Positions 1 through 45,644 of a stretch of DNA of 45,644 nucleotides are shown in pieces. Both the position numbers and the translations under genes were made by a program. The stretch is from Christensenellales bacterium (lineage in GTDB: Bacteria; Bacillota; Clostridia; Christensenellales; DTU072). The notes beneath the pieces were generated by a model, which did no database searches, was not told the origin of the DNA, and worked only from the letters and a program-made list of their open reading frames with translations. The stretch lies in assembly GCA_051887955.1 (NCBI GenBank), contig JBJFAO010000156.1, positions 1 through 45,644 on the forward strand, written 5' to 3'. The first letter of the stretch is position 1. Each line of letters starts with the position of its first letter.

Positions 1-379
1 GTCCGATAGGGCTTTTATCGCTGATTTTGTTTTCGCGCGAATTTACTTCGAGAGTAGAAACTATCGTATATTCGGTTTCTTCGTTTTCCTCAACGTCCAG
101 CACTTTGACTATCGTGCCTATGGAAACGCTTTGAGTGGATATCGCGGTTTCGTCGATAACGATTGCCTGAGCTATGGTGTCCTTGAGACGGGCTATTTCT
201 GCGTCGTTGGCGTTCTGAGCGTCCTTTGCCGCCGAGTATTCCGCGTTTTCGCTTAAGTCGCCGAATTCTCTCGCCACCTTGATAGCGTCGGCGATTTCTT
301 TGCTTTTTTCGTTTTCGAGATAGGAAAGTTTGGCTACGAGTTCGTCGTATTTTGCCTTCGTTACGGTAATTCCTGCCAT
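1..379 (-). CDS. greA: Transcription elongation factor GreA (N-terminal ~126 codons; the gene runs off the left edge)
   Basis: Missing from the ORF track because there is no in-window stop. The reverse strand from the ATG at 379-377 reads MAGITVTKAKYDELVAKLSYLENEKSKEIADAIKVAREFGDLSENAEYSAAKDAQNANDAEIARLKDTIAQAIVIDE... This carries the GreA coiled-coil signature (GDLSENAEY..AAK..Q). GGAGG (391-387) lies 7 nt upstream of the ATG. Confidence 0.85.
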   Translation of the reverse strand, partial: MAGITVTKAKYDELVAKLSYLENEKSKEIADAIKVAREFGDLSENAEYSAAKDAQNANDAEIARLKDTIAQAIVIDETAISTQSVSIGTIVKVLDVEENEETEYTIVSTLEVNSRENKISDKSPIG

Positions 380-466
380 ATATTTGCCTCCGATGACGGG
401 CGATTTTGCCCGTATATAAAAATTTTTTCATTAAATCGGGTTATTTTTCCCGTTCAACGTTAAAAG

Positions 467-495
467 ATTATATAATATATAACTAAATATGTCAA
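467..495 (-). promoter_or_regulatory. Consensus sigma70/sigmaA-type promoter for greA
   Basis: The minus strand reads TTGACA (495-490), a 17-nt spacer, then TATAAT (472-467). It lies about 90 nt upstream of the greA ATG. Confidence 0.5.
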
Positions 496-531
496 ATACA
501 AAAACGGTTTTCGGCGAAACGAACCGTTTTT
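493..531 (-). terminator. Putative intrinsic terminator after the fhs-sirtuin operon
   Basis: The minus strand reads AAAAACGGTT-(12 nt loop)-AACCGTTTTT, followed by GTATTT. It sits about 35 nt after the sirtuin stop at 565. The stem is A/T-rich, so confidence is moderate. Confidence 0.4.
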
Positions 532-564
532 CGACGAAAAGGATACGTAAGTAAAAAATATCTT

Positions 565-1284
565 TCAGAAATCGAAAACTTCGGCGATATCGTCCCTTAT
601 TATAAGCTCCGCCATAGAATCCGCGCCGATGGGAGTCCGGTTTATGACGACGAGACGGCTGCCCCTGAAGGCGTAGGCAAACGACGCCGCCGGATAAACG
701 GAAAGGCTCGTGCCGCCTACGATGAGTAAATCCGCTTCCGCAATTACTCTTATCGACGCTTCGACTACGTCGTCGGGGAGAGCTTCTCCGTACAATACCA
801 CGTCCGGTTTTATGATTCCGCCGCATTCGTCGCAACGGGGAATGCCTTGCGAGGAATATACGTAATGTAAATCGAAATTTTTACCGCAGGAAAGACAGCG
901 GTTTCGGTGTGCGCTTCCGTGAAGCTCCAATACGTTTTTGCTTCCCGCCGCCTGATGCAGCCCGTCGATGTTCTGCGTGACGATAGCTTTTATTACGCCC
1001 TGTTTTTCCAATTCGGCAAGTTTTACGTGCGCCCTGTTCGGACGTGCGTCGGGGAAGAGCATTTTTTTCTTATAAAAGTCGTAAAATTCGGCGGTATGGG
1101 AATAGAAAAAATTTGCGCTCACTATTTCTTCGGGGGATAAAGCGCCGTTAAAATCCCGACTGAAAATACCGCCCGAGCTTCTGAAGTCGGGAATGCCGCT
1201 TGCCGTTGAGGTTCCCGCGCCTCCGAAGAAAACGGCGCGTTCGCTGTTTTTTAATAACGAAACGAGTTTTTCTTTCGCGTCCAT
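565..1284 (-). CDS. cobB: NAD-dependent protein deacylase, Sir2 family
   Basis: 239 aa. Sirtuin motifs are present: GAGTSTASGIPDFRS (Rossmann/NAD), TQNIDGLH, and the Zn-ribbon pairs CLSCG...CDECGG. Confidence 0.9.
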   Translation of the reverse strand: MDAKEKLVSLLKNSERAVFFGGAGTSTASGIPDFRSSGGIFSRDFNGALSPEEIVSANFFYSHTAEFYDFYKKKMLFPDARPNRAHVKLAELEKQGVIKAIVTQNIDGLHQAAGSKNVLELHGSAHRNRCLSCGKNFDLHYVYSSQGIPRCDECGGIIKPDVVLYGEALPDDVVEASIRVIAEADLLIVGGTSLSVYPAASFAYAFRGSRLVVINRTPIGADSMAELIIRDDIAEVFDF

Positions 1285-1285
1285 T

Positions 1286-2929
1286 TTACATCAGTCCGTC
1301 TATTACGCCGTCGTCGGATATTTTCATTTTCATGGCGCAAGGAACCTTGCTGAGACCGGGCATGAGGAGAATGCTTCCGCATTGAACGACCAAAAACTCC
1401 GCTCCGCTCCTTATATGAATTTCTTTAACGTCGAGATTAAATCCCTCGGGTGCGCCGAGGAGAGCCGGATCTCCGCTGAAAGAGTATTGCGTTTTCGCTA
1501 TGCAAACGGGAAAACCTGCCGTTCTCTCGTCCAAAGAAGCTATCACAGCCTCCGCTTTGTCGGAGTAAGTAACCGATTTCGCGCCGTAAACGCGATAAGC
1601 CACGGCTTCGATTTTTTCCTTTACGGTAAAGGAGTCGGGGTAGGCGGTGCGAAGCTCGGTTTTGTGTTCGCAGGCTAAAAGCACCTGTTTCGCAAGCTCG
1701 AGACAGCCCTCTCCTCCTTTTGAAAAGCCTTCGCTTACCGCGAAGGTCGCGCCCTCCGTTTGACAAAGATTTTTAAGTAACGCTATTTCTTCGTCTCCGT
1801 CGGCGGGGAAGCGGTTGAGAGCGACCACGACGTTTTGATTAAATACGTTTTTAAGGTTGCCGATATGCCGCTTTACGTTACCGAAACCTTTAATTATTGC
1901 CTCATTGTCGGGAAGAGAAATTTTGTCGGAGGGGACGCCGGCGTTGTATTTTATGCTGCGCAAGGTGACGACGAGGACGGTAGCGTCGGGAGACAAGCCG
2001 GTCTTTCTGCACTTTATGTCGAAGAATTTTTCCGCTCCCAATTCCGCGCCGAAGCCCGCTTCCGTTACTACGTAATCGGCAAGGCTCATTGCGACCTTCG
2101 TTGCGGCTACCGTATTGCAGCCGTGTGCAATGTTGGCGAAAGGACCGCCGTGGACTATTGCCGGAGTCCCTTCAAGCGTCTGAACGAGGTTGGGGGATAC
2201 GGCGTCCTTTAGCAATATCGCCATGCTCTCTTCGGCTCCGAGATCCTTTGCGTAAACGGCCTCTCCTTTTCCGTTGTATCCTATAAGGACGTTGCCCAAT
2301 CTGCGTTTGAGGTCGGACAGATTATCGGACAGACAGAGTATAGCCATAATTTCGCTTGCCGCCGTTATCGTAAAGCCGTCCTCCCTCGGCACGCCGTTTT
2401 TTTCGCCGAGCGCCACGTCGACTACCCGCAAAGCTCTGTCGTTGAGGTCGAGACAGCGTTTCCAGACAACTTTGCGTATATCCAGCTCGTTGCCCTGCAT
2501 TATGTGATTGTCTATCAGCGCGGAAAGAAGGTCGTTGGCGTAAGTTACCGCGTGAAAATCGCCGGTGAAATGGAGATTTATGTCTTCCATAGGAACGATT
2601 TGCGAATATCCTCCTCCGCATGCGCCGCCTTTTATTCCGAATACGGGACCGAGGGAGGGTTCTCGCAGAGCAAGACAGGTTTTTTTGCCCGAAAGGGATA
2701 GGGCGTCGGCAAGCCCTATGCTGACGGTTGTCTTTCCCTCGCCGAACGGCGTGGGGTTCATTGCCGTCACGAGTATCAGTTTTGCGTCGTTACGACGCGG
2801 TTTTATTTTGATTTTCGCTTTGAATTTTCCGTAGCAATCGTATTCGTTTTCGGAAAGACCGAGCTTTTCGGCGACGAATTTTATCGGACGGACGGGAGTT
2901 TCTCTGGCTATTTCTATATCGGTTTTCAC
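1286..2929 (-). CDS. fhs: Formate-tetrahydrofolate ligase (FTHFS)
   Basis: The sequence reads KTDIEIA...TPFGEGKTTVSIGL...LVQTLEGTPAIVHGGPFANIAHGCN..., typical of FTHFS. I place the start at the GTG at 2929. It is preceded by AAGGAGG plus a 5-nt spacer and gives the canonical (M)KTDIEIA N-terminus. The track ORF (to 3028) adds 33 unsupported residues. Confidence 0.93.
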   Translation of the reverse strand: MKTDIEIARETPVRPIKFVAEKLGLSENEYDCYGKFKAKIKIKPRRNDAKLILVTAMNPTPFGEGKTTVSIGLADALSLSGKKTCLALREPSLGPVFGIKGGACGGGYSQIVPMEDINLHFTGDFHAVTYANDLLSALIDNHIMQGNELDIRKVVWKRCLDLNDRALRVVDVALGEKNGVPREDGFTITAASEIMAILCLSDNLSDLKRRLGNVLIGYNGKGEAVYAKDLGAEESMAILLKDAVSPNLVQTLEGTPAIVHGGPFANIAHGCNTVAATKVAMSLADYVVTEAGFGAELGAEKFFDIKCRKTGLSPDATVLVVTLRSIKYNAGVPSDKISLPDNEAIIKGFGNVKRHIGNLKNVFNQNVVVALNRFPADGDEEIALLKNLCQTEGATFAVSEGFSKGGEGCLELAKQVLLACEHKTELRTAYPDSFTVKEKIEAVAYRVYGAKSVTYSDKAEAVIASLDERTAGFPVCIAKTQYSFSGDPALLGAPEGFNLDVKEIHIRSGAEFLVVQCGSILLMPGLSKVPCAMKMKISDDGVIDGLM

Positions 2930-2972
2930 GTTATCCTCCTTGACGCTCGTTTTTACGCGCGCCGACAGGTAT

Positions 2973-3001
2973 ATTTTATATAATTCCGACGAGAAAAGCA
3001 A
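2973..3001 (-). promoter_or_regulatory. Putative promoter for fhs
   Basis: The minus strand reads TTGCTT (3001-2996), a 17-nt spacer, then TAAAAT (2978-2973). It lies about 45 nt upstream of the GTG start. Confidence 0.4.
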
Positions 3002-3037
3002 CGGTTTTATAAAATTCCCGTAGGGCAAGGCGCGGAC

Positions 3038-4738
3038 TTATCGGACGAAGAGAAGATATCCGACGTTGACGAGGGCGCAAACGGCGTATGCTATCGCAAA
3101 TTGGCGGAAAAGACAGATAAAGAAATCCTTTTTTCCGAGTTCCTTTTTAAGGGTGGCAAGAGAGGCGGCGCAAGGGGGCGCGAACAATATAAACGTCGAA
3201 AATTGCATGGCGGTAAACGGAGTAAAAATTGAAGAAATATCTCCTCCTCCGACTACGGACAGCACCCCGATAACCGTTTCTTTCCCCGCAAAACCGGCAA
3301 TAAAAGCGGCAGTCGTTCTCCAATCGGCGAGCCCTATCGGCAGGAAAGCGAAACGTAAGATTCCGCACAGAACGGCGAGGATGCTGTCCGGAGGGGGACA
3401 GGAGCGTAGCGAAAAGTCGTAGTTAATGAGAAACCATACGGCGACTGAGGATACGAACACCACGGTGCACGCCCTGCCGAGAAAAGAGCGAAGCTTTCTG
3501 CCCGTCGCGCCTGCGACGGAGGGTAAATTCGGTTTTTGCAACGGAGGAAGCTCCATGACGAAGGGTACGGGCTCGGCGCTTTTCGTAAGATAGAGAGAAA
3601 TAAATACCGCTCCCGTTCCGACGAGATAAAACAGGGGGGCGAAAAGGTATCCTTTGTCGAAAGCGCATGAAACGAGCGCGGACAGCACGGGCAGTTTCGC
3701 GCTGCAGGGAATAAAATGAACGTTGGCAAGGCACTTTTTCCTCTCTTCGCCCTCGAGAGTCCTCGCGGACATAACGGCGGGCACGGTACATCCGCAACCG
3801 AGGATAAGGCTTACCGCCATTTTGCCCGATACGCCGGCAGAGGAGAATATTTTGTCGGTAATTACCGCCACGCGACTCAGATATCCGCAGTCCTCCAGAA
3901 CGGTCAGCATAAAAAACAGGCTTATCACGAGGGGGAGAAAGCCGAGGACTCCTCCTACGCCCGTCACAATTCCGTCCGCAAGAAGAGAGACGACGAAAGG
4001 CGCGAGCCTTCCTTCCGCGGACGTCTTTATAAAGCGCGAAAGCGCGGCGGTGCCGGCATTGACGTATTTTCCCAAAAACGCGCCGAAAAAGCCCGACGAA
4101 AGCAAAAGAACGCCGCTCATTATTATCAAAAAAATCGGGAAAGCAAGGAATTTATTGAATAAAATTTTGTCTATCGAATCGGAAATTTTTTGGCTGTTTC
4201 CCAAGTAAACGACGGATTTTTCAATGCTGTCGAACGCGGCGTATCTGGTCGAATAATCACCGTAAAAGAGCTTGTATCGGGAAGGATCGGATAGCTGTAT
4301 AAGAGAGGAAAAATCCTTTTCGTTTCTCTTAAGCTTTACGACGGGACAGCCGAGAACGGAGGAGAGCTTCTTTTCGTCGAAATTTTTTCCTCCGCCCTTT
4401 TTTCTGTCCGTCATATTGAGGACTACCGTCATAGGAATTTTTTTCGCGAGCAGCTGAGAGGTAAGGAGGAGCGAACGGGACAGGAAATTTGCGTCCACGA
4501 CGTTTATTATGTAATCCGCGCCGTCGTCGAGAAAGTTTTTCGAAACGTTTTCTTCATTTATCGAAGAATCGAGAGAATATATGCCGGGCAGGTCGTAGAG
4601 AAAGTCCTTTCCGAATTTTCCTTCCGTCGTTTCCACCGTTACTCCCGCTCGGTTTCCGACGGGGAGGTTGTTTCCCGTTATTCTGTTGAATAGCGTCGTT
4701 TTTCCGCAGTTTGGGTTCCCGACAAGAGCAATTTTCAT
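3038..4738 (-). CDS. feoB: Ferrous iron transporter FeoB
   Basis: 566 aa. It has an N-terminal G-domain (MKIALVGNPNCGKTTLFNRITG, DLPGIYSL, NMTD). A polytopic hydrophobic permease domain with Gly/Cys-rich gate motifs follows. Confidence 0.9.
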   Translation of the reverse strand: MKIALVGNPNCGKTTLFNRITGNNLPVGNRAGVTVETTEGKFGKDFLYDLPGIYSLDSSINEENVSKNFLDDGADYIINVVDANFLSRSLLLTSQLLAKKIPMTVVLNMTDRKKGGGKNFDEKKLSSVLGCPVVKLKRNEKDFSSLIQLSDPSRYKLFYGDYSTRYAAFDSIEKSVVYLGNSQKISDSIDKILFNKFLAFPIFLIIMSGVLLLSSGFFGAFLGKYVNAGTAALSRFIKTSAEGRLAPFVVSLLADGIVTGVGGVLGFLPLVISLFFMLTVLEDCGYLSRVAVITDKIFSSAGVSGKMAVSLILGCGCTVPAVMSARTLEGEERKKCLANVHFIPCSAKLPVLSALVSCAFDKGYLFAPLFYLVGTGAVFISLYLTKSAEPVPFVMELPPLQKPNLPSVAGATGRKLRSFLGRACTVVFVSSVAVWFLINYDFSLRSCPPPDSILAVLCGILRFAFLPIGLADWRTTAAFIAGFAGKETVIGVLSVVGGGDISSIFTPFTAMQFSTFILFAPPCAASLATLKKELGKKDFFICLFRQFAIAYAVCALVNVGYLLFVR

Positions 4739-4958
4739 AATCCACCCTCACCGCAAGCGACGAGAGATTTTCCTTTCTCACGGCGTAGCGTACGTTGCGC
4801 GCCGATATTATAAGGGGGTCGCCCGACGGGCTTACGGATTTAATATATATCCTGCAGCCCTCCGTTATGCCGAGATTGTTCAGTCTTGTGAAAAAATCCG
4901 AGGGGCGGTTTTTAAGTACCGTGAGCTCCGCGCCGACGGGAAACGTATTTTTTTTCAT
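4554..4958 (-). CDS. feoA: FeoA-family protein with an unusual C-terminal read-through into feoB
   Basis: MKKNTFPVGAELTVLKNRPSDFFTRLNNLGITEGCRIYIKSVSPSGDPLIISARNVRYAVRKENLSSLAVRV matches a FeoA SH3-like domain of ~72 aa. The frame has no stop near the feoB ATG and continues 61 more codons to 4554. I prefer the ATG at 4958 over the TTG at 4982. Confidence 0.6.
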   Translation of the reverse strand: MKKNTFPVGAELTVLKNRPSDFFTRLNNLGITEGCRIYIKSVSPSGDPLIISARNVRYAVRKENLSSLAVRVDYENCSCREPKLRKNDAIQQNNGKQPPRRKPSGSNGGNDGRKIRKGLSLRPARHIFSRFFDK

Positions 4959-5028
4959 TTTACATATATATGTCCGCGACAAAAATCGGTGACTTTCCCC
5001 CTCGTTCAGAGGACTATCGGGGGCACGC

Positions 5029-5039
5029 GATAATGATTC
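5029..5039. promoter_or_regulatory. Fur-box-like half site in the feoA/ttcA divergent intergenic region
   Basis: GATAATGATTC matches the first 9-10 nt of the classical GATAATGATAATCATTATC Fur box. The second half is poor. It lies 47-71 nt upstream of the feoA start candidates. Confidence 0.25.
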
Positions 5040-5100
5040 GGAACCGACTTCGGGTTAAATTTTATTGCAAAATAATCGTTTTGGGAGTATCATTACGATT

Positions 5101-5931
5101 ATGGAAAGAAGCAAAGAAATAGAAAGAAGCCTTATCACCGCGTACCGCGGAAAAATATACGCGAAATTTATCAAGGCGATAAAAGAATACGAGCTGATAA
5201 AGGACGGCGACAATATCGCCGTATGTATATCCGGCGGCAAAGACAGTATGATAATGGCAAAGTGCTTTCAGGAATTGAAAAGGCACGGCAAGGACAATTT
5301 CGACTTAAGATTTATCGTTATGGATCCGGGATATAACGAAGTAAATCTGCAAAAAATAATCAAAAACGCCGAAATAATGGATATTCCGATAGAAATATTC
5401 CGTTCCGATATTTTCGACGTGGCGTATTCCTGCGACGAAGGGAGTCCGTGCTATCTCTGCGCGAGAATGCGCAGGGGGTATCTGTATGCGAAAGCCAAAG
5501 AAGTGGGCTGCAACAAAATCGCCCTCGGACATCACTTCGACGACGTGATAGAAACCATACTTATGGGTATTTTTTACAACGGGCAGTATCAGTCGATGAT
5601 GCCGAAGCTGAAGAGCAGGAATTTTCCGGGGATGGAGCTTATACGCCCCATGTATAAGGTCGAGGAAAAGGATATAATCAATTTTGCGAAAGCGAACGAC
5701 CTCGATTTTTTGCGTTGCGCCTGTCGTTTTACCGAACGTTGCGCTACGGAAGAGGACGAAACGGCGAGCAAAAGAAAGGAAATGAAGCTTTTGGTGCGCA
5801 AGCTGAAAGAAACCAATCCGAACGTCGCGTTGAGCATTTTCAAGAGCTCGTACAATATAAATCTCGCCACCGTTTTAGGCTACAAAAAAGACGGAAAACG
5901 CTACTTTTTTACCGACGATTACGACGAATAA
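5101..5931 (+). CDS. ttcA: PP-loop ATPase, TtcA family (tRNA 2-thiocytidine synthesis-like)
   Basis: It has the PP-loop SGGKDS, a central CYLCARMRRG motif (C-x-x-C Fe-S ligands), GHHFDD, and a C-terminal CAC cluster. I prefer the ATG at 5101 (MERSKEIE...) over the TTG at 5065. Confidence 0.8.
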   Translation: MERSKEIERSLITAYRGKIYAKFIKAIKEYELIKDGDNIAVCISGGKDSMIMAKCFQELKRHGKDNFDLRFIVMDPGYNEVNLQKIIKNAEIMDIPIEIFRSDIFDVAYSCDEGSPCYLCARMRRGYLYAKAKEVGCNKIALGHHFDDVIETILMGIFYNGQYQSMMPKLKSRNFPGMELIRPMYKVEEKDIINFAKANDLDFLRCACRFTERCATEEDETASKRKEMKLLVRKLKETNPNVALSIFKSSYNINLATVLGYKKDGKRYFFTDDYDE

Positions 5932-5965
5932 AAAAAGGAAATTTTTTACAAAAACAGAAAAAATC

Positions 5966-5991
5966 AATCCGCGTATTTTTGCGGATTTTTT
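5966..5991 (+). terminator. Intrinsic terminator after ttcA
   Basis: AATCCGC (5966-5972), an 8-nt loop, GCGGATT (5981-5987), then a T-run to 5991. Confidence 0.6.
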
Positions 5992-6108
5992 AATATTTTT
6001 GCGACTTTACGTCGACGGAAGAGAGAAGAAAGAGCCCGCGAGGAAGAGACTTCGTTCCGTTCGTGTTGCGCCCGTAGTATTATATATAATATAAATTCAA
6101 CGCGCCTA

Positions 6109-6137
6109 TTGACACGCTTTGATTTATGGGTTATAAT
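6109..6137 (+). promoter_or_regulatory. Perfect-consensus promoter for the giant gene
   Basis: TTGACA (6109-6114), a 17-nt spacer, TATAAT (6132-6137). An A/T-rich tract (6078-6100) lies upstream. The predicted leader is ~58 nt, with GGAG at 6189-6192, 9 nt before the ATG. Confidence 0.6.
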
Positions 6138-6201
6138 GTGATTGCGTAAAAAAGGGTGAAGTGCGCCCTTTTGAAGAAAACCGAAAACGGAGAAGCGAAT
6201 A

Positions 6202-6312
6202 ATGACACCAAAAAACAAAAAAACGACGCACGGCATTTTCGGAGGCTCACGCCTTCGTTGCTTGCTGATGCTTCTGATGATTATCGCGCTGGTATTCAGC
6301 ATAGCGGCGTGT
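6202..6312 (+). other. Lipoprotein (SPase II) signal peptide with lipobox
   Basis: The N-terminus is MTPKNKKTTHGIFGGSRLR (basic n-region), CLLMLLMIIALVFS (h-region) and the lipobox I-A-A-C, with Cys37 at 6310-6312. A Gly-rich linker, SERTEGGENGGGG, follows. Confidence 0.7.
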
Positions 6313-9300
6313 TCGGAAAGAACCGAAGGCGGCGAAAACGGCGGCGGCGGAATTATTGACGACAATAAGGACGTTCAGCAGGTCGTCAACGTCACGAACA
6401 AAGAAGCTACCGAATACATAAAGACCGCCGTCAGAAACCTCGGCGCAACCTACGCCAACGACGAAAAGTGGCTCAACGTCGATTTCGCAATCGCTATCTC
6501 CTTCAATTCTTACGCAAAGGTCGACGACAAGTACACCTCCGAAACGGTTTCCAGCGCACAATTCGAAATAACGGTAAAAGCGGCTCTCAATCTCGAAGAC
6601 AACGCGCAAAGCGCGTTGGTTATAGAGTTGCGCGACATAAGACGCGACGCGACCGCTTTGGGATTCTACTATTACGATTCCACCACCTATCTGAACGTAC
6701 TCGGCAAAAAGTATTATTCCGAACAGCTTAATATGAACCAGATAGGCGTCGCTCTCGTCAACGTTCTTAAAGAAAAGGAAGTCGACATAGTGCCTATGGT
6801 CGGCAATCTGCTCGGCGGTTATATGGAGGGGACGGGAACGATACAGGGACTTTTGCCTCTCGTCTGGAAGATACTGTTCGCTTCGCAGTCGAACGTCGTT
6901 TACAGCGCGGAAAAAGTCGGCGATATGCCCAAATATCAATACATAAATCAGTATATCAACGCCGATATGATTTTCGAGATGATAGAAAAGGGCAAGATAG
7001 ACCTCGCCGGTATATTCACCCTCGATCTTACGTGGGAGGGCATAGGCAAGCTTCTCAATATGGAGTTGCCCGATATGGATCCGTTGCTTCGGGCGATACT
7101 CGGATTCGGACTTTACGACATCACGCACAAGGATTGGCCGTCGATGACGGTGGAGCTGAAAGCCATTACCGAGCTTACCGATTTGAAGCAGGGCGACGGC
7201 ACGATGACCAAAGGGTATAAGTTTACGGGATTTGCTTTGGACGTGCAGAGCGAAACCAAAGAATACGACCTCAATCTGAAAATCAATCCGTTCAAGCTCA
7301 ATACCAGCGCGAGCGACGAAGTAAAAATGAACCTCGCCGGCTACAATTTCGGCGCGGGCAAGAACAGCACCTACGAAAAGGGAAGCTTTACCAATCTCGA
7401 GCTTAATTTCAATCTCGGAGTACAGAACAAAGAGGACGAAGAGCTGACTATTTCGGGTTTGATAGGCAATTCGTTCAATCTCGGCGCGCTCGGCGAGATA
7501 CCTTTGCGGTTTGCCGGCGATTCCGACTATAATTTCGACGTCAAGCTCGCTCTGAGCCTCGATTTGTTCAACAACGCCAACAACAAGGCTCAGGTTACGC
7601 TGAAATACGGCGGACGGGAAGTCGTGTCGCTGTATCTGGTGCCCGACCTCAGGATGGAGGAGGGCAGCTCCGTGGTGTTCAATACCCTGTACATCGACGC
7701 CAGCAATCTGACCAGCGGCGGCAGGGCGTTTATTCCGCAGCTGCGCATGCCTTCGCTCAACGTGACTCAGCTGCTTGCCGGCACGCCTGAAGTGCCCGGA
7801 TTTTTGGGCGGACTAATGAAATATTTCGACCCGTATTATGCGGGTACTACGAGCGGCACGCGACCGAACAACGCCGACGAGGCGGGGGGCGGACTCGACG
7901 TGCTTACCTTGCTTACTCTTTTGGTGGAAACCGACGAACAGGGCAATCTGAAGCACTTTACCTTCCCCGACGCGACCTCCAAAAAATTCGATATCCATTT
8001 TGACAACGCCGCGATAAACACTCTTGTCGGAATGTTTATGCCCGGAATAAATCTCGGGATACAAAACCTGTCTCTCGGTCTCGATTTCGCAAGGCCGTTC
8101 GATTCCATAAGGCTCGACGTGGACGTGACGGATTCTCTTAAACTCAGCGCGGCGATAGGCGGCGACGCGCCCGACGGAACGTATACGACGGGAATAAGCT
8201 ATTTCAAACGTCCCAAATTCGATATGGAGGCGGTAGGCTGCGACGAGAACGGCGACGTTCCGCTCGACGGTAAAGAGAATGCGGAAAGCCTGCGCGGAGA
8301 ATATAAATCCATGGCGGGCGCGCTGGAATACGGCGCGAGCATAACCGGCAGCGTTAAAATAGGCAGCGGCGCAGATACGGAAATCGACCTTTCCGCTCTC
8401 GTGGGCGCGTTCGTCAAGAACGTAATGCTCGCTCTCGGAATAGAGACGTCGTCCGAGCTTAACATAGGTTATGAAATAAAAGCCGGCATCAATCTTCTCA
8501 GATTTTCGGAGATGGGACTTATAGTCGACCTCTATATTCTCGATTCCGACGGCAATAAGCCGTACGGCTATCCGTTCCTTACCCTTTACTATTCGGGCAA
8601 CGACGATACTCTTTTCATCAATACGAAGGTGAGCGAAGAGTACGATATGATGACTCAGCTAAGGGAGACGTTGCCGTTGACCAACGTAATCGACGGTAAA
8701 ATCCCCAAAATAGCCGTGCCCAATCTCGGCGTGGCGAAATTGTTGGAGGGAATGGGGCTCGATCTTTCGGGATTGGGCGCAATTATCGGAGCAAACGCGG
8801 ATTTGCGTCTGTCCCTGCCCGAAGACAGCGATAAGGTGGAGGTAGAAGAGAACGCGGACAGCCTCCTGTATATGCTGAGCAACACGATTTCTCTCAATGC
8901 CGACGGCGAAGGCGGCGGGCTCGACGTTCTCGGGCTTATCGGCAGCGCAATCGAAAGCGTGAACGTTGAAGACGGCAGATTGGGCGTAGTGCTTAACGCC
9001 GAGCTTATCGGGGCGTTGGTAGCCATGCTTTCGGTGGACATTACCGGAGAGCTCCCGAAAATAAACGGCAGTCTCAGCCTGCACCTCGGCACGCAGATAG
9101 CGCGCGACGCAGAGGGCAACAAGCTCTACGAATACATCACCTACAAGGAAGACGGAACGAAGGATATAAAGATATTCTCGTACTCCTACGGCGACGAAGG
9201 CAAGCTCGTTATTAAGGACGAAAACGGCAACGTTACCGATTGGGAAAGGGAAATCGATATGGAAAAGATCGTGCCCCACTATAAGGACAGCAATTATATC

Positions 9301-12300
9301 GAGGCGCACGTAGGTATAATAGACGACAAGATGGGCAACAAAGAGGCGTTTTATCTCGGTTTGAAGCTTATCGAAACCGTCAATCTGAAAAAAGGCTCGG
9401 ATCTCGATTTTATAGGCGGTCACAGCTCCGCCACGTACGTGACTCTCGACCAGTGGGTTAAGGAGCTCGTAGTTTCGGTAAACGTCGAGCTCGAGGTTAA
9501 TCTCGAGGCAGGCTCGCCCGAGCTTATTCCCGAAAAGCTCAACGAGACGATAGGAAAGATGCTTACCGAGCTTATGGGCTCGGCGGAGGGAAGCGAAGAA
9601 TTCCTCGACGTACTGATAAAGAGTCTCGCTTTGAAAATTCAAAACGGATATTTCTACGAAACGGGACTCCATCTCGGACTTGCCGTGAAAGGAAATATCA
9701 ACGTAAACAACATTTTCGACAGTAATCTCGGAGTGGTTATTTTCGATAAATCGGCGCCCGATACCGGCGGATACACGGCGAGCGACGGTCGCGCCTATAC
9801 TATTATAGCGGGCGTTTTCGTGGACGAGAACAAGGGATACGTCGACCTCAGTTATCTCGGAATAAATCCTGTGGCAGTCAGCGACCTCGAGGGTACGTAC
9901 GTAGGTATGATCGCTACTTTGTGGAACGTCAACTACAATAAGACGTTCGACAACGCGATAGCCGCCGAGGACGGATATCTGAGCAAACGTAACTTTATGG
10001 ATTACGTAATGAAGGAAACCGTTCTCAACTATTTCTTCGACAATTTCTACGTGAACAACGGATACGCTTCGAGGTATCCGACGAGCGCGTATAAATATCT
10101 TCTCAACGACGACGGATATATCTATCTTTACTATGTCAACGCATTCGGAAACAACTTCGAATACACCGATAAATCCAACGATATTTTCCTCAAAAACACG
10201 TCGAGAAGCTACGTGATAGAAAGTAACGGCAACATAGTTGTCAGAAATACGGCTACCGGAGATTTTTATACCACTCTCGTTCCGTTTTTGAGAGAGGACG
10301 GTTCTCCGTTGCGCATAAGCGTATCCGAAGAAGAAGAGATTATGCGGCAGGCGCAATGGGAAAAGGACGAGCAGATGGGCGCGGAGCCTACCCACTACGT
10401 CGATTTGGGAGACCTTCTCGCGAAAAAGGCGTACGACTCCTATAACGATTACGTATCCGATTACGTCGGAAGATGGGATACCGTCTACAACAAAGAAGGA
10501 ATAGACGGCAATCTCAAGAGCTTTATGGACGACGAGTACGAGAAGACGATAGCGGAAATAAAGAGCTTTTTACGCGCCGTAATCGTCGCGAAAGAGCTCG
10601 TTACGATAGAAAGAGAGCAGGGTATCGCCGTCATCGAGTATATGAAGACTTCCGAGGATATGACTTCCGACGGAGCGGGCACTTACGTAGAAATTTACGG
10701 CACGAAAACCAACGCGCAGATAAGAGCGACCGGCGAATATCTGAAGCTGTTGGAGGAGTACGTGGAAAAAGCCGTAGAAGAAACGGTGGAAAAGCAGTAT
10801 GCTTCAAGGGGCGTCACCGCGGAGGAACTGAAGTCGGTGACCTGTTACCGCATAAGACACAACGAAAGCTTCAAGGAAGAGCTTGAAAAAATACGCAACG
10901 AGACGCAGCCCGAAAATACCGACGTGATTGTGAAAAACGTCGGCGAGATGGAGGAATTCGTATCGAAGCTCGTACCCGCGCTTTCCGCCGATTATCGCAC
11001 TCCCGAGTTATCCAACGCGGCTATAGACAATCCTACGAGGATTGCTTTGCAGATTCTGTACAATTCCGGCAAGGTTTCGGTAGAGCTTTCCGCCGTCACC
11101 GTATCGGCGGTTCTTACCATGCTCGGATTTGAAAGAGTCAACGATTTAATAACGATAGATTCTATAAATATCGGTTTGGATTTCAGCGACGGAATAGAAT
11201 TCGGACTCTCGGTAGGCTTGGAGAGCACCTATTCGATAGGTCTCGGACTTTCCAAGCTGCGCGCGAGCGTCGATCCGGACAAGAGAGACAATTATAAGGT
11301 GACGATAAACACCGATAAGTATCCGCCCGAAAGCGAAATGCAGGGCGTTCCCGACGCGGTGCACGTTACTGCGTCCGGTTCTTTGTATATCCGCAACGAT
11401 ACCGGTAAATCCGGTCTGCGTCCGAGCAACGATTACAACATAACGGACGTTATTAACACCGTATTCAGCAATTCCGAGTTCAAGAAGAGCGAGCTCGACG
11501 CCGTATATGCGGAGATAGAAAAGGAAAACGCCGGCAATTCCACCATGACGGTCGCGGCGAAGAAGACGGCGGCGTGGAAGAGAGTGTCTTCGTCGGAGCT
11601 TTCGCAGAAGCAGAAGGAAGAGATGCAAACCCGTTACGCTTCCGCCGTAAAGGATATAAAAATCAACAAGAACGACGTAGCGGAGTGGTACGAATGGACG
11701 GAGGGCGACGACAACCATTACGCTTTGGCGTGGGATTATCTGTGCAAAAACTCCATTCTCGTAGACTTGAACGACGTCGGAGCGATCATTATGGCGCAAT
11801 TCCTCGGCGAAATGGACGACAGTCTGGAATTCGTCGTGGACGCATGGCTCGATTTCGAGAGCATATACAGAAGTATCCTCAAAATAGAGCTTATCCGTCA
11901 TAATTATTCCGAAACGGAAAATACGATAAACAGCGAATCGGTGCTTACCGTATATTACGACGGCAGCAATCTCGCGCCTACGGAAACGCAATTTTTCGGA
12001 GACGTGTACGTATCCACCAACATCTTCAACATAGGAGACGTCGTTTTGCGCGACGTTACCGCGGTAATTAAAGGAGTGACGGAAATATTCGACAGTACGT
12101 TTACTTCCGCAATGGGGGACGCTATCGACAAATTCCTCGGGCTGGACAGCCCGTCTCCGGCGGATATCGTGAGAGGTTCGGCTCAAAACGCCGCGGCGAG
12201 CAACGCCGACGAGCCCGCGCTGGCTACGTATCTGAACATTATGTTCAACGACGGCAATCTCGGTATCGCGGTAACGAAGGCGACGCTCATAAGCGTAATA

Positions 12301-15300
12301 AGAATCTTCGGCGTAGATCTTACCGAAGCTCTTTCCGCCCTCGATTTCGGTATGGATCTTACCGTAGGATTCAAAAATAACCTCAATCTTACCGCCAATA
12401 TCTATCTCGATTCGGAAGGCAACGTGACGGAAAAGAACGATCACGCCACCGAAATAGGTCTTACGATAGGCGGCTTGAACGCAAGCTTTACAAACGATAT
12501 TATTACCGACGCCGACAGGGAAAAGGACTACAAAGAGGTGGAAAAATTCACCACCGTCGGCTTCCAGTGGGGAGGAAAGTCGGCATTCGCTTTGTCGAAC
12601 GTAAACCGCAATTTCAACTTCGATTACGCGGTCAGGATGTTCACCGAATATTGGTTGGACGGAAGAGATTGGGACGTAGGCTTGCAGCTCGACGTCGCCG
12701 ACACGCAGGAATTCAAGCAGGCGACTTATTTCTCGGTAAACGCCAACGTCAATCTTACCACACTCAAGGAGCTCAAGAATATAGAGCTGTTCTTGAATTT
12801 TACTTCGGACGGCAAGCAGAAGCTTTACGATTATCTTGAGGAAAGAAGGAATTTCCTTACCGATTTCCTTGCCGCCGTGGGCGAAAACAACGCGGAGAAT
12901 AAGGCAAAAGCTTGGGATTTGTTGCTGGACAAACTCTCGACAGCCCTTCCCGACGACGACAATCTCGATAGGTACGGCAAAGTATATACGCCGGAAACGG
13001 AAATTCTGGACGACAACAAGTGCTACGGCATAATGAATGAAATTCAGAGAGAAATGATAAACAAATACGCCAACGAAACGGAAAGGAAGGTAGCCTGCTG
13101 GAACAAGTTGTACGGTCTCAGCGGAGATTATTATCTCGGCGATGCGATTTCCCTGTACGTCACCCTCGACGCGGAGGGCATAGCCGACGTATATATCAAT
13201 CTCGGTTTTCTCGGAGTGGAGAGAATCAAGCTCAGCAACGTAAGTCAGATTGTTATCGCTCTGGCAAAGGGCTTCGGGCTCGATTTGGGAGCAATCCTCG
13301 GCAGGGGAAGCAGTAATTCGGCGTCGAATTCCGCTCCCTCCGACGAGCAAGCCGCCTATGCCGCCGTCGCAAGTCAGATAGCGAGAGAAATACTCCTACA
13401 GATAAATACAAAAGAAGCGAGCGATTTGTTAATGCTCAAAGTAACCGGCGGAGCCATCTACGCTCTCGTAGCCGCTCTCGGAGTCGATATAGAAGAATAT
13501 TTCGATAAGTACACTCCCAATCTTTACGTGAGCGCGTTCGGTGACGATTTGGCGGAGATAAACCTCGAGCTTGAAAATCTGTTCGATCTGTCCATATCCG
13601 TCGCTTATCCTAAATTCAGTCTTAACAGCGGTCTGGAGCTTTCGATAAACGAGGACGCGTATACGATAATAGACAAGGAATGGACCACGGACTTAAAGCT
13701 TTTCTTCGAAGGAGCGTTGAAGCTGGGCGCAAACGGAGAGGCAGAGGCTTCGAGTCCCGAGGACATAACCTCGATAAACTTCGGAGATTTGTTGAGGGGA
13801 CTGCTCGGCAACGATACTTTTGCCGTGGACGTTATTCTGAAAGCTCTTCAGACCGTCAGCGCCGATTTGACTTTCCGGTTGGAGGCGAAAGCCAATCTGG
13901 TTCAGCTCTATATGCTGATATCGTTGTTAAGCGGCGACGAAGGAACGCTTACCGACGAGCAGAAAGAAGCGAAGAAGGCTCTCTACGACGACGACGGAAA
14001 GCTGAATATTCTGAAAGTGCTCAGCGCGTCGGGAGTCGAGCTCTATCTGGAAATAATAAACAGACGAGAAAAGGACGGATATATTACCGAAGATCTCGTA
14101 ATGGGCGTATATCTTGTAAAAGAGTCGCCCGACGGAATCAACGAGTTCTTATCCCTTTACCTCGACCTCGCGGCATTCCACGTGGGACGCGTCAAGGTGA
14201 CCGATTTCGAATCCACCGCGAACGGACTTATGAACAAATTGGGCGATTTGTTCGGCGGGGATAAAGAAACCGCCGGCAACGCCGCGGACGGAGAGGGGAA
14301 CGAAGCCGCGACCGTTTCGAGCGGATCCGCTTTGTTCGATACGGCGAGATATCTTCTCTATATGAAGTCGACGGCGGAAGAAAACATAGGAAAAATCGAT
14401 CCGAACAGCTTCTTTATGGACTATTCCGAAGTGTTCGGAAAGGGAGGAAGTCTCCTTCCCGATAACGCCGACGGAGGAAGGGAAACGACGTTGGCGGACT
14501 TTATACACGCCGTGGTCGGCAACACGTACGGACTTACCATATCCGCCGCGGCAAACGTTCTTATCAAGCTCCTTAACGAAGCGTTCAACGACGAAAGAAG
14601 CCGTTATTCGCGTAGCTTTTTGAATTATATCGAAAGCGTTTATAAAGGGGACAAAGAAGAGAACATCGCCGAAAAACAGACCGTTCTTAACCGTATGGAC
14701 GATATTCTTGCAGCGAACGAACAGAACAAACAGAACGCATGGGAGGCTCTGCTCGACAGCAATTCGCTCGGTCAGTATTATACCGAAAGAGCTATGGAAA
14801 TTTACGGCAGTCTGCAGACGGGAACGGACAGCGACGTCAGAGCGGAGGCGTGGGACAGACTGTACGCCGAAATTAACGGAGATATAGACGGCATAAGAGA
14901 AGCTCTCGACGATTCCGACGCGCTGGATAAATTCAGCGAGGAAACGGCGGAGGAGTATTCCTATTATTATGCTGCCGGAATGGCGTTGGAGAGTTACGTC
15001 TACGACATGCACGTTAAACTCAACGCATTGAAAACCGCTTACGAACAGGCGGAAGAAACGGTAAACGGAATGAGCGGAATAGCTCCCGACCTCAAAGACC
15101 GCGAGATTGAGAGTTACGCTTTCGAGTATTTTACCGGAAGATTTGCCTGGAGCAACGCCGATAAGGAAAAATATCAGGCGATATATAACGAAAAAGAAAC
15201 CGAAAACGGCGGCAGTAAGCTTATGGCGGGTTCGGAGGCCTGGAAGAAGATACGTACCGATATAAACAACACCTACGCCACGCTCCTTGCGGCGTTCAGG

Positions 15301-18300
15301 TACGTAAACTCCTTTGCGTACACGACCTACGGCTTCAAGACCACGGGAGACGCCACGCTTAACGGCTCGATTGACGATTACGTAAGAGAAAACAACATTT
15401 TCATAATTTCGGAGGGCAGATACGAAAAGTACGCCCTAAACGTTTCGCACACCTGGAAAGTGGTGGCTTGGGAATATCTTGTCGACAACAAGTCCATAAG
15501 CCCGGAAACCGCCGAAAATTATTATAATACCGCATTCAAACAGTACGTTATCAGCGCGAGAGGACTTCTTACCGCAATCGAATACAGGTATGCAGCCTGG
15601 ACGTACATAAACGCCGACGCTCAGAGAGTAATAGGGTGCGTTTATCCCGAAATGGCGTTCTCGTTGAGAAAGATTGTCGACGAAAACGGGGATTCGGTAT
15701 GGACGAGAATGGACGTTACCGAGGAATATCTGCTTATACTCGAGGATTATTACGACAAATCCTATTCGGATATACCGCAGCTTATAATAGACGCGGCGAG
15801 CAAGAAAGGCGAAATTACCTTAGGTATACTGTTCGAGAATTCCATACTTAACGTAGGCGCGGAAATCGCAAACCTGTATCTGGAAATAAAATTCGTCGAA
15901 GCGGGAGTAAAAATCGCGGAAAGCGATTTGTCGCGCACCAGACTGGAATTCGTTTACGACGATTTCGACAATATAACGGGACAGGAAGAAAGGACCGAAA
16001 TCGTCAACGTGGAAAATCTTGAAAAATCGGTCGAGAAGGAAGGCGGATTTGCCGAAATAGACGAAAACTTCGGGTACGTTTACGCGAAACTCGATATAGA
16101 ATTCGGTCTTAACCTCGACGACGACGCGCGTTACGACTTTACCGAATTGATAAACAGCCTTATTGCGAGCATAGGGCTTGACCTGACGTTCAACGGACAG
16201 ACTTTGCAGATAGCTCCGGTATTGAGCATACTGAACAGTATCGGCAACTACTTCAGGATTTCGTTGGAGGCGAAAATCAATCTTTTCCGTCTTATGAACA
16301 AGGACCTTAGCGATACCGATATATCTCTTACGGTATATTCTCTCGACGGCAGCGGAAATATCAAAGAGACTGTATTGCAGTTGGTGTTCGGCACGGCGGC
16401 GGAGGAGGACGGAACTCTGTACAATTTCGTCTATATAGACGCGCACAGATTCAATATACAACGGCTGTACGTCAAGAACGCCCTCGACCAGATAAAGAAG
16501 CTGTTGGGCAATTCCGATTATCCCGTTTATCACGATATCCGCAACGGAGGTTCGATATCCAAAGCGGTGATGGCGGCGATGATAGCGGACGTGCTTTCCG
16601 CCGGAGAGGGAGACGAAACGGTCTTCGACAGCTTTGCAAAATACGCCGACGCCAACGGAGGAAGCAATCCTTCCGTGGATATCGAGCTTGCCAGATACGG
16701 AATGAGCGTTCAGATAGCCGCCAACGCGGTTTACGCTTTGCTCTCCTTCCTCGGTATGGGCAACGTAAAGAGTATGATAAGTAAGGTCGGAGAGCCGAGT
16801 CTTGCCATAGATATTTTCAGCGTCGCCACGTATAACGACGAAGATATCGTAAAGCCCGACGGCAGCTACGACGACGGCGACAGAAACCTCATAGCGGTAC
16901 AGCTGAATTTCGACAGTATAAACGAAAACGGCGTCGGAACGGGCAGAGGCATAGGGCTTATGCTCGCCATCCGCAATATGGAGCTCAGCTTCAATCAGAA
17001 GCAGAATATAGAATTCAACGAAGAGGAGATACTCGAAAGGGACGAAAACGGCGATCCGATAGATTTTGCGGAAATCGACGGAATGCTCCCGAAAATTGCC
17101 ATAAAAACCTCTATCGTGCTGGAAATCGACGCCGGCGTTACTACGGGAACGAACCTCTATCAGGAGCCGGTAAATACGATAATGAAAAATTATCTCGGCG
17201 GACTCGTTATGGATATAGCCTTGTATATAGCCAACAAGCAGAAAATAACCGTAGCCGTCGACATAGAAGCCAGCCTCGACCTCGGCAACGGCGAGGATAA
17301 CGAATATCTTAAGCACCTTATTTCCGGCTCCTCCATAAGAATAGCTCTCCGCATATTCAGAGTGGGAGACAAGGTTGCGTCCGACAGCACTAAGGAATGG
17401 GCGGTAATTACCTATTTCGGCGGTAATCTCTATATAGACCTGTCCAATCTCAACAGCGACAAACTTTATCTTGCCGACGTAGGTAATCTCGTGTTCGGCG
17501 ACGGAAGCGACAAGCAGACGCAGGCGTTGTTCTCCGCGTACGAAGCGTTGTGCGCCGCCATAGGCAAGGTCAATATAGGAATAGACGCCGAAATAAATAC
17601 GTCCGGTATTTATCTCATAGTAAAAAAGGCGGCGATAGCAAGCCTTCTCAAGGTGTTCGGCTTCGGCGGCTTCGATATGTTCCCCGACGCGGCAATTCAG
17701 GTTTACGTGAAAGGAATGAAGGTTGAGGAAGGCGTAAACACCTTCGACATCGGTTTGCAGCTTGCGCTCGGCGAAAATCTCGTTACCGGCAGTACCGTTC
17801 TCAATCCCGTTCTCGGATTGGGTATTTCGGTAAAGGGCTTGTACGTAGGGTTCAACGGTCTCGACATACAGGTCAGCGACAGCGCGGAATACATTCAGCT
17901 CGACAGACTCGACACCATTTATTTCTCGACTGAGTTCCTTGTAAAAGTAACCGACGAAAAGGGTATCTATAAGCTGGGCGGATTGCTGCAGGTTCTTAAA
18001 AATAACGGCTATTTCGACCTCGGCGCGACTCTCGGCATAGATACCGCAATCGACCCGATAATAGAATTTTTGGAATCGCTCGATTCGGCTTTGTATGCGA
18101 AGGTCGACGTAACGCTCAACATAAACAGCATACTCGAGGATTTGCAGGCAAGGCTGTCCATTTACAATAAAGCTCCGGCGGATCGCGCCGAAGACGAACG
18201 TCCGATACTTAGTCTTGCGTATATACGCGGAGACGTGTATATAGACGCGGAGGGCTTATCCGGCAGCGAAAACTTCTATCTCGGCAAGGTAAAGATAAGC

Positions 18301-21300
18301 GGAATTATGGATCTTATCAAGGCGTTGACCGGCGGAAACGCAACGGAAGAAGCCAAAAACACCTACGAGATGATTAAGACGTACGAGAAGCTTTTCGCAA
18401 AAGAAAACGCCTCGTTCGCAGACGTAACGGAGAAGGCGAGCGGAACCATCAACATAATAGGCGACGTAGTGGAAGGACTTACCGTAGAGCTCGTAAACGG
18501 GGCGATATTCGGACTTGTAAAACAGCTTTTGGGCGTGGACATGGCGGACCTTATCACCAACGTTCAGACTATGGTCGAAAGCGTTATGGATCCGTATCTC
18601 GGTATCAATATCGATCCGAGTATAACCTTATTGATAACCATAGGCTTGCCCAGCACGGCGTACAACGTGACCGAGAGCGTAACGGCGGTTCCGGAGAGTA
18701 TGGCAAACGCCATAAACAAGTGGTACGGAGACGAAAAAGACTCTCTTATCTATCCCGACGAAGTCTGGAACGTGCTTTTCGAGGGAAGCGAGTTATACAA
18801 GCTTTATAATATTTCTTCCGATAAGAAGGCGGAAAAAGTACGCGAATGGATAGCGGGTAACAAACCCGAGATAAGCTCCGTTTACGCGGATATGCAGGTG
18901 CGTTTCCCGAAGATGAGCGACAGTCAGATTTACGTCCTTACCTACGACTATATGATAGGCGAAATCTACGGCAACTCCGTTCTCACCGCGGCGTACGGAT
19001 ATAATTTCTCCGCCGATAAAGAAGAGACCTCCGGCGATAAGCTTAACGTAAAGCTGGAGAGCTTCTATTCCGATTATCTGAAAGCTTACGCGTGGAATAG
19101 CTATTATAATCTTGCGTCGGAAGCTCTGAAGGGAAGAATGGACGACATTCTCTCCACGCAGTCGGACAAGAAATCGGCGTACGACGTGTTCGTTTCGGAG
19201 ATAAGCGACGAAGCCGACGCGTTGAGAAACGTCTACGAAAAGAGCGTATATCGCGAAAAAATAGCGGCGCTTCGTCTGGAAGCTGTTTCTCTCGGCGTAA
19301 ACGACAGCTATTGTTACACTGCGCTTATAAAGGGAATAATGCGCGCCAACTACGCTATGGAAGACGGTTGGATAAGTTATATTTCCGACCAGATTAAATA
19401 CACGTCGGGAGAGGATAAGATTACCGTTTATCTCGCTAAGTACGACGAATTGTATACGGTACAGCGCGCGTACGCGTGGGACGCTTATTACGCTCAGGCG
19501 GACGCTTACGACAAGGCTTTGATGAACGGCGCGTTCAGCTACGCCGAAGGAAGGTATAAAAACGCTACCGAGCAGGAGCTTAAGGCGTACGCGTACGACA
19601 AGTACAAAAAAGACCTACAGGAATCCTCCACCCTCTATCAGGAAGCTTTGGCGGCGGACGATTCGGCGATATTGAAATCGATATTGGTAAACGAAATGCG
19701 CCGTTACAGATATTACGACGGCGATACGCTTGCGGGATTGAGCGCGGACGAAATAAGCGACCTTATCGTAATACTGGACGCACTAAACGCCGCCGTGGCT
19801 AAATACAGCGTTGCAAATACGGTAATACTCAACGCTTATCAGGTGGCGGAGCTCGTCTACGACCTCGTATTCGATCCGGCGACAGCCCTTACCGACGTGG
19901 AAAAGGATTTCGACGGCGTCGCCGTCGACGTAATGAGGAGGATAAGACTTTTCGCCGTGGACGAATTGAGAAACAGCGGCGTCGAAAGAATTACTTCCCA
20001 GCTTATAGCCACCGACGGAGAAACCGACTATGAGAAAATAGAGCTTCTCGACTCTCTCATGAAACGCTATGCCGATAAATTCGTCGTTTTGCGCGGCACG
20101 GGCAAGGAGCTCGACGCCATAACGGCTGCCGCAGACGGCGTTTCTTACAGAACGCAGGCGTGGAACAATCTCATCAGCCTCGAATACAAGAGCCTTCTCC
20201 CCGAAAACGCAGTTATTCTTTCCGCGGAGACGGGCGCGGTCAACAGCGGATACGCATATTCCGGAATAAACAACGGCAAGGAAATCAATCCTTCCCGTTA
20301 CTTTGCCGACAGATACGGTTTAACGGTGGAAAACGACCTTATGAAGGTTTATCTTATATATTCGGAATTAAAGACGCGCGCCGCGGATAAGAGCCTGTTC
20401 GTCACGGCGGAGGAATACGTTTACGATTCCGACAAAATCGGCAACGTCACGGCGATATGTCGCGATTCCGCTTACGGCAAAGACGGATATCTCGTGCAAT
20501 TTTACAGAATGGCGAGAGCCTTCTCCCGTTATCTGTTCCTGTTCGACGCGGCGGGCAAGACCATGACCGCGGAGGAAATAAGCGTAGTAGCGGAAATAGC
20601 TTCGGATAGTTACGGCGTAATTTCTTACGAGACCTATTTCGACTGCTTCGCGGATTATAAGGGCGAAAGCTCGGAGCATTACGGCAGGATAATCACCGCT
20701 ATAAATATCGTCAGGGATATGTACGTTACCTTGAGAGAAGAATGCGCCAAACAGGATAAGACGACGCGCAGGAAAATCGACGTCGCGATAAAGAGCATAA
20801 TGCCGAAACGCGGAATTACCGTCGAAAAGGTAAGCTCGGCGATAGCTTACGGAGATATCGCCGACGTTAAAGATATGCCTTTGTATCCGACGTATCTTGC
20901 TATAAGTCAGTTGCTTATAAATTACGCCGGCAGCAACGCCGCTCTTAACGAGGCGGTAGAGTACGCCGACTATTATATGAACAATCACGCCGATACCGGA
21001 CTTAACGAAAGGATAGCCCTTATTTACGGCAGATATATAAAGATCTGCGATTCGGTACATAAAAAGGAAATAGAGAACGTTATCAACGCATTCAATTCCG
21101 GCGATTATTCCGCTCTTACCGCAGAATGCTGGGCAGGCTTCGGTTTCGAGGGAGATATATACGATTCGGGAAGGAACGTCATAGAGATAAAGGAAAAAGC
21201 GGCCGCCATAAATACGCTGTTTGCCGGATATAACAACGAAGAGTACTCCAAGCGCTTTGCGTGGGAGGCTTGGTACAGACTTTCGTCCACCGCGAGCAGA

Positions 21301-24300
21301 ATAGAGGAAATGGACGCTATGCTTCGCGCGAAGGTGTTCGAGAGCTTGTATTCCGATATTAAGGACATGCTGACCGAGATAATAATCGATTCCGCCGACT
21401 CCGCAATAAAAGAAGGAATGAGCGTAATCGGCGTCAACGCAAAGAAATACGAAAAGCTGAACATAATAGCGTATAACGAGTATTTCTCCGAATTCAAGGC
21501 GGCGACCACAGCCTTATACGGCACGATAAACGGTTATTACGGGGAGATAGACGACGTAGTCGCAGCCGCGGAAAGCGATCTTACCGCGCGTTTCGAGGAC
21601 AACGCTTCCGACTTACAGAAGGCGGAGCTTATGAGAAAGATTTATTCCGAAGTAGTCGCCGATTCTTCCGGCTACGACGCGAAGATAGCTATGGAATGGA
21701 AAGCTACATACGAAACGGCTATAAACGGAATAATAGACGAGGACGCGACGGCGTACGGCAATCTTATGTACGAAAAGCTTACCGTTGCCGACCTCAACGC
21801 GTACGTCGCCGACATGAGAGCCGTGTTCGAGAATATCTCGTCGAGAGTGGTGGACGAATACGGCGCGCGGACCGAAAAGGCAATGCTCGGCGCGGCAAGG
21901 GATAAGACGGCGCAGCTAAGGGACGTCTTCGACGGACATCTCGCCGCTATGAGAAGCGCGGAGTACGATTACTATTACTATACGCAGCTCGACGAATATC
22001 TTAAAAAAGATCCTGCCAATACGAAAGAAAGCTTCGATAACGAGATAGGAGAAGGGACCGTTGTTATCGACTACGAGGAATACCCCGTAGCTTCCCCCGA
22101 TCCGTCGGAAATAACGGCTGCCGCGAATATGCAGGAGCTGAAATCCGTATACGAACGTTTCGCCGCTTGCGACAAGACGGCAAAGCTTCAGACGTACGAG
22201 TATGCCCACGATACCCATAGCATAAACAATGCGGTTGGGATGGACGATACGACGTATAACGTAAACAAGAAACAAGCCAACGCGTACGACTACCGCGCGG
22301 ACAACGCGGAGCTTTACGCATACGCCGATTATCTTGCCGTGACGAATAAGGGGAACGTGTACGACTATAATTACAGAAGGATAACCGCTCTCAGAGGAAT
22401 AGAACAGAACGTCGCGATATCCTCTTCGGTAAAGGACAATATAGCGACGGAGGGCGGCAAGTATCGCGAAACGGCTCTCGGCTACGAAAACCTCATTCAC
22501 GATAACAACAACAAGGAGATAATAGACGCGGTTTACGCTTTCAGTGAGGACGACCGGTATTCCGACGACGCTTATCTTACCTCTTGCAGAGACGAGTTCG
22601 TAACCAAATATAAGGAATATGCGTTGAAAGCGTTCGATTTGCTGTTCTCTTCGGGAAGCATCACGGCTTTGTTCGGCGGAGATATGCCGAGAGCGACGTA
22701 TACCGCCTTTATCGATTGCTATGACGATATGCGCAGTAAAATGAACTCCCTCGACCACGGTTCCGACACGTACTCTTTATACGACCGGACGAGGACGGAG
22801 GTATTGCTGTCCAAGACCGTCAAGAACAAAGCTCTCCTTATGGAAAAAATGTATCTTTCCTACGAGGACGGCACTCTTTCGACGGGAATTATTTCCGACT
22901 TCGACGACTTGTTCGCGAATTATATGAAGGCTATGGAAACGGCGGTTTACGCCGACGCTTTCGCATACTTTACGCAACATATTTATTCCGAACGCAACGG
23001 AGGAATTTACAGCGCGTTCAGAACGCAGATTGCCTCTATGTACGACGGCTATATAAGCTCGGCGACGGCACTCCTCAAAAAGGTATATCTTGCCGTTACC
23101 GGAGAAGAGCTTAACGCAGGCGCCTTTACCGAAGCGGTGACCGCCGTCAACGCGCATCCCGTTCCCGGAGAGTATGCAAAATTCGTGGACTTTGCGACGA
23201 ATATCTCTAATTACATAAAACAATTTACCGACAATTTCGGCGTGTTCGACAACGAAGCCAAGCTTAAAGTCCTTGCGTCGGTAATTTCCGATGGCAACGC
23301 GCTCTACGGCGACGCGGACTGCGTAAACGGAATGAAGAATATAAGAACGGCGTTCGTTACCTTCGTAAGGGAAAACTACTTTACCTTCGGAGCGACCGAA
23401 AGCATCCTCGGCGTAGGAGCTAAGTACTACGACGACCTGTATTCGTTGACGAACGAATTGAGCGCGCTCGTAGCCGCCGCAAACGACGTCGCTAAAATAA
23501 ACGAGCTGAAGGGCTATATAAGCGCTCTCGGTTATTCCGTAAGCGGAAGCGAAGATTATTTCCGTACGCTTACGATAGTCTTCAACGCCGCCAACGGCAA
23601 TATAGCCGGAATAAACAAGGTCTACAGAGCTATGTTCGGAAATTATGCGGCCAATGTTTCTTCCGCGGTTTATCTCATAATAACGGAATCTACGTTTAAG
23701 AATAAGCTTGCCGCAGACTACGAAGAAATAGTCGCCTCTATAAAAGCCAACGATCCGAATCTGAAGACGTTCGTAGAGGGACAGGGGATTAGCGATTCCT
23801 CCTCCGCGCAGGACAAAGCTCTCGCTCTCGTCGCGTTGTCGGACTATATCGAAAGCTACGTCGAAAACGGCAATACTCTGAGCGAAGCCACCGAGGAAAA
23901 ATACGCCGACGCAAGAATAGCGTTGTTGAGTCTTACCTCTCCGGAAGAACACCTCACCCTTTCGGTATTGGAAAGCTACTACGGTTCTTACGCGACGGCG
24001 GCGATAGCGAAGGCGTTGAAGCTGAAATCCACCCTCGAAGCCGGCACCGACGACGCGCTCGAATATCTGACGTTTACCGATATGAGAGATATTTTCGACG
24101 AATATCTCGACTTCTGCAAACAAGAATCCGCTTCCGACCTCGTCAACGTGCTCGAGGACAGCAGGATTCTCGTAAAATCCTTCGATCAGGTGTATAAAAA
24201 CGCGATGTCGGCGTTGGAATCTTTAGCAGACTTTTCTATTTCGATAGGTCTCGAAGGGGCTCAGACAAGCGTACTGTTCGATATAAAGAGATATCAGGAG

Positions 24301-27300
24301 GACGAATCGGGCGCAAGCGTGTCTATGATAAAGGACGTTCTTACCGACGAAGAAAAAGCGGAATATACCGAATATTCCGAGCTTACTCTCCGCGTCAACC
24401 TCAACGCTTCCCTTGCGATGAACCTCGATAAAGGTATACTCGATATAAATCCCTTGTTGGGACTTGTAAACCTTCCCATAAAGATAAGCGAGCTCGATAT
24501 AGAATTTTTGGCGGAGCACACCCTTTACGCAGAAATAAGCGGTTATCTCGGAATAAACTTCGAGGCGCTGTTGAGCGGAGATAAAGACAGAATAAACAGC
24601 TCCATAGTAGGCGAAGTCGCGCTTACTTATTACCTTATCGATCACGATACCGACGGCGAGAATACGAGATTCGAGCAGGTTATTCTTCACATTTGGCTTT
24701 TCGGACCGAGTATTTACGGACAGGTAGAGCTGTTCGACAGTCACGTAAGCGTAGAAATACCCTTTACTCTCGGAGAAATGCTCGTCGGTATGTTCAATCC
24801 CGAAACCTCCGCGGAAGAAGCCGCCGCATTGTCCTCGATAAATTCGGCGATAATGAGCGCCGTTCACGGCGTGACGAAAGAGGAGGCGGCGGAGATGCAG
24901 ACGCCGTTCGAGCAGCTTATGACGGTTGCGAACGCTTCCGAGAGCAGTCTTGCCGACGTGCTGGAGGTTCTGCTTCGCATAAACACTCAGGAGACGGCGA
25001 TTATTCTTACCGTAGATATTCTTGCCGAGCTCGTCAAGATAATATTCAAGGAAGAGACGCTCAGCAGCGGTCTTGAAGACTTGGTCAATCTCGCTCTCAC
25101 CGAAGGCGATATAGCCATCGAATACGGAAACGATTTCGGTATTCGTCTTGGCTTGCACAAAAACAGCGAGGAGGGCAGCGACAAGATAGGTTACGACGCG
25201 GAGCTTGCGTTATTGCGCGACACCCTTATAAGTCTTGACAGAAAACAGTACGATAAGCTCTACAATTCGATAGACACCCTCAAAAAAGACGGATTTTTCG
25301 ACGACTTCTTCAAGCTCGGCACCGACATAGACTCCGACGCCACGATGTCGGAAATCCTCACGTCGGTAATCGGCGCGCGTACGACCGTAAGTCTTAGTAT
25401 TTACCTCGAAAGCGACGTGTTGAAGACGGTGCTCGACTGGAGTAAGCTGTTCAGCGTACAGGAAGTGGACACCTACTTCCAGCTCCGTATTATGCAGAAC
25501 GCAAGAGGCAGACTCCGTTTGGACATAGCTCTCGATATCGACCTCGAAAGAGAAACCTTCGACTTCTATATAAGAGGATACAATACCGATAACGAAAACT
25601 TCTTCAACATTTACTACGTGAGCGGAATGCTCAACAACGATTCCGGCGCGCCCGGCGTACTTGCTCCGAAGTTTTACGTGGACAGCGGAGAGAGAGGGCA
25701 CGATAAGCTCATGCTCACTCCCGAGATGGGTTACAATATGTTCAACCTCAATCTGGTAAACATATTCTTCTATCTTATAAATAGCGAAAGCCGTTACGAC
25801 ATTCATGCGCAGAACGTCTCCGGTTACGTAGCCGACAACGCGTCGTTTGACGCTCTTGTCGACGAAATGGATTGGGGCGACGTTCTGGACGGTCTTACCT
25901 TCGGCAAAGGAACGATAGGCATACAGCTCGCGACGACCATAATCAACGCTTTCCTGCAAGCCTTGTTCGGATTCGAGTTTGCGGAATTGGGCAACATTAC
26001 GTTGGAGCTCGACAACGTGAACAACACGCTGTTCCTCAATATCCCCATAGACGCGCCCGTGTACGACGAGGGCGGCAACGTGGTCAATTCGTCGAAGCTG
26101 AATTTCGGCTTCGGATTGTCCGACGTGGATATTAAGCTCGGCGCGCGCGAGGATTTCTTCGGAGAAAGCGTATCGTCCAAGTTCGGCTCCGGATACGAGC
26201 CTCTCGACAATTACGTGTGGGTAACCGAAGTCAACAGCTCGTTGCACGTAAACGACGAATTCAATACCGTGCTCGACCTGACGGGACTTACCTCGAGTAT
26301 CATCAACGGACTCGGAGTCAATATAAAGAGCGGAGATATTCTGGACAAAGAGATACTGTTCGCCCTCCGCACCTACGTGGACTTTGCGGATTTGAGCAAT
26401 CTCAGATTCGAGCTCGAGGTTTCGCACGGCAACGGGGCGGGAGCAAAGGTACAGAGGATACTCGGCATAAAATACGTCGGACAAGCGAACGACGGAACCG
26501 TTTTCGTCGATTTGTCCGGTCTCGGATTGCCGAAGATTTCCATAAGCAATATAAACATAGGTTCGCTCGTCAAGGAAATTCTGGCTAAACTCGAAAAGAG
26601 TCTGAGTAACGACGAAGAACAAATCACGCCTTCCTCCGCGGACGGAACCGTCGGAAACGATATTACCGACGCGGAAAGACGGTCGCAGATGTATCGGGAT
26701 ATCGCGGATATGGAATTCGGGCAGAATATGCTCATGTACGTATATTCCAGCGAAGAAGCAAGCCTTGCCATAACCGGCGCGTTGCTCCTTACCCTTATCG
26801 GCAACCTGAACGATACCTTAGGCGGCGTATTGCCCGACGCGATACTGAACATACCCACGTTCAGCTATCTCAAAATAGGTAGAGACGACGCGGATAAGGT
26901 CAACGGAATACAGATTGTTCTGGACGAAAACAAGCAGTTCTCGATACGCTTTAATTTCGACAAGAGTTATTCGCATCTGTCGGTTCGCAGCAAAGTGAGC
27001 GACATTACCGATATGACGGTGGTAAGCGACGCGGACAAAGACGAGTATACCTCTATAGACAGTCTGAAAAATCTGCACATCGGTCTTAACCTCGAGCTTA
27101 CCTTACAGACGATCAATCCCGATACAGGGAAGAAGAGCGACGTTATCGAAGGCTTCGAGGATATGCTGGAGAAGATGCTCGGCTTGCAGAGCGACACTAT
27201 TATGTTCGATTTGCAGGATACCATAATGACGTTCAGCATAATGCTCGACGTCGGCGTGGATCTTACCGACTTTGCAAAATCCGTTATAAAACTCGAAATT

Positions 27301-30300
27301 TATTACAACGACGAGGTTATGATAGGCGTTTACTACATAGACGGAGTGGTATACGTAGACCTCGGTACGCTCGGACTTTTCCGCGCGAGCATAAACGGCA
27401 TAGACCTTGCCGCGATGATAACGGGCATGCTTTCCGGCACCGATTTCGAAAAGATGATTACCGTCGACGGTATAGACGTGGCGGGACTTGTAGGAGGACT
27501 CCTTGACGCGGATAAATTAAGCGAAGGCGGAAGCGGCAGCACCGTAAAATCGGGCACGTTCGTCAAGAAGGAGACCAAGGGTTCGTCTATAGCGGAACTC
27601 GACGCCGCCGTAAAGAAGCTGTCCGACGGGACTGCAAACGGCGGTTATACAAAGGATCAGATACGCCTTGTCGCCGACGCTATGACCGCAGGTAAGATAA
27701 AGTCTCTCGACAATCTGACAGCCGATCAATATAAATCGTTGTACGATTACATAACGGGCGGAAAGAGTATATCCGAATATATAGCGAGCGACGATTTTAC
27801 CGGATTCGTTTTATTCGGCGAAAGAGGCAGAGTGATAAGCGCGATAACCGCGATAATCGACGCCGCGCAAACAGCCCTCAAAGGAATGAGCGCCGAACAG
27901 CTTGCCATTACAATAGAAGAATGCAAATTGAGCGGAAAGACCTACAACAAGATGGGCATAAGCCAGCTCGAGCTTGCGTTGACGATAGTCAGGAAATACG
28001 AGCTTGCGAGCATAGACAAGATGAGCTCGTCTCTGAAAGCGAAAGCTATTGCCGAAACGGTGGACGAAAAGGGTTCGGCGATTAATTCCGCCCTGTACAC
28101 CGGCGACGCTACGGCGAAAGAAGCCGTCGAGAAGTTTATTAAGAGCTTTGTGGCGGCGTTTGCCGGATGCAACGTACATATTCTCAACGCAATTATCGGA
28201 GGTATGGAGTCGGCGGGACTCGAATATCTCCAGATGAAGGGTTCGCACTACGACGTCGCGGGCAATTCCGACGCCGAAGTTACCGCAAGGAAGAAAGCCT
28301 TCATTGAAGGCATGGTAAAGAAATACGCCGTCGATTACGTCAACGTGACGTACGGAATCACCGATTCCGAGATAGACCTCGTTATTGCAAGGTCGCTCGC
28401 ACAGTTCGGTATTTACGAGATAGCGGATTCTACCGTCAGCGGCACCGATGGCAACAACGCAAGCGGCACGCCGTTAATAAATCTCATTCTTACCGAAGAA
28501 GAGATAAAGATTAATCCCAACGCGGCGTCTTTGGGACTTCTCGTGGGAATGATTATGCCGGGTAAAGGATTGACGATACCCGACTTCAAGCGCATGGAGC
28601 TGGTGCTCAATACCTACGACGGACTCAGCAACATAAACTTCAATTTCGTTCTCGACGGATACGGCAACAAATTCCATCTCGCCATTCCTACGGGCGGATT
28701 GAAATTCGTGTTCAACGAAGGAGTGGGAGAGCTTGCCGGCGGCAAGGACAAGAGCTTTACCGAGATATTGGAATTGCCGGACGTTTCTTCTTACGGCGGA
28801 CTTACCGGCGTAAGCATGAATGCAAGCGGTCTCAATATGAATACCACCGCTCTCGTCAACAGCTTGTTGGACGGAATATTCATCGACGACCTTACCATTT
28901 ATCTCGAGCACAGAACGGATTATTGGAACAGAAAAGACTTGTTCTCGAAATATCCCAAGGTCGACGCTACCGGTCCGTATACCTACGCCGACTGGGACGA
29001 CGGCTATCTGGGTAACGACGCCCAAGCGCTCAGCACCGTGGCGAAGATATTGAATATAGTCAACAAGATTTATAATCTTATCAACTATAAAAACATAATA
29101 GACCTGATAACGGGAACTTCCGGACTCGTAGACTCGGCGACCGCTTCAAAGAACAGACCTAAGCTTATCCGCAACCAGTACGCGAGAGGAAAAGTCGTCG
29201 CTTACAAGACGGTGACCAACGTAATCAACGCGGATATCTCCACGCCTTCATATAAGCAGGGCAATATAAGCGCGCATATCGATCATCACCAGATACTCCT
29301 TTCTATAGGAATGTCTCTGACGATAAAGATTTATATCACCCTCGATCTCAGTACCTTCCTGAACGGTAAGAACGAAGGAATGGAGAGCAAAGGTCTCAAT
29401 ATTTCCAACCTTGCCGGTATGGTATTGTTCCCCGACAGCATGTTCGCCTCCACCAACGAGAAGAGCGGCTCCGGGCGCTTCTACGGCAGGGTAACCGACA
29501 CCGAAGGCAATCCGATAGAGGGAGCGACGGTAACCGTATATAACGGCACGGGCGATTATCAGGTAAGAACGACGGACGCGGAAGGATATTATTACTTCCT
29601 CAATCTTCCCGTTACCGAACGTATTTACAGAGAGTATGACCTTTACAGGCTCAATAAATGGTTCGACGATCTGAATAAGGACGAAAATCCCAACAACAAT
29701 ATCGTATTCGGAGAAAAATATATAAACTTCGACGGTAAAGATTACGAATTCGTCGACGGAGTCTATTACAACGTCGGTGACAGAAGCACGATAAGCATAC
29801 ACAAGAGCGGCTGCAGCTCTTATTACGAAAGAGAAATTTTCGTAACGCCGAAGGAAACCAATTCCGCCATAAGAAGAGACGCCGTGCTCGTGGACGTATC
29901 GTCGAGCGGAGAAGTACCCAAGTCCGTTACCTTTACCGGTAAGACGTATTACAGAGACGGAGAAGCTCTCAAGCCTTTCGGCGGAGCAAGCGTCGTTTAT
30001 AACGGCGGCACCGGACTTACGGTATCCTCCGTTCTTGCCGAAGAGGGCGTGGGTACGTACAGCATGACCGTGGACGTTTACGAATCCGTCCTCGATTATT
30101 ACGAAAACGTAGCTACTTCCTTGCTCGCGCACAACTTTACGGCAAACATATCCGGCTACGAGCTCGTCACCTTCAACGTAAACGAGGGCGGAAACACGAC
30201 CAACTATTCGGCAATCGCTCTCAATGCGTTCCTCAACGAAGCTATAAAGCGCGGTTCGAGCGGACTGACCGTCAATCTCGACCTCATATTCGATCGTACC

Positions 30301-33300
30301 GACGTAGTCAGCACGATGATAGTGGGTAAAATAAGAGTTCCTAAGGAAAGAGGAAGCGCCGAAATGGTGGTTCCCGAACCGGGCACTTACGAGATTTGGG
30401 TAAGCGTCGGCGGACATACTTCCGGCGTGGTGGATTTCTACGACCTCGCTCCCGACGACTTCTCGGTGGCGGTGGACGAGGACGGCAATTTCTCCTTTAC
30501 CGGAAAAGAGCTTGCGCTCGAAGACGTGGGAAGCAGCTCTTACATAATAAAATTCCGCAGCGCGGTCTACAAGAATATCGACCTTAAGGCGGATTCGAAC
30601 GGATTTGCTTCGGATACGTACGGACGTATGTACGCGCTTGACACCTACAATTCGCAAGTAAGCTCTTATTACGTAGAGCTGAACCCCGTTTACAGAGAGG
30701 AGCACTGGTCGGAAAAGAGCGTAGGAATAAGCGAAGAAGAGAATGTTTCCGACATAGGCAAGCTTCTTAGCAGGGTAAGAATAAGATTGGGCGCGGACAA
30801 GCTCGACGGAGAGGTGCATGACGACGGCGACAACGGCATGCAGGATTACGACCACAGCTATCAGGACGAAATGAGCAATCTTGTTTACGAGGGAAGCAAC
30901 GTCGTCGACAGATACAATACTTACACGTACATAGAAGCATGGCTCAATTCTTCCCGTATCAACGAGATGCTCGCGGGAGTCGAAAGCATAATTCTCGGCA
31001 TGATGGGCGTTACCGGCATAGCTCCGGGACAGACTATAAGCGCGCAGGATATTTCGTTGGGCGCGACTACCACGAAGGACGACTTTAATATCGATATGTA
31101 CACCGAAGCGCAGCTTCAGCATACCGGAGCGGATAAGCTTCTCGAATTGTTCGAAAAGAGATATAAAGGTCGCTACAACGAAAACGATTTCCGTATCTTC
31201 GACAAGGTTTACGTAGATAAGGGAGCATATTATCAGGCGACGCACAGCGCGCTGGCTAAGATGAGCGCGGGATTGGTGCATTTCGTATTAACGATGGTAT
31301 TCGACAGCACGGGGCTCGCTACGATGGAGGCGCTCGGCGTTCACCTTACCGACCTTATTGCGTTCGCTATTCTCGATCCGACGGCGTTCGAAGCCCTTAA
31401 CGCAATCAAGATGCTCGGTGCAATCCCCGGTATTGGTTGGCTGTTTACGGGAATAGGAACCGTTGCGGGCTTCCTCGGTTCGTTGCTTTCCACGGTAGGA
31501 CAGCAGCTCGGCGCATTGCTCGGAGAGCTCGCCACGATATTCTCGTCGTTATTGCCGATTCAGCTCGGCTACAACCTGTTCGATACCGTTGATTTGAGAG
31601 GAAGTCCTCTCTCAAAAGCCGGTTACAACGCGGAAAGCTTCGAGGATAAATCTCTCGGCACGGTTGACATAGGCGGAGGACAATTCGTCAATATGTACAA
31701 AGACGCGAGGACGTACGATCTGAGCACTTATGCGAAAATAACCCTTAATTCCGGCAGCAACGGCGGATATCTCGACCGTATTTCTCTGTTTATCAACAGC
31801 GCAAGCTATGACAGGGACAGCGAAATAAGCGGCAATCTGGATGACGGGAACCGCATGGACGAATACACCGCTATGCAACAGGGCGACTGGAACTACAACT
31901 ATTGGGAAAACAACGGACGAGTAGGCGATTACTATTCGGAAACTCCCGTATACAAGACGGAAATTACGTATACCAAGATAGACGACCTTTCTTCTCACGA
32001 GGGAGAGTACTATTATAAGGATCTCGACGCCGTTGAAAGGGGCGACAGCGATCCGTACGTATTGAGTACGCTTGCGACCGAGGACGGGGAATACGAAACG
32101 TATACGACGACGTCCGGCACCGAAGAACGCGTGCCTTACAGCCGCGAAGAAACGGAAACGACGGAAGTTGTTTCCAGAGAGGTCGATTACCATACCGATC
32201 CTACGGCAACGCACGGAATAAAGAGCGTCGATATAAAATCGGTAACGGTAATAAGATCGGGAGTCGTGGACGAGGACAGCGAAAAGCTGATGGAAGAGTT
32301 TATAAAGACTACGAACGTGAATTCGTACGCCATTATAGACGAATACTATATAGATCCGAACACCGACCAGAAGGTCGTGTACAACAGGGAGTTCATTTAC
32401 GACGACGAAAAGAATGCAAAAGAGGACGTGTATCAGGAGCTCGAAATAAAGAACAACGGCATAGATATCCGTCAGGTAAAAGACGCGTTTAACGGCACGT
32501 TCAAACGCACGGAGTACGACCAATACGAAAAAGTATGGTCGGACGAGGTAGTCGTTCCGCCGACGAAGATTATTTTCTGGGATCCCTTCGATCTGACCGA
32601 CTTTACTATGGAGGGCGGAACTTGGGCGTCATCCGACGGCTATACCGGCGTCCGCAGAAATACCGATCCGTTGATTACGGTGGAAAAAGTATTGCCCAAC
32701 AGGTACATGGCTTCGTTCGCCGACGGTAACAGCACGGGTACACAGGGTATGAATATCTATTGGAACGTAAGCGCGTTGAGCCTTAACGCCGAGGGTACTG
32801 CCAATTCCAAGCAGAAAGAGTACCTGCAGGGCTTTGTCGGCAACGGCGTTTACGCAAAGATAGAGGTTGAGGTCAAGCCCTTTACCGTAGACCTGGTGAG
32901 TGCGAAGGCTCAGATAATAAAACAGGTTTCGGAAAAAATGATTGTCGATCCGTACACGTTCGACGCGGAAGAGTTCGTAGCGGGACTTCCCTCCTTCTTC
33001 TATTACGATTACGTAAGCGGAGAGGGCTCGGAGACGCGCAAAAAGACCTATTTGTTCAACGAATTGAAATGGTCGCTCGATTATAAGGTGATAGACGGAG
33101 TGAGAAGGTACACCTCCCTCGATTACGCTACCGACGGATTCGAGCCTTACGTTAACCTCACCTTCCGCGCGTACGAGGCTTTCCAATCGGAGGACGACGA
33201 GGACGTTTGGGTAGACGCAGAGGGCAACACGCCTTATACCACCGTTCAGATACCTCTGAAGGTAATAAATTACGAAGTATCGCGCGTGGAAAGCGCGGTG

Positions 33301-36300
33301 GACAACAGCGTCGGCGGCATCGTACCCGTTGGTATGCCCGAGGGCTACGGCGGTATGATTACCTTCAATCCGCTCAACAACCGCGATCCTTACAGCTCCT
33401 TGTACTATCTCGAATCCTTCGATACGGTAGTGCTGAAAGACGGCAGAATTGTTAACGATTGGGCGATTGTACCCGGCAGCTTCAGGACGATAAAGAAGGA
33501 CGGCGCAATCCTCGACGAATACGACAGCAGCTATTCCGGAGAACAGACCTACACGGTAAGCTATAAGGTTACCGACGGAACGGGATACGTGCAGACTGTT
33601 TACGTTTACGTCAAGATACTGTCCTCCAACATTCTCCCCGGACAGAGCTATTATTACGACGGAGAGAACAAGGTTTATATCGAAAGCGGTAAAGAAATCG
33701 TCCCGTACGCGGCTACGACGGATTACGACGCGGCTTTGGATAAGGACTACGTAGACGGCAATATCCTCGGCAGACTCTATCTGTCCGACGCGATAGAGGT
33801 CGTTTATGAGGGCGGATACGAAGAAAGAGTCATTCTCGGCGAAAGCAAGAAGAGGAGACAGATTTACGTAACCTACAACGAAACGAGCGGAAAGCTCGAA
33901 GTAAACGGCGCGACGATTATAGACGGCGACGACTTCAGCTACAGAATACCGTATATGAACTATGCGGACGCCGGAGTCAAGACGATAGAAGCGGTAATCG
34001 GACGGCACGGTTACGCTAAATGGGAGCTCGACGATATGGTGAGCGACGTACTGCTGAGTCATCTGGACGTAAACTACACCGAAAACAAAGCCAAAGCGGC
34101 AGCGTACGACAAGCTTTATTCGGAGCTCAGCCGTTACGACAAGCTTCGTCTCAACAAGATTCTCGCCGAAACCGGGAACAAAGCGAGAGCCTGGAACGCA
34201 TGGTATGCCGCGTATACCGACGACAAGCTGGATACGTACAGCGAAAACGACGCGTTGCATATGGATATGCTTCTTACCGAAGCTACTTTATCCTACTGCA
34301 ATATAAGCTACACGACAGCTCTCAGCCTCGCTTACGAAAAGCTTCTTGTGGATAATACCGAAGCGAACACCGATAAGAACAAGATAAGCGTAGCGGAGCT
34401 CAGAGAGATGTTCGGAGAGATAAAATCCTCTTACGTCAACGAGACTACTGCGGAGCTGCAGGCGCGTACCTTCAAGAAGTGGTACGACGAACGCACCAGA
34501 CATCAGCTTTCCATAATAAGAGAGGTGTTGCCGAGGAGAGCGGAAGCGGTAGGTAGCGTAAGCGTAAATCCGACGCAGGGCTTTACCGTTGCGGATCTGC
34601 CGAAATACGTATCGGTCGGATACGCGGGCGTAATCGACTCCGTTACCGACGGGTACGACATGATAAGCACCAAGGTGACCTGGATTGTGGACGAGGAAGA
34701 AATCCTCTCCAAGATGGGATACGACGGCGCGATAGTATCGGCGGAAGTCATATTGAAAGACGAGTTGTTCGGCGATCAGGTACTCCGCGGAGTGGGAATA
34801 CAGATAAATCAGCTCAAGGTATCCGGAATAGCTTCTTACTTCGGTTCGTCGGATCTGCCCGCCGTAAGCGCGTACGACGAGGAGAGCGTCGACCGCTTCC
34901 TGTCTTCGTATTACAGTGCGGACGCGATAGAAACCAAGTCCTACGCCTTCGCGATAATCGTGGAAGGAATGAGCGAGCTCATAAGAATCAGCACCGAAAG
35001 CGGAATGGAAAACGCAGTCTGGGAGCTTGCCACCGGCACCGAATATTATCAGGGCACGACCAACAGAAAGGTATTGTGGCAGTACGTCGAAGACAGCAAC
35101 GGAGACGGAAATTATGAAAACGACGGTTTAAGCTACGATCCGAACGCAGGCGCGCACAAGATAAGAGTCTGGGTACAGAGCAAGAACTATTACGAAATCG
35201 GAGCCGGTTCGGGAAGTAAGTGGCAGTACGCCGTGGAAATCGACTTGACGAAGATAGCTTACGCCAACAACGGAAGCTCGTACGTTGCCGACCTCGTTTA
35301 TTTCAACAAGCTGAAAGACGAAACGGTGGTAAGCATAGAAAAAGCGAGAATAGACGGCGACGAAAGCAAGGTTTCGGTGAAATTCAACGAGACTACGGGC
35401 AAGTATACCGTCGCGTTCAATCCGACCGAAGTCAAATTCGACGAAAATACCCTCGTAGAGTTCGACGTGGACTTAGGAAGAGTCGAAACGGGAGCGAACG
35501 GAAAGAGAGTTTCTCACTGGATGAAAGCCGTTGTCGATTTGACCGGAAACGAGGACTTCTACAACAAGAGAAAGGTGGAAAGCTCCATAATATTCGGCGA
35601 CAAGTATAACAACGTTCAGCGCGTGCCCGTAACCCTCATAAACAAAGCGGAATACGCCTTTGACGACGTGACCGAGATAGTTTATAAGAAAAACGGCGCG
35701 GTAGTGGATATGAATTCTCAGATAGGTACCGCTCTGCAAAACCTGTCCGACCTGCTGCCCGACAGCGCGGTAGTCGCGGGCACGATGGATAACGTGTACG
35801 AAGAGGTTACCCTCCCCGTGGCTTGGAGCGAGGTCGAAGAATACGGATTGGACGGACGTACCGAAAGCGGAAAGGCGCCCACGGCGAGAGCTACGATAGG
35901 CGACCGCACGTTCGGCTATATCCCGTCGAAAACGGTAAGCATAATTCTCGGCGCCGAGACCGAAGTGGCGGTAGAAGGCATACCCGATTCGATCAACGTC
36001 GATCCGTACGGAGTCAACGATTTCGAATGGCTCGTCTCCACGTACACGGTCGCCACGTTGACGACTAAAGTCGTCGACGTAAACGGTACGATAAGGACGG
36101 TTACTAAGGACGTAGACGTCGACATAGTTATGGAAGACATCGACCTTGCGGATTACAGAGAAGATAATTTCGTAAGGAAGACCTATTCGGTAAGAATGCG
36201 TCTCGGACACACCGTGACTAACGGTAAGAACGGACAATTCGACGTAAGGTACGAAATCGAAAGAAACGTAGTGCTCAGAGACAGAAGCATAAGCGATATG

Positions 36301-39300
36301 TACATAGCCGGCTTCAACGGAGTATCGGGCGGAGAGATCGTATGGTCGGAAATAGACTATCTTACCGCAGACGTTTACGAAAAGGCGAGCGCGGATGATT
36401 TCGTGTATACAGTAAGAGTCAATCCGACGCAAGCGACTATAAGTCAGGTTAAGGCGGAGCTCGGCGAAAAGTATTACGGCGTAAAGACGATTTACGAGTA
36501 CGACGAAAGCCTGCCGTCGGAGAAAGCGTACGAGATAGACGAACCCAAGTACGGCTGCTTCATCGCGTACGGTAGCGGAAGCGACGCCGTTTATGCGCCC
36601 GAGGTCGTGTTCGAAGGCTTCGACGACGTAATATATACGGCGAACGGCGGAGTTTATACCGATAAGGTTTACGCGGTCGTAGGCAGCGGAGAATTGCAAC
36701 AGAGAATTCCCGTTACCGTCAACGTGAATCGCGCTCTCGTCAAGGGACTTAAGCTGTTGCCGTACTATTATTCCGAAAGCGAAGAGTACTCGGCGGTCGG
36801 AGTAAACGGCGGAATATACGTGCCCGTACAGACCGATTCCGACGGCAACGTGGAAAGACTTGTTATCGAACCGTTCCTCGGATTCGACAATATGCCGGCG
36901 GAGGTCATCGCGGTAATAGACGTAGGCGGAGGAGAAATCGCTTATCGCAGAGTAAAAGCGGAATGGGACGGCAGTCTCGTAACTGCCAATATGAAGCTTT
37001 CGGGCGGCAACTTCGACAAGGGCGTCACCGGCAATCTGGCGTACGCGACGGTATATGCTTACGACGACGACGAAAGAACGGGCGAACAGGTAATAGAATT
37101 TTCGGTGACCGTACCCGACAGAACGGTATTGGGATACGAGGTCAGCTACGACGGCGTACACTATAAAGCGCTCAACGACCTCGTATACGGAGAGGACGAC
37201 AACGCCGACGCATATACGAACGAATTGCTCCTCAATCCGTACAATATGCGCAACGCTCTTCTCGACGCGTACTCTGCGGCAAACGGAGCGGATCCGTCGG
37301 AAAACGACGTCTATAACGCTTCCTCCAAAGTTTACGACGCGTCGTTTAATAAGACGGACGCCGCAGGAAACAAGGTAAGGAACGCAGAGTTCACGTTCTT
37401 TACTCACGTCAAGGTAGTATGCGAGGGCGGTTACGTAAGAGAATACGAGCTTACCGAAAGCAATTACGTTGCGTTTGGGAAGATAAACGCGACAAACCTC
37501 TATTCGGGCGGTCGTTCGTTGTCGATAGACCTCAGAGTCGGCGAAGCTTACGTTGACGGCGGCAACGGCACGTATTCAAGGGAAGCCGCCGTGCTCAACG
37601 TAGCTCCCAACGTTTCCGGCGGAGGCTTCGACGATTACGTCAGAGTCAGAATACTCGATATGTCTTATGCGTCGGGACTTGAAAAGGATATCTATTATAT
37701 CGATCCGTACGGAGTTCTGGGCGCGACGGGCAAAGGCGGCGTGGTATTCGAGCCCACCGCAGAATATCCGCAGGATACCGTGCGTAACGTCAGGATAACC
37801 GGTAAGGACAGTGAAAAATACGTGCTCGAATACATGGGAGACAAGATTGCTTTGGCTACCTACGAATTCGAAGAAGTCAACTATGACGGAAGCGCGATAA
37901 ATTACAGATGGTTCGATATAGAGAGTATCGATAACGTTACCGGTAAATTCACCCTCAAAGAGCGCAAGCGCAACGGCGGAAGGATTAAGTACGGTAGCGG
38001 CGTAGGAAAGATTGCCGTTACGTTGGGAAGCGAACGCGACAACGCAAGCGCGGGCGTTCAGGTATACAACATCCCGGTAATATACGTTGACAGAACGATA
38101 GTAGACCTCGGCTTCAACTCTGAAAACGCGCCGTTCTACAAGACGGTGGTATGGGACAACGGCAACGTGGGCGGAGGATTCGTATTCGACCCGTTTGTCG
38201 CCTACAATCCGAGCGCGGACGGCTTTGCCGACAACGAGCAGGGCTTCCTTAAGAACGGACAATACGGCACGACCGTTACCTTCGCCAACACCGATATAGA
38301 CAGAATATTCGGAGGACGTCAGGGCAGCAGGTTCAGTTATGACCTCGCTATGGATCAGAAAGACGTCAGAGTGGGCGTAACGTTCGAAGACAAGAAAGTA
38401 AAATGGAGATACACCGGCGGCGAATTCGAGGCTAAGGCTTTGATAGGTTCGGGAGACAGTCTGCAAGAAATCGAAGTAATGGTAAAACTTTTGTCTCGTC
38501 GCGTAGACGTCAACCGCACCGGCACGGTAAGAGGCTTCGGCAGCTCCGTATTGAAGCCGGGAGTAGACCTGTTTACCAAGCTGAAGGTATACGATTATAT
38601 CGGCGTAAGCAACGTGGAAGCAAAGCTCATAGGAGACTTCTTTGCGATAGGAAATACCGAATTCGAAGTATACTTCGAGGACTTTGACGAACCGATAACG
38701 TACAGAATGAACGCGGTGGCGGAAAGCGTAGGCAACTACGTGCTGACGGAAAGCGAGCTTAATTACAAAGAGAACGACGTAATTTATAACAACGGCGTAA
38801 GGATGTCCTTTGCTATGGATACGTCAGATTCTATAAGCTACAAGGGCGGAAAGCTCAACTTTACGATGACCATACCCGGCTACGGAATGGGCAGAAGCGG
38901 ACAACAGAAGGCGACTATTTCGGTAGGGCTCGAAGAGCAATACGTCGTTTACGTCAATCCCGCGGAAGAGGACGGTACGGAAATAACTTACGACACGTTC
39001 TATGCCGACGCAATTAACGCCGACGCTATAGAATACGACGGAAGCAGTCACAGATGGTTTGTCACCAATCCGTATTACTTTATACAGGAAGGCGGAGTGA
39101 GAGTTCCCGACACGGTAGTGGCTTACGTTGCCGACAAAGCTACTTACGACGAGTACGTCGAGCTTACGAGGGTAACGAAAGCAACTCAGGGAGGAGAAAC
39201 GGTTTACGTTCCCGCTCATACCGAAGCGGAAATCAACGCATGGCTCGGATCGCACGCGTCCTCGTTCGGCAAATACGCGGTAGACGTCGTATGGTCGGGC

Positions 39301-40989
39301 GGCAGCAACGGAAGACTGAACGTTGCGTTCAACGACGAAGAAATTTCCGGAGCCATGATGATGCCGGTAGACGATCAGGTATACCGTACCGTTATGAGAG
39401 TACAACCGTGGCTGTTCAAGAACACCTCCGAGCCGATAACGGCGTTTGAAGATTCGACGGCGTACGGGCCCGACGACATAATACTGTTGCCGACCAAGTC
39501 CGCTTTGCCGTTGAGTCAGTCTACGGACGGATTCTATATAGAGGTGAGATACAACACCGAAGACGGCAATCCCGTCTATGACAATGCGTACGCTTATATA
39601 ATGCACTATATGATTAACGGCGCGGAAAAGACGGTTGAGATAAAGAACGTCGACGGCGGAGGCACCTATCGCGACAACTACAACAAGTGGTATTTCGGCG
39701 GAGTCAAGTTCGGCGAGCCCGATCAATACGCAACGTTCAGATTGGGCGGAAAAGGCGGACAGGTGTTCAGGTGGAGATTCAGCAGGACGTCGAACAGAAC
39801 CTGGATAAACAGCAACATACCCGATATGATGGCTTTGGAGGTAGGGAAAACGTTCAAGCTCGAATCCAATCTCGTTCAGTATTTTGCAAACGGCACTTCT
39901 ACCGCTCTCGAAAGCTCTGGAGACGCATATATCCCCGTCGTTTACAGCAATCTGCGCAAACCGCTCGACGACGACAGATTCACCACCGCGATAACGGGAG
40001 ACCTGAGCGGCAAGGTCGTAAGCGCGGAACGCTCCACTCCTTCGACGGTTCAGAGCCTTGACTTCGGCACCGAAGAGGACTCCGACGGTAACGACGTTCA
40101 GATAGTCAACGACTATCAGATAGCGTTGCTCGATTGGGCGGTGACGGGAAGACGCGCTTATCCTTCGCCCAACAAGAAGATAGGCGGCACGATTATTCTC
40201 AGCGGTTACGGCGCGGTTATGCCCAGCTACGTCTACTCCTTAAAAACCAACGACGGCATAGGAGATATGATTGGAAACATATTTAAGAACGAGACCAACA
40301 CAGGTTTCAACAGGTTCTACGTTTCCGACGAGGGAAGCACAAAGCATTATCTGTTTATGCCCAACACCGACGAAGTCAACGACGCGGGGATGCCGATGTC
40401 TTATATCAACGCCAACGTGACGCTCGACGACGGATATCAGTACGACGACAGCATGCTGCAGCCCGTGATAGGGGACACGTATTACGTAACGGAAGGCTTG
40501 CACGAAGTGGCTGTATCCTCTATACCGACGGTATACATAAAGAAGGGTACTAAGTTCGCGTTGCACAATCTGCCGTTGTTCCAGGTCAATATGGCGTTCG
40601 CGGTGGAGACCAGCATAGAAATTCCTATAGCCGGCGGTATAAGTCTGAAGAAGGAATATACCAAAGACAATACGAGCACCGCAATTTACGTGCCGTGGTA
40701 CAATGCAAGGGTATATCAGGTTACCGGTAGCGACTTGCATATAAACGGCGATACGATTACTGCCGCAGGCGGAGTCAAGGAGCTTGAAAACGGAATCGCC
40801 GGAATCAACACCAACGCTTCCAACAGGATAAGATACGTGCTTTGCACGAAGGTATCCATGAGAATGTCCACGATGTCGGACGCGGAACAGATCTATAAGA
40901 ACAGACCTTCGGGAGACAATTCGTATCCGCCCGACGAACAGTACAAAGACGTAACCTTTAACGTCTACACGATAATAAGAATCAATTAG
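6202..40989 (+). CDS. Giant predicted lipoprotein, 11,595 aa (function unknown; putative cell-surface fibre or tether)
   Basis: It is a single open frame of 34,788 nt with a promoter, SD, SPII-type signal peptide and terminator. The protein-like, non-random composition persists throughout, and divergent protein motifs recur (see the repeat features). The only long competing ORFs are codon-aligned antisense shadows. Confidence 0.85.
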   Translation: MTPKNKKTTHGIFGGSRLRCLLMLLMIIALVFSIAACSERTEGGENGGGGIIDDNKDVQQVVNVTNKEATEYIKTAVRNLGATYANDEKWLNVDFAIAISFNSYAKVDDKYTSETVSSAQFEITVKAALNLEDNAQSALVIELRDIRRDATALGFYYYDSTTYLNVLGKKYYSEQLNMNQIGVALVNVLKEKEVDIVPMVGNLLGGYMEGTGTIQGLLPLVWKILFASQSNVVYSAEKVGDMPKYQYINQYINADMIFEMIEKGKIDLAGIFTLDLTWEGIGKLLNMELPDMDPLLRAILGFGLYDITHKDWPSMTVELKAITELTDLKQGDGTMTKGYKFTGFALDVQSETKEYDLNLKINPFKLNTSASDEVKMNLAGYNFGAGKNSTYEKGSFTNLELNFNLGVQNKEDEELTISGLIGNSFNLGALGEIPLRFAGDSDYNFDVKLALSLDLFNNANNKAQVTLKYGGREVVSLYLVPDLRMEEGSSVVFNTLYIDASNLTSGGRAFIPQLRMPSLNVTQLLAGTPEVPGFLGGLMKYFDPYYAGTTSGTRPNNADEAGGGLDVLTLLTLLVETDEQGNLKHFTFPDATSKKFDIHFDNAAINTLVGMFMPGINLGIQNLSLGLDFARPFDSIRLDVDVTDSLKLSAAIGGDAPDGTYTTGISYFKRPKFDMEAVGCDENGDVPLDGKENAESLRGEYKSMAGALEYGASITGSVKIGSGADTEIDLSALVGAFVKNVMLALGIETSSELNIGYEIKAGINLLRFSEMGLIVDLYILDSDGNKPYGYPFLTLYYSGNDDTLFINTKVSEEYDMMTQLRETLPLTNVIDGKIPKIAVPNLGVAKLLEGMGLDLSGLGAIIGANADLRLSLPEDSDKVEVEENADSLLYMLSNTISLNADGEGGGLDVLGLIGSAIESVNVEDGRLGVVLNAELIGALVAMLSVDITGELPKINGSLSLHLGTQIARDAEGNKLYEYITYKEDGTKDIKIFSYSYGDEGKLVIKDENGNVTDWEREIDMEKIVPHYKDSNYIEAHVGIIDDKMGNKEAFYLGLKLIETVNLKKGSDLDFIGGHSSATYVTLDQWVKELVVSVNVELEVNLEAGSPELIPEKLNETIGKMLTELMGSAEGSEEFLDVLIKSLALKIQNGYFYETGLHLGLAVKGNINVNNIFDSNLGVVIFDKSAPDTGGYTASDGRAYTIIAGVFVDENKGYVDLSYLGINPVAVSDLEGTYVGMIATLWNVNYNKTFDNAIAAEDGYLSKRNFMDYVMKETVLNYFFDNFYVNNGYASRYPTSAYKYLLNDDGYIYLYYVNAFGNNFEYTDKSNDIFLKNTSRSYVIESNGNIVVRNTATGDFYTTLVPFLREDGSPLRISVSEEEEIMRQAQWEKDEQMGAEPTHYVDLGDLLAKKAYDSYNDYVSDYVGRWDTVYNKEGIDGNLKSFMDDEYEKTIAEIKSFLRAVIVAKELVTIEREQGIAVIEYMKTSEDMTSDGAGTYVEIYGTKTNAQIRATGEYLKLLEEYVEKAVEETVEKQYASRGVTAEELKSVTCYRIRHNESFKEELEKIRNETQPENTDVIVKNVGEMEEFVSKLVPALSADYRTPELSNAAIDNPTRIALQILYNSGKVSVELSAVTVSAVLTMLGFERVNDLITIDSINIGLDFSDGIEFGLSVGLESTYSIGLGLSKLRASVDPDKRDNYKVTINTDKYPPESEMQGVPDAVHVTASGSLYIRNDTGKSGLRPSNDYNITDVINTVFSNSEFKKSELDAVYAEIEKENAGNSTMTVAAKKTAAWKRVSSSELSQKQKEEMQTRYASAVKDIKINKNDVAEWYEWTEGDDNHYALAWDYLCKNSILVDLNDVGAIIMAQFLGEMDDSLEFVVDAWLDFESIYRSILKIELIRHNYSETENTINSESVLTVYYDGSNLAPTETQFFGDVYVSTNIFNIGDVVLRDVTAVIKGVTEIFDSTFTSAMGDAIDKFLGLDSPSPADIVRGSAQNAAASNADEPALATYLNIMFNDGNLGIAVTKATLISVIRIFGVDLTEALSALDFGMDLTVGFKNNLNLTANIYLDSEGNVTEKNDHATEIGLTIGGLNASFTNDIITDADREKDYKEVEKFTTVGFQWGGKSAFALSNVNRNFNFDYAVRMFTEYWLDGRDWDVGLQLDVADTQEFKQATYFSVNANVNLTTLKELKNIELFLNFTSDGKQKLYDYLEERRNFLTDFLAAVGENNAENKAKAWDLLLDKLSTALPDDDNLDRYGKVYTPETEILDDNKCYGIMNEIQREMINKYANETERKVACWNKLYGLSGDYYLGDAISLYVTLDAEGIADVYINLGFLGVERIKLSNVSQIVIALAKGFGLDLGAILGRGSSNSASNSAPSDEQAAYAAVASQIAREILLQINTKEASDLLMLKVTGGAIYALVAALGVDIEEYFDKYTPNLYVSAFGDDLAEINLELENLFDLSISVAYPKFSLNSGLELSINEDAYTIIDKEWTTDLKLFFEGALKLGANGEAEASSPEDITSINFGDLLRGLLGNDTFAVDVILKALQTVSADLTFRLEAKANLVQLYMLISLLSGDEGTLTDEQKEAKKALYDDDGKLNILKVLSASGVELYLEIINRREKDGYITEDLVMGVYLVKESPDGINEFLSLYLDLAAFHVGRVKVTDFESTANGLMNKLGDLFGGDKETAGNAADGEGNEAATVSSGSALFDTARYLLYMKSTAEENIGKIDPNSFFMDYSEVFGKGGSLLPDNADGGRETTLADFIHAVVGNTYGLTISAAANVLIKLLNEAFNDERSRYSRSFLNYIESVYKGDKEENIAEKQTVLNRMDDILAANEQNKQNAWEALLDSNSLGQYYTERAMEIYGSLQTGTDSDVRAEAWDRLYAEINGDIDGIREALDDSDALDKFSEETAEEYSYYYAAGMALESYVYDMHVKLNALKTAYEQAEETVNGMSGIAPDLKDREIESYAFEYFTGRFAWSNADKEKYQAIYNEKETENGGSKLMAGSEAWKKIRTDINNTYATLLAAFRYVNSFAYTTYGFKTTGDATLNGSIDDYVRENNIFIISEGRYEKYALNVSHTWKVVAWEYLVDNKSISPETAENYYNTAFKQYVISARGLLTAIEYRYAAWTYINADAQRVIGCVYPEMAFSLRKIVDENGDSVWTRMDVTEEYLLILEDYYDKSYSDIPQLIIDAASKKGEITLGILFENSILNVGAEIANLYLEIKFVEAGVKIAESDLSRTRLEFVYDDFDNITGQEERTEIVNVENLEKSVEKEGGFAEIDENFGYVYAKLDIEFGLNLDDDARYDFTELINSLIASIGLDLTFNGQTLQIAPVLSILNSIGNYFRISLEAKINLFRLMNKDLSDTDISLTVYSLDGSGNIKETVLQLVFGTAAEEDGTLYNFVYIDAHRFNIQRLYVKNALDQIKKLLGNSDYPVYHDIRNGGSISKAVMAAMIADVLSAGEGDETVFDSFAKYADANGGSNPSVDIELARYGMSVQIAANAVYALLSFLGMGNVKSMISKVGEPSLAIDIFSVATYNDEDIVKPDGSYDDGDRNLIAVQLNFDSINENGVGTGRGIGLMLAIRNMELSFNQKQNIEFNEEEILERDENGDPIDFAEIDGMLPKIAIKTSIVLEIDAGVTTGTNLYQEPVNTIMKNYLGGLVMDIALYIANKQKITVAVDIEASLDLGNGEDNEYLKHLISGSSIRIALRIFRVGDKVASDSTKEWAVITYFGGNLYIDLSNLNSDKLYLADVGNLVFGDGSDKQTQALFSAYEALCAAIGKVNIGIDAEINTSGIYLIVKKAAIASLLKVFGFGGFDMFPDAAIQVYVKGMKVEEGVNTFDIGLQLALGENLVTGSTVLNPVLGLGISVKGLYVGFNGLDIQVSDSAEYIQLDRLDTIYFSTEFLVKVTDEKGIYKLGGLLQVLKNNGYFDLGATLGIDTAIDPIIEFLESLDSALYAKVDVTLNINSILEDLQARLSIYNKAPADRAEDERPILSLAYIRGDVYIDAEGLSGSENFYLGKVKISGIMDLIKALTGGNATEEAKNTYEMIKTYEKLFAKENASFADVTEKASGTINIIGDVVEGLTVELVNGAIFGLVKQLLGVDMADLITNVQTMVESVMDPYLGINIDPSITLLITIGLPSTAYNVTESVTAVPESMANAINKWYGDEKDSLIYPDEVWNVLFEGSELYKLYNISSDKKAEKVREWIAGNKPEISSVYADMQVRFPKMSDSQIYVLTYDYMIGEIYGNSVLTAAYGYNFSADKEETSGDKLNVKLESFYSDYLKAYAWNSYYNLASEALKGRMDDILSTQSDKKSAYDVFVSEISDEADALRNVYEKSVYREKIAALRLEAVSLGVNDSYCYTALIKGIMRANYAMEDGWISYISDQIKYTSGEDKITVYLAKYDELYTVQRAYAWDAYYAQADAYDKALMNGAFSYAEGRYKNATEQELKAYAYDKYKKDLQESSTLYQEALAADDSAILKSILVNEMRRYRYYDGDTLAGLSADEISDLIVILDALNAAVAKYSVANTVILNAYQVAELVYDLVFDPATALTDVEKDFDGVAVDVMRRIRLFAVDELRNSGVERITSQLIATDGETDYEKIELLDSLMKRYADKFVVLRGTGKELDAITAAADGVSYRTQAWNNLISLEYKSLLPENAVILSAETGAVNSGYAYSGINNGKEINPSRYFADRYGLTVENDLMKVYLIYSELKTRAADKSLFVTAEEYVYDSDKIGNVTAICRDSAYGKDGYLVQFYRMARAFSRYLFLFDAAGKTMTAEEISVVAEIASDSYGVISYETYFDCFADYKGESSEHYGRIITAINIVRDMYVTLREECAKQDKTTRRKIDVAIKSIMPKRGITVEKVSSAIAYGDIADVKDMPLYPTYLAISQLLINYAGSNAALNEAVEYADYYMNNHADTGLNERIALIYGRYIKICDSVHKKEIENVINAFNSGDYSALTAECWAGFGFEGDIYDSGRNVIEIKEKAAAINTLFAGYNNEEYSKRFAWEAWYRLSSTASRIEEMDAMLRAKVFESLYSDIKDMLTEIIIDSADSAIKEGMSVIGVNAKKYEKLNIIAYNEYFSEFKAATTALYGTINGYYGEIDDVVAAAESDLTARFEDNASDLQKAELMRKIYSEVVADSSGYDAKIAMEWKATYETAINGIIDEDATAYGNLMYEKLTVADLNAYVADMRAVFENISSRVVDEYGARTEKAMLGAARDKTAQLRDVFDGHLAAMRSAEYDYYYYTQLDEYLKKDPANTKESFDNEIGEGTVVIDYEEYPVASPDPSEITAAANMQELKSVYERFAACDKTAKLQTYEYAHDTHSINNAVGMDDTTYNVNKKQANAYDYRADNAELYAYADYLAVTNKGNVYDYNYRRITALRGIEQNVAISSSVKDNIATEGGKYRETALGYENLIHDNNNKEIIDAVYAFSEDDRYSDDAYLTSCRDEFVTKYKEYALKAFDLLFSSGSITALFGGDMPRATYTAFIDCYDDMRSKMNSLDHGSDTYSLYDRTRTEVLLSKTVKNKALLMEKMYLSYEDGTLSTGIISDFDDLFANYMKAMETAVYADAFAYFTQHIYSERNGGIYSAFRTQIASMYDGYISSATALLKKVYLAVTGEELNAGAFTEAVTAVNAHPVPGEYAKFVDFATNISNYIKQFTDNFGVFDNEAKLKVLASVISDGNALYGDADCVNGMKNIRTAFVTFVRENYFTFGATESILGVGAKYYDDLYSLTNELSALVAAANDVAKINELKGYISALGYSVSGSEDYFRTLTIVFNAANGNIAGINKVYRAMFGNYAANVSSAVYLIITESTFKNKLAADYEEIVASIKANDPNLKTFVEGQGISDSSSAQDKALALVALSDYIESYVENGNTLSEATEEKYADARIALLSLTSPEEHLTLSVLESYYGSYATAAIAKALKLKSTLEAGTDDALEYLTFTDMRDIFDEYLDFCKQESASDLVNVLEDSRILVKSFDQVYKNAMSALESLADFSISIGLEGAQTSVLFDIKRYQEDESGASVSMIKDVLTDEEKAEYTEYSELTLRVNLNASLAMNLDKGILDINPLLGLVNLPIKISELDIEFLAEHTLYAEISGYLGINFEALLSGDKDRINSSIVGEVALTYYLIDHDTDGENTRFEQVILHIWLFGPSIYGQVELFDSHVSVEIPFTLGEMLVGMFNPETSAEEAAALSSINSAIMSAVHGVTKEEAAEMQTPFEQLMTVANASESSLADVLEVLLRINTQETAIILTVDILAELVKIIFKEETLSSGLEDLVNLALTEGDIAIEYGNDFGIRLGLHKNSEEGSDKIGYDAELALLRDTLISLDRKQYDKLYNSIDTLKKDGFFDDFFKLGTDIDSDATMSEILTSVIGARTTVSLSIYLESDVLKTVLDWSKLFSVQEVDTYFQLRIMQNARGRLRLDIALDIDLERETFDFYIRGYNTDNENFFNIYYVSGMLNNDSGAPGVLAPKFYVDSGERGHDKLMLTPEMGYNMFNLNLVNIFFYLINSESRYDIHAQNVSGYVADNASFDALVDEMDWGDVLDGLTFGKGTIGIQLATTIINAFLQALFGFEFAELGNITLELDNVNNTLFLNIPIDAPVYDEGGNVVNSSKLNFGFGLSDVDIKLGAREDFFGESVSSKFGSGYEPLDNYVWVTEVNSSLHVNDEFNTVLDLTGLTSSIINGLGVNIKSGDILDKEILFALRTYVDFADLSNLRFELEVSHGNGAGAKVQRILGIKYVGQANDGTVFVDLSGLGLPKISISNINIGSLVKEILAKLEKSLSNDEEQITPSSADGTVGNDITDAERRSQMYRDIADMEFGQNMLMYVYSSEEASLAITGALLLTLIGNLNDTLGGVLPDAILNIPTFSYLKIGRDDADKVNGIQIVLDENKQFSIRFNFDKSYSHLSVRSKVSDITDMTVVSDADKDEYTSIDSLKNLHIGLNLELTLQTINPDTGKKSDVIEGFEDMLEKMLGLQSDTIMFDLQDTIMTFSIMLDVGVDLTDFAKSVIKLEIYYNDEVMIGVYYIDGVVYVDLGTLGLFRASINGIDLAAMITGMLSGTDFEKMITVDGIDVAGLVGGLLDADKLSEGGSGSTVKSGTFVKKETKGSSIAELDAAVKKLSDGTANGGYTKDQIRLVADAMTAGKIKSLDNLTADQYKSLYDYITGGKSISEYIASDDFTGFVLFGERGRVISAITAIIDAAQTALKGMSAEQLAITIEECKLSGKTYNKMGISQLELALTIVRKYELASIDKMSSSLKAKAIAETVDEKGSAINSALYTGDATAKEAVEKFIKSFVAAFAGCNVHILNAIIGGMESAGLEYLQMKGSHYDVAGNSDAEVTARKKAFIEGMVKKYAVDYVNVTYGITDSEIDLVIARSLAQFGIYEIADSTVSGTDGNNASGTPLINLILTEEEIKINPNAASLGLLVGMIMPGKGLTIPDFKRMELVLNTYDGLSNINFNFVLDGYGNKFHLAIPTGGLKFVFNEGVGELAGGKDKSFTEILELPDVSSYGGLTGVSMNASGLNMNTTALVNSLLDGIFIDDLTIYLEHRTDYWNRKDLFSKYPKVDATGPYTYADWDDGYLGNDAQALSTVAKILNIVNKIYNLINYKNIIDLITGTSGLVDSATASKNRPKLIRNQYARGKVVAYKTVTNVINADISTPSYKQGNISAHIDHHQILLSIGMSLTIKIYITLDLSTFLNGKNEGMESKGLNISNLAGMVLFPDSMFASTNEKSGSGRFYGRVTDTEGNPIEGATVTVYNGTGDYQVRTTDAEGYYYFLNLPVTERIYREYDLYRLNKWFDDLNKDENPNNNIVFGEKYINFDGKDYEFVDGVYYNVGDRSTISIHKSGCSSYYEREIFVTPKETNSAIRRDAVLVDVSSSGEVPKSVTFTGKTYYRDGEALKPFGGASVVYNGGTGLTVSSVLAEEGVGTYSMTVDVYESVLDYYENVATSLLAHNFTANISGYELVTFNVNEGGNTTNYSAIALNAFLNEAIKRGSSGLTVNLDLIFDRTDVVSTMIVGKIRVPKERGSAEMVVPEPGTYEIWVSVGGHTSGVVDFYDLAPDDFSVAVDEDGNFSFTGKELALEDVGSSSYIIKFRSAVYKNIDLKADSNGFASDTYGRMYALDTYNSQVSSYYVELNPVYREEHWSEKSVGISEEENVSDIGKLLSRVRIRLGADKLDGEVHDDGDNGMQDYDHSYQDEMSNLVYEGSNVVDRYNTYTYIEAWLNSSRINEMLAGVESIILGMMGVTGIAPGQTISAQDISLGATTTKDDFNIDMYTEAQLQHTGADKLLELFEKRYKGRYNENDFRIFDKVYVDKGAYYQATHSALAKMSAGLVHFVLTMVFDSTGLATMEALGVHLTDLIAFAILDPTAFEALNAIKMLGAIPGIGWLFTGIGTVAGFLGSLLSTVGQQLGALLGELATIFSSLLPIQLGYNLFDTVDLRGSPLSKAGYNAESFEDKSLGTVDIGGGQFVNMYKDARTYDLSTYAKITLNSGSNGGYLDRISLFINSASYDRDSEISGNLDDGNRMDEYTAMQQGDWNYNYWENNGRVGDYYSETPVYKTEITYTKIDDLSSHEGEYYYKDLDAVERGDSDPYVLSTLATEDGEYETYTTTSGTEERVPYSREETETTEVVSREVDYHTDPTATHGIKSVDIKSVTVIRSGVVDEDSEKLMEEFIKTTNVNSYAIIDEYYIDPNTDQKVVYNREFIYDDEKNAKEDVYQELEIKNNGIDIRQVKDAFNGTFKRTEYDQYEKVWSDEVVVPPTKIIFWDPFDLTDFTMEGGTWASSDGYTGVRRNTDPLITVEKVLPNRYMASFADGNSTGTQGMNIYWNVSALSLNAEGTANSKQKEYLQGFVGNGVYAKIEVEVKPFTVDLVSAKAQIIKQVSEKMIVDPYTFDAEEFVAGLPSFFYYDYVSGEGSETRKKTYLFNELKWSLDYKVIDGVRRYTSLDYATDGFEPYVNLTFRAYEAFQSEDDEDVWVDAEGNTPYTTVQIPLKVINYEVSRVESAVDNSVGGIVPVGMPEGYGGMITFNPLNNRDPYSSLYYLESFDTVVLKDGRIVNDWAIVPGSFRTIKKDGAILDEYDSSYSGEQTYTVSYKVTDGTGYVQTVYVYVKILSSNILPGQSYYYDGENKVYIESGKEIVPYAATTDYDAALDKDYVDGNILGRLYLSDAIEVVYEGGYEERVILGESKKRRQIYVTYNETSGKLEVNGATIIDGDDFSYRIPYMNYADAGVKTIEAVIGRHGYAKWELDDMVSDVLLSHLDVNYTENKAKAAAYDKLYSELSRYDKLRLNKILAETGNKARAWNAWYAAYTDDKLDTYSENDALHMDMLLTEATLSYCNISYTTALSLAYEKLLVDNTEANTDKNKISVAELREMFGEIKSSYVNETTAELQARTFKKWYDERTRHQLSIIREVLPRRAEAVGSVSVNPTQGFTVADLPKYVSVGYAGVIDSVTDGYDMISTKVTWIVDEEEILSKMGYDGAIVSAEVILKDELFGDQVLRGVGIQINQLKVSGIASYFGSSDLPAVSAYDEESVDRFLSSYYSADAIETKSYAFAIIVEGMSELIRISTESGMENAVWELATGTEYYQGTTNRKVLWQYVEDSNGDGNYENDGLSYDPNAGAHKIRVWVQSKNYYEIGAGSGSKWQYAVEIDLTKIAYANNGSSYVADLVYFNKLKDETVVSIEKARIDGDESKVSVKFNETTGKYTVAFNPTEVKFDENTLVEFDVDLGRVETGANGKRVSHWMKAVVDLTGNEDFYNKRKVESSIIFGDKYNNVQRVPVTLINKAEYAFDDVTEIVYKKNGAVVDMNSQIGTALQNLSDLLPDSAVVAGTMDNVYEEVTLPVAWSEVEEYGLDGRTESGKAPTARATIGDRTFGYIPSKTVSIILGAETEVAVEGIPDSINVDPYGVNDFEWLVSTYTVATLTTKVVDVNGTIRTVTKDVDVDIVMEDIDLADYREDNFVRKTYSVRMRLGHTVTNGKNGQFDVRYEIERNVVLRDRSISDMYIAGFNGVSGGEIVWSEIDYLTADVYEKASADDFVYTVRVNPTQATISQVKAELGEKYYGVKTIYEYDESLPSEKAYEIDEPKYGCFIAYGSGSDAVYAPEVVFEGFDDVIYTANGGVYTDKVYAVVGSGELQQRIPVTVNVNRALVKGLKLLPYYYSESEEYSAVGVNGGIYVPVQTDSDGNVERLVIEPFLGFDNMPAEVIAVIDVGGGEIAYRRVKAEWDGSLVTANMKLSGGNFDKGVTGNLAYATVYAYDDDERTGEQVIEFSVTVPDRTVLGYEVSYDGVHYKALNDLVYGEDDNADAYTNELLLNPYNMRNALLDAYSAANGADPSENDVYNASSKVYDASFNKTDAAGNKVRNAEFTFFTHVKVVCEGGYVREYELTESNYVAFGKINATNLYSGGRSLSIDLRVGEAYVDGGNGTYSREAAVLNVAPNVSGGGFDDYVRVRILDMSYASGLEKDIYYIDPYGVLGATGKGGVVFEPTAEYPQDTVRNVRITGKDSEKYVLEYMGDKIALATYEFEEVNYDGSAINYRWFDIESIDNVTGKFTLKERKRNGGRIKYGSGVGKIAVTLGSERDNASAGVQVYNIPVIYVDRTIVDLGFNSENAPFYKTVVWDNGNVGGGFVFDPFVAYNPSADGFADNEQGFLKNGQYGTTVTFANTDIDRIFGGRQGSRFSYDLAMDQKDVRVGVTFEDKKVKWRYTGGEFEAKALIGSGDSLQEIEVMVKLLSRRVDVNRTGTVRGFGSSVLKPGVDLFTKLKVYDYIGVSNVEAKLIGDFFAIGNTEFEVYFEDFDEPITYRMNAVAESVGNYVLTESELNYKENDVIYNNGVRMSFAMDTSDSISYKGGKLNFTMTIPGYGMGRSGQQKATISVGLEEQYVVYVNPAEEDGTEITYDTFYADAINADAIEYDGSSHRWFVTNPYYFIQEGGVRVPDTVVAYVADKATYDEYVELTRVTKATQGGETVYVPAHTEAEINAWLGSHASSFGKYAVDVVWSGGSNGRLNVAFNDEEISGAMMMPVDDQVYRTVMRVQPWLFKNTSEPITAFEDSTAYGPDDIILLPTKSALPLSQSTDGFYIEVRYNTEDGNPVYDNAYAYIMHYMINGAEKTVEIKNVDGGGTYRDNYNKWYFGGVKFGEPDQYATFRLGGKGGQVFRWRFSRTSNRTWINSNIPDMMALEVGKTFKLESNLVQYFANGTSTALESSGDAYIPVVYSNLRKPLDDDRFTTAITGDLSGKVVSAERSTPSTVQSLDFGTEEDSDGNDVQIVNDYQIALLDWAVTGRRAYPSPNKKIGGTIILSGYGAVMPSYVYSLKTNDGIGDMIGNIFKNETNTGFNRFYVSDEGSTKHYLFMPNTDEVNDAGMPMSYINANVTLDDGYQYDDSMLQPVIGDTYYVTEGLHEVAVSSIPTVYIKKGTKFALHNLPLFQVNMAFAVETSIEIPIAGGISLKKEYTKDNTSTAIYVPWYNARVYQVTGSDLHINGDTITAAGGVKELENGIAGINTNASNRIRYVLCTKVSMRMSTMSDAEQIYKNRPSGDNSYPPDEQYKDVTFNVYTIIRIN
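6661..28569 (+). repeat. 13-14 highly divergent copies of a two-motif (A then B) protein module inside the giant CDS
   Basis: Motif A is ...[VI]Y[VIL]D[LA]xxLG... It starts at nt 6661, 7681, 8581, 9811, 11941, 13141, 14101, 16381, 17401, 18205, 24680, 25600, 26461 and 27316. Motif B is strand-turn-strand plus a helix ending in LG[VF][DE]. It starts at nt 7981, 8959, 11044, 12229, 13390, 14488, 16672, 17581, 18445, 24961, 25882, 26731 and 28474. The order is always A then B. Similarity exists only at the protein level. Confidence 0.55.
18700..24200 (+). other. Helical-looking block of ~1,800 aa, rich in Ala, Tyr, Asp and Glu, that interrupts the module array
   Basis: No A or B motifs occur between B9 (18445) and A11 (24680). 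The sequence is dominated by helix-favouring residues with few Pro or Gly. It contains many A-W/A-Y-x-x-Y motifs, for example KAYAWNSYYNLASEA and RAYAWDAYYAQADAYD. The boundaries are approximate. Confidence 0.4.
29473..29630 (+). other. Carboxypeptidase-regulatory-like (CarboxypepD_reg/PEGA-type) beta-sandwich domain
   Basis: GRFYGRVTDTEGNPIEGATVTVYNGTGDYQVRTTDAEGYYYFLNLPVTE matches the family pattern G.V.D..G.P..GA.V.........TD..G.Y.F..LP. Two weaker look-alikes follow at ~29923-30085 and ~30316-30520. Confidence 0.55.
31261..31580 (+). other. Hydrophobic glycine-zipper segment (candidate membrane hairpin)
   Basis: The sequence is MSAGLVHFVLTMVFDSTGLATMEALGVHLTDLIAFAILDPTAFEALNAIKMLGAIPGIGWLFTGIGTVAGFLGSLLSTVGQQLGALLGELATIFSSLLPIQLGY. 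The 38-aa run MLGAIPG...GALLG (31411-31524) is uncharged and contains four GxxxG spacings. Confidence 0.55.
32560..40986 (+). repeat. C-terminal array of degenerate Ig-like modules with a Big_4-like LP..V......V.W signature
   Basis: Examples: VLPNRYMASFADGNSTGTQGMNIYWNV (32683), GLPSFFYYDYVSGEGSETRKKTYLFNELKWSL (32983) and DLPKYVSVGYAGVIDSVTDGYDMISTKVTWIV (34591). Further examples are LLPDSAVVAGTMDNVYEEVTLPVAWSEV (35743), NMPAEVIAVIDVGGGEIAYRRVKAEWDG (36883) and VPDTVVAYVADK...YAVDVVWSGG (39100). The family assignment is by eye only. Confidence 0.4.
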
Positions 40990-41001
40990 TCGTGAAAAAA
41001 C

Positions 41002-41043
41002 ACCAAACGGAGCGTTGCGAGAGCGACGCTCCGTTTGGTTTTG
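41002..41043. terminator. Bidirectional intrinsic terminator between the giant gene (+) and the glycosylase gene (-)
   Basis: ACCAAACGGAGCGT (41002-41015), a 10-nt loop, ACGCTCCGTTTGGT (41026-41039), then TTTTG. An A-run upstream (40995-41000) supplies the U-tract for the opposite strand. Confidence 0.7.
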
Positions 41044-41061
41044 TAAATCAATTAGAATATT

Positions 41062-41526
41062 TTATAAAAACAGCAGAGCTTTTTGCCAGGCGTCGAAAGA
41101 AAAACGCGGATTCGCGGGGCTGGTGGAGGGGAGGCAAATGGAAAGCGGAAGGTATTGCGGGAAAAGGCTTAAATAACGATACGCCGTTTTTCCGTTGGCA
41201 ATTATTCGCTTTATTTTATAGCGGGACAGGAAAGAATCGATATCCGCCACGATTGCGTTTTTTATTGCAATGTCCATAGAACCTTCTATATCGCACTCCG
41301 TCACCATATCCCACAGGGCGATTTTGTTGGCTTTGAGAAGAGCTTTCTTCGAGTCGTTGTCGCAGGGAAGGGGCGCGTCGTAGACCGCGCTCAACACCTT
41401 CCAGAATCGGTTTTGCGGATTACCGTAATAGAAATCGGATTTCCTGCTCATTACGCTCGGGAAACTACCCAAAATAAGTATTTCGCTATCCTCGTTTACG
41501 TACGGGGCAAATCCTGTGCAACGCAT
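41062..41526 (-). CDS. DNA-deoxyinosine (hypoxanthine) glycosylase, UDG superfamily
   Basis: 154 aa. GFAPYVNEDSEILILGSFPSVMSRKSDFYYGNPQNRFW...LPSTSPAN is the characteristic family-6 UDG/HDG pattern. Confidence 0.75.
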   Translation of the reverse strand: MRCTGFAPYVNEDSEILILGSFPSVMSRKSDFYYGNPQNRFWKVLSAVYDAPLPCDNDSKKALLKANKIALWDMVTECDIEGSMDIAIKNAIVADIDSFLSRYKIKRIIANGKTAYRYLSLFPQYLPLSICLPSTSPANPRFSFDAWQKALLFL

Positions 41527-42713
41527 TGGTTTTTGTAAGAATCGAACAGAGCCGCAAAGGCGGCGGCGGATTTTTTAATCATTTCACCGTCTACGCAAAA
41601 GGCAACGCGAACGTAGCCTTTTATTCCGAAGCCGTCGCTCGGAACGAGCAGTAGCCCGTATTTTTTCGCCCTTTCGCTGAAAGCGCAGGCGTCGGCTTCG
41701 GGGGACTTTAGCATAAGATAAAAGGCGCCGTCGGGTTTTACGAAGGAGTATCCTATACCTTCGAGAACGCCGCAGAGAAGATCGCGGTTTTTTTCATAGG
41801 CGCTTATATCGGTTTTTGCGTCGACGCAACGGCTTATGACCGCCTGCATAAGGGAGGGCGCGCATACGTAGCCCATTCCTCTGCTCGCTCCGCATATTGC
41901 GGCGTAAAGACGCCGTTCTTCGGAGCATTTCGGACCGACCGCTATGTAGCCTATTCTTTCTCCCGGCAGACTCAGCGATTTGCTGAAAGAATAGCACACG
42001 ACCGCGTCGTCGTAATAATTCATAATATACGGCACCGTTTTGCCGTCGTACACTATTTCTCTGTAAGGCTCGTCGCAAACGACGATAATTTTTCTGCCGT
42101 ATTTTTCGTTCGCTTTACTAAGGGCTGCGCATATTTTTTTTATGGTCGCTTCGTCGTACACCGCTCCCGACGGATTGACGGGAGAGTTTATAATGACGGC
42201 TCTCGTTTTTTCGGAAAGCTTTTTTTCGAAATCTTCAAAGTCAGGTAAAAAGTTTTCGTCGGGCGCGACGGCTACGGGGATTGCTCCGCCGTTTTTTATA
42301 AACACGTCGTATTCGGGAAAATACGGAGCGAATACCATTACTTCGTCGTCGGCGCGTTCGCAAACGGCTTTCAGAGTTATCGCGACGGACGCCGCAGCTC
42401 CGCAGGTTATGTATATCCCGTCGGGAGATAAGCTTGCGCCGAAGCGACGGTTTATGCTGTCGGATATGGCTTTCCGTGCGGAAAAATCGCCTTGCGCCGA
42501 AGTGTATCCGTGGACGAGAACGGAGGGCTCGTTTCGTATTATTTCCGTTATCGCTTCGTTTACGCAATTCGGAGCGGGGATGCTCGGATTGCCCAAAGAA
42601 AAGTCGAAAAGCGAGTCCGCGCCGTGAATTTTCGCATACTCCTTGCCGTATTCGAACAGCTCTCTTATGACGGATCTCTTGCTTCCGAGCTCGTACGATT
42701 CCGTATTGAACAT
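41496..42713 (-). CDS. Pyridoxal-phosphate-dependent aminotransferase, class I/II (AspC-like)
   Basis: 405 aa. It contains FSLGNPSIPAP, NSPVNPSG, and the PLP-lysine motif YSFSKSLSLPGERIGY. AAGAGG lies 6 nt upstream of the ATG. Confidence 0.9.
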   Translation of the reverse strand: MFNTESYELGSKRSVIRELFEYGKEYAKIHGADSLFDFSLGNPSIPAPNCVNEAITEIIRNEPSVLVHGYTSAQGDFSARKAISDSINRRFGASLSPDGIYITCGAAASVAITLKAVCERADDEVMVFAPYFPEYDVFIKNGGAIPVAVAPDENFLPDFEDFEKKLSEKTRAVIINSPVNPSGAVYDEATIKKICAALSKANEKYGRKIIVVCDEPYREIVYDGKTVPYIMNYYDDAVVCYSFSKSLSLPGERIGYIAVGPKCSEERRLYAAICGASRGMGYVCAPSLMQAVISRCVDAKTDISAYEKNRDLLCGVLEGIGYSFVKPDGAFYLMLKSPEADACAFSERAKKYGLLLVPSDGFGIKGYVRVAFCVDGEMIKKSAAAFAALFDSYKNQCVAQDLPRT

Positions 42714-42745
42714 AATATACCTCTTATAATTATCTTATATAAAAA

Positions 42746-42774
42746 ATGTTAGCATTAAATTTCGGTTTAGTCAA
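42746..42774 (-). promoter_or_regulatory. Putative promoter for the aminotransferase-glycosylase pair
   Basis: The minus strand reads TTGACT (42774-42769), a 17-nt spacer, then TAACAT (42751-42746). Confidence 0.35.
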
Positions 42775-42906
42775 TAAATAGCCGTAGCTCGGGTTGTTTT
42801 CGTCATAAAAAAGCAAAAGCGCAGGAACGGATAAGCCGAGACTTTCGACAAAAACGCAAAAACGCGCATGCGAGAGGGAACAAAAGGATTAAAGAATAAT
42901 AAACAG

Positions 42907-42935
42907 TTGCAAAAAACTCCGTCGTGTGCTAAAAT
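42907..42935 (+). promoter_or_regulatory. Promoter for tRNA-Pro
   Basis: TTGCAA (42907-42912), a 17-nt spacer ending in TGc (extended -10), TAAAAT (42930-42935). It lies 14 nt upstream of the mature tRNA 5' end. Confidence 0.55.
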
Positions 42936-42949
42936 AGCTTACGAAAAAG

Positions 42950-43026
42950 CGAGGAGTAGCGCAGTTTGGTAGCGCGCTTGGTTCGGGACCAAGAGGCCGT
43001 GGGTTCGAATCCCGTCTCCTCGACCA
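42950..43026 (+). tRNA. tRNA-Pro (anticodon CGG), CCA encoded
   Basis: 77 nt. The acceptor stem is CGAGGAG/CTCCTCG and the D stem is GCGC/GCGC with a GG loop. The anticodon stem is CTTGG/CCAAG with loop TTCGGGA (C34 G35 G36, G37). The T arm is GTGGG-TTCGAAT-CCCGT, followed by discriminator A and CCA. Confidence 0.9.
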
Positions 43027-43490
43027 AAAATTAAGGACGCCTACAGGGCGTCTTTTTTTGAATAAAGCAACGTGTAATAATACGGCAGGGATTCGAACGG
43101 GCGGCAAAAGCGACAATCCGGTGAATTGTCGCTCCGCCCCGGCGTGTCGGCGAGCGTAAGCGAGAGTGCGAGCGAATCCCGTCTCCTCGACCAAAAATTA
43201 AGGACGCCGACAGGGCGTCTTTTTTTGGATAAAGTAACGTGCAATAAATACGGCAGGGATTCGAACGGGCGGCAAAAGCGACAATCCGGTGAATTGTCGC
43301 TCCGCCCCGGCGTGTCGGCGAGCGTAAGCGAGAGTGCGAGCGAATCCCGTCTCCTCGACCAAAAATTAAGGACGCCGACAGGGCGTCTTTTTTTGAATAA
43401 AGCAACGTGTAATAATACGGCAAGGACGCCGACAGGGCGTCTTTTTTTGAAAAAATAAATGGAATAAACACGGCAGGGACTCGAACGGGA
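43006..43490 (+). repeat. Tandem 167/168-bp repeat that starts inside the tRNA-Pro T-loop (2 full units, 1 rearranged partial unit, 1 stub)
   Basis: Units start at 43006, 43173 and 43341. Each begins CGAATCCCGTCTCCTCGACCA (the last 21 nt of the tRNA), followed by the terminator hairpin and an A/T-rich spacer. After that comes GGGATTCGAACGGGCGG-CAAA-AGCGACAAT-CCGGTGA-ATTGTCGCT-CCGCCC..., followed by CGAG[CA]G x3. The 113-nt core is identical between units A and B. The spacers differ at about 5 positions. Confidence 0.85.
43033..43059 (+). terminator. Intrinsic terminator after tRNA-Pro (first of four copies)
   Basis: AAGGACGCC, a TACAG loop, GGCGTCTT, then a T7 run. Near-identical copies occur at ~43199-43227, ~43367-43395 and ~43421-43449. 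Confidence 0.7.
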
Positions 43491-43590
43491 TTTTGTTTTA
43501 TTAAATTGTTTTTGAATTAAGTACAAAATCAGGCAAAGGTTTATTTGAATGCGTAGTATGGAATAATACGAACGATTCGGAGGTGGAAGA

Positions 43591-45552
43591 TTGAGTAACA
43601 GGTTGCGATATGAAACGAGTCCGTATTTATTACAGCATGCGAAAAATCCGGTCGATTGGTATCCGTGGGGAGAGGAGGCGTTTGAAAAAGCGAGGAGAGA
43701 GGGGAAGCCTGTTTTTCTCAGCATAGGCTACAGCGTTTGTCATTGGTGTCACGTTATGGCTCGCGAGAGCTTTGAAAACGAAGATATCGCCGAGCTGCTG
43801 AACCGACGTTTCGTTTGTATAAAAGTCGATCGGGAGGAGCGACCGGACGTGGACAAGGTGTATATGGCCGCGTGTCAGGCTATGACGGGCGGGGGCGGTT
43901 GGCCGACAAGCTTGTTTCTTACGCCCGAAGCGGAACCGTTTTTTGCGGGCACGTATTTTCCGCCGAGGGGCAGGGGCGGCGCGATAGGATTTTACGAGCT
44001 TCTTTTGCTTATAGCGGAAAAATGGCGCACGGATAGGGAAGCGCTCGTGGGTTCGGCGAAAAAAATTTCTTCGTATCTTAAGACGAGCCGCGACGTGGGG
44101 ACGCGGAGCGTCGGCGTTGATTTGCCGCGGAAAGCGTTTTCGGAATTCCGACGGTCGTTCGACGAAAAAAACGGAGGTTTCGGGCGAGCTCCGAAATTTC
44201 CGGAACCGCACAATCTGATATTTCTTTTGCTTTACGGCAAACTGAAGAACGAACCGTGCGCCACGCGAATGGCGACTTTTACCCTTTCGCAAATGCAAAA
44301 AGGCGGGATATACGATCACATAGGAGGGGGATTTTCCAGATATTCAACGGATGACGCTTTTTTTGCGCCGCATTTTGAAAAAATGCTGTACGACAACGCG
44401 CTTTTGATAACGGCGTATTCCGTCGCTTATTCCGTGACGAAAGACGATCATTTTCTGACCGTTGCAAAAGACTGCGCCGAATACGTTTTGAGAGAGATGA
44501 CGGATAAAAGCGGCGGTTTTTATTCGGCGCAGGACGCGGATTCGGAGGGGAAAGAAGGGTTGTATTATTTATTCGGATACGACGAAATCACGTCTGTTTT
44601 GGGACGGAATACAGGAGAGCTCTTCAACGACTATTACGGAGTGACGAAAGAGGGAAATTTCGGCGGGAAAAACATTCTCAACCGTCTCGGAGGAGGGGAA
44701 ACTAAGGATTTTTCAAAGGAAATACAAAAATTGTACGATTATCGCAAAAGAAGGGCCGAGTTGCGGCTTGACGATAAAATTCTTACCGCACAAAACGGAC
44801 TTATGGTAGTCGCAATGGCTTGTTTGTTCCGCGTTTGCGGCGAAAGAAAATATCTCGATTGCGCCGTTTCCGCCGTAAAATATATGGAAAGCGAGCTATA
44901 CGACAACGGGCGATTGTTCGTGGGCGTCCGCAAAGGGAAGAGATTCGGCAAAGGTTTTTTCGACGATTACGCTTATTTTTGCCTCGCGCTTATATGTCTT
45001 TACGGAGCTACGGGCGAAAGGGTTTATCTCGAGAGGGCAAAATCGTTGGCGCGAACGGCGCGAGAATTGTTTGCCGACTCCGACGGAGGGTATTACGAAA
45101 GCGGAAAAGAAAACGAAAGGTTGATATTTTCGGCTAAAGAAACTTTCGACGGAGCGTTGCCGTCGGGGAATTCGGCGTTCTATTACGTCCTTGCAAAGCT
45201 CTGCGCGGCGGACGATCAAGGCGAGTGGGAAGAATTGAAAGAAGAACAGGAAAAATTCATGAGTACCGAAGCTTGCGAGCGCCCCTCCGCGTACGGTGCG
45301 TTTATGGCGTCGCTCCTGCTTGCGTCGGAGCCTGCCGTAAAAATCGTGGCTGTATGCGGAGAAGAGGACTCTGACTCCGTGGTTCGCAGTCTTCCCCTGT
45401 TTGCCGATATTGCGGTTTTGCAAAAAGAAACGGAAGGATATAAGCTAATTGACGGCAAAACTACGTTTTACGTTTGCCGCGGAAACGTCTGTCTTCCTCC
45501 CGCTAACGATTTGTCGGAATTGACGGATCCGGTAATCGGAGGAATCGGGTGA
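43591..45552 (+). CDS. yyaL: Thioredoxin-domain protein of the YyaL/DUF255 family (N-terminal Trx-like domain plus (alpha/alpha)6-barrel)
   Basis: 653 aa. [53 protein letters not shown] is the DUF255 hallmark. MLYDNALL and SAQDADSEG motifs follow. The start is TTG, with GGAGG 7 nt upstream. Confidence 0.9.
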
Positions 45553-45644
45553 TTTTATGGGCGTTAGAGGCTATAAGGCGCGAAACCGCCGACGATTTGC
45601 AAAAAAGCTATGCTCCGTTCCGAATTTATAACGGATAACAGCAG

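What the first reader, a model, noticed from the sequence alone, without database searches (positions are those of the whole stretch)
6202..40989. One 34.8-kb gene encoding an 11,595-aa predicted lipoprotein with almost no recognisable domains
This is one uninterrupted ORF of 11,595 codons plus a stop. It covers 76% of the window and would give a protein of roughly 1.3 MDa (assuming ~110 Da per residue). It looks like a complete expression unit: a consensus promoter, an SD, a textbook SPII signal (lipobox IAA|C, Cys37) and a 14-bp-stem terminator directly after the stop. It differs from the known giant bacterial surface proteins (Ebh, SiiE, LapA/RTX adhesins, Bap). By eye I find no near-identical tandem DNA repeats, no GGxGxD nonapeptides and no LPxTG. 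I also see no SLH, LysM or choline-binding wall anchors, and no NRPS/PKS motifs. The protein is strongly acidic and rich in Tyr, Asn and Ala. It has only about two dozen isolated Cys residues. Only one ~50-aa stretch (29473-29630) resembles a named fold family. A Sec/Lgt/Lsp substrate of this size, tethered by an N-terminal lipid, would be unusual and is a good candidate for an undescribed envelope structure.
Basis: partly seen in the sequence, partly recalled or inferred. Interest (0 to 1): 0.9.

Follow-up and report, generated by a model that had tools for sequence, protein, structure and literature searches.

The report
Giant conserved lipoprotein of gut Clostridia
This is a real, intact 34.8-kb gene under purifying selection that encodes a 1.28-MDa lipid-anchored surface protein; it belongs to a rare, uncharacterised family in Christensenella-like gut and rumen bacteria, matches no described protein family, and its job is still only inferred.

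Summary
Window 6202-40989 (+) is one 11,595-codon ORF, giving a 1.283-MDa protein with pI 4.5. It has a 12/12 consensus promoter, an SD and a 17-bp-stem terminator.

The gene is real. Nine other assemblies carry colinear homologues that stay open as far as the DNA I hold (2,520-5,506 aa for the five longest). dN/dS is about 0.10-0.15 along the compared length. The protein diverges about as slowly as its housekeeping neighbours.

All nine family members with a complete N-terminus carry a lipobox Cys, including full-length relatives of 7,125, 7,809 and 7,826 aa at 21-31% identity.

The family is rare. An exhaustive search of 1.84 billion representatives with the last 1,195 aa found 30 proteins. 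Those that carry a name are Clostridia, Christensenellales or Bacillota MAG proteins labelled hypothetical or "carboxypeptidase-like regulatory domain-containing".

Pfam, NCBIfam, PDB, PHROGs and PADLOC give only one partial CarboxypepD_reg hit.

The protein is not featureless, though:
- Profile comparison finds at least 11 very divergent copies of a ~120-180-aa module in aa 117-7066.
- There is a helical region of variable length at aa ~4190-6000.
- AlphaFold (pLDDT 81) models the last 1,195 aa as a chain of beta-sandwich domains.

Best reading: a membrane-tethered, elongated envelope or surface fibre. Function is inferred, not shown.

The parts
6109..6137 (+). Sigma-70-type promoter, TTGACA-17 nt-TATAAT
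   Evidence: 12 of 12 consensus matches; 0.7 promoter-like sites expected in shuffles of the region
6189..6192 (+). Shine-Dalgarno GGAG, 9 nt upstream of the ATG
   Evidence: Read directly from the sequence
6202..40989 (+). Giant ORF: 11,595 codons plus stop
   Evidence: Colinear homologues stay open in L001-L003 and L006-L011. dN/dS is about 0.10-0.15.
6202..6312 (+). Lipoprotein (SPII-type) signal peptide, aa 1-37, lipobox IAA|C with Cys37
   Evidence: Only strongly hydrophobic segment in the protein. A lipobox Cys is conserved in all 9 N-terminally complete family members.
6550..27399 (+). Region holding 11 detected copies of 'module A' (~120 match positions, 120-180 aa each). Copies lie at aa 117-180 (partial), 390-516, 700-808, 1078-1229, 1850-1952, 2487-2669, 3283-3427, 3621-3760, 3896-4035, 6665-6784 and 6948-7066.
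   Evidence: hhalign between family tiles gives 90-99.7% probability. An iterated HMM converges on 11 copies in the window and 102 in the family. There is no PDB relative.
18769..24201 (+). Helix-rich region of variable length, aa ~4190-6000. It is absent from the 7.1-7.8k-aa relatives and only ~450 aa long in L012.
   Evidence: In P0018, P0020 and P0021 the residues matching aa ~4157-4188 and ~6000-6041 lie next to each other. No hit in the 5.8-billion-protein database. Codon usage matches the rest of the gene, RSCU r = 0.93-0.95. The first ~150 aa are shared by L001-L003. L012 o1 matches aa 4421-4500.
29482..29613 (+). Partial CarboxypepD_reg-like beta-sandwich domain, aa 7761-7804
   Evidence: Pfam PF13620, E = 1.7e-9, 38.4 bits against a cut-off of 32.3. 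The same domain is the reason NCBI names relatives as it does.
37402..40986 (+). C-terminal 1,195 aa: a chain of beta-sandwich domains ending in a sheet of four long (14-18 residue) strands. This region contains the motifs that stay invariant across the family (NYNKWYF, GGKGGQ, RAYP).
   Evidence: AlphaFold2 with a 30-sequence alignment gives mean pLDDT 81.3 and pTM 0.54. Foldseek finds only generic multi-Ig arrays. Invariant motifs are listed.
41002..41039 (+). Intrinsic terminator: 17-bp stem, 4-nt loop, then UUUUG. It has an A-run on its 5' side, so it may also terminate the convergent UDG gene.
   Evidence: dG -32.7 kcal/mol, z = -7.4, and 0 of 200 shuffles fold as well. Sequence.

Best explanation
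The gene encodes a conserved, lipid-anchored, megadalton cell-envelope fibre of Christensenella-like Clostridia.

Proposed course of events:
1. One 34.8-kb transcript starts at a consensus promoter.
2. The nascent chain is exported unfolded through Sec.
3. Lgt attaches diacylglycerol to Cys37 and signal peptidase II cuts after Ala36. The mature ~11,560-aa acidic protein stays tethered to the outer face of the cytoplasmic membrane.
4. A Gly/Asp-rich linker follows. Then comes about 7,000 aa built from very divergent copies of a ~120-180-aa alpha/beta module, interrupted by helical stretches, one of which varies in length between lineages.
5. The last third is beta-rich and ends in a chain of Ig-like beta-sandwich domains.

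Such a molecule is most likely elongated. My rough estimate is tens to a few hundred nm. It would pass through the wall, and its best-conserved C-terminal end would sit furthest from the membrane.

I think it works as a structural or adhesive surface element, either organising the envelope or mediating cell-cell or cell-substrate attachment. I do not think it is an enzyme, a toxin or a transporter.

What is shown: the gene is intact, it is under purifying selection, the lipobox is conserved, the family is colinear, and the C-terminal fold is predicted with good confidence.

What is inferred: the Sec/Lgt/Lsp route, the extended shape, the surface location and the function.
For: The gene is intact and selected.
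- Homologues stay open and colinear for as far as the DNA is held. The five longest are >4,344 aa (L001-L003), 5,333 aa (L006), 3,731 aa (L007), 2,520 aa (L008) and 5,506 aa (L011).
- dN/dS is 0.10-0.15 and even along the compared length.
- The protein is 66-69% identical to its orthologues. The flanking FTHFS is 77% identical and the aminotransferase 70%.

Lipoprotein signal.
- The lipobox Cys is kept in the window, L001-L003, P0001, P0003, P0018, P0020 and P0021, even though the signal peptides themselves have diverged.
- There is no other TM-like segment and no wall-anchor motif.

Family colinearity.
- The 7.1-7.8k-aa relatives align in order from the N-terminus to the stop codon.

Architecture.
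- 11 module-A copies.
- The C-terminal model has pLDDT 81. Foldseek matches only multi-domain beta-sandwich surface or adhesion proteins: alpha-2-macroglobulin, SbsB and Sap S-layer proteins, MpAFP, GhpA and cadherins.

No sign of an enzyme, toxin, phage or defence protein.

No conserved partner genes. Only close orthologues share flanking genes.

Expression signals are strong.
Against: - There is no expression, localisation or lipidation evidence of any kind.
- Only about 10% of the chain (the last 1,195 aa) has a confident model. The N-terminal model failed (pLDDT 35), so the fold of module A and the overall shape are unknown.
- Foldseek similarities are generic (TM <= 0.2).
- Slow, colinear, non-repetitive evolution is unlike typical adhesins. 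That weakens the 'adhesin' half of the statement and favours a structural role.
- One relative (L012, 5x coverage) carries three in-frame TAA codons, so the gene can apparently be lost, or that assembly is poor.
- The 3' junction of the aa 4190-6000 region is not confirmed by any independent assembly held here.
Confidence: 0.5

Rival explanations
1. It forms a two-dimensional coat or wall-embedded scaffold. In this reading it is an S-layer-like or exoskeletal lattice held to the membrane by the lipid anchor, not an individual projecting fibre or adhesin.
For: It evolves at a housekeeping-like rate, is single-copy and sits among housekeeping genes. The promoter is consensus. Foldseek hits include the S-layer proteins SbsB and Sap. 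The protein is strongly acidic, as many S-layer proteins are (the composition is; the comparison is from my own knowledge).
Against: There are no SLH or CWB2 domains. A 1.28-MDa monomer is about ten times the size of known S-layer subunits (own knowledge). The S-layer Foldseek hits have TM <= 0.16 and probability <= 0.38. Nothing here shows self-assembly.
Confidence: 0.17
2. It is an ordinary giant adhesin of the Ebh/SiiE/Bap kind. Its repeats have simply diverged beyond recognition, and it binds host mucus, plant fibre or partner microbes.
For: The C-terminal Ig-like array resembles adhesin stalks, with MpAFP, cadherins and contactins among the Foldseek hits. Cryptic repeats exist. The source habitat is gut or rumen, judging by the MAG titles.
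Against: Typical adhesins keep recognisable tandem repeats, vary in repeat number and evolve fast (own knowledge). Here BLASTP finds one weak internal pair, and module copies are only 16-25% identical. Order and content are colinear even in relatives at 21-31% identity. dN/dS is low everywhere. No LPXTG, RTX, T1SS or sortase context was found.
Confidence: 0.15
3. It is a bridge-like conduit, of the repeating-beta-groove (AsmA/TamB/VPS13) or Lpt type. Module A would stack into a long hydrophobic groove that moves lipids or glycolipids from the membrane outward.
For: Module A is ~120-180 aa of amphipathic strands plus a helix and is repeated at least 11 times from the membrane-anchored N-terminus. 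The failed N-terminal model still placed unusually long strands with interspersed helices (low confidence).
Against: No Pfam AsmA, TamB or DUF748 hit at E<=0.01. hhalign of the module profile against E. coli TamB gives 0.05% probability. No PDB hit. The protein is strongly acidic. The relatives are Clostridia, which as far as I know have no outer membrane to bridge to. The N-terminal model is unusable (pLDDT 35).
Confidence: 0.05
4. It is an exported precursor that is cut into smaller products (a polyprotein), or it carries an unrecognised enzymatic or toxic C-terminal domain.
For: The C-terminal ~700 aa hold the invariant motifs (NYNKWYF, GGKGGQ, RAYP, MMMPxDDQ), which could mark an active or binding site.
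Against: No catalytic or toxin family was detected in Pfam, NCBIfam, PADLOC or PHROGs. The C-terminus is conserved, not polymorphic. No immunity-like gene follows it. The model of this region is all beta-sandwich.
Confidence: 0.08
5. It is an artefact: a misassembled or chimeric ORF, or a decaying pseudogene.
For: The stretch aa 4340-6255 is not covered by any independent assembly held here, and aa 4350-5850 has no database homologue. L012 has in-frame stops. L005 looks chimeric at its 5' end.
Against: There are 11,595 codons without a stop. Independent assemblies are colinear over aa 1-4340 and 6255-11595. Purifying selection is seen wherever a comparison was possible. Codon usage in the uncovered stretch matches the rest of the gene (r = 0.93-0.95), and that stretch shares the AW helical motif with conserved parts. 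L012 has a shorter version of the same region at the same position.
Confidence: 0.03

Closest known systems
Ebh / giant Gram-positive surface proteins (S. aureus Ebh ~10,000 aa; Mobiluncus 7,651-aa Ig-repeat adhesin, PMC10619420)
   Same: It is a Sec-exported, megadalton, acidic envelope protein of a Gram-positive-lineage bacterium. It is probably elongated and multi-domain, and it is by far the largest gene in its neighbourhood.
   Different: Those proteins consist of recognisable tandem repeats (FIVAR/GA or Ig-like). They are held by a C-terminal TM segment or by LPXTG and sortase (own knowledge; PMC10619420 for Mobiluncus). Here the anchor is an N-terminal lipobox. There is no LPXTG and no C-terminal TM segment. 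Repeats are detectable only by profile-profile methods.
RTX/T1SS giant adhesins (SiiE, LapA, MpAFP)
   Same: The distal part is a chain of beta-sandwich domains. An MpAFP domain is among the Foldseek hits.
   Different: No GGxGxD nonapeptides. No T1SS genes nearby. The relatives are Clostridia. It has an N-terminal Sec/SPII signal rather than a C-terminal secretion signal.
Apilactobacillus kunkeei Giant1-5 (PMC12863079)
   Same: These are very large (3,000-8,000 aa) extracellular proteins of a Firmicute with atypical Asn/Ala-rich composition. They mix helical and beta-sheet regions, have few library domains, and were assigned structure only through AlphaFold.
   Different: Giant1-5 have SPI signals, clear imperfect internal repeats (13-51 copies), an N-terminal beta-solenoid and C-terminal DUF5776/SH3b-like wall-binding domains, and they lie in a five-gene cluster (PMC12863079). 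Here there is a lipobox, no DUF5776, no detectable solenoid, a single gene and a different taxon.
Bacterial alpha-2-macroglobulins (ECAM/YfhM, Salmonella A2M)
   Same: They are lipoproteins built from a string of beta-sandwich domains. Salmonella A2M is the second Foldseek hit (E = 1e-5). CarboxypepD_reg is a related sandwich type.
   Different: A2M proteins are ~1,650 aa and have a CxEQ thioester and A2M Pfam domains (own knowledge). Here there is no CxEQ and no A2M Pfam hit. TM is 0.06 and probability 0.21. The size is about seven times greater.
Giant proteins of Omnitrophota and other metagenomic giants (bioRxiv 10.1101/2023.11.21.568195)
   Same: Both were found in metagenome assemblies, exceed 10,000 aa and are largely unannotated. 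That paper also notes Clostridia giants of 10,000-30,000 aa from mammalian guts.
   Different: The Omnitrophota giants have many TM regions and divergent SecA DEAD domains. The Clostridia giants described there consist of repeats such as RCC1, Listeria-Bacteroides repeat, YG repeat, dockerin and LRR (same paper). None of these is present here.

Membership tests
Bacterial lipoproteins (Sec/Lgt/LspA substrates) | N-terminal signal with a basic n-region, a hydrophobic h-region and a lipobox [LVI][ASTVI][GAS]C | tested here: met
   MTPKNKKTTHGIFGGSRLRCLLMLLMIIALVFSIAA|C37. KD is 2.74 over aa 20-38.
Bacterial lipoproteins (Sec/Lgt/LspA substrates) | Lipobox Cys conserved in homologues | tested here: met
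   9 of 9 N-terminally complete members carry it: IAAC (window, L001-L003, P0001, P0018), LAAC (P0003), LVGC (P0020) and LLSC (P0021).
Bacterial lipoproteins (Sec/Lgt/LspA substrates) | Diacylglyceryl modification and cleavage by signal peptidase II | not testable with these tools
   This needs lipid labelling or globomycin treatment in a carrier strain. SignalP 6 and LipoP were not available.
RTX / T1SS adhesins | GGxGxD nonapeptide repeats, a C-terminal T1SS signal and adjacent T1SS genes | tested here: not met
   0 GGxGxD motifs. No HemolysinCabind hit. The flanking genes are housekeeping genes.
Sortase-anchored (LPXTG) surface proteins | C-terminal LPXTG motif followed by a hydrophobic segment and a basic tail | tested here: not met
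   0 LPxTG motifs. One NPxTG at aa 6972 lies far from the C-terminus. There is no C-terminal hydrophobic window, and the protein ends ...YTIIRIN.
S-layer / wall-bound proteins | SLH, CWB2, LysM, SH3b or choline-binding modules | tested here: not met
   No such Pfam or NCBIfam hit at E<=0.01 on tiles covering the whole protein.
Bacterial alpha-2-macroglobulin | A2M/MG Pfam domains and a CxEQ thioester | tested here: not met
   No A2M family hit. No CxEQ. Foldseek match has TM 0.06 and probability 0.21.
CarboxypepD_reg (PF13620) domain-containing proteins | Pfam match above the gathering score | tested here: met
   aa 7761-7804, 38.4 bits against a cut-off of 32.3. Only profile positions 3-47 of 82 are covered. 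This describes one ~50-aa stretch out of 11,595 aa, so it is a domain label and not a family assignment.
AsmA/TamB-like repeating-beta-groove proteins | Sequence relationship to AsmA, TamB or DUF748 families | tested here: not met
   No Pfam hit. hhalign of the module-A profile against E. coli TamB gives 0.05% probability.
AsmA/TamB-like repeating-beta-groove proteins | A continuous beta-taco groove with a hydrophobic lining | tested here: inconclusive
NRPS/PKS megasynthases | Condensation, adenylation, KS, AT or PCP domains | tested here: not met
   No Pfam or NCBIfam hits. An export signal is present.
A. kunkeei Giant1-5 | SPI signal, long imperfect repeat arrays and C-terminal DUF5776 | tested here: not met
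   A lipobox replaces the SPI signal. There is no DUF5776 hit. BLASTP finds one weak internal pair. The family features are taken from PMC12863079.
Omnitrophota-type giant proteins | Numerous TM regions and a divergent SecA DEAD helicase domain | tested here: not met
   A single N-terminal hydrophobic segment and no SecA hit. The family features are taken from bioRxiv 10.1101/2023.11.21.568195.

The most novel reading that the evidence does not exclude
This is the founding example of a new class of bacterial envelope component: a non-repetitive, colinearly conserved, megadalton lipoprotein. As far as I know it is the largest predicted lipoprotein. It would be built from a previously unseen ~120-180-aa alpha/beta module plus a distal Ig-like array, and it would form a defined superstructure (an exoskeletal tether or scaffold) that is a core, near-housekeeping feature of Christensenella-like Clostridia and not an accessory adhesin.
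Probability: 0.3. Interest if true: 0.85.

Novelty: new variant of a known kind. Interest (0 to 1): 0.62.

Why it matters
Christensenellaceae and their relatives are among the gut taxa most consistently linked to host leanness and to co-occurrence and physical aggregation with methanogens (bioRxiv 10.1101/872333 / PMC7002349). Their cell surface is nonetheless essentially unstudied.

A cell that spends 34.8 kb of sequence and the cost of an 11,595-residue chain on one lipid-anchored protein, and keeps it under purifying selection across relatives only 21-31% identical, is very likely using it for something central to its envelope or its interactions.

The protein also tests assumptions about the Sec/Lgt/Lsp route, because it would be a substrate far larger than any studied lipoprotein. 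In addition it supplies a new repeated module with no solved or catalogued relative.

It shows as well that giant genes in MAG catalogues are being lost or fragmented. The full-length orthologues were absent from the 5.8-billion-protein collection, and relatives appear there as 1-3k-aa 'partial hypothetical proteins'.

Tried and rejected
Searches and models that found nothing
- Whole-protein and 5,000-aa queries to the homology search failed, either over the size limit or timed out. I used 1,500-aa pieces instead.
- BLASTP self-comparison, TRF and two first attempts at iterating small seed HMMs found almost no repeats. Only family-profile hhalign and a better-seeded HMM revealed module A.
- PDB sequence and profile searches gave nothing better than E = 0.14. 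This covered the whole protein, the alignments A3 and A5, and the module profile A8.
- NCBIfam, PADLOC and PHROGs gave nothing above their cut-offs. PADLOC and PHROGs covered aa 1-10,000 only.
- AlphaFold on aa 38-1200 with a 4-sequence alignment gave pLDDT 35 and is unusable.
- The first metagenome scan with aa 7300-8300 found no relative.
- The search with aa 4350-5850 found no homologue.
- An exact look-up of the upstream PP-loop protein found nothing. The aminotransferase was found only on a 1.5-kb Logan contig, so the source sample stays unidentified.
Shorter fragments showed only sub-threshold CarboxypepD_reg and Big_4 hits.

Hypotheses I rejected
- TamB/AsmA relationship.
- Alpha-2-macroglobulin membership.
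- Phage or defence origin.
- Polymorphic toxin, because the C-terminus is conserved.
- Real antisense genes. All long antisense ORFs are codon-aligned and follow from the rarity of TTA, CTA and TCA codons.

Literature
- Literature searches found no paper on this family.
Full report
**1.

The window holds one ORF at 6202-40989 on the + strand. It has 11,595 codons, an ATG start, no internal stop and no ambiguous bases. The product is 1,282,916 Da with pI 4.47. It has 15.1% Asp+Glu, 6.2% Tyr, 6.1% Asn and 27 Cys.

Upstream there is a perfect TTGACA-17-TATAAT promoter at 6109-6137. A GGAG sits 9 nt before the ATG.

Downstream there is a hairpin at 41002-41039. dG is -32.7 kcal/mol, z = -7.4, and it is followed by UUUUG.

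The N-terminus reads MTPKNKKTTHGIFGGSRLRCLLMLLMIIALVFSIAA|C. That is a basic n-region, a hydrophobic core and an IAAC lipobox. It is the only strongly hydrophobic segment in the whole chain.

- TRF finds one trivial 42-bp array.
- There is no LPxTG and no GGxGxD.
- Pfam on tiles covering the whole protein gives only CarboxypepD_reg at aa 7761-7804, which is nt 29482-29613.

**2. It is a real gene under selection, not an assembly product**

A scan of one genome per GTDB species found three loci. Two are from MAGs titled Christensenella sp. and one from an uncultured Clostridiales MAG (RUG11213). They are 66-68% identical over the first 1,000 aa. In each, the frame stays open for more than 4,344 aa, to the end of the DNA I could fetch.

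A metagenome scan seeded with a C-terminal alignment found six more loci at 29-73% identity. Their frames are open for 5,333, 3,731, 2,520, 497, 754 and 5,506 aa, from the edge of the fetched DNA to a stop at the same C-terminal motif.

All of these are colinear with the window protein.

Nei-Gojobori estimates give these values:

| Comparison | dN | dS |
|---|---|---|
| L001 vs L003 | 0.057 | 0.384 |
| L002 vs L003 | 0.048 | 0.485 |
| Window vs orthologues | ~0.23-0.25 | >1.4 (near saturation) |

The values are even in every 700-codon bin.

The giant protein is 66-69% identical to its orthologues. The flanking formate-tetrahydrofolate ligase is 77% identical and the aminotransferase 70%. It therefore evolves about as slowly as housekeeping enzymes.

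The one stretch not covered by an independent assembly is aa 4340-6255. Its codon usage is the same as the rest of the gene (RSCU r = 0.93-0.95), and it shares a helical 'AW' motif with conserved parts.

**3. The family**

The word-indexed search of 5.8 billion proteins found only three N-terminal fragments and one C-terminal fragment. It found nothing for aa 4350-5850.

An exhaustive phmmer run of the last 1,195 aa against 1.84 billion representatives found 30 proteins at E<=1e-3, of which 21 were at E<=1e-30. In all but a few of them the match reaches the protein's C-terminal end.

Three hits are complete proteins of 7,125, 7,809 and 7,826 aa. Each starts with its own signal peptide and lipobox: IIAAC, LVGC and LLSC. 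Together with the window, L001-L003, P0001 and P0003, this makes nine of nine N-terminally complete members with a lipobox Cys.

The sources label family members 'hypothetical protein' or 'carboxypeptidase-like regulatory domain-containing protein'. They come from Clostridia, Christensenellales or Bacillota MAGs. I found no paper about them.

The 7-8k-aa relatives are only 21-31% identical to the window protein. They still align in order with aa 31-1244, 1582-2669, 3193-4188, 6000-7118, 7420-9210, 9566-9956 and 10128-11567. The residues matching aa ~4190 and ~6000 are adjacent in them. The window lineage therefore carries a helix-rich region of ~1,800 aa at that point. L012 has a version of ~450 aa at the same place, and L001-L003 share its first ~150 aa.

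Neighbouring genes are conserved only among close orthologues (FTHFS and FeoB upstream, aminotransferase downstream). Distant members sit beside unrelated genes. No dedicated secretion, sortase or partner gene travels with it.

**4. Architecture**

Sequence libraries see nothing:
- PDB phmmer over the whole chain gave 0 hits at E<=1.
- PDB profile searches with ortholog alignments of aa 1-4340 and 8900-11595 gave none.
- NCBIfam, PADLOC and PHROGs gave none above their cut-offs.

BLASTP against itself gives a single weak pair.

Comparing family profiles of 300-aa tiles with hhalign gave 25 off-diagonal pairs at >=90% probability. Nearly all of them link tiles within aa 1-4200 and 6000-7200.

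An iterated HMM converged on 'module A', with ~120 match positions. There are 11 copies in the window protein, at aa 117-180, 390-516, 700-808, 1078-1229, 1850-1952, 2487-2669, 3283-3427, 3621-3760, 3896-4035, 6665-6784 and 6948-7066. There are 102 instances across the family. The copies are 16-25% identical to one another.

The shared pattern is a set of amphipathic strands, then a helix of the form l..ll..ll, then the signature l.vYY.dG.lYvDLS.LGl. The module has no PDB relative and no relationship to E. coli TamB (hhalign probability 0.05%).

Helical stretches carry a short motif, (K/R)AxAW[DEN]x[LW][LY]. The dipeptide AW occurs 20 times, against 6.9 expected.

A crude propensity scan suggests mixed alpha/beta content up to ~aa 7300 and mainly beta content after that. 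This is a rough indication only.

AlphaFold2 on aa 38-1200 with four sequences failed (pLDDT 35). AlphaFold2 on the last 1,195 aa with a 30-sequence alignment gave mean pLDDT 81.3 and pTM 0.54. The model is a succession of short-stranded beta-sandwich domains with a few helices, ending in a sheet of four strands of 14-18 residues.

Foldseek against PDB and BFVD returned only generic multi-Ig arrays, all at TM <= 0.23 with mostly low probabilities. These included bacterial alpha-2-macroglobulin, contactins, protocadherins, the S-layer proteins SbsB and Sap, an MpAFP domain, the base of the GhpA grappling hook, and phage Ig-like proteins. This gives a fold class, not a homologue.

**5. How it most likely works**

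Shown:
- The gene is intact, selected and single-copy, and has strong expression signals.
- The lipoprotein signal is conserved.
- There is no other membrane segment and no wall anchor.
- The distal part is a beta-sandwich array.
- The family is colinear and non-shuffled.

Inferred from established knowledge of the Sec, Lgt and LspA pathway:
- The chain is exported unfolded.
- Cys37 is lipidated and the signal is removed.
- The mature ~11,560-aa protein stays tethered to the outer leaflet of the cytoplasmic membrane.

Its composition, the lack of any compact enzymatic domain and the multi-domain model make an elongated molecule the most likely shape. At ~4 nm per sandwich domain, the modelled 1,195 aa alone could span roughly 30 nm. 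That figure is my own estimate. The best-conserved C-terminal end would lie furthest from the membrane.

I therefore read it as a membrane-tethered envelope or surface fibre with a structural or adhesive role (confidence ~0.5). Slow and even evolution, the absence of repeat expansion and the housekeeping context favour a structural, core-envelope role over a variable host adhesin.

Rivals, with my confidence in each:
- S-layer-like lattice (0.17)
- Ordinary diverged adhesin (0.15)
- Processed precursor or hidden enzyme (0.08)
- Groove-type conduit (0.05)
- Artefact (0.03)

**6. Comparison with known systems**

It works most like the giant Gram-positive surface proteins such as Ebh, the Mobiluncus adhesin and the A. 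kunkeei Giants. It is not a member of any of them. It lacks their repeats, their anchors (LPXTG, C-terminal TM segment, SH3b/DUF5776) and their signal types.

It shares the lipoprotein-plus-sandwich-array logic of bacterial alpha-2-macroglobulins, but it has no thioester motif and no A2M domains.

It lacks the TM regions and SecA domain of the Omnitrophota giants and the repeat families of the Clostridia giants described in the same preprint.

**7. Verdict**

It is a new variant of a known kind, namely the giant bacterial surface protein.

What sets it apart is an N-terminal lipid anchor on a chain of unprecedented length, near-absence of recognisable repeats, strict colinear conservation down to 21-31% identity, and a new repeated module with no catalogued relative.

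Function, location and even expression remain untested, so I score interest at 0.62. The more radical reading, a new class of core envelope superstructure, cannot be excluded. I give it a probability of about 0.3.

Noticed in passing
window 6247-39726, minus strand (for example 11146-13350 at 734 aa and 29248-31281 at 677 aa): Fifteen antisense ORFs of 280-734 aa lie inside the giant gene. All are codon-aligned with the sense frame. The sense gene uses only 44 TTA, CTA or TCA codons in 11,595, about one per 264 codons. The antisense ORFs are therefore a by-product of codon bias and not genes.
   Followed up: yes
L012 22-17337 (ERZ18242344 NODE_876, coverage ~5x): The homologue here was called as three ORFs of 1,050, 498 and 4,162 aa. 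All three are in the same frame and colinear with the giant. They are separated by three in-frame TAA codons and no frameshift. This could be a pseudogene, low-coverage error or read-through; I could not tell which.
   Followed up: partly
L005 1-800 (P0004, scaffold WILK20-1_12746): The first 46 aa of P0004 and the divergent upstream gene are Ala/Gly-rich and unrelated to the family. Homology to the giant starts at aa 47, which matches giant aa 9618. This looks like a chimeric scaffold join or a truncated copy.
   Followed up: partly
L012 24127-27337 (+): A second very large ORF lies 6.8 kb downstream of the giant homologue. It was called at 2,031 aa and runs off the end of the locus. It has no BLASTP or module-A similarity to the giant.
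   Followed up: partly
L008 8651-12526 (+) and L007 11289-12152 (+): Directly downstream of two distant homologues lie other envelope genes. One is an ORF of at least 1,292 aa with YDG domains that runs off the contig. The other is an SH3_3 + NlpC/P60 peptidoglycan hydrolase. Each was seen in one locus only, so this is not conserved synteny.
   Followed up: no
window 42950-43026 (+): tRNA-Pro (anticodon CGG), found by both Rfam and ARAGORN. It lies between the aminotransferase gene and the DUF255 gene.
   Followed up: yes
window 41002-41039: The terminator hairpin has an A-run on its 5' side and a T-run on its 3' side. It lies between the giant gene and the convergent uracil-DNA-glycosylase-family gene (41062-41526, minus strand), so it may act in both directions.
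   Followed up: no
window 43591-45552 (+): A 653-aa protein with an N-terminal DUF255 thioredoxin-like domain (E = 2e-75) and a C-terminal region with hits to six-hairpin glycosidase families (GH76, GH127 and GH88). It appears ordinary and unrelated to the giant gene.
   Followed up: no
window giant aa 1791-3132, 4297-5023 and 9330-9333: A short helical motif, (K/R)AxAW[DEN]x[LW][LY], recurs. The dipeptide AW occurs 20 times against 6.9 expected. It links the variable helical region to the conserved helical stretches. Its role is unknown.
   Followed up: partly

Follow-up and report, generated by a model that had tools for sequence, protein, structure and literature searches.

A giant predicted lipoprotein from a Christensenellales bacterium with an ancient array of 14 diverged modules

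The window analysed here, a stretch of DNA of 45,644 nucleotides from a Christensenellales bacterium, holds a single open reading frame (ORF) that encodes a protein of 11,595 aa and contains the whole region flagged in a preliminary description of the sequence (Table 1). The source is a Christensenella-like gut bacterium, a Clostridium, and the gene is chromosomal, in a syntenic housekeeping neighbourhood. It has a consensus promoter-like site of its own, a perfect TTGACA-17-TATAAT (12/12 positions, a consensus match only), which lies 65 nt upstream of the start codon and is preceded by a terminator-like hairpin at 5966-5987. At the loci of relatives the reading frame is open across 21-24 kb and colinear with the window protein.

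The N-terminus, MTPKNKK...LLMLLMIIALVFSIAAC(37)S, has the features by which bacterial lipoproteins are recognized: a positively charged n-region followed by a hydrophobic h-region, with a lipobox [LVI][ASTVI][GAS]-C somewhere around residues 15-40. An A/G-C-S/T lipobox is kept in all 16 family N-termini inspected (16/16), and the window protein is predicted to be a lipoprotein and a signal peptidase II substrate. The C-terminus (...DVTFNVYTIIRIN) has neither an LPXTG motif nor a hydrophobic tail, and the same holds in four relatives. Just past the repeat array lies a CarboxypepD_reg domain, found at the equivalent relative position in the relatives L006 and L010; Big_4 traces occur in L010 and L011. 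Beyond this single Ig-like match, which gives weak support for adhesion, profile searches found no known domain in the C-terminal region, and no enzymatic domain in the protein. The C-terminal region is presumed to be the distal, functional end.

Table 1. Features of the giant lipoprotein gene, with nucleotide positions counted from the first letter of the window.
Feature	Position	Strand	Details
Promoter-like site, perfect TTGACA-17-TATAAT	6109..6137	+	12/12 consensus matches; consensus match only
Giant lipoprotein gene	6202..40989	+	single ORF; relatives colinear
Predicted lipoprotein signal peptide	6202..6312	+	lipobox SIAAC (Cys37) at its end
Unit 1	6448..7461	+	aa 83-420, model 2-291, E=2.7e-34
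Unit 2	7504..8187	+	aa 435-662, model 27-211, E=9e-25
Unit 3	8374..9522	+	aa 725-1107, model 9-280, E=2.8e-31
Unit 4, N-terminal part (motif A)	9604..9942	+	aa 1135-1247, model 14-118, E=4.4e-13
Insert 1, helix-leaning, between unit 4 motifs A and B	9943..10980	+	aa 1248-1593
Unit 4, C-terminal part (motif B)	10981..11319	+	aa 1594-1706, model 126-245, E=9.5e-13
Unit 5	11719..12786	+	aa 1840-2195, model 1-282, E=1.5e-46
Unit 6	13135..13812	+	aa 2312-2537, model 73-291
Unit 7	13813..14583	+	aa 2538-2794, model 19-173, E=1.3e-18
Insert 2, mostly helix-leaning	14584..16176	+	aa 2795-3325
Unit 8	16177..17163	+	aa 3326-3654, model 10-286, E=2.7e-61
Unit 9, most canonical and compact	17173..18030	+	aa 3658-3943, model 7-297, E=6e-71
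Unit 10	18058..18615	+	aa 3953-4138, model 26-202, E=1.1e-35
Insert 3, helix-leaning	18616..24468	+	aa 4139-6089 (1,951 aa)
Unit 11	24469..25401	+	aa 6090-6400, model 9-252, E=3.5e-36
Unit 12	25474..26247	+	aa 6425-6682, model 24-273, E=7.2e-39
Unit 13	26248..27183	+	aa 6683-6994, model 4-290, E=2.5e-52
Unit 14, N-terminal part (motif A)	27166..27606	+	aa 6989-7135, model 18-138, E=6.5e-18
Insert 4, helix-leaning, between unit 14 motifs A and B	27607..28299	+	aa 7136-7366
Unit 14, C-terminal part (motif B)	28300..28710	+	aa 7367-7503, model 133-223, weak HMM match E=0.038
C-terminal ~3,850 aa, strand-leaning	29422..40986	+	colinear with relatives
CarboxypepD_reg (prealbumin/Ig-like) domain	29482..29613	+	E=1.7e-9

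Profile searches with reversed-sequence decoys identified 14 tandem copies of a ~290-aa module within aa 83-7503. A fixed full-period model of 297 positions, searched alongside the decoys, converged at 15 matches; as two of these belong to the split unit 4, they make up 14 units. Among the decoys the best reached E=0.098. An A-block model built with six orthologue fragments recruited 10 copies and no reversed decoys. Abutting units are separated by 0-25 aa. Self-comparison and unit-HMM searches of the sort proposed in the preliminary description found significant self-similarity, and they recovered the same units in relatives.

Could the periodicity have arisen by chance, or from composition, in a long beta-rich protein without internal homology? 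The identity between paralogous units is just 14-23%, an HMM started from a single sequence halted at three copies and DCA gave no signal. The controls nevertheless refute this explanation, to which we assign a negligible probability. Reversed-sequence decoys passed in no search iteration; in a leave-one-orthogroup-out test every copy was recovered by a model lacking that copy and its orthologues (E 9e-5 to 2e-14, with reversed controls at >=0.085); and a tiling of 13-14 units was found independently in relatives outside the model-building set. Self-BLASTP of 200-aa chunks gave 135 off-diagonal matches versus 42-56 in three local shuffles (about 2.5 times as many), the best pair being aa 6726-6829 and 7019-7108 (E=8e-6). 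On these comparisons the array is an ancient internal duplication of a ~290-aa beta-rich module whose copies are barely recognizable, in line with the old, heavily diverged duplication of a ~300-aa unit suggested previously.

The preliminary description had read the array as two degenerate motifs, A then B, recurring 13-14 times between 6661 and 28569. All of its quoted motif strings lie at the coordinates it gave, in the frame of the giant ORF, and when model positions are mapped onto the protein, A and B motifs, 14 of each, alternate strictly, the first A beginning at nt 6655 and the last B ending at nt 28569. The measured A-to-B distances are 61-135 aa (60-130 aa had been proposed), and the A-to-A distances of adjacent units are 269-409 aa (280-420 aa proposed). 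The fixed order of the motifs therefore holds, but they are two landmarks of one module rather than separate elements: motif A is a beta-hairpin near model positions 76-100, and motif B, at about positions 147-176, combines a strand with a hydrophobic helix and exceeds every other element of its unit in hydrophobicity. Larger gaps had been reported at four places, and these measure 713, 758 and 2159 aa and, from A14 to B14, 386 aa.

Four large inserts, about 3,060 aa in total, interrupt the array. Their presence, and their toleration, agree with the preliminary description, while the helical character that it gave them is supported indirectly, by composition and periodicity: helix-leaning Chou-Fasman windows make up 29-37% of the inserts versus 18-23% of the units, and beta-amphipathic windows 1-4% of inserts 1, 3 and 4 versus 11-15% of the unit regions (5% expected). 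Insert 3, which contains much Ala, Tyr and Glu and has a recurring [KR]A.AW[DNE] motif, is lacking in distant relatives. In insert 2 the last ~100 aa may represent a diverged C-terminal end of unit 7, and in unit 6 a ~116-aa helix-leaning stretch (aa 2196-2311) takes the place of the first beta segment. All four inserts are lineage-specific additions, since distant relatives carry uninterrupted units with 0-19 residues at the insert sites; aa 4157-6000 of the window protein (W) correspond to zero residues in the relative P0012, and aa 7118-7424 to about 19 residues in distant relatives. The C-terminal region of unit 14 is conserved, with 31% identity between W 7413-7680 and P0008 4078-4316.

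The family is a rare one, with 41 members among 1.84 billion representative proteins, and they come from Christensenellales/Clostridia metagenome-assembled genomes (MAGs). Distant relatives of 7,100-7,800 aa are 25-31% identical to the window protein and colinear with it from end to end. All distant full-length relatives have 13-14 units back to back, with no decoy matches; this count holds for W, P0008, P0012, P0013, P0015, L006 and L010. Because the units are one-to-one orthologous across relatives only 25-31% identical, the duplications predate the divergence of the family. The module has no match to any described family in Pfam, NCBIfam or PDB sequences; it is undescribed, and the architecture falls, as previously supposed, outside the named repeat families.

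Each module comprises 6-9 long amphipathic beta-strands around a helical segment of 100-130 aa with one very hydrophobic helix, that of motif B. In order, a strand run with the motif A hairpin is followed by a variable low-complexity or helical segment with motif B and then by about three long amphipathic strands; the unit profile has 6-8 strictly alternating strands and one amphipathic helix, and the beta-amphipathic signal is 2-3 fold enriched in units and depleted in inserts. AlphaFold2 (AF2) models had low mean pLDDT (53 in the single-unit model, 38.6 in the three-unit model). For unit 1 (aa 38-440) AF2 predicted long beta-strands of 15-21 residues, with pLDDT 70-83 in the strands, and in the model of units 1-3 the secondary-structure pattern repeats from unit to unit. 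Three kinds of fold had been put forward: a beta-solenoid or fibre, an AsmA/TamB/VPS13-like groove and bead-like domains. Beta-solenoid and beta-helix fibres have short strands of 3-6 residues in coils of ~18-30 residues; the module's predicted strands, at 15-21 residues in meander order with a period of ~290 aa, rule this fold out.

Foldseek searches with the low-confidence models gave no credible match and none above TM 0.32. Among the top matches for a low-confidence model were LolA family proteins, the ApoB100 beta-barrel and hot-dog thioesterases. In the models, LolA/LolB/RseB-like and hot-dog-like folds appear to have in common with the module a hydrophobic helix and a curved antiparallel sheet whose concave face is hydrophobic. 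They occur, however, as single domains of 170-260 aa and not in 14 tandem units, and TM-scores were 0.14-0.32 with no profile match. For LolA-like membership we took a profile match or a confident superposition with TM > 0.5 as the threshold; Pfam searches gave no match to LolA, LolB, RseB or DUF4367-type families, and at Foldseek probabilities of 0.6-0.82 the TM-scores were only 0.23-0.32 (target-normalized) and 0.14-0.17 (query-normalized).

Several known systems invite comparison. Staphylococcus aureus Ebh and SasG, the Rib-domain 'periscope' proteins and Apilactobacillus Giant1-5 are likewise very large extracellular Bacillota proteins anchored to the cell at one end, with a long repetitive middle, Ig-like or binding domains elsewhere and no enzymatic domains (PMC12863079). 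Such proteins have recognizable domains (FIVAR-GA, G5-E, Rib, beta-solenoid, SRR), high repeat identity, variable copy number and mostly an LPXTG or C-terminal TM anchor (PMC12863079). The window protein shows neither this combination of repeat identity and copy-number variation nor such an anchor; instead, it has an undescribed ~290-aa module at 14-23% identity, an N-terminal lipobox anchor and a count of ~14 that is conserved although orthologues are 25-31% identical. The near-identical repeats and variable copy number of stalk-type adhesins are the opposite of this, a point against reading the array as a scaffold. A survey of giant genes described gut Clostridia proteins of 10,000-30,000 aa with proposed roles in cell-surface interactions, built of known repeats (RCC1, Listeria-Bacteroides repeat, YG, dockerin, LRR; bioRxiv 10.1101/2023.11.21.568195), none of which Pfam detects in the window protein. 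TamB, YhdP, VPS13 and ATG2 are also long and of fixed length, with an N-terminal membrane anchor, extremely diverged repeats that are hard to detect by sequence, and long amphipathic antiparallel strands with loops or helices between them. Nevertheless, neither Pfam nor Foldseek relates the window protein to them. Its unit has roughly double the length, more predicted strands and a large helical segment, its anchor is a lipoprotein signal rather than a TM segment, and ~3,900 aa of further domains follow the array.

The repeat architecture, family-wide conservation, insertions and lipobox are observed directly; the tertiary fold and function of the array we infer, and we lean slightly towards an extracellular scaffold of fixed length, anchored by lipid, on which the C-terminal region with its Ig-like domain is displayed. 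Through its lipobox signal peptide the mature N-terminus would be held on the outer side of the cytoplasmic membrane. Fourteen head-to-tail modules arose by ancient duplication and have diverged; in this lineage helix-leaning insertions split four modules, while distant relatives keep the bare array of 14. The array would fold into an elongated structure of fixed length, the hydrophobic sheet faces probably being buried against the motif B helices, and would hold the C-terminal ~3,900 aa off the cell for adhesion, aggregation or envelope organization.

The 14 modules might instead be independent globular alpha+beta 'wrap' domains, each a curved antiparallel sheet wrapped about a hydrophobic helix in the manner of LolA or hot-dog folds, strung as beads that each hold their own small hydrophobic ligand or partner and do not jointly form a spacer. 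Every unit has a motif B helix with long strands on both sides, large insertions are tolerated between structural elements, and the strong divergence of units that are orthologously conserved suggests unit-specific roles. We consider this arrangement unlikely: although hot-dog thioesterases and LolA-like proteins top the Foldseek list, their scores are not credible (TM 0.10-0.32, rmsd 10-23 Å, low-confidence model), no LolA, hot-dog or related Pfam family was detected, and strand runs seem to cross the short unit boundaries, the C-terminal strands of one unit leading directly into the N-terminal strands of the next. A different proposal, which we hold improbable, is that the modules merge in a single unbroken amphipathic beta-sheet, a groove or belt on which lipids or other hydrophobic cargo are bound or carried outward from the anchored N-terminus; in function it would resemble the bridge-like lipid-transfer proteins (AsmA/TamB/YhdP, VPS13) or ApoB with its amphipathic beta-belt. 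Strict hydrophobic/polar alternation over strands of 15-21 residues implies one hydrophobic face, the conserved count implies a fixed length, the N-terminus is a predicted membrane anchor, and Foldseek matches with probability 0.6-0.8 are confined to curved sheets that hold lipid (LolA family, ApoB100 beta-barrel), albeit at TM 0.14-0.32 for a low-confidence model. On the other hand, Pfam gave no match to AsmA, AsmA_1/2, DUF490 (TamB), DUF748, Chorein_N or VPS13 for the whole protein (E<=0.1), nor for 29 units from 7 proteins (E<=1), with NCBIfam likewise giving none; TamB, VPS13 and ATG2 structures are absent from the top 50 Foldseek PDB matches of either low-confidence model, and these models lend the groove no support. 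The module, with its ~290 aa, 8-9 predicted strands and 100-130-aa helical segment, does not look like the unit of such proteins, five meandering strands plus a crossing loop in ~100-150 aa, and its very hydrophobic helix could itself bury the hydrophobic face of the sheet. Bridge proteins of the AsmA-like kind span two membranes, inner and outer or at an organelle contact site; the relatives of the window protein are Clostridia, which are not known to have a second membrane, and no outer membrane is known in the host clade.

It is quite improbable, in our estimate, that the array is an amphipathic beta-sheet machine of a new class, bridge- or belt-like but without evolutionary kinship to AsmA/VPS13. 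If it were, the protein would present a continuous hydrophobic surface running tens of nanometres outward from the cytoplasmic membrane, on which lipids or other hydrophobic molecules would be moved or held. The route might lead, for example, to another cell, a syntrophic methanogen acting as partner, or into an unusual envelope layer, and the distance bridged would follow from the conserved count of 14.

The periodic region reported in the preliminary description (nt 6661-28569) lies entirely within a single ORF (6202..40989, + strand) encoding a giant lipoprotein of 11,595 aa, and every motif string listed there was recovered at its nucleotide position and in the frame of this ORF. Self-BLASTP of 200-aa chunks bore out the internal similarity, with 135 off-diagonal matches versus 42-56 in three local shuffles; the strongest match joined aa 6726-6829 to 7019-7108 (E=8e-6), and several marginal pairs fell on the A/B motifs. 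An iterated HMM built from this protein alone did not grow past three copies, and orthologues were therefore needed. With six relatives added, the A-block profile grew to ~175 positions and ten copies in the protein, with no matches to decoys, which in all profile searches were reversed sequences. In a leave-one-orthogroup-out test, every copy was recovered (E from 9e-5 to 2e-14; reversed controls ≥0.085). The full-period HMM was kept at a fixed 297 positions, as a free-length version drifted by taking in inserts; it converged on 15 matches (best decoy E=0.098), which represent 14 units (U1-U14), as an insert divides unit 4 in two.

Mapping the model positions back onto the protein gave 14 A and 14 B motifs in strict alternation, running from a first A at nt 6655 to a last B at nt 28569. 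The A-to-B distance is 61-135 aa (60-130 aa had been estimated) and the A-to-A distance of adjacent units is 269-409 aa (280-420 aa), with outsized gaps at the four places anticipated (713, 758 and 2159 aa, plus 386 aa from A14 to B14). Thus, the motifs recur as described, nearly residue for residue, but not as two separate alternating elements: both are landmarks of a single ~290-aa module, in which motif A is a β-hairpin (model positions ~76-100) and motif B a strand followed by a hydrophobic helix (~147-176). No significant sub-repeat was detected within the module by hhalign of its N-terminal against its C-terminal half and of the motif A against the motif B region (E=0.11).

The giant lipoprotein family is rare, both in protein databases and in metagenomes. 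A scan of reference genomes yielded six relatives, from MAGs of Christensenella and other Clostridia (30-75% identity, all open across 23-24 kb); an exhaustive HMMER search with aa 1-1200 against 1.84 billion representative proteins gave only 41 relatives at E<0.001, including full-length giants of 7,125-7,826 aa, and a metagenome scan with the orthologue alignment gave six loci from 241 million records. A further homologue search returned no match for aa 6000-7100 and only two and three for N-terminal queries, so that alignments for structure prediction were very shallow. In each of the giant relatives, none of which had been seen during model building, the 297-position model detected a contiguous run of 13-14 units within the N-terminal ~4,200 aa, and likewise in two of the metagenome loci (L010 and L011), in all cases with no decoy matches. 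The relatives are colinear with our protein end to end (22-36% identity, BLASTP). Each unit is nearer to its orthologue than to its paralogues, which are 14-23% identical to each other; the duplications are therefore older than the divergence of the family, in agreement with the proposal of an old and heavily diverged duplication of a ~300-aa unit. The most distant genome relative (L006, 30% identity) contains six regular ~330-aa units (aa 2046-4073), spaced very evenly at 325-334 aa, in the place of our units 8-10 and a 1,951-aa insert. Because the relatives are colinear, their unit arrays uninterrupted and the insert regions nearly absent from them, the reconstructed ancestral architecture is a lipobox, 14 uninterrupted modules and ~3,000-3,600 aa of C-terminal domains.

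The four inserts, totalling about 3,060 aa, are, as judged from these alignments, additions of the Christensenella-like lineage. Residues 4157-6000 correspond to zero residues in the distant relative P0012 (2637→2628), and residues 7118-7424 to about 19 in a relative. The preliminary description had suggested that the unit tolerates helical insertions, and this is supported, though indirectly as to their being helical. The insertion sites are at model positions ~118-138 and ~173-202, inside module elements or at the junctions between them. Chou-Fasman windows that lean towards helix account for 29-37% of the inserts and 18-23% of the units, and the share of β-amphipathic 11-residue windows is 11-15% in unit regions and 1-4% in inserts 1, 3 and 4 (expected 5%). 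The helix-leaning inserts also share a short recurrent motif, ~[KR]A.AW[DNE].[LY] (for example KAKAWDLLL, RAYAWDAYY and KRFAWEAWY), and Trp directly follows Ala in 12 of 23 cases (expected 2.5; maximum 8 in 2000 shuffles). Two more copies occur in the C-terminal region, where they sit in a helical patch. An HMM started from this sequence found no copies beyond its seeds and their orthologues, and we regard it as a short motif, not a repeat family.

The N-terminus is a typical lipoprotein signal peptide (…LLMLLMIIALVFSIAAC37S) with a lipobox conserved in the family. No Pfam or NCBIfam family was recognized in the first ~7,700 aa; the sole significant match in the protein is one CarboxypepD_reg (prealbumin/Ig-like) domain at ~aa 7761-7804, and an Ig-like domain after the array is also found in distant relatives. 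No enzymatic domains were found in the protein. A hydrophobic stretch rich in glycine (…AIPGIGWLFTGIGTVAGFLGSLLSTVGQQLGALLGELATIFSSLLP…), reminiscent of glycine-zipper or membrane-active helices, lies in the C-terminal region, with similar segments soon after the array in the distant relatives P0008 (aa 4378-4407) and P0013 (aa 4498-4551); a role in membrane insertion or oligomerization is conceivable.

The gene occupies ~35 kb in a small genome. The hairpin and perfect promoter consensus preceding it (see the table) suggest an independent, possibly strong transcription unit. It is flanked by ordinary genes of the chromosome (Sir2, formate-tetrahydrofolate ligase, FeoB, PP-loop ATPase, uracil-DNA glycosylase and aminotransferase), and the order Sir2 - FTHFS - FeoB - (FeoA) - PP-loop ATPase - giant gene at 565-5931 matches 1650-6950 of L013, a relative from a metagenome that encodes a giant protein 47% identical to ours. 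The gene's own consensus promoter and this conserved synteny make it likely that the giant protein is a main constituent of the cell surface. In L013, gene calling splits the giant gene into two overlapping parts of 423 and 794 aa, probably reflecting a frameshift or assembly error. The many long antisense ORFs within our gene (up to 734 aa) are most likely shadow ORFs arising from its codon composition, with no sign of being genes.

Features of the giant gene and its surroundings (window nucleotides)
Feature	Position	Remarks
Terminator-like hairpin	5966-5987	After upstream PP-loop gene, before promoter-like site
Promoter-like site	6109-6137	Perfect sigma-70 consensus TTGACA-17-TATAAT (consensus match); 65 nt before giant gene ATG
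Antisense ORFs	8659-10395, 11146-13350, 29248-31281, 35473-37407 (all -)	Inside giant gene
AW motif in inserts	~12900-13100, 14700-15500, 19050-21300	aa 2235-5030
Glycine-rich stretch	~30967-31596	aa 8256-8274, ~8395-8465
AW motif, C-terminal region	~34096-34236	aa 9299-9345
227-aa ORF	43041-43724 (-)	No Pfam match; overlaps opposite-strand start of DUF255/thioredoxin-GH-like gene; may be spurious

In the unit profile, hydrophobic and polar positions alternate strictly along six to eight segments, whose polar faces are acidic, and one helix is amphipathic. Hydrophobicity peaks at motif B in every unit of our protein and its relatives (Kyte-Doolittle mean 1.6-2.0 over 19 residues). The AlphaFold2 model of unit 1, from five orthologues and the paralogues of our protein, has a mean pLDDT of 53 and its tertiary structure is not trustworthy; where confident (pLDDT 70-83), the model shows a meander of β-strands 15-21 residues long, ordered as five or six strands, a ~130-aa poorly predicted helical segment and then three strands. 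Units 1-3 together repeat the same secondary-structure pattern at a pLDDT of 38.6, which gives no reliable word on packing. Mean-field DCA of 155 units (Neff 113) gave short-range top scores no better than a column-shuffled null. A β-solenoid was excluded by the strand length and the ~290-aa period. That the module belongs to no named repeat family held throughout: it has no match in Pfam, NCBIfam or PDB sequences, the best PDB hit of the unit profile (29 sequences) being a chance match (E=0.28).

A chance origin of the periodicity is refuted by the reversed decoys, the leave-one-out test and the tiling of units in unseen relatives. We consider it slightly better than an even bet that the array acts outside the cell as a long scaffold whose length is fixed and which is tethered via the lipidated N-terminus; such a scaffold would display the C-terminal region of the protein to serve adhesion, aggregation or envelope organization. 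The low identity between copies, together with their conserved count, speaks in favour of a defined geometry. The main rival reading, in which one-sided hydrophobic sheets form a continuous lipid groove or belt like that of bridge-like transfer proteins, appears quite improbable. Foldseek searches of the PDB and of viral models with our low-confidence models gave no credible match (TM ≤ 0.32, generic beta-meander or curved-sheet): a probability >0.6 was reached only by LolA-like proteins and the ApoB100 β-barrel, and TamB, VPS13 and ATG2 structures did not appear among the top 50 PDB hits. That the modules are independent ligand-binding beads, each a sheet wrapped around a helix, is unlikely. 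Classical stalk adhesins differ in having near-identical repeats of variable number, whereas here the copies are strongly diverged and their count is conserved. In a giant-gene survey, giants of gut Clostridia are reported to consist of repeats of the RCC1, Listeria-Bacteroides, YG, dockerin and LRR types (bioRxiv 10.1101/2023.11.21.568195), and the Apilactobacillus Giant1-5 proteins carry β-solenoid heads (PMC12863079); the ~290-aa module is absent from the descriptions in both papers. We found no literature on Christensenella giant proteins. Our protein is a giant anchored repeat protein of a known kind with a putative function, and its module is new: a previously undescribed repeat, borne by giant surface lipoproteins of a rare family.

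Christensenellaceae are among the most heritable and health-associated members of the human gut microbiota and, to our knowledge, little is known of their cell surface. Here, a ~4,200-aa core is built of a module with no Pfam or NCBIfam entry and no sequence-detectable relative of solved structure. That the modules number a fixed 14 and are so strongly diverged speaks for a structure with a set length or geometry, and solving the structure of one to three of them would establish a new domain family.

Follow-up and report, generated by a model that had tools for sequence, protein, structure and literature searches.

A glycine-rich hydrophobic core in a giant Christensenellales-like lipoprotein is best read from sequence as a lineage-specific insertion of variable length

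Judged from sequence comparison, the glycine-rich stretch of the giant lipoprotein encoded in the window (the whole stretch of DNA analysed, 45,644 nucleotides) does exist. It is, however, a lineage-specific insertion of variable length in a conserved helical region, and no evidence points to a conserved glycine zipper that spans membranes or forms pores at this location. It appears moderately probable that this "Gly-rich core" forms the hydrophobic centre of an orphan extracellular domain with tight helix-helix packing, in a protein held outside the cell by its N-terminal lipid. A sequence-only reading had earlier proposed a membrane hairpin, a latent membrane-insertion or pore-forming element, or a buried oligomerization core, the last of which is, in its burial, closest to this explanation.

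The host of the segment is a single giant ORF located at 6202-40989 on the + strand, which according to the ORF list and translation encodes an acidic, Cys-poor protein of 11,595 aa. Upstream of it lies a sigma-70-type promoter match at 6109-6137 on the + strand (TTGACA-17-TATAAT, 12/12), which is a match to the consensus only. A lipoprotein signal for the lipid anchor claimed previously was confirmed, the N-terminus displaying a basic n-region, a hydrophobic core and the lipobox IAAC with Cys37, in agreement with the lipoprotein signature [LVI][ASTVI][GAS]C preceded by a basic region and hydrophobic core. The putative signal peptide (6202-6312, + strand; MTPKNKK...LLMLLMIIALVFS-IAAC37), in which residue 37 is the predicted lipidated Cys, reaches -3.63 on the simplified Hessa scale, and the same ...IIAACSER motif is carried by the full-length homologue P0005. 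The giant is collinear with P0003, P0005, and P0006 at 22-47% identity, and the ORF is a genuine coding sequence, since its differences from the relative L005 are mostly synonymous in the most conserved part. In Pfam and NCBIfam searches of the whole giant, the sole match above cut-off was CarboxypepD_reg at residues 7761-7804, no LXG or secretion-system domain was found, and no Pfam match backs the label "Ig-like" given earlier to the C-terminal ~3,100 aa. Self-BLAST for internal repeats returned a single weak match, and a loose recurring strand-plus-helix motif was recovered by a hand-seeded HMM that mostly retrieves its own seeds. Antisense ORFs were without Pfam matches, and no Rfam matches were obtained.

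Frame 1 of 31261-31580 translates exactly as had been quoted. Within it, the uncharged core MLGAIPG...GALLG is located at 31411-31524 on the + strand (residues 8404-8441), and the count of 38 aa and four GxxxG spacings given earlier is correct (8406, 8419, 8433, and 8437; 10 Gly in all). One true GxxxGxxxG is present, GQQLGALLG at 8433-8441. The transmembrane glycine zipper pattern (G/A/S)xxxGxxxG, in the definition of Kim et al. 2005 as cited in PMC10434224, is found both there and at 8419-8427 (GTVAGFLGS). The description of the core as the only long uncharged hydrophobic stretch stands in part: it is the longest run free of D/E/K/R, the next being 29 aa, but eight other 19-mers display a higher Kyte-Doolittle (KD) value, the core with 1.62 ranking ninth among the 19-mers of the giant. 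On the simplified Hessa scale it reaches +1.64 kcal/mol, rank 2 in the giant, and on the Wimley-White octanol scale -6.0, rank 4 among 44 segments below zero. Both the length of the uncharged run and the GxxxG count are within chance for so long a protein, a 38-aa uncharged run being found in 8.9% of whole-protein shuffles and four GxxxG per 38-aa window in 25%, while the giant as a whole holds 70 GxxxG against 72 expected. Caution is required here, in that a long uncharged GxxxG-rich run is expected by chance in a very long protein, and it is conservation, not motif spotting, that decides the meaning of such runs.

These chance figures favor a neutral low-complexity expansion, namely an indel-prone Gly/hydrophobic loop without specific role that was noticed owing to the length of the protein. 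The wide variation in its length is in keeping with this, as is the evolution of the core at the background rate, 11/38 codons being nonsynonymous relative to L005. Neutral expansion is nevertheless quite unlikely, as all insertion-bearing members have stayed hydrophobic here, L005 keeps 9/10 core Gly, and no DNA repeat accounts for the insertion, a search for its source at the DNA level having yielded no meaningful direct or tandem repeats. The 11 substitutions are all hydrophobic-to-hydrophobic and leave no polar face, a pattern that would also be compatible with a lipid-exposed helix. An internal sorting signal or gene-fusion relic was considered separately and rejected, there being no LPXTG-like motif and no basic tail, with homologues collinear without the segment.

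Homologues for the family comparison were gathered by exhaustive HMMER search together with scans of genome and metagenome contigs; word-indexed protein searches, queried once with the 600-aa region and once with a profile of 8 sequences, gave no matches, although relatives exist. The family of giants is sparse, with just 13 representatives among 1.84 billion clustered proteins. From the alignments and the table of lengths and Gly columns, the insertion relative to distant homologues corresponds to residues ~8391-8432 (31372-31497, + strand), and it holds the first three quarters of the core together with an IPxhG motif (I8408, P8409, G8412). Across 19 family members, the counterpart of 8372-8432 is anywhere between 9 and 68 aa long, and 7 distant members are without it. 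P0005, a full-length lipoprotein of 7,125 aa collinear with the whole giant, is without the core, and its DLIAF-like element runs directly into the conserved last helix. Conservation of the glycines in orthologues, which had been suggested as a check, fails: 0/10 core glycines are conserved family-wide, each core column holds Gly in 1-10 of the 19 sequences, gaps fill columns 8406-8419 in 11-14 of them, and most other members carry D/E/N at 8437 and 8441. G8412 alone, within IPxhG, is kept among insertion-bearing members. Because the Gly positions are unconserved and the core is a variable insertion absent from distant homologues, the premise of a glycine zipper fails.

The hydrophobicity of the insertion also differs among its carriers. 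An equally long insertion in the sister clade P0002/L009 contains Lys, with simplified Hessa values of +4.1 to +4.6, and the orthologues L001-L004 reach +3.9 to +5.3, whereas the core of L005/L007 is more TM-like than that of the window (KD 2.11; simplified Hessa +0.36). Recurrent module helices elsewhere in these proteins reach +1.7 to +2.1 in P0005 and +2.5 to +2.7 in the window; these being about as hydrophobic, hydrophobic helices are a normal building element of the family. The family-conserved last helix (QL.G.LL....S.LLP.Q..Y; residues 8433-8459; 31498-31578, + strand) includes D/E in all other members, and in the window E8442 follows the core. L8439, L8451, P8452, and Y8457 in this helix are invariant among close members. 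A G-S-P motif (31600-31608, + strand), invariant in 7 close members and kept as N-P or S-P in distant ones, closes the helical region.

The core belongs to a wider region which is the hydrophobic extreme of the protein. No other 106-aa stretch of the giant is as hydrophobic or as poor in charge as residues 8350-8455, whose mean KD of 1.15 (z = 4.0) was matched in only 6/2000 shuffles, the next peak reaching 0.78. Seven charged residues are present here against a mean of 25 per window, with one Lys, no Arg and a net charge of about -5. Over 106 aa, mean KD values of 1.15-1.32 with ~7% charged residues, as quoted for this region, are unusually hydrophobic for a soluble domain. The two preceding helices had been called amphipathic; their hydrophobic moment is just 0.05-0.07 along the full length, and each comprises 10-16 hydrophobic residues broken by D/E/P. 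It is on these helices that constraint is strongest. Residues 8348-8410 (31243-31431, + strand) are perfectly identical to L005/L007 over 63 aa. The alignment, of 1,315 residues with 72% identity overall, has no longer run of this kind, and the next is 22. Between the window and L005, residues 8354-8403 display 19 synonymous and 0 nonsynonymous codon differences (Fisher p = 1.3e-6). The view of the region as both extreme in hydrophobicity and constrained was thus correct, but the constraint falls on the helix pair before the core and not on the Gly pattern. The strongest purifying selection on helices adjoining the core is as a packed core would predict.

The same observations bear on a homo-oligomerization or partner-binding interface, in which the small-residue spacing would provide close helix contacts between chains. 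The region is too hydrophobic for exposure to solvent, a perfectly conserved run of 63 aa is typical of interfaces, and GxxxG favors helix association (PMC12470825). An interface essential throughout the family sits poorly with the variation in length and the absence from distant homologues, and such a role is considered unlikely.

Around the helices, a 7-sequence alignment delimits a conserved orphan domain of ~370 aa (residues ~8165-8535; 30694-31806, + strand). Its invariant motifs are R..HWS, RIRLGAD..DG, YTYIE.W, YNE.D, GAY.QA..SA..K...G..H, DLI, IP, LP, GSP, and YD.S.YAK.TL. The domain gave no match in Pfam, NCBIfam or PDB: no Pfam match was obtained over the region at E <= 0.01, even at E <= 1 none of 8 aligned members had one, and a PDB profile search returned chance antibody matches only.

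AlphaFold2 was run for residues 8101-8570 with 5 sequences and for 8230-8545 with 8 sequences, and the two models, both of low confidence (mean pLDDT 34 and 39), predict the region to be entirely helical but interrupted around the invariant Pro (~8406-8411). The proposal of a true two-pass membrane hairpin, forming a second tether and leaving the N-terminal 8,350 aa looped between the two anchors, draws on the 38-aa uncharged run of borderline hydrophobicity and on the simplified Hessa value of L005. It is disfavored and highly improbable. An integral-membrane hairpin comprises two segments of ~18 or more aa, a short loop and a positive-inside bias. The region instead offers a single TM-length segment that is split by Pro8409 near its start, a candidate second helix with D/E in every homologue, and no positive-inside loop, flanking positive charge or basic cluster after the core. 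Furthermore, the C-terminal part of the giant is homologous to that of relatives without such a segment, including the collinear P0005.

A latent membrane-active element is a further alternative, restricted to the window's own clade, in which helices shielded in the resting protein would, upon contact or a trigger, insert into the membrane of another cell or into the outer leaflet of the producer, much as a Gly-rich fusion peptide or a hydrophobic hairpin of a pore-forming or translocating toxin does. The extreme hydrophobicity of the region, the TM-grade core of L005/L007, the purely hydrophobic substitutions and the very strong constraint on a clade-specific insert are in its favor, and glycine-zipper helices cause membrane damage in TelE, CdzC/D, Tse4, and VacA (PMC10434224). 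The segment resembles TelE, TspA/EsxX, CdzC/CdzD, Tse4, and the VacA N-terminus in being a small-residue-rich hydrophobic helix with GxxxGxxxG in a secreted or surface bacterial protein. In toxins of these types, however, the glycines are conserved and essential, and the motif is located in a small terminal toxin domain with a cognate immunity gene adjoining (PMC10434224). In the window the glycines are unconserved, and the core is missing or charged in most homologues. Moreover, unlike the terminal toxin domains of T6SS, T7SS or T1SS type, the segment is internal, at residue 8404 of 11,595 with 3,154 residues after it, and the protein carries a Sec/lipoprotein signal. No membrane immunity gene or small hydrophobic ORF adjoins the giant, the neighbors of which are housekeeping genes (PP-loop ATPase, UDG, aminotransferase, Sir2, FTHFS, and FeoB). 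A stretch of ~100 aa, charge-poor, hydrophobic and helical, within a large soluble secreted protein, in this case of a clostridial lineage, also recalls the pore-forming region of TcdA/TcdB, the colicin pore domain and the diphtheria T domain. The region differs from these in having no Pfam or PDB similarity to them or to any other toxin or pore family, and in varying in length across its own family. Taken with these differences, a latent element has a low probability. That the own clade (the window, L005/L007 and perhaps L001-type members) acquired and then froze a TM-grade insert as a latent membrane-insertion or fusion-peptide-like module is decidedly improbable.

For the packed core, a mechanism may be proposed, in which we infer the helical packing, burial and extracellular location of the region. 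The host would be a giant protein held by lipid at the surface of Christensenellales-like Clostridia, and the region would consist of four or five hydrophobic helices in the orphan extracellular domain. The Gly-rich core would represent a clade-specific lengthening of ~43 aa compared with distant homologues, spanning a loop and the N-terminal end of the last helix. Its Gly/Ala/Ser/Thr spacing may allow the long helix to pack tightly on the two near-invariant preceding helices, through GxxxG-type packing within a hydrophobic core that is soluble or shielded by protein. The whole protein would stay outside the cell with the N-terminal lipid as its sole attachment. GxxxG is described as frequent in the packing of soluble as well as membrane helices (PMC12470825). 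The regular small residues in a long hydrophobic helix beside other hydrophobic helices probably resemble such soluble packing, although soluble bundles are typically less hydrophobic than this region. The more TM-like core of L005/L007 and the lack of a polar face among the substitutions likewise speak against a packed core.

As found, the segment matters little. A membrane-active role, if real, would be a new means of contact between a gut anaerobe and neighboring cells, and a frozen insert would let a Christensenellales-like gut anaerobe anchor into or permeabilize the membrane of a partner or competitor on contact. The by-products of the analysis, which are of more use, are a family of giant lipoproteins that is rare and unannotated among Clostridia MAGs, a defined orphan domain with clear invariant motifs, and a hydrophobic stretch of 63 residues on which purifying selection is exceptional, the last of which is the obvious first target for study of these giants. 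Nothing relevant to a giant protein in Christensenellales was described in the literature searched. The protein resembles the giants surveyed in bioRxiv 10.1101/2023.11.21.568195 in being a single ORF of >10,000 aa with few annotated domains and a predicted extracellular location. The Omnitrophota giants of that survey possess numerous TM regions and SecA-like domains and those of Oscillospiraceae possess RCC1 repeats, whereas the giant in the window is anchored through a lipobox, has hardly any Pfam domains and shows internal modules that are no more than loose.

The giant open reading frame (positions 6202-40989, forward strand, 11,595 aa) contains the whole segment 31261-31580, the quoted frame 1 translation of which is matched exactly, and carries a predicted N-terminal lipoprotein signal with the lipobox IAAC and Cys37, in agreement with the lipid anchor proposed in the sequence-only reading. 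The Gly-rich core (residues 8404-8441, nt 31411-31524, forward strand), MLGAIPGIGWLFTGIGTVAGFLGSLLSTVGQQLGALLG, has 10 Gly and, as previously claimed, four GxxxG spacings, one being GxxxGxxxG. It was also described, by eye, as the sole long uncharged hydrophobic stretch apart from the signal peptide. It is indeed the longest run free of D, E, K and R (38 aa, the next being 29), but it is not uniquely hydrophobic, ranking ninth in the protein on the Kyte-Doolittle (KD) scale (19-mer, 1.62), second on the simplified Hessa scale (19-mer sum, +1.64 kcal/mol; signal peptide, -3.63; lower values are more TM-like) and fourth of the 44 segments below zero on the Wimley-White octanol scale (19-mer, -6.0). 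Both its run length and its GxxxG count are within chance for a protein so long, since an uncharged run of at least 38 aa arises in 8.9% of residue shuffles, four GxxxG within a 38-aa window arise in 25%, and the whole protein holds 70 GxxxG against 72 expected. It is the larger region, residues 8350-8455, that is exceptional, being both the most hydrophobic 106-aa window of the protein (KD 1.15, z = 4.0; next 0.78), with a hydropathy reached by 6 of 2000 shuffles, and the one with the fewest charges (7 charged residues; mean per window, 25). The two helices preceding the core are hydrophobic, but with a moment of just 0.05-0.07 they are not amphipathic as had been supposed.

The longest run of perfect identity with the closest homologous metagenome loci, L005 and L007, comprises 63 residues, 8348-8410 (nt 31243-31431), the next longest being 22; L005 shares 72% identity with the window over 1,315 aligned residues. 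At 8354-8403, codon differences from L005 are 19 synonymous and 0 nonsynonymous, whereas 71 of 266 codons are nonsynonymous in the remainder of the 316-aa region (Fisher p = 1.3e-6). In the core, 11 of 38 codons are nonsynonymous, which is the background rate (p = 0.70); all 11 changes are hydrophobic-to-hydrophobic, and 9 of the 10 Gly are kept in L005. A neutral low-complexity expansion is considered improbable. The long identity, the 19:0 codon ratio and the background rate of the core indicate that constraint falls on the preceding helix pair and the IP motif, not on the glycine pattern, so that these helices would not be the mere preamble to a glycine zipper. There is support for the hydrophobic helical region having some functional importance. 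It can also be observed that 8348-8410 is the most constrained element of the 1,315 aligned residues and lies partly inside a clade-specific insertion.

Among the seven closer sequences, D8384, L8385, I8386, P8393, I8408, P8409, L8439, L8451, P8452, Y8457 and F8460 are invariant, as is G8467-S-P8469, and none of the 10 core Gly is. One Gly, G8412 in the IPxhG motif, is conserved among insertion-bearing members, and the positions of G8437 and G8441 are D/E in the last helix of all or most other members. Across 19 sequences, the equivalent of 8372-8432 spans 9 to 68 aa: the window and L005/L007 have 61 aa, P0002/L009 about as many or more, and L001, L003, L006, P0004, L002, L004 and L008 fewer; it is essentially absent in P0005, P0006, P0010 and L010-L014. 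The family-wide part is the last helix only, window 8433-8459 (QL.G.LL....S.LLP.Q..Y). Lysines are present in the insertion of P0002/L009, whose simplified Hessa score is +4.1 to +4.6; that of L001-L004 is +3.9 to +5.3. The long uncharged core is common to the window and L005/L007 only, and the L005/L007 version is more hydrophobic still (KD 2.11, +0.36).

Regarding topology, 8350-8455 contains one Lys, no Arg and six acidic residues, and therefore no positive-inside signal in its 106 aa. Membrane-spanning length is approached by one segment only; the helices preceding the core have 10-16 hydrophobic residues broken by D, E or P, and the helix following it is acidic in all homologues. With a single pass, the last 3,100 aa would lie in the cytoplasm, yet P0005, which has no such segment, has a homologous C-terminal part. 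By the simplified Hessa measure, the recurrent module helices of P0005 (+1.7 to +2.1) are just as "TM-like" as the core in the window, so hydrophobic helices are part of the ordinary architecture of these secreted giants. Charge, segment length, acidity and P0005 argue against a stop-transfer helix or hairpin, and a true two-pass membrane hairpin is judged highly improbable. The glycine-zipper or transmembrane interpretation is left unsupported by conservation, charge pattern and family comparison; the observation itself is partly confirmed.

A membrane-active element specific to the clade is unlikely. The core is alike in composition to the glycine-zipper toxins TelE, TspA/EsxX, CdzC/D, Tse4 and VacA, but lacks what defines them, namely glycine conservation, a toxin domain at one terminus and an immunity gene alongside (PMC10434224). 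The neighbours are housekeeping genes (Sir2, formate-tetrahydrofolate ligase, FeoB, PP-loop ATPase, UDG, aminotransferase). The hydrophobic helices of TcdA/TcdB, colicins and diphtheria toxin resemble the region only as a charge-poor helical stretch in a large secreted protein, and no profile match to these toxins was obtained for it in Pfam or PDB. GxxxG packing is frequent in soluble proteins too (PMC12470825).

The region probably represents, in a reading held with moderate confidence, the helical, hydrophobic centre of an orphan extracellular domain (window 30694-31806, forward strand, residues ~8165-8535), the Gly-rich stretch being a clade-specific lengthening of the last helix whose small residues may permit close packing on the invariant helices. 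No match to this domain was found in Pfam, NCBIfam or PDB. Its motifs, invariant in the seven closer sequences, are R..HWS, RIRLGAD..DG, YTYIE.W, YNE.D (G[RK]YNE.D), GAY.QA..SA..K...G..H, DLI, IP, LP, GSP and YD.S.YAK.TL. Two AF2 models (mean pLDDT 34 and 39) are too low in confidence for use of the tertiary structure, and the available alignments are too shallow; both predict an all-helical ~8340-8461 with a break near 8406-8411, coinciding with the invariant Pro of IPxhG. Against packing within a domain, the hydrophobicity of 8350-8455 is very high for a soluble domain, the L005 version of the core reaches TM-grade hydrophobicity, and the core substitutions reveal no polar face. An oligomerisation or partner-binding interface is considered unlikely.

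More useful leads than the zipper are the 63-residue invariant stretch and the orphan giant lipoprotein family. An exhaustive HMMER search with residues 7900-9099 found only 13 proteins among 1.84 billion representatives, all deriving from Clostridia/Christensenella-like MAGs or metagenomes. A further four Clostridia/Christensenella MAG loci and 11 metagenome loci came from contig scans. P0005, a full-length homologue of 7,125 aa, has the same lipobox (...IIAACSER) and aligns collinearly with the whole of the window protein (22-31% identity). The family of giant lipoproteins is thus very rare and unannotated. The giants covered by the survey in bioRxiv 10.1101/2023.11.21.568195 have other architectures. 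In the contig of one relative, L016 (1-15489), the homologous giant gene is split by the ORF calls into three, consecutive and on the same strand (>1,050, 498 and 4,162 aa), either a frameshift/assembly artefact or a naturally split version. Pfam and NCBIfam found almost nothing over the 11,595 residues, the sole Pfam match above cut-off being CarboxypepD_reg (residues 7761-7804, nt 29482-29613). Pfam gives no backing to the "Ig-like" label of the last 3,100 aa, and PDB sequence searches gave no match. A loose module, a beta-strand then a hydrophobic helix ending ...LG[VFM][DE], recurs at residues ~700-8300 (window 6202-31000), near 702, 903, 1601, 1995, 2385, 3477, 3779, 4092, 6240, 6548 and 8229, which suggests a construction of the first 8,300 residues from highly diverged repeats invisible to BLAST. 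The domain holding the core opens with one such motif, YTYIEAWLNSSRINEMLAGVESIILGMMGVTG.

The giant gene seems to be transcribed as a unit by itself, given a sigma-70 consensus match (TTGACA-17-TATAAT, 12/12; a consensus match only) at 6109-6137, 65 nt upstream, and a GC-rich hairpin then TTTT at ~41003-41042, just past the stop, seen by eye without a scanner call. Elsewhere in the window, a 168-nt unit is repeated in tandem about three times (42912-43489) directly after tRNA-Pro(CGG) (42950-43026), with no Rfam match there except the tRNA. Each copy ends in a terminator-like hairpin, AAGGACGCCGACAGGGCGTCTTTTTTT, and the mechanical ORF at 43041-43724 (reverse strand), which translates these repeats, is probably spurious.
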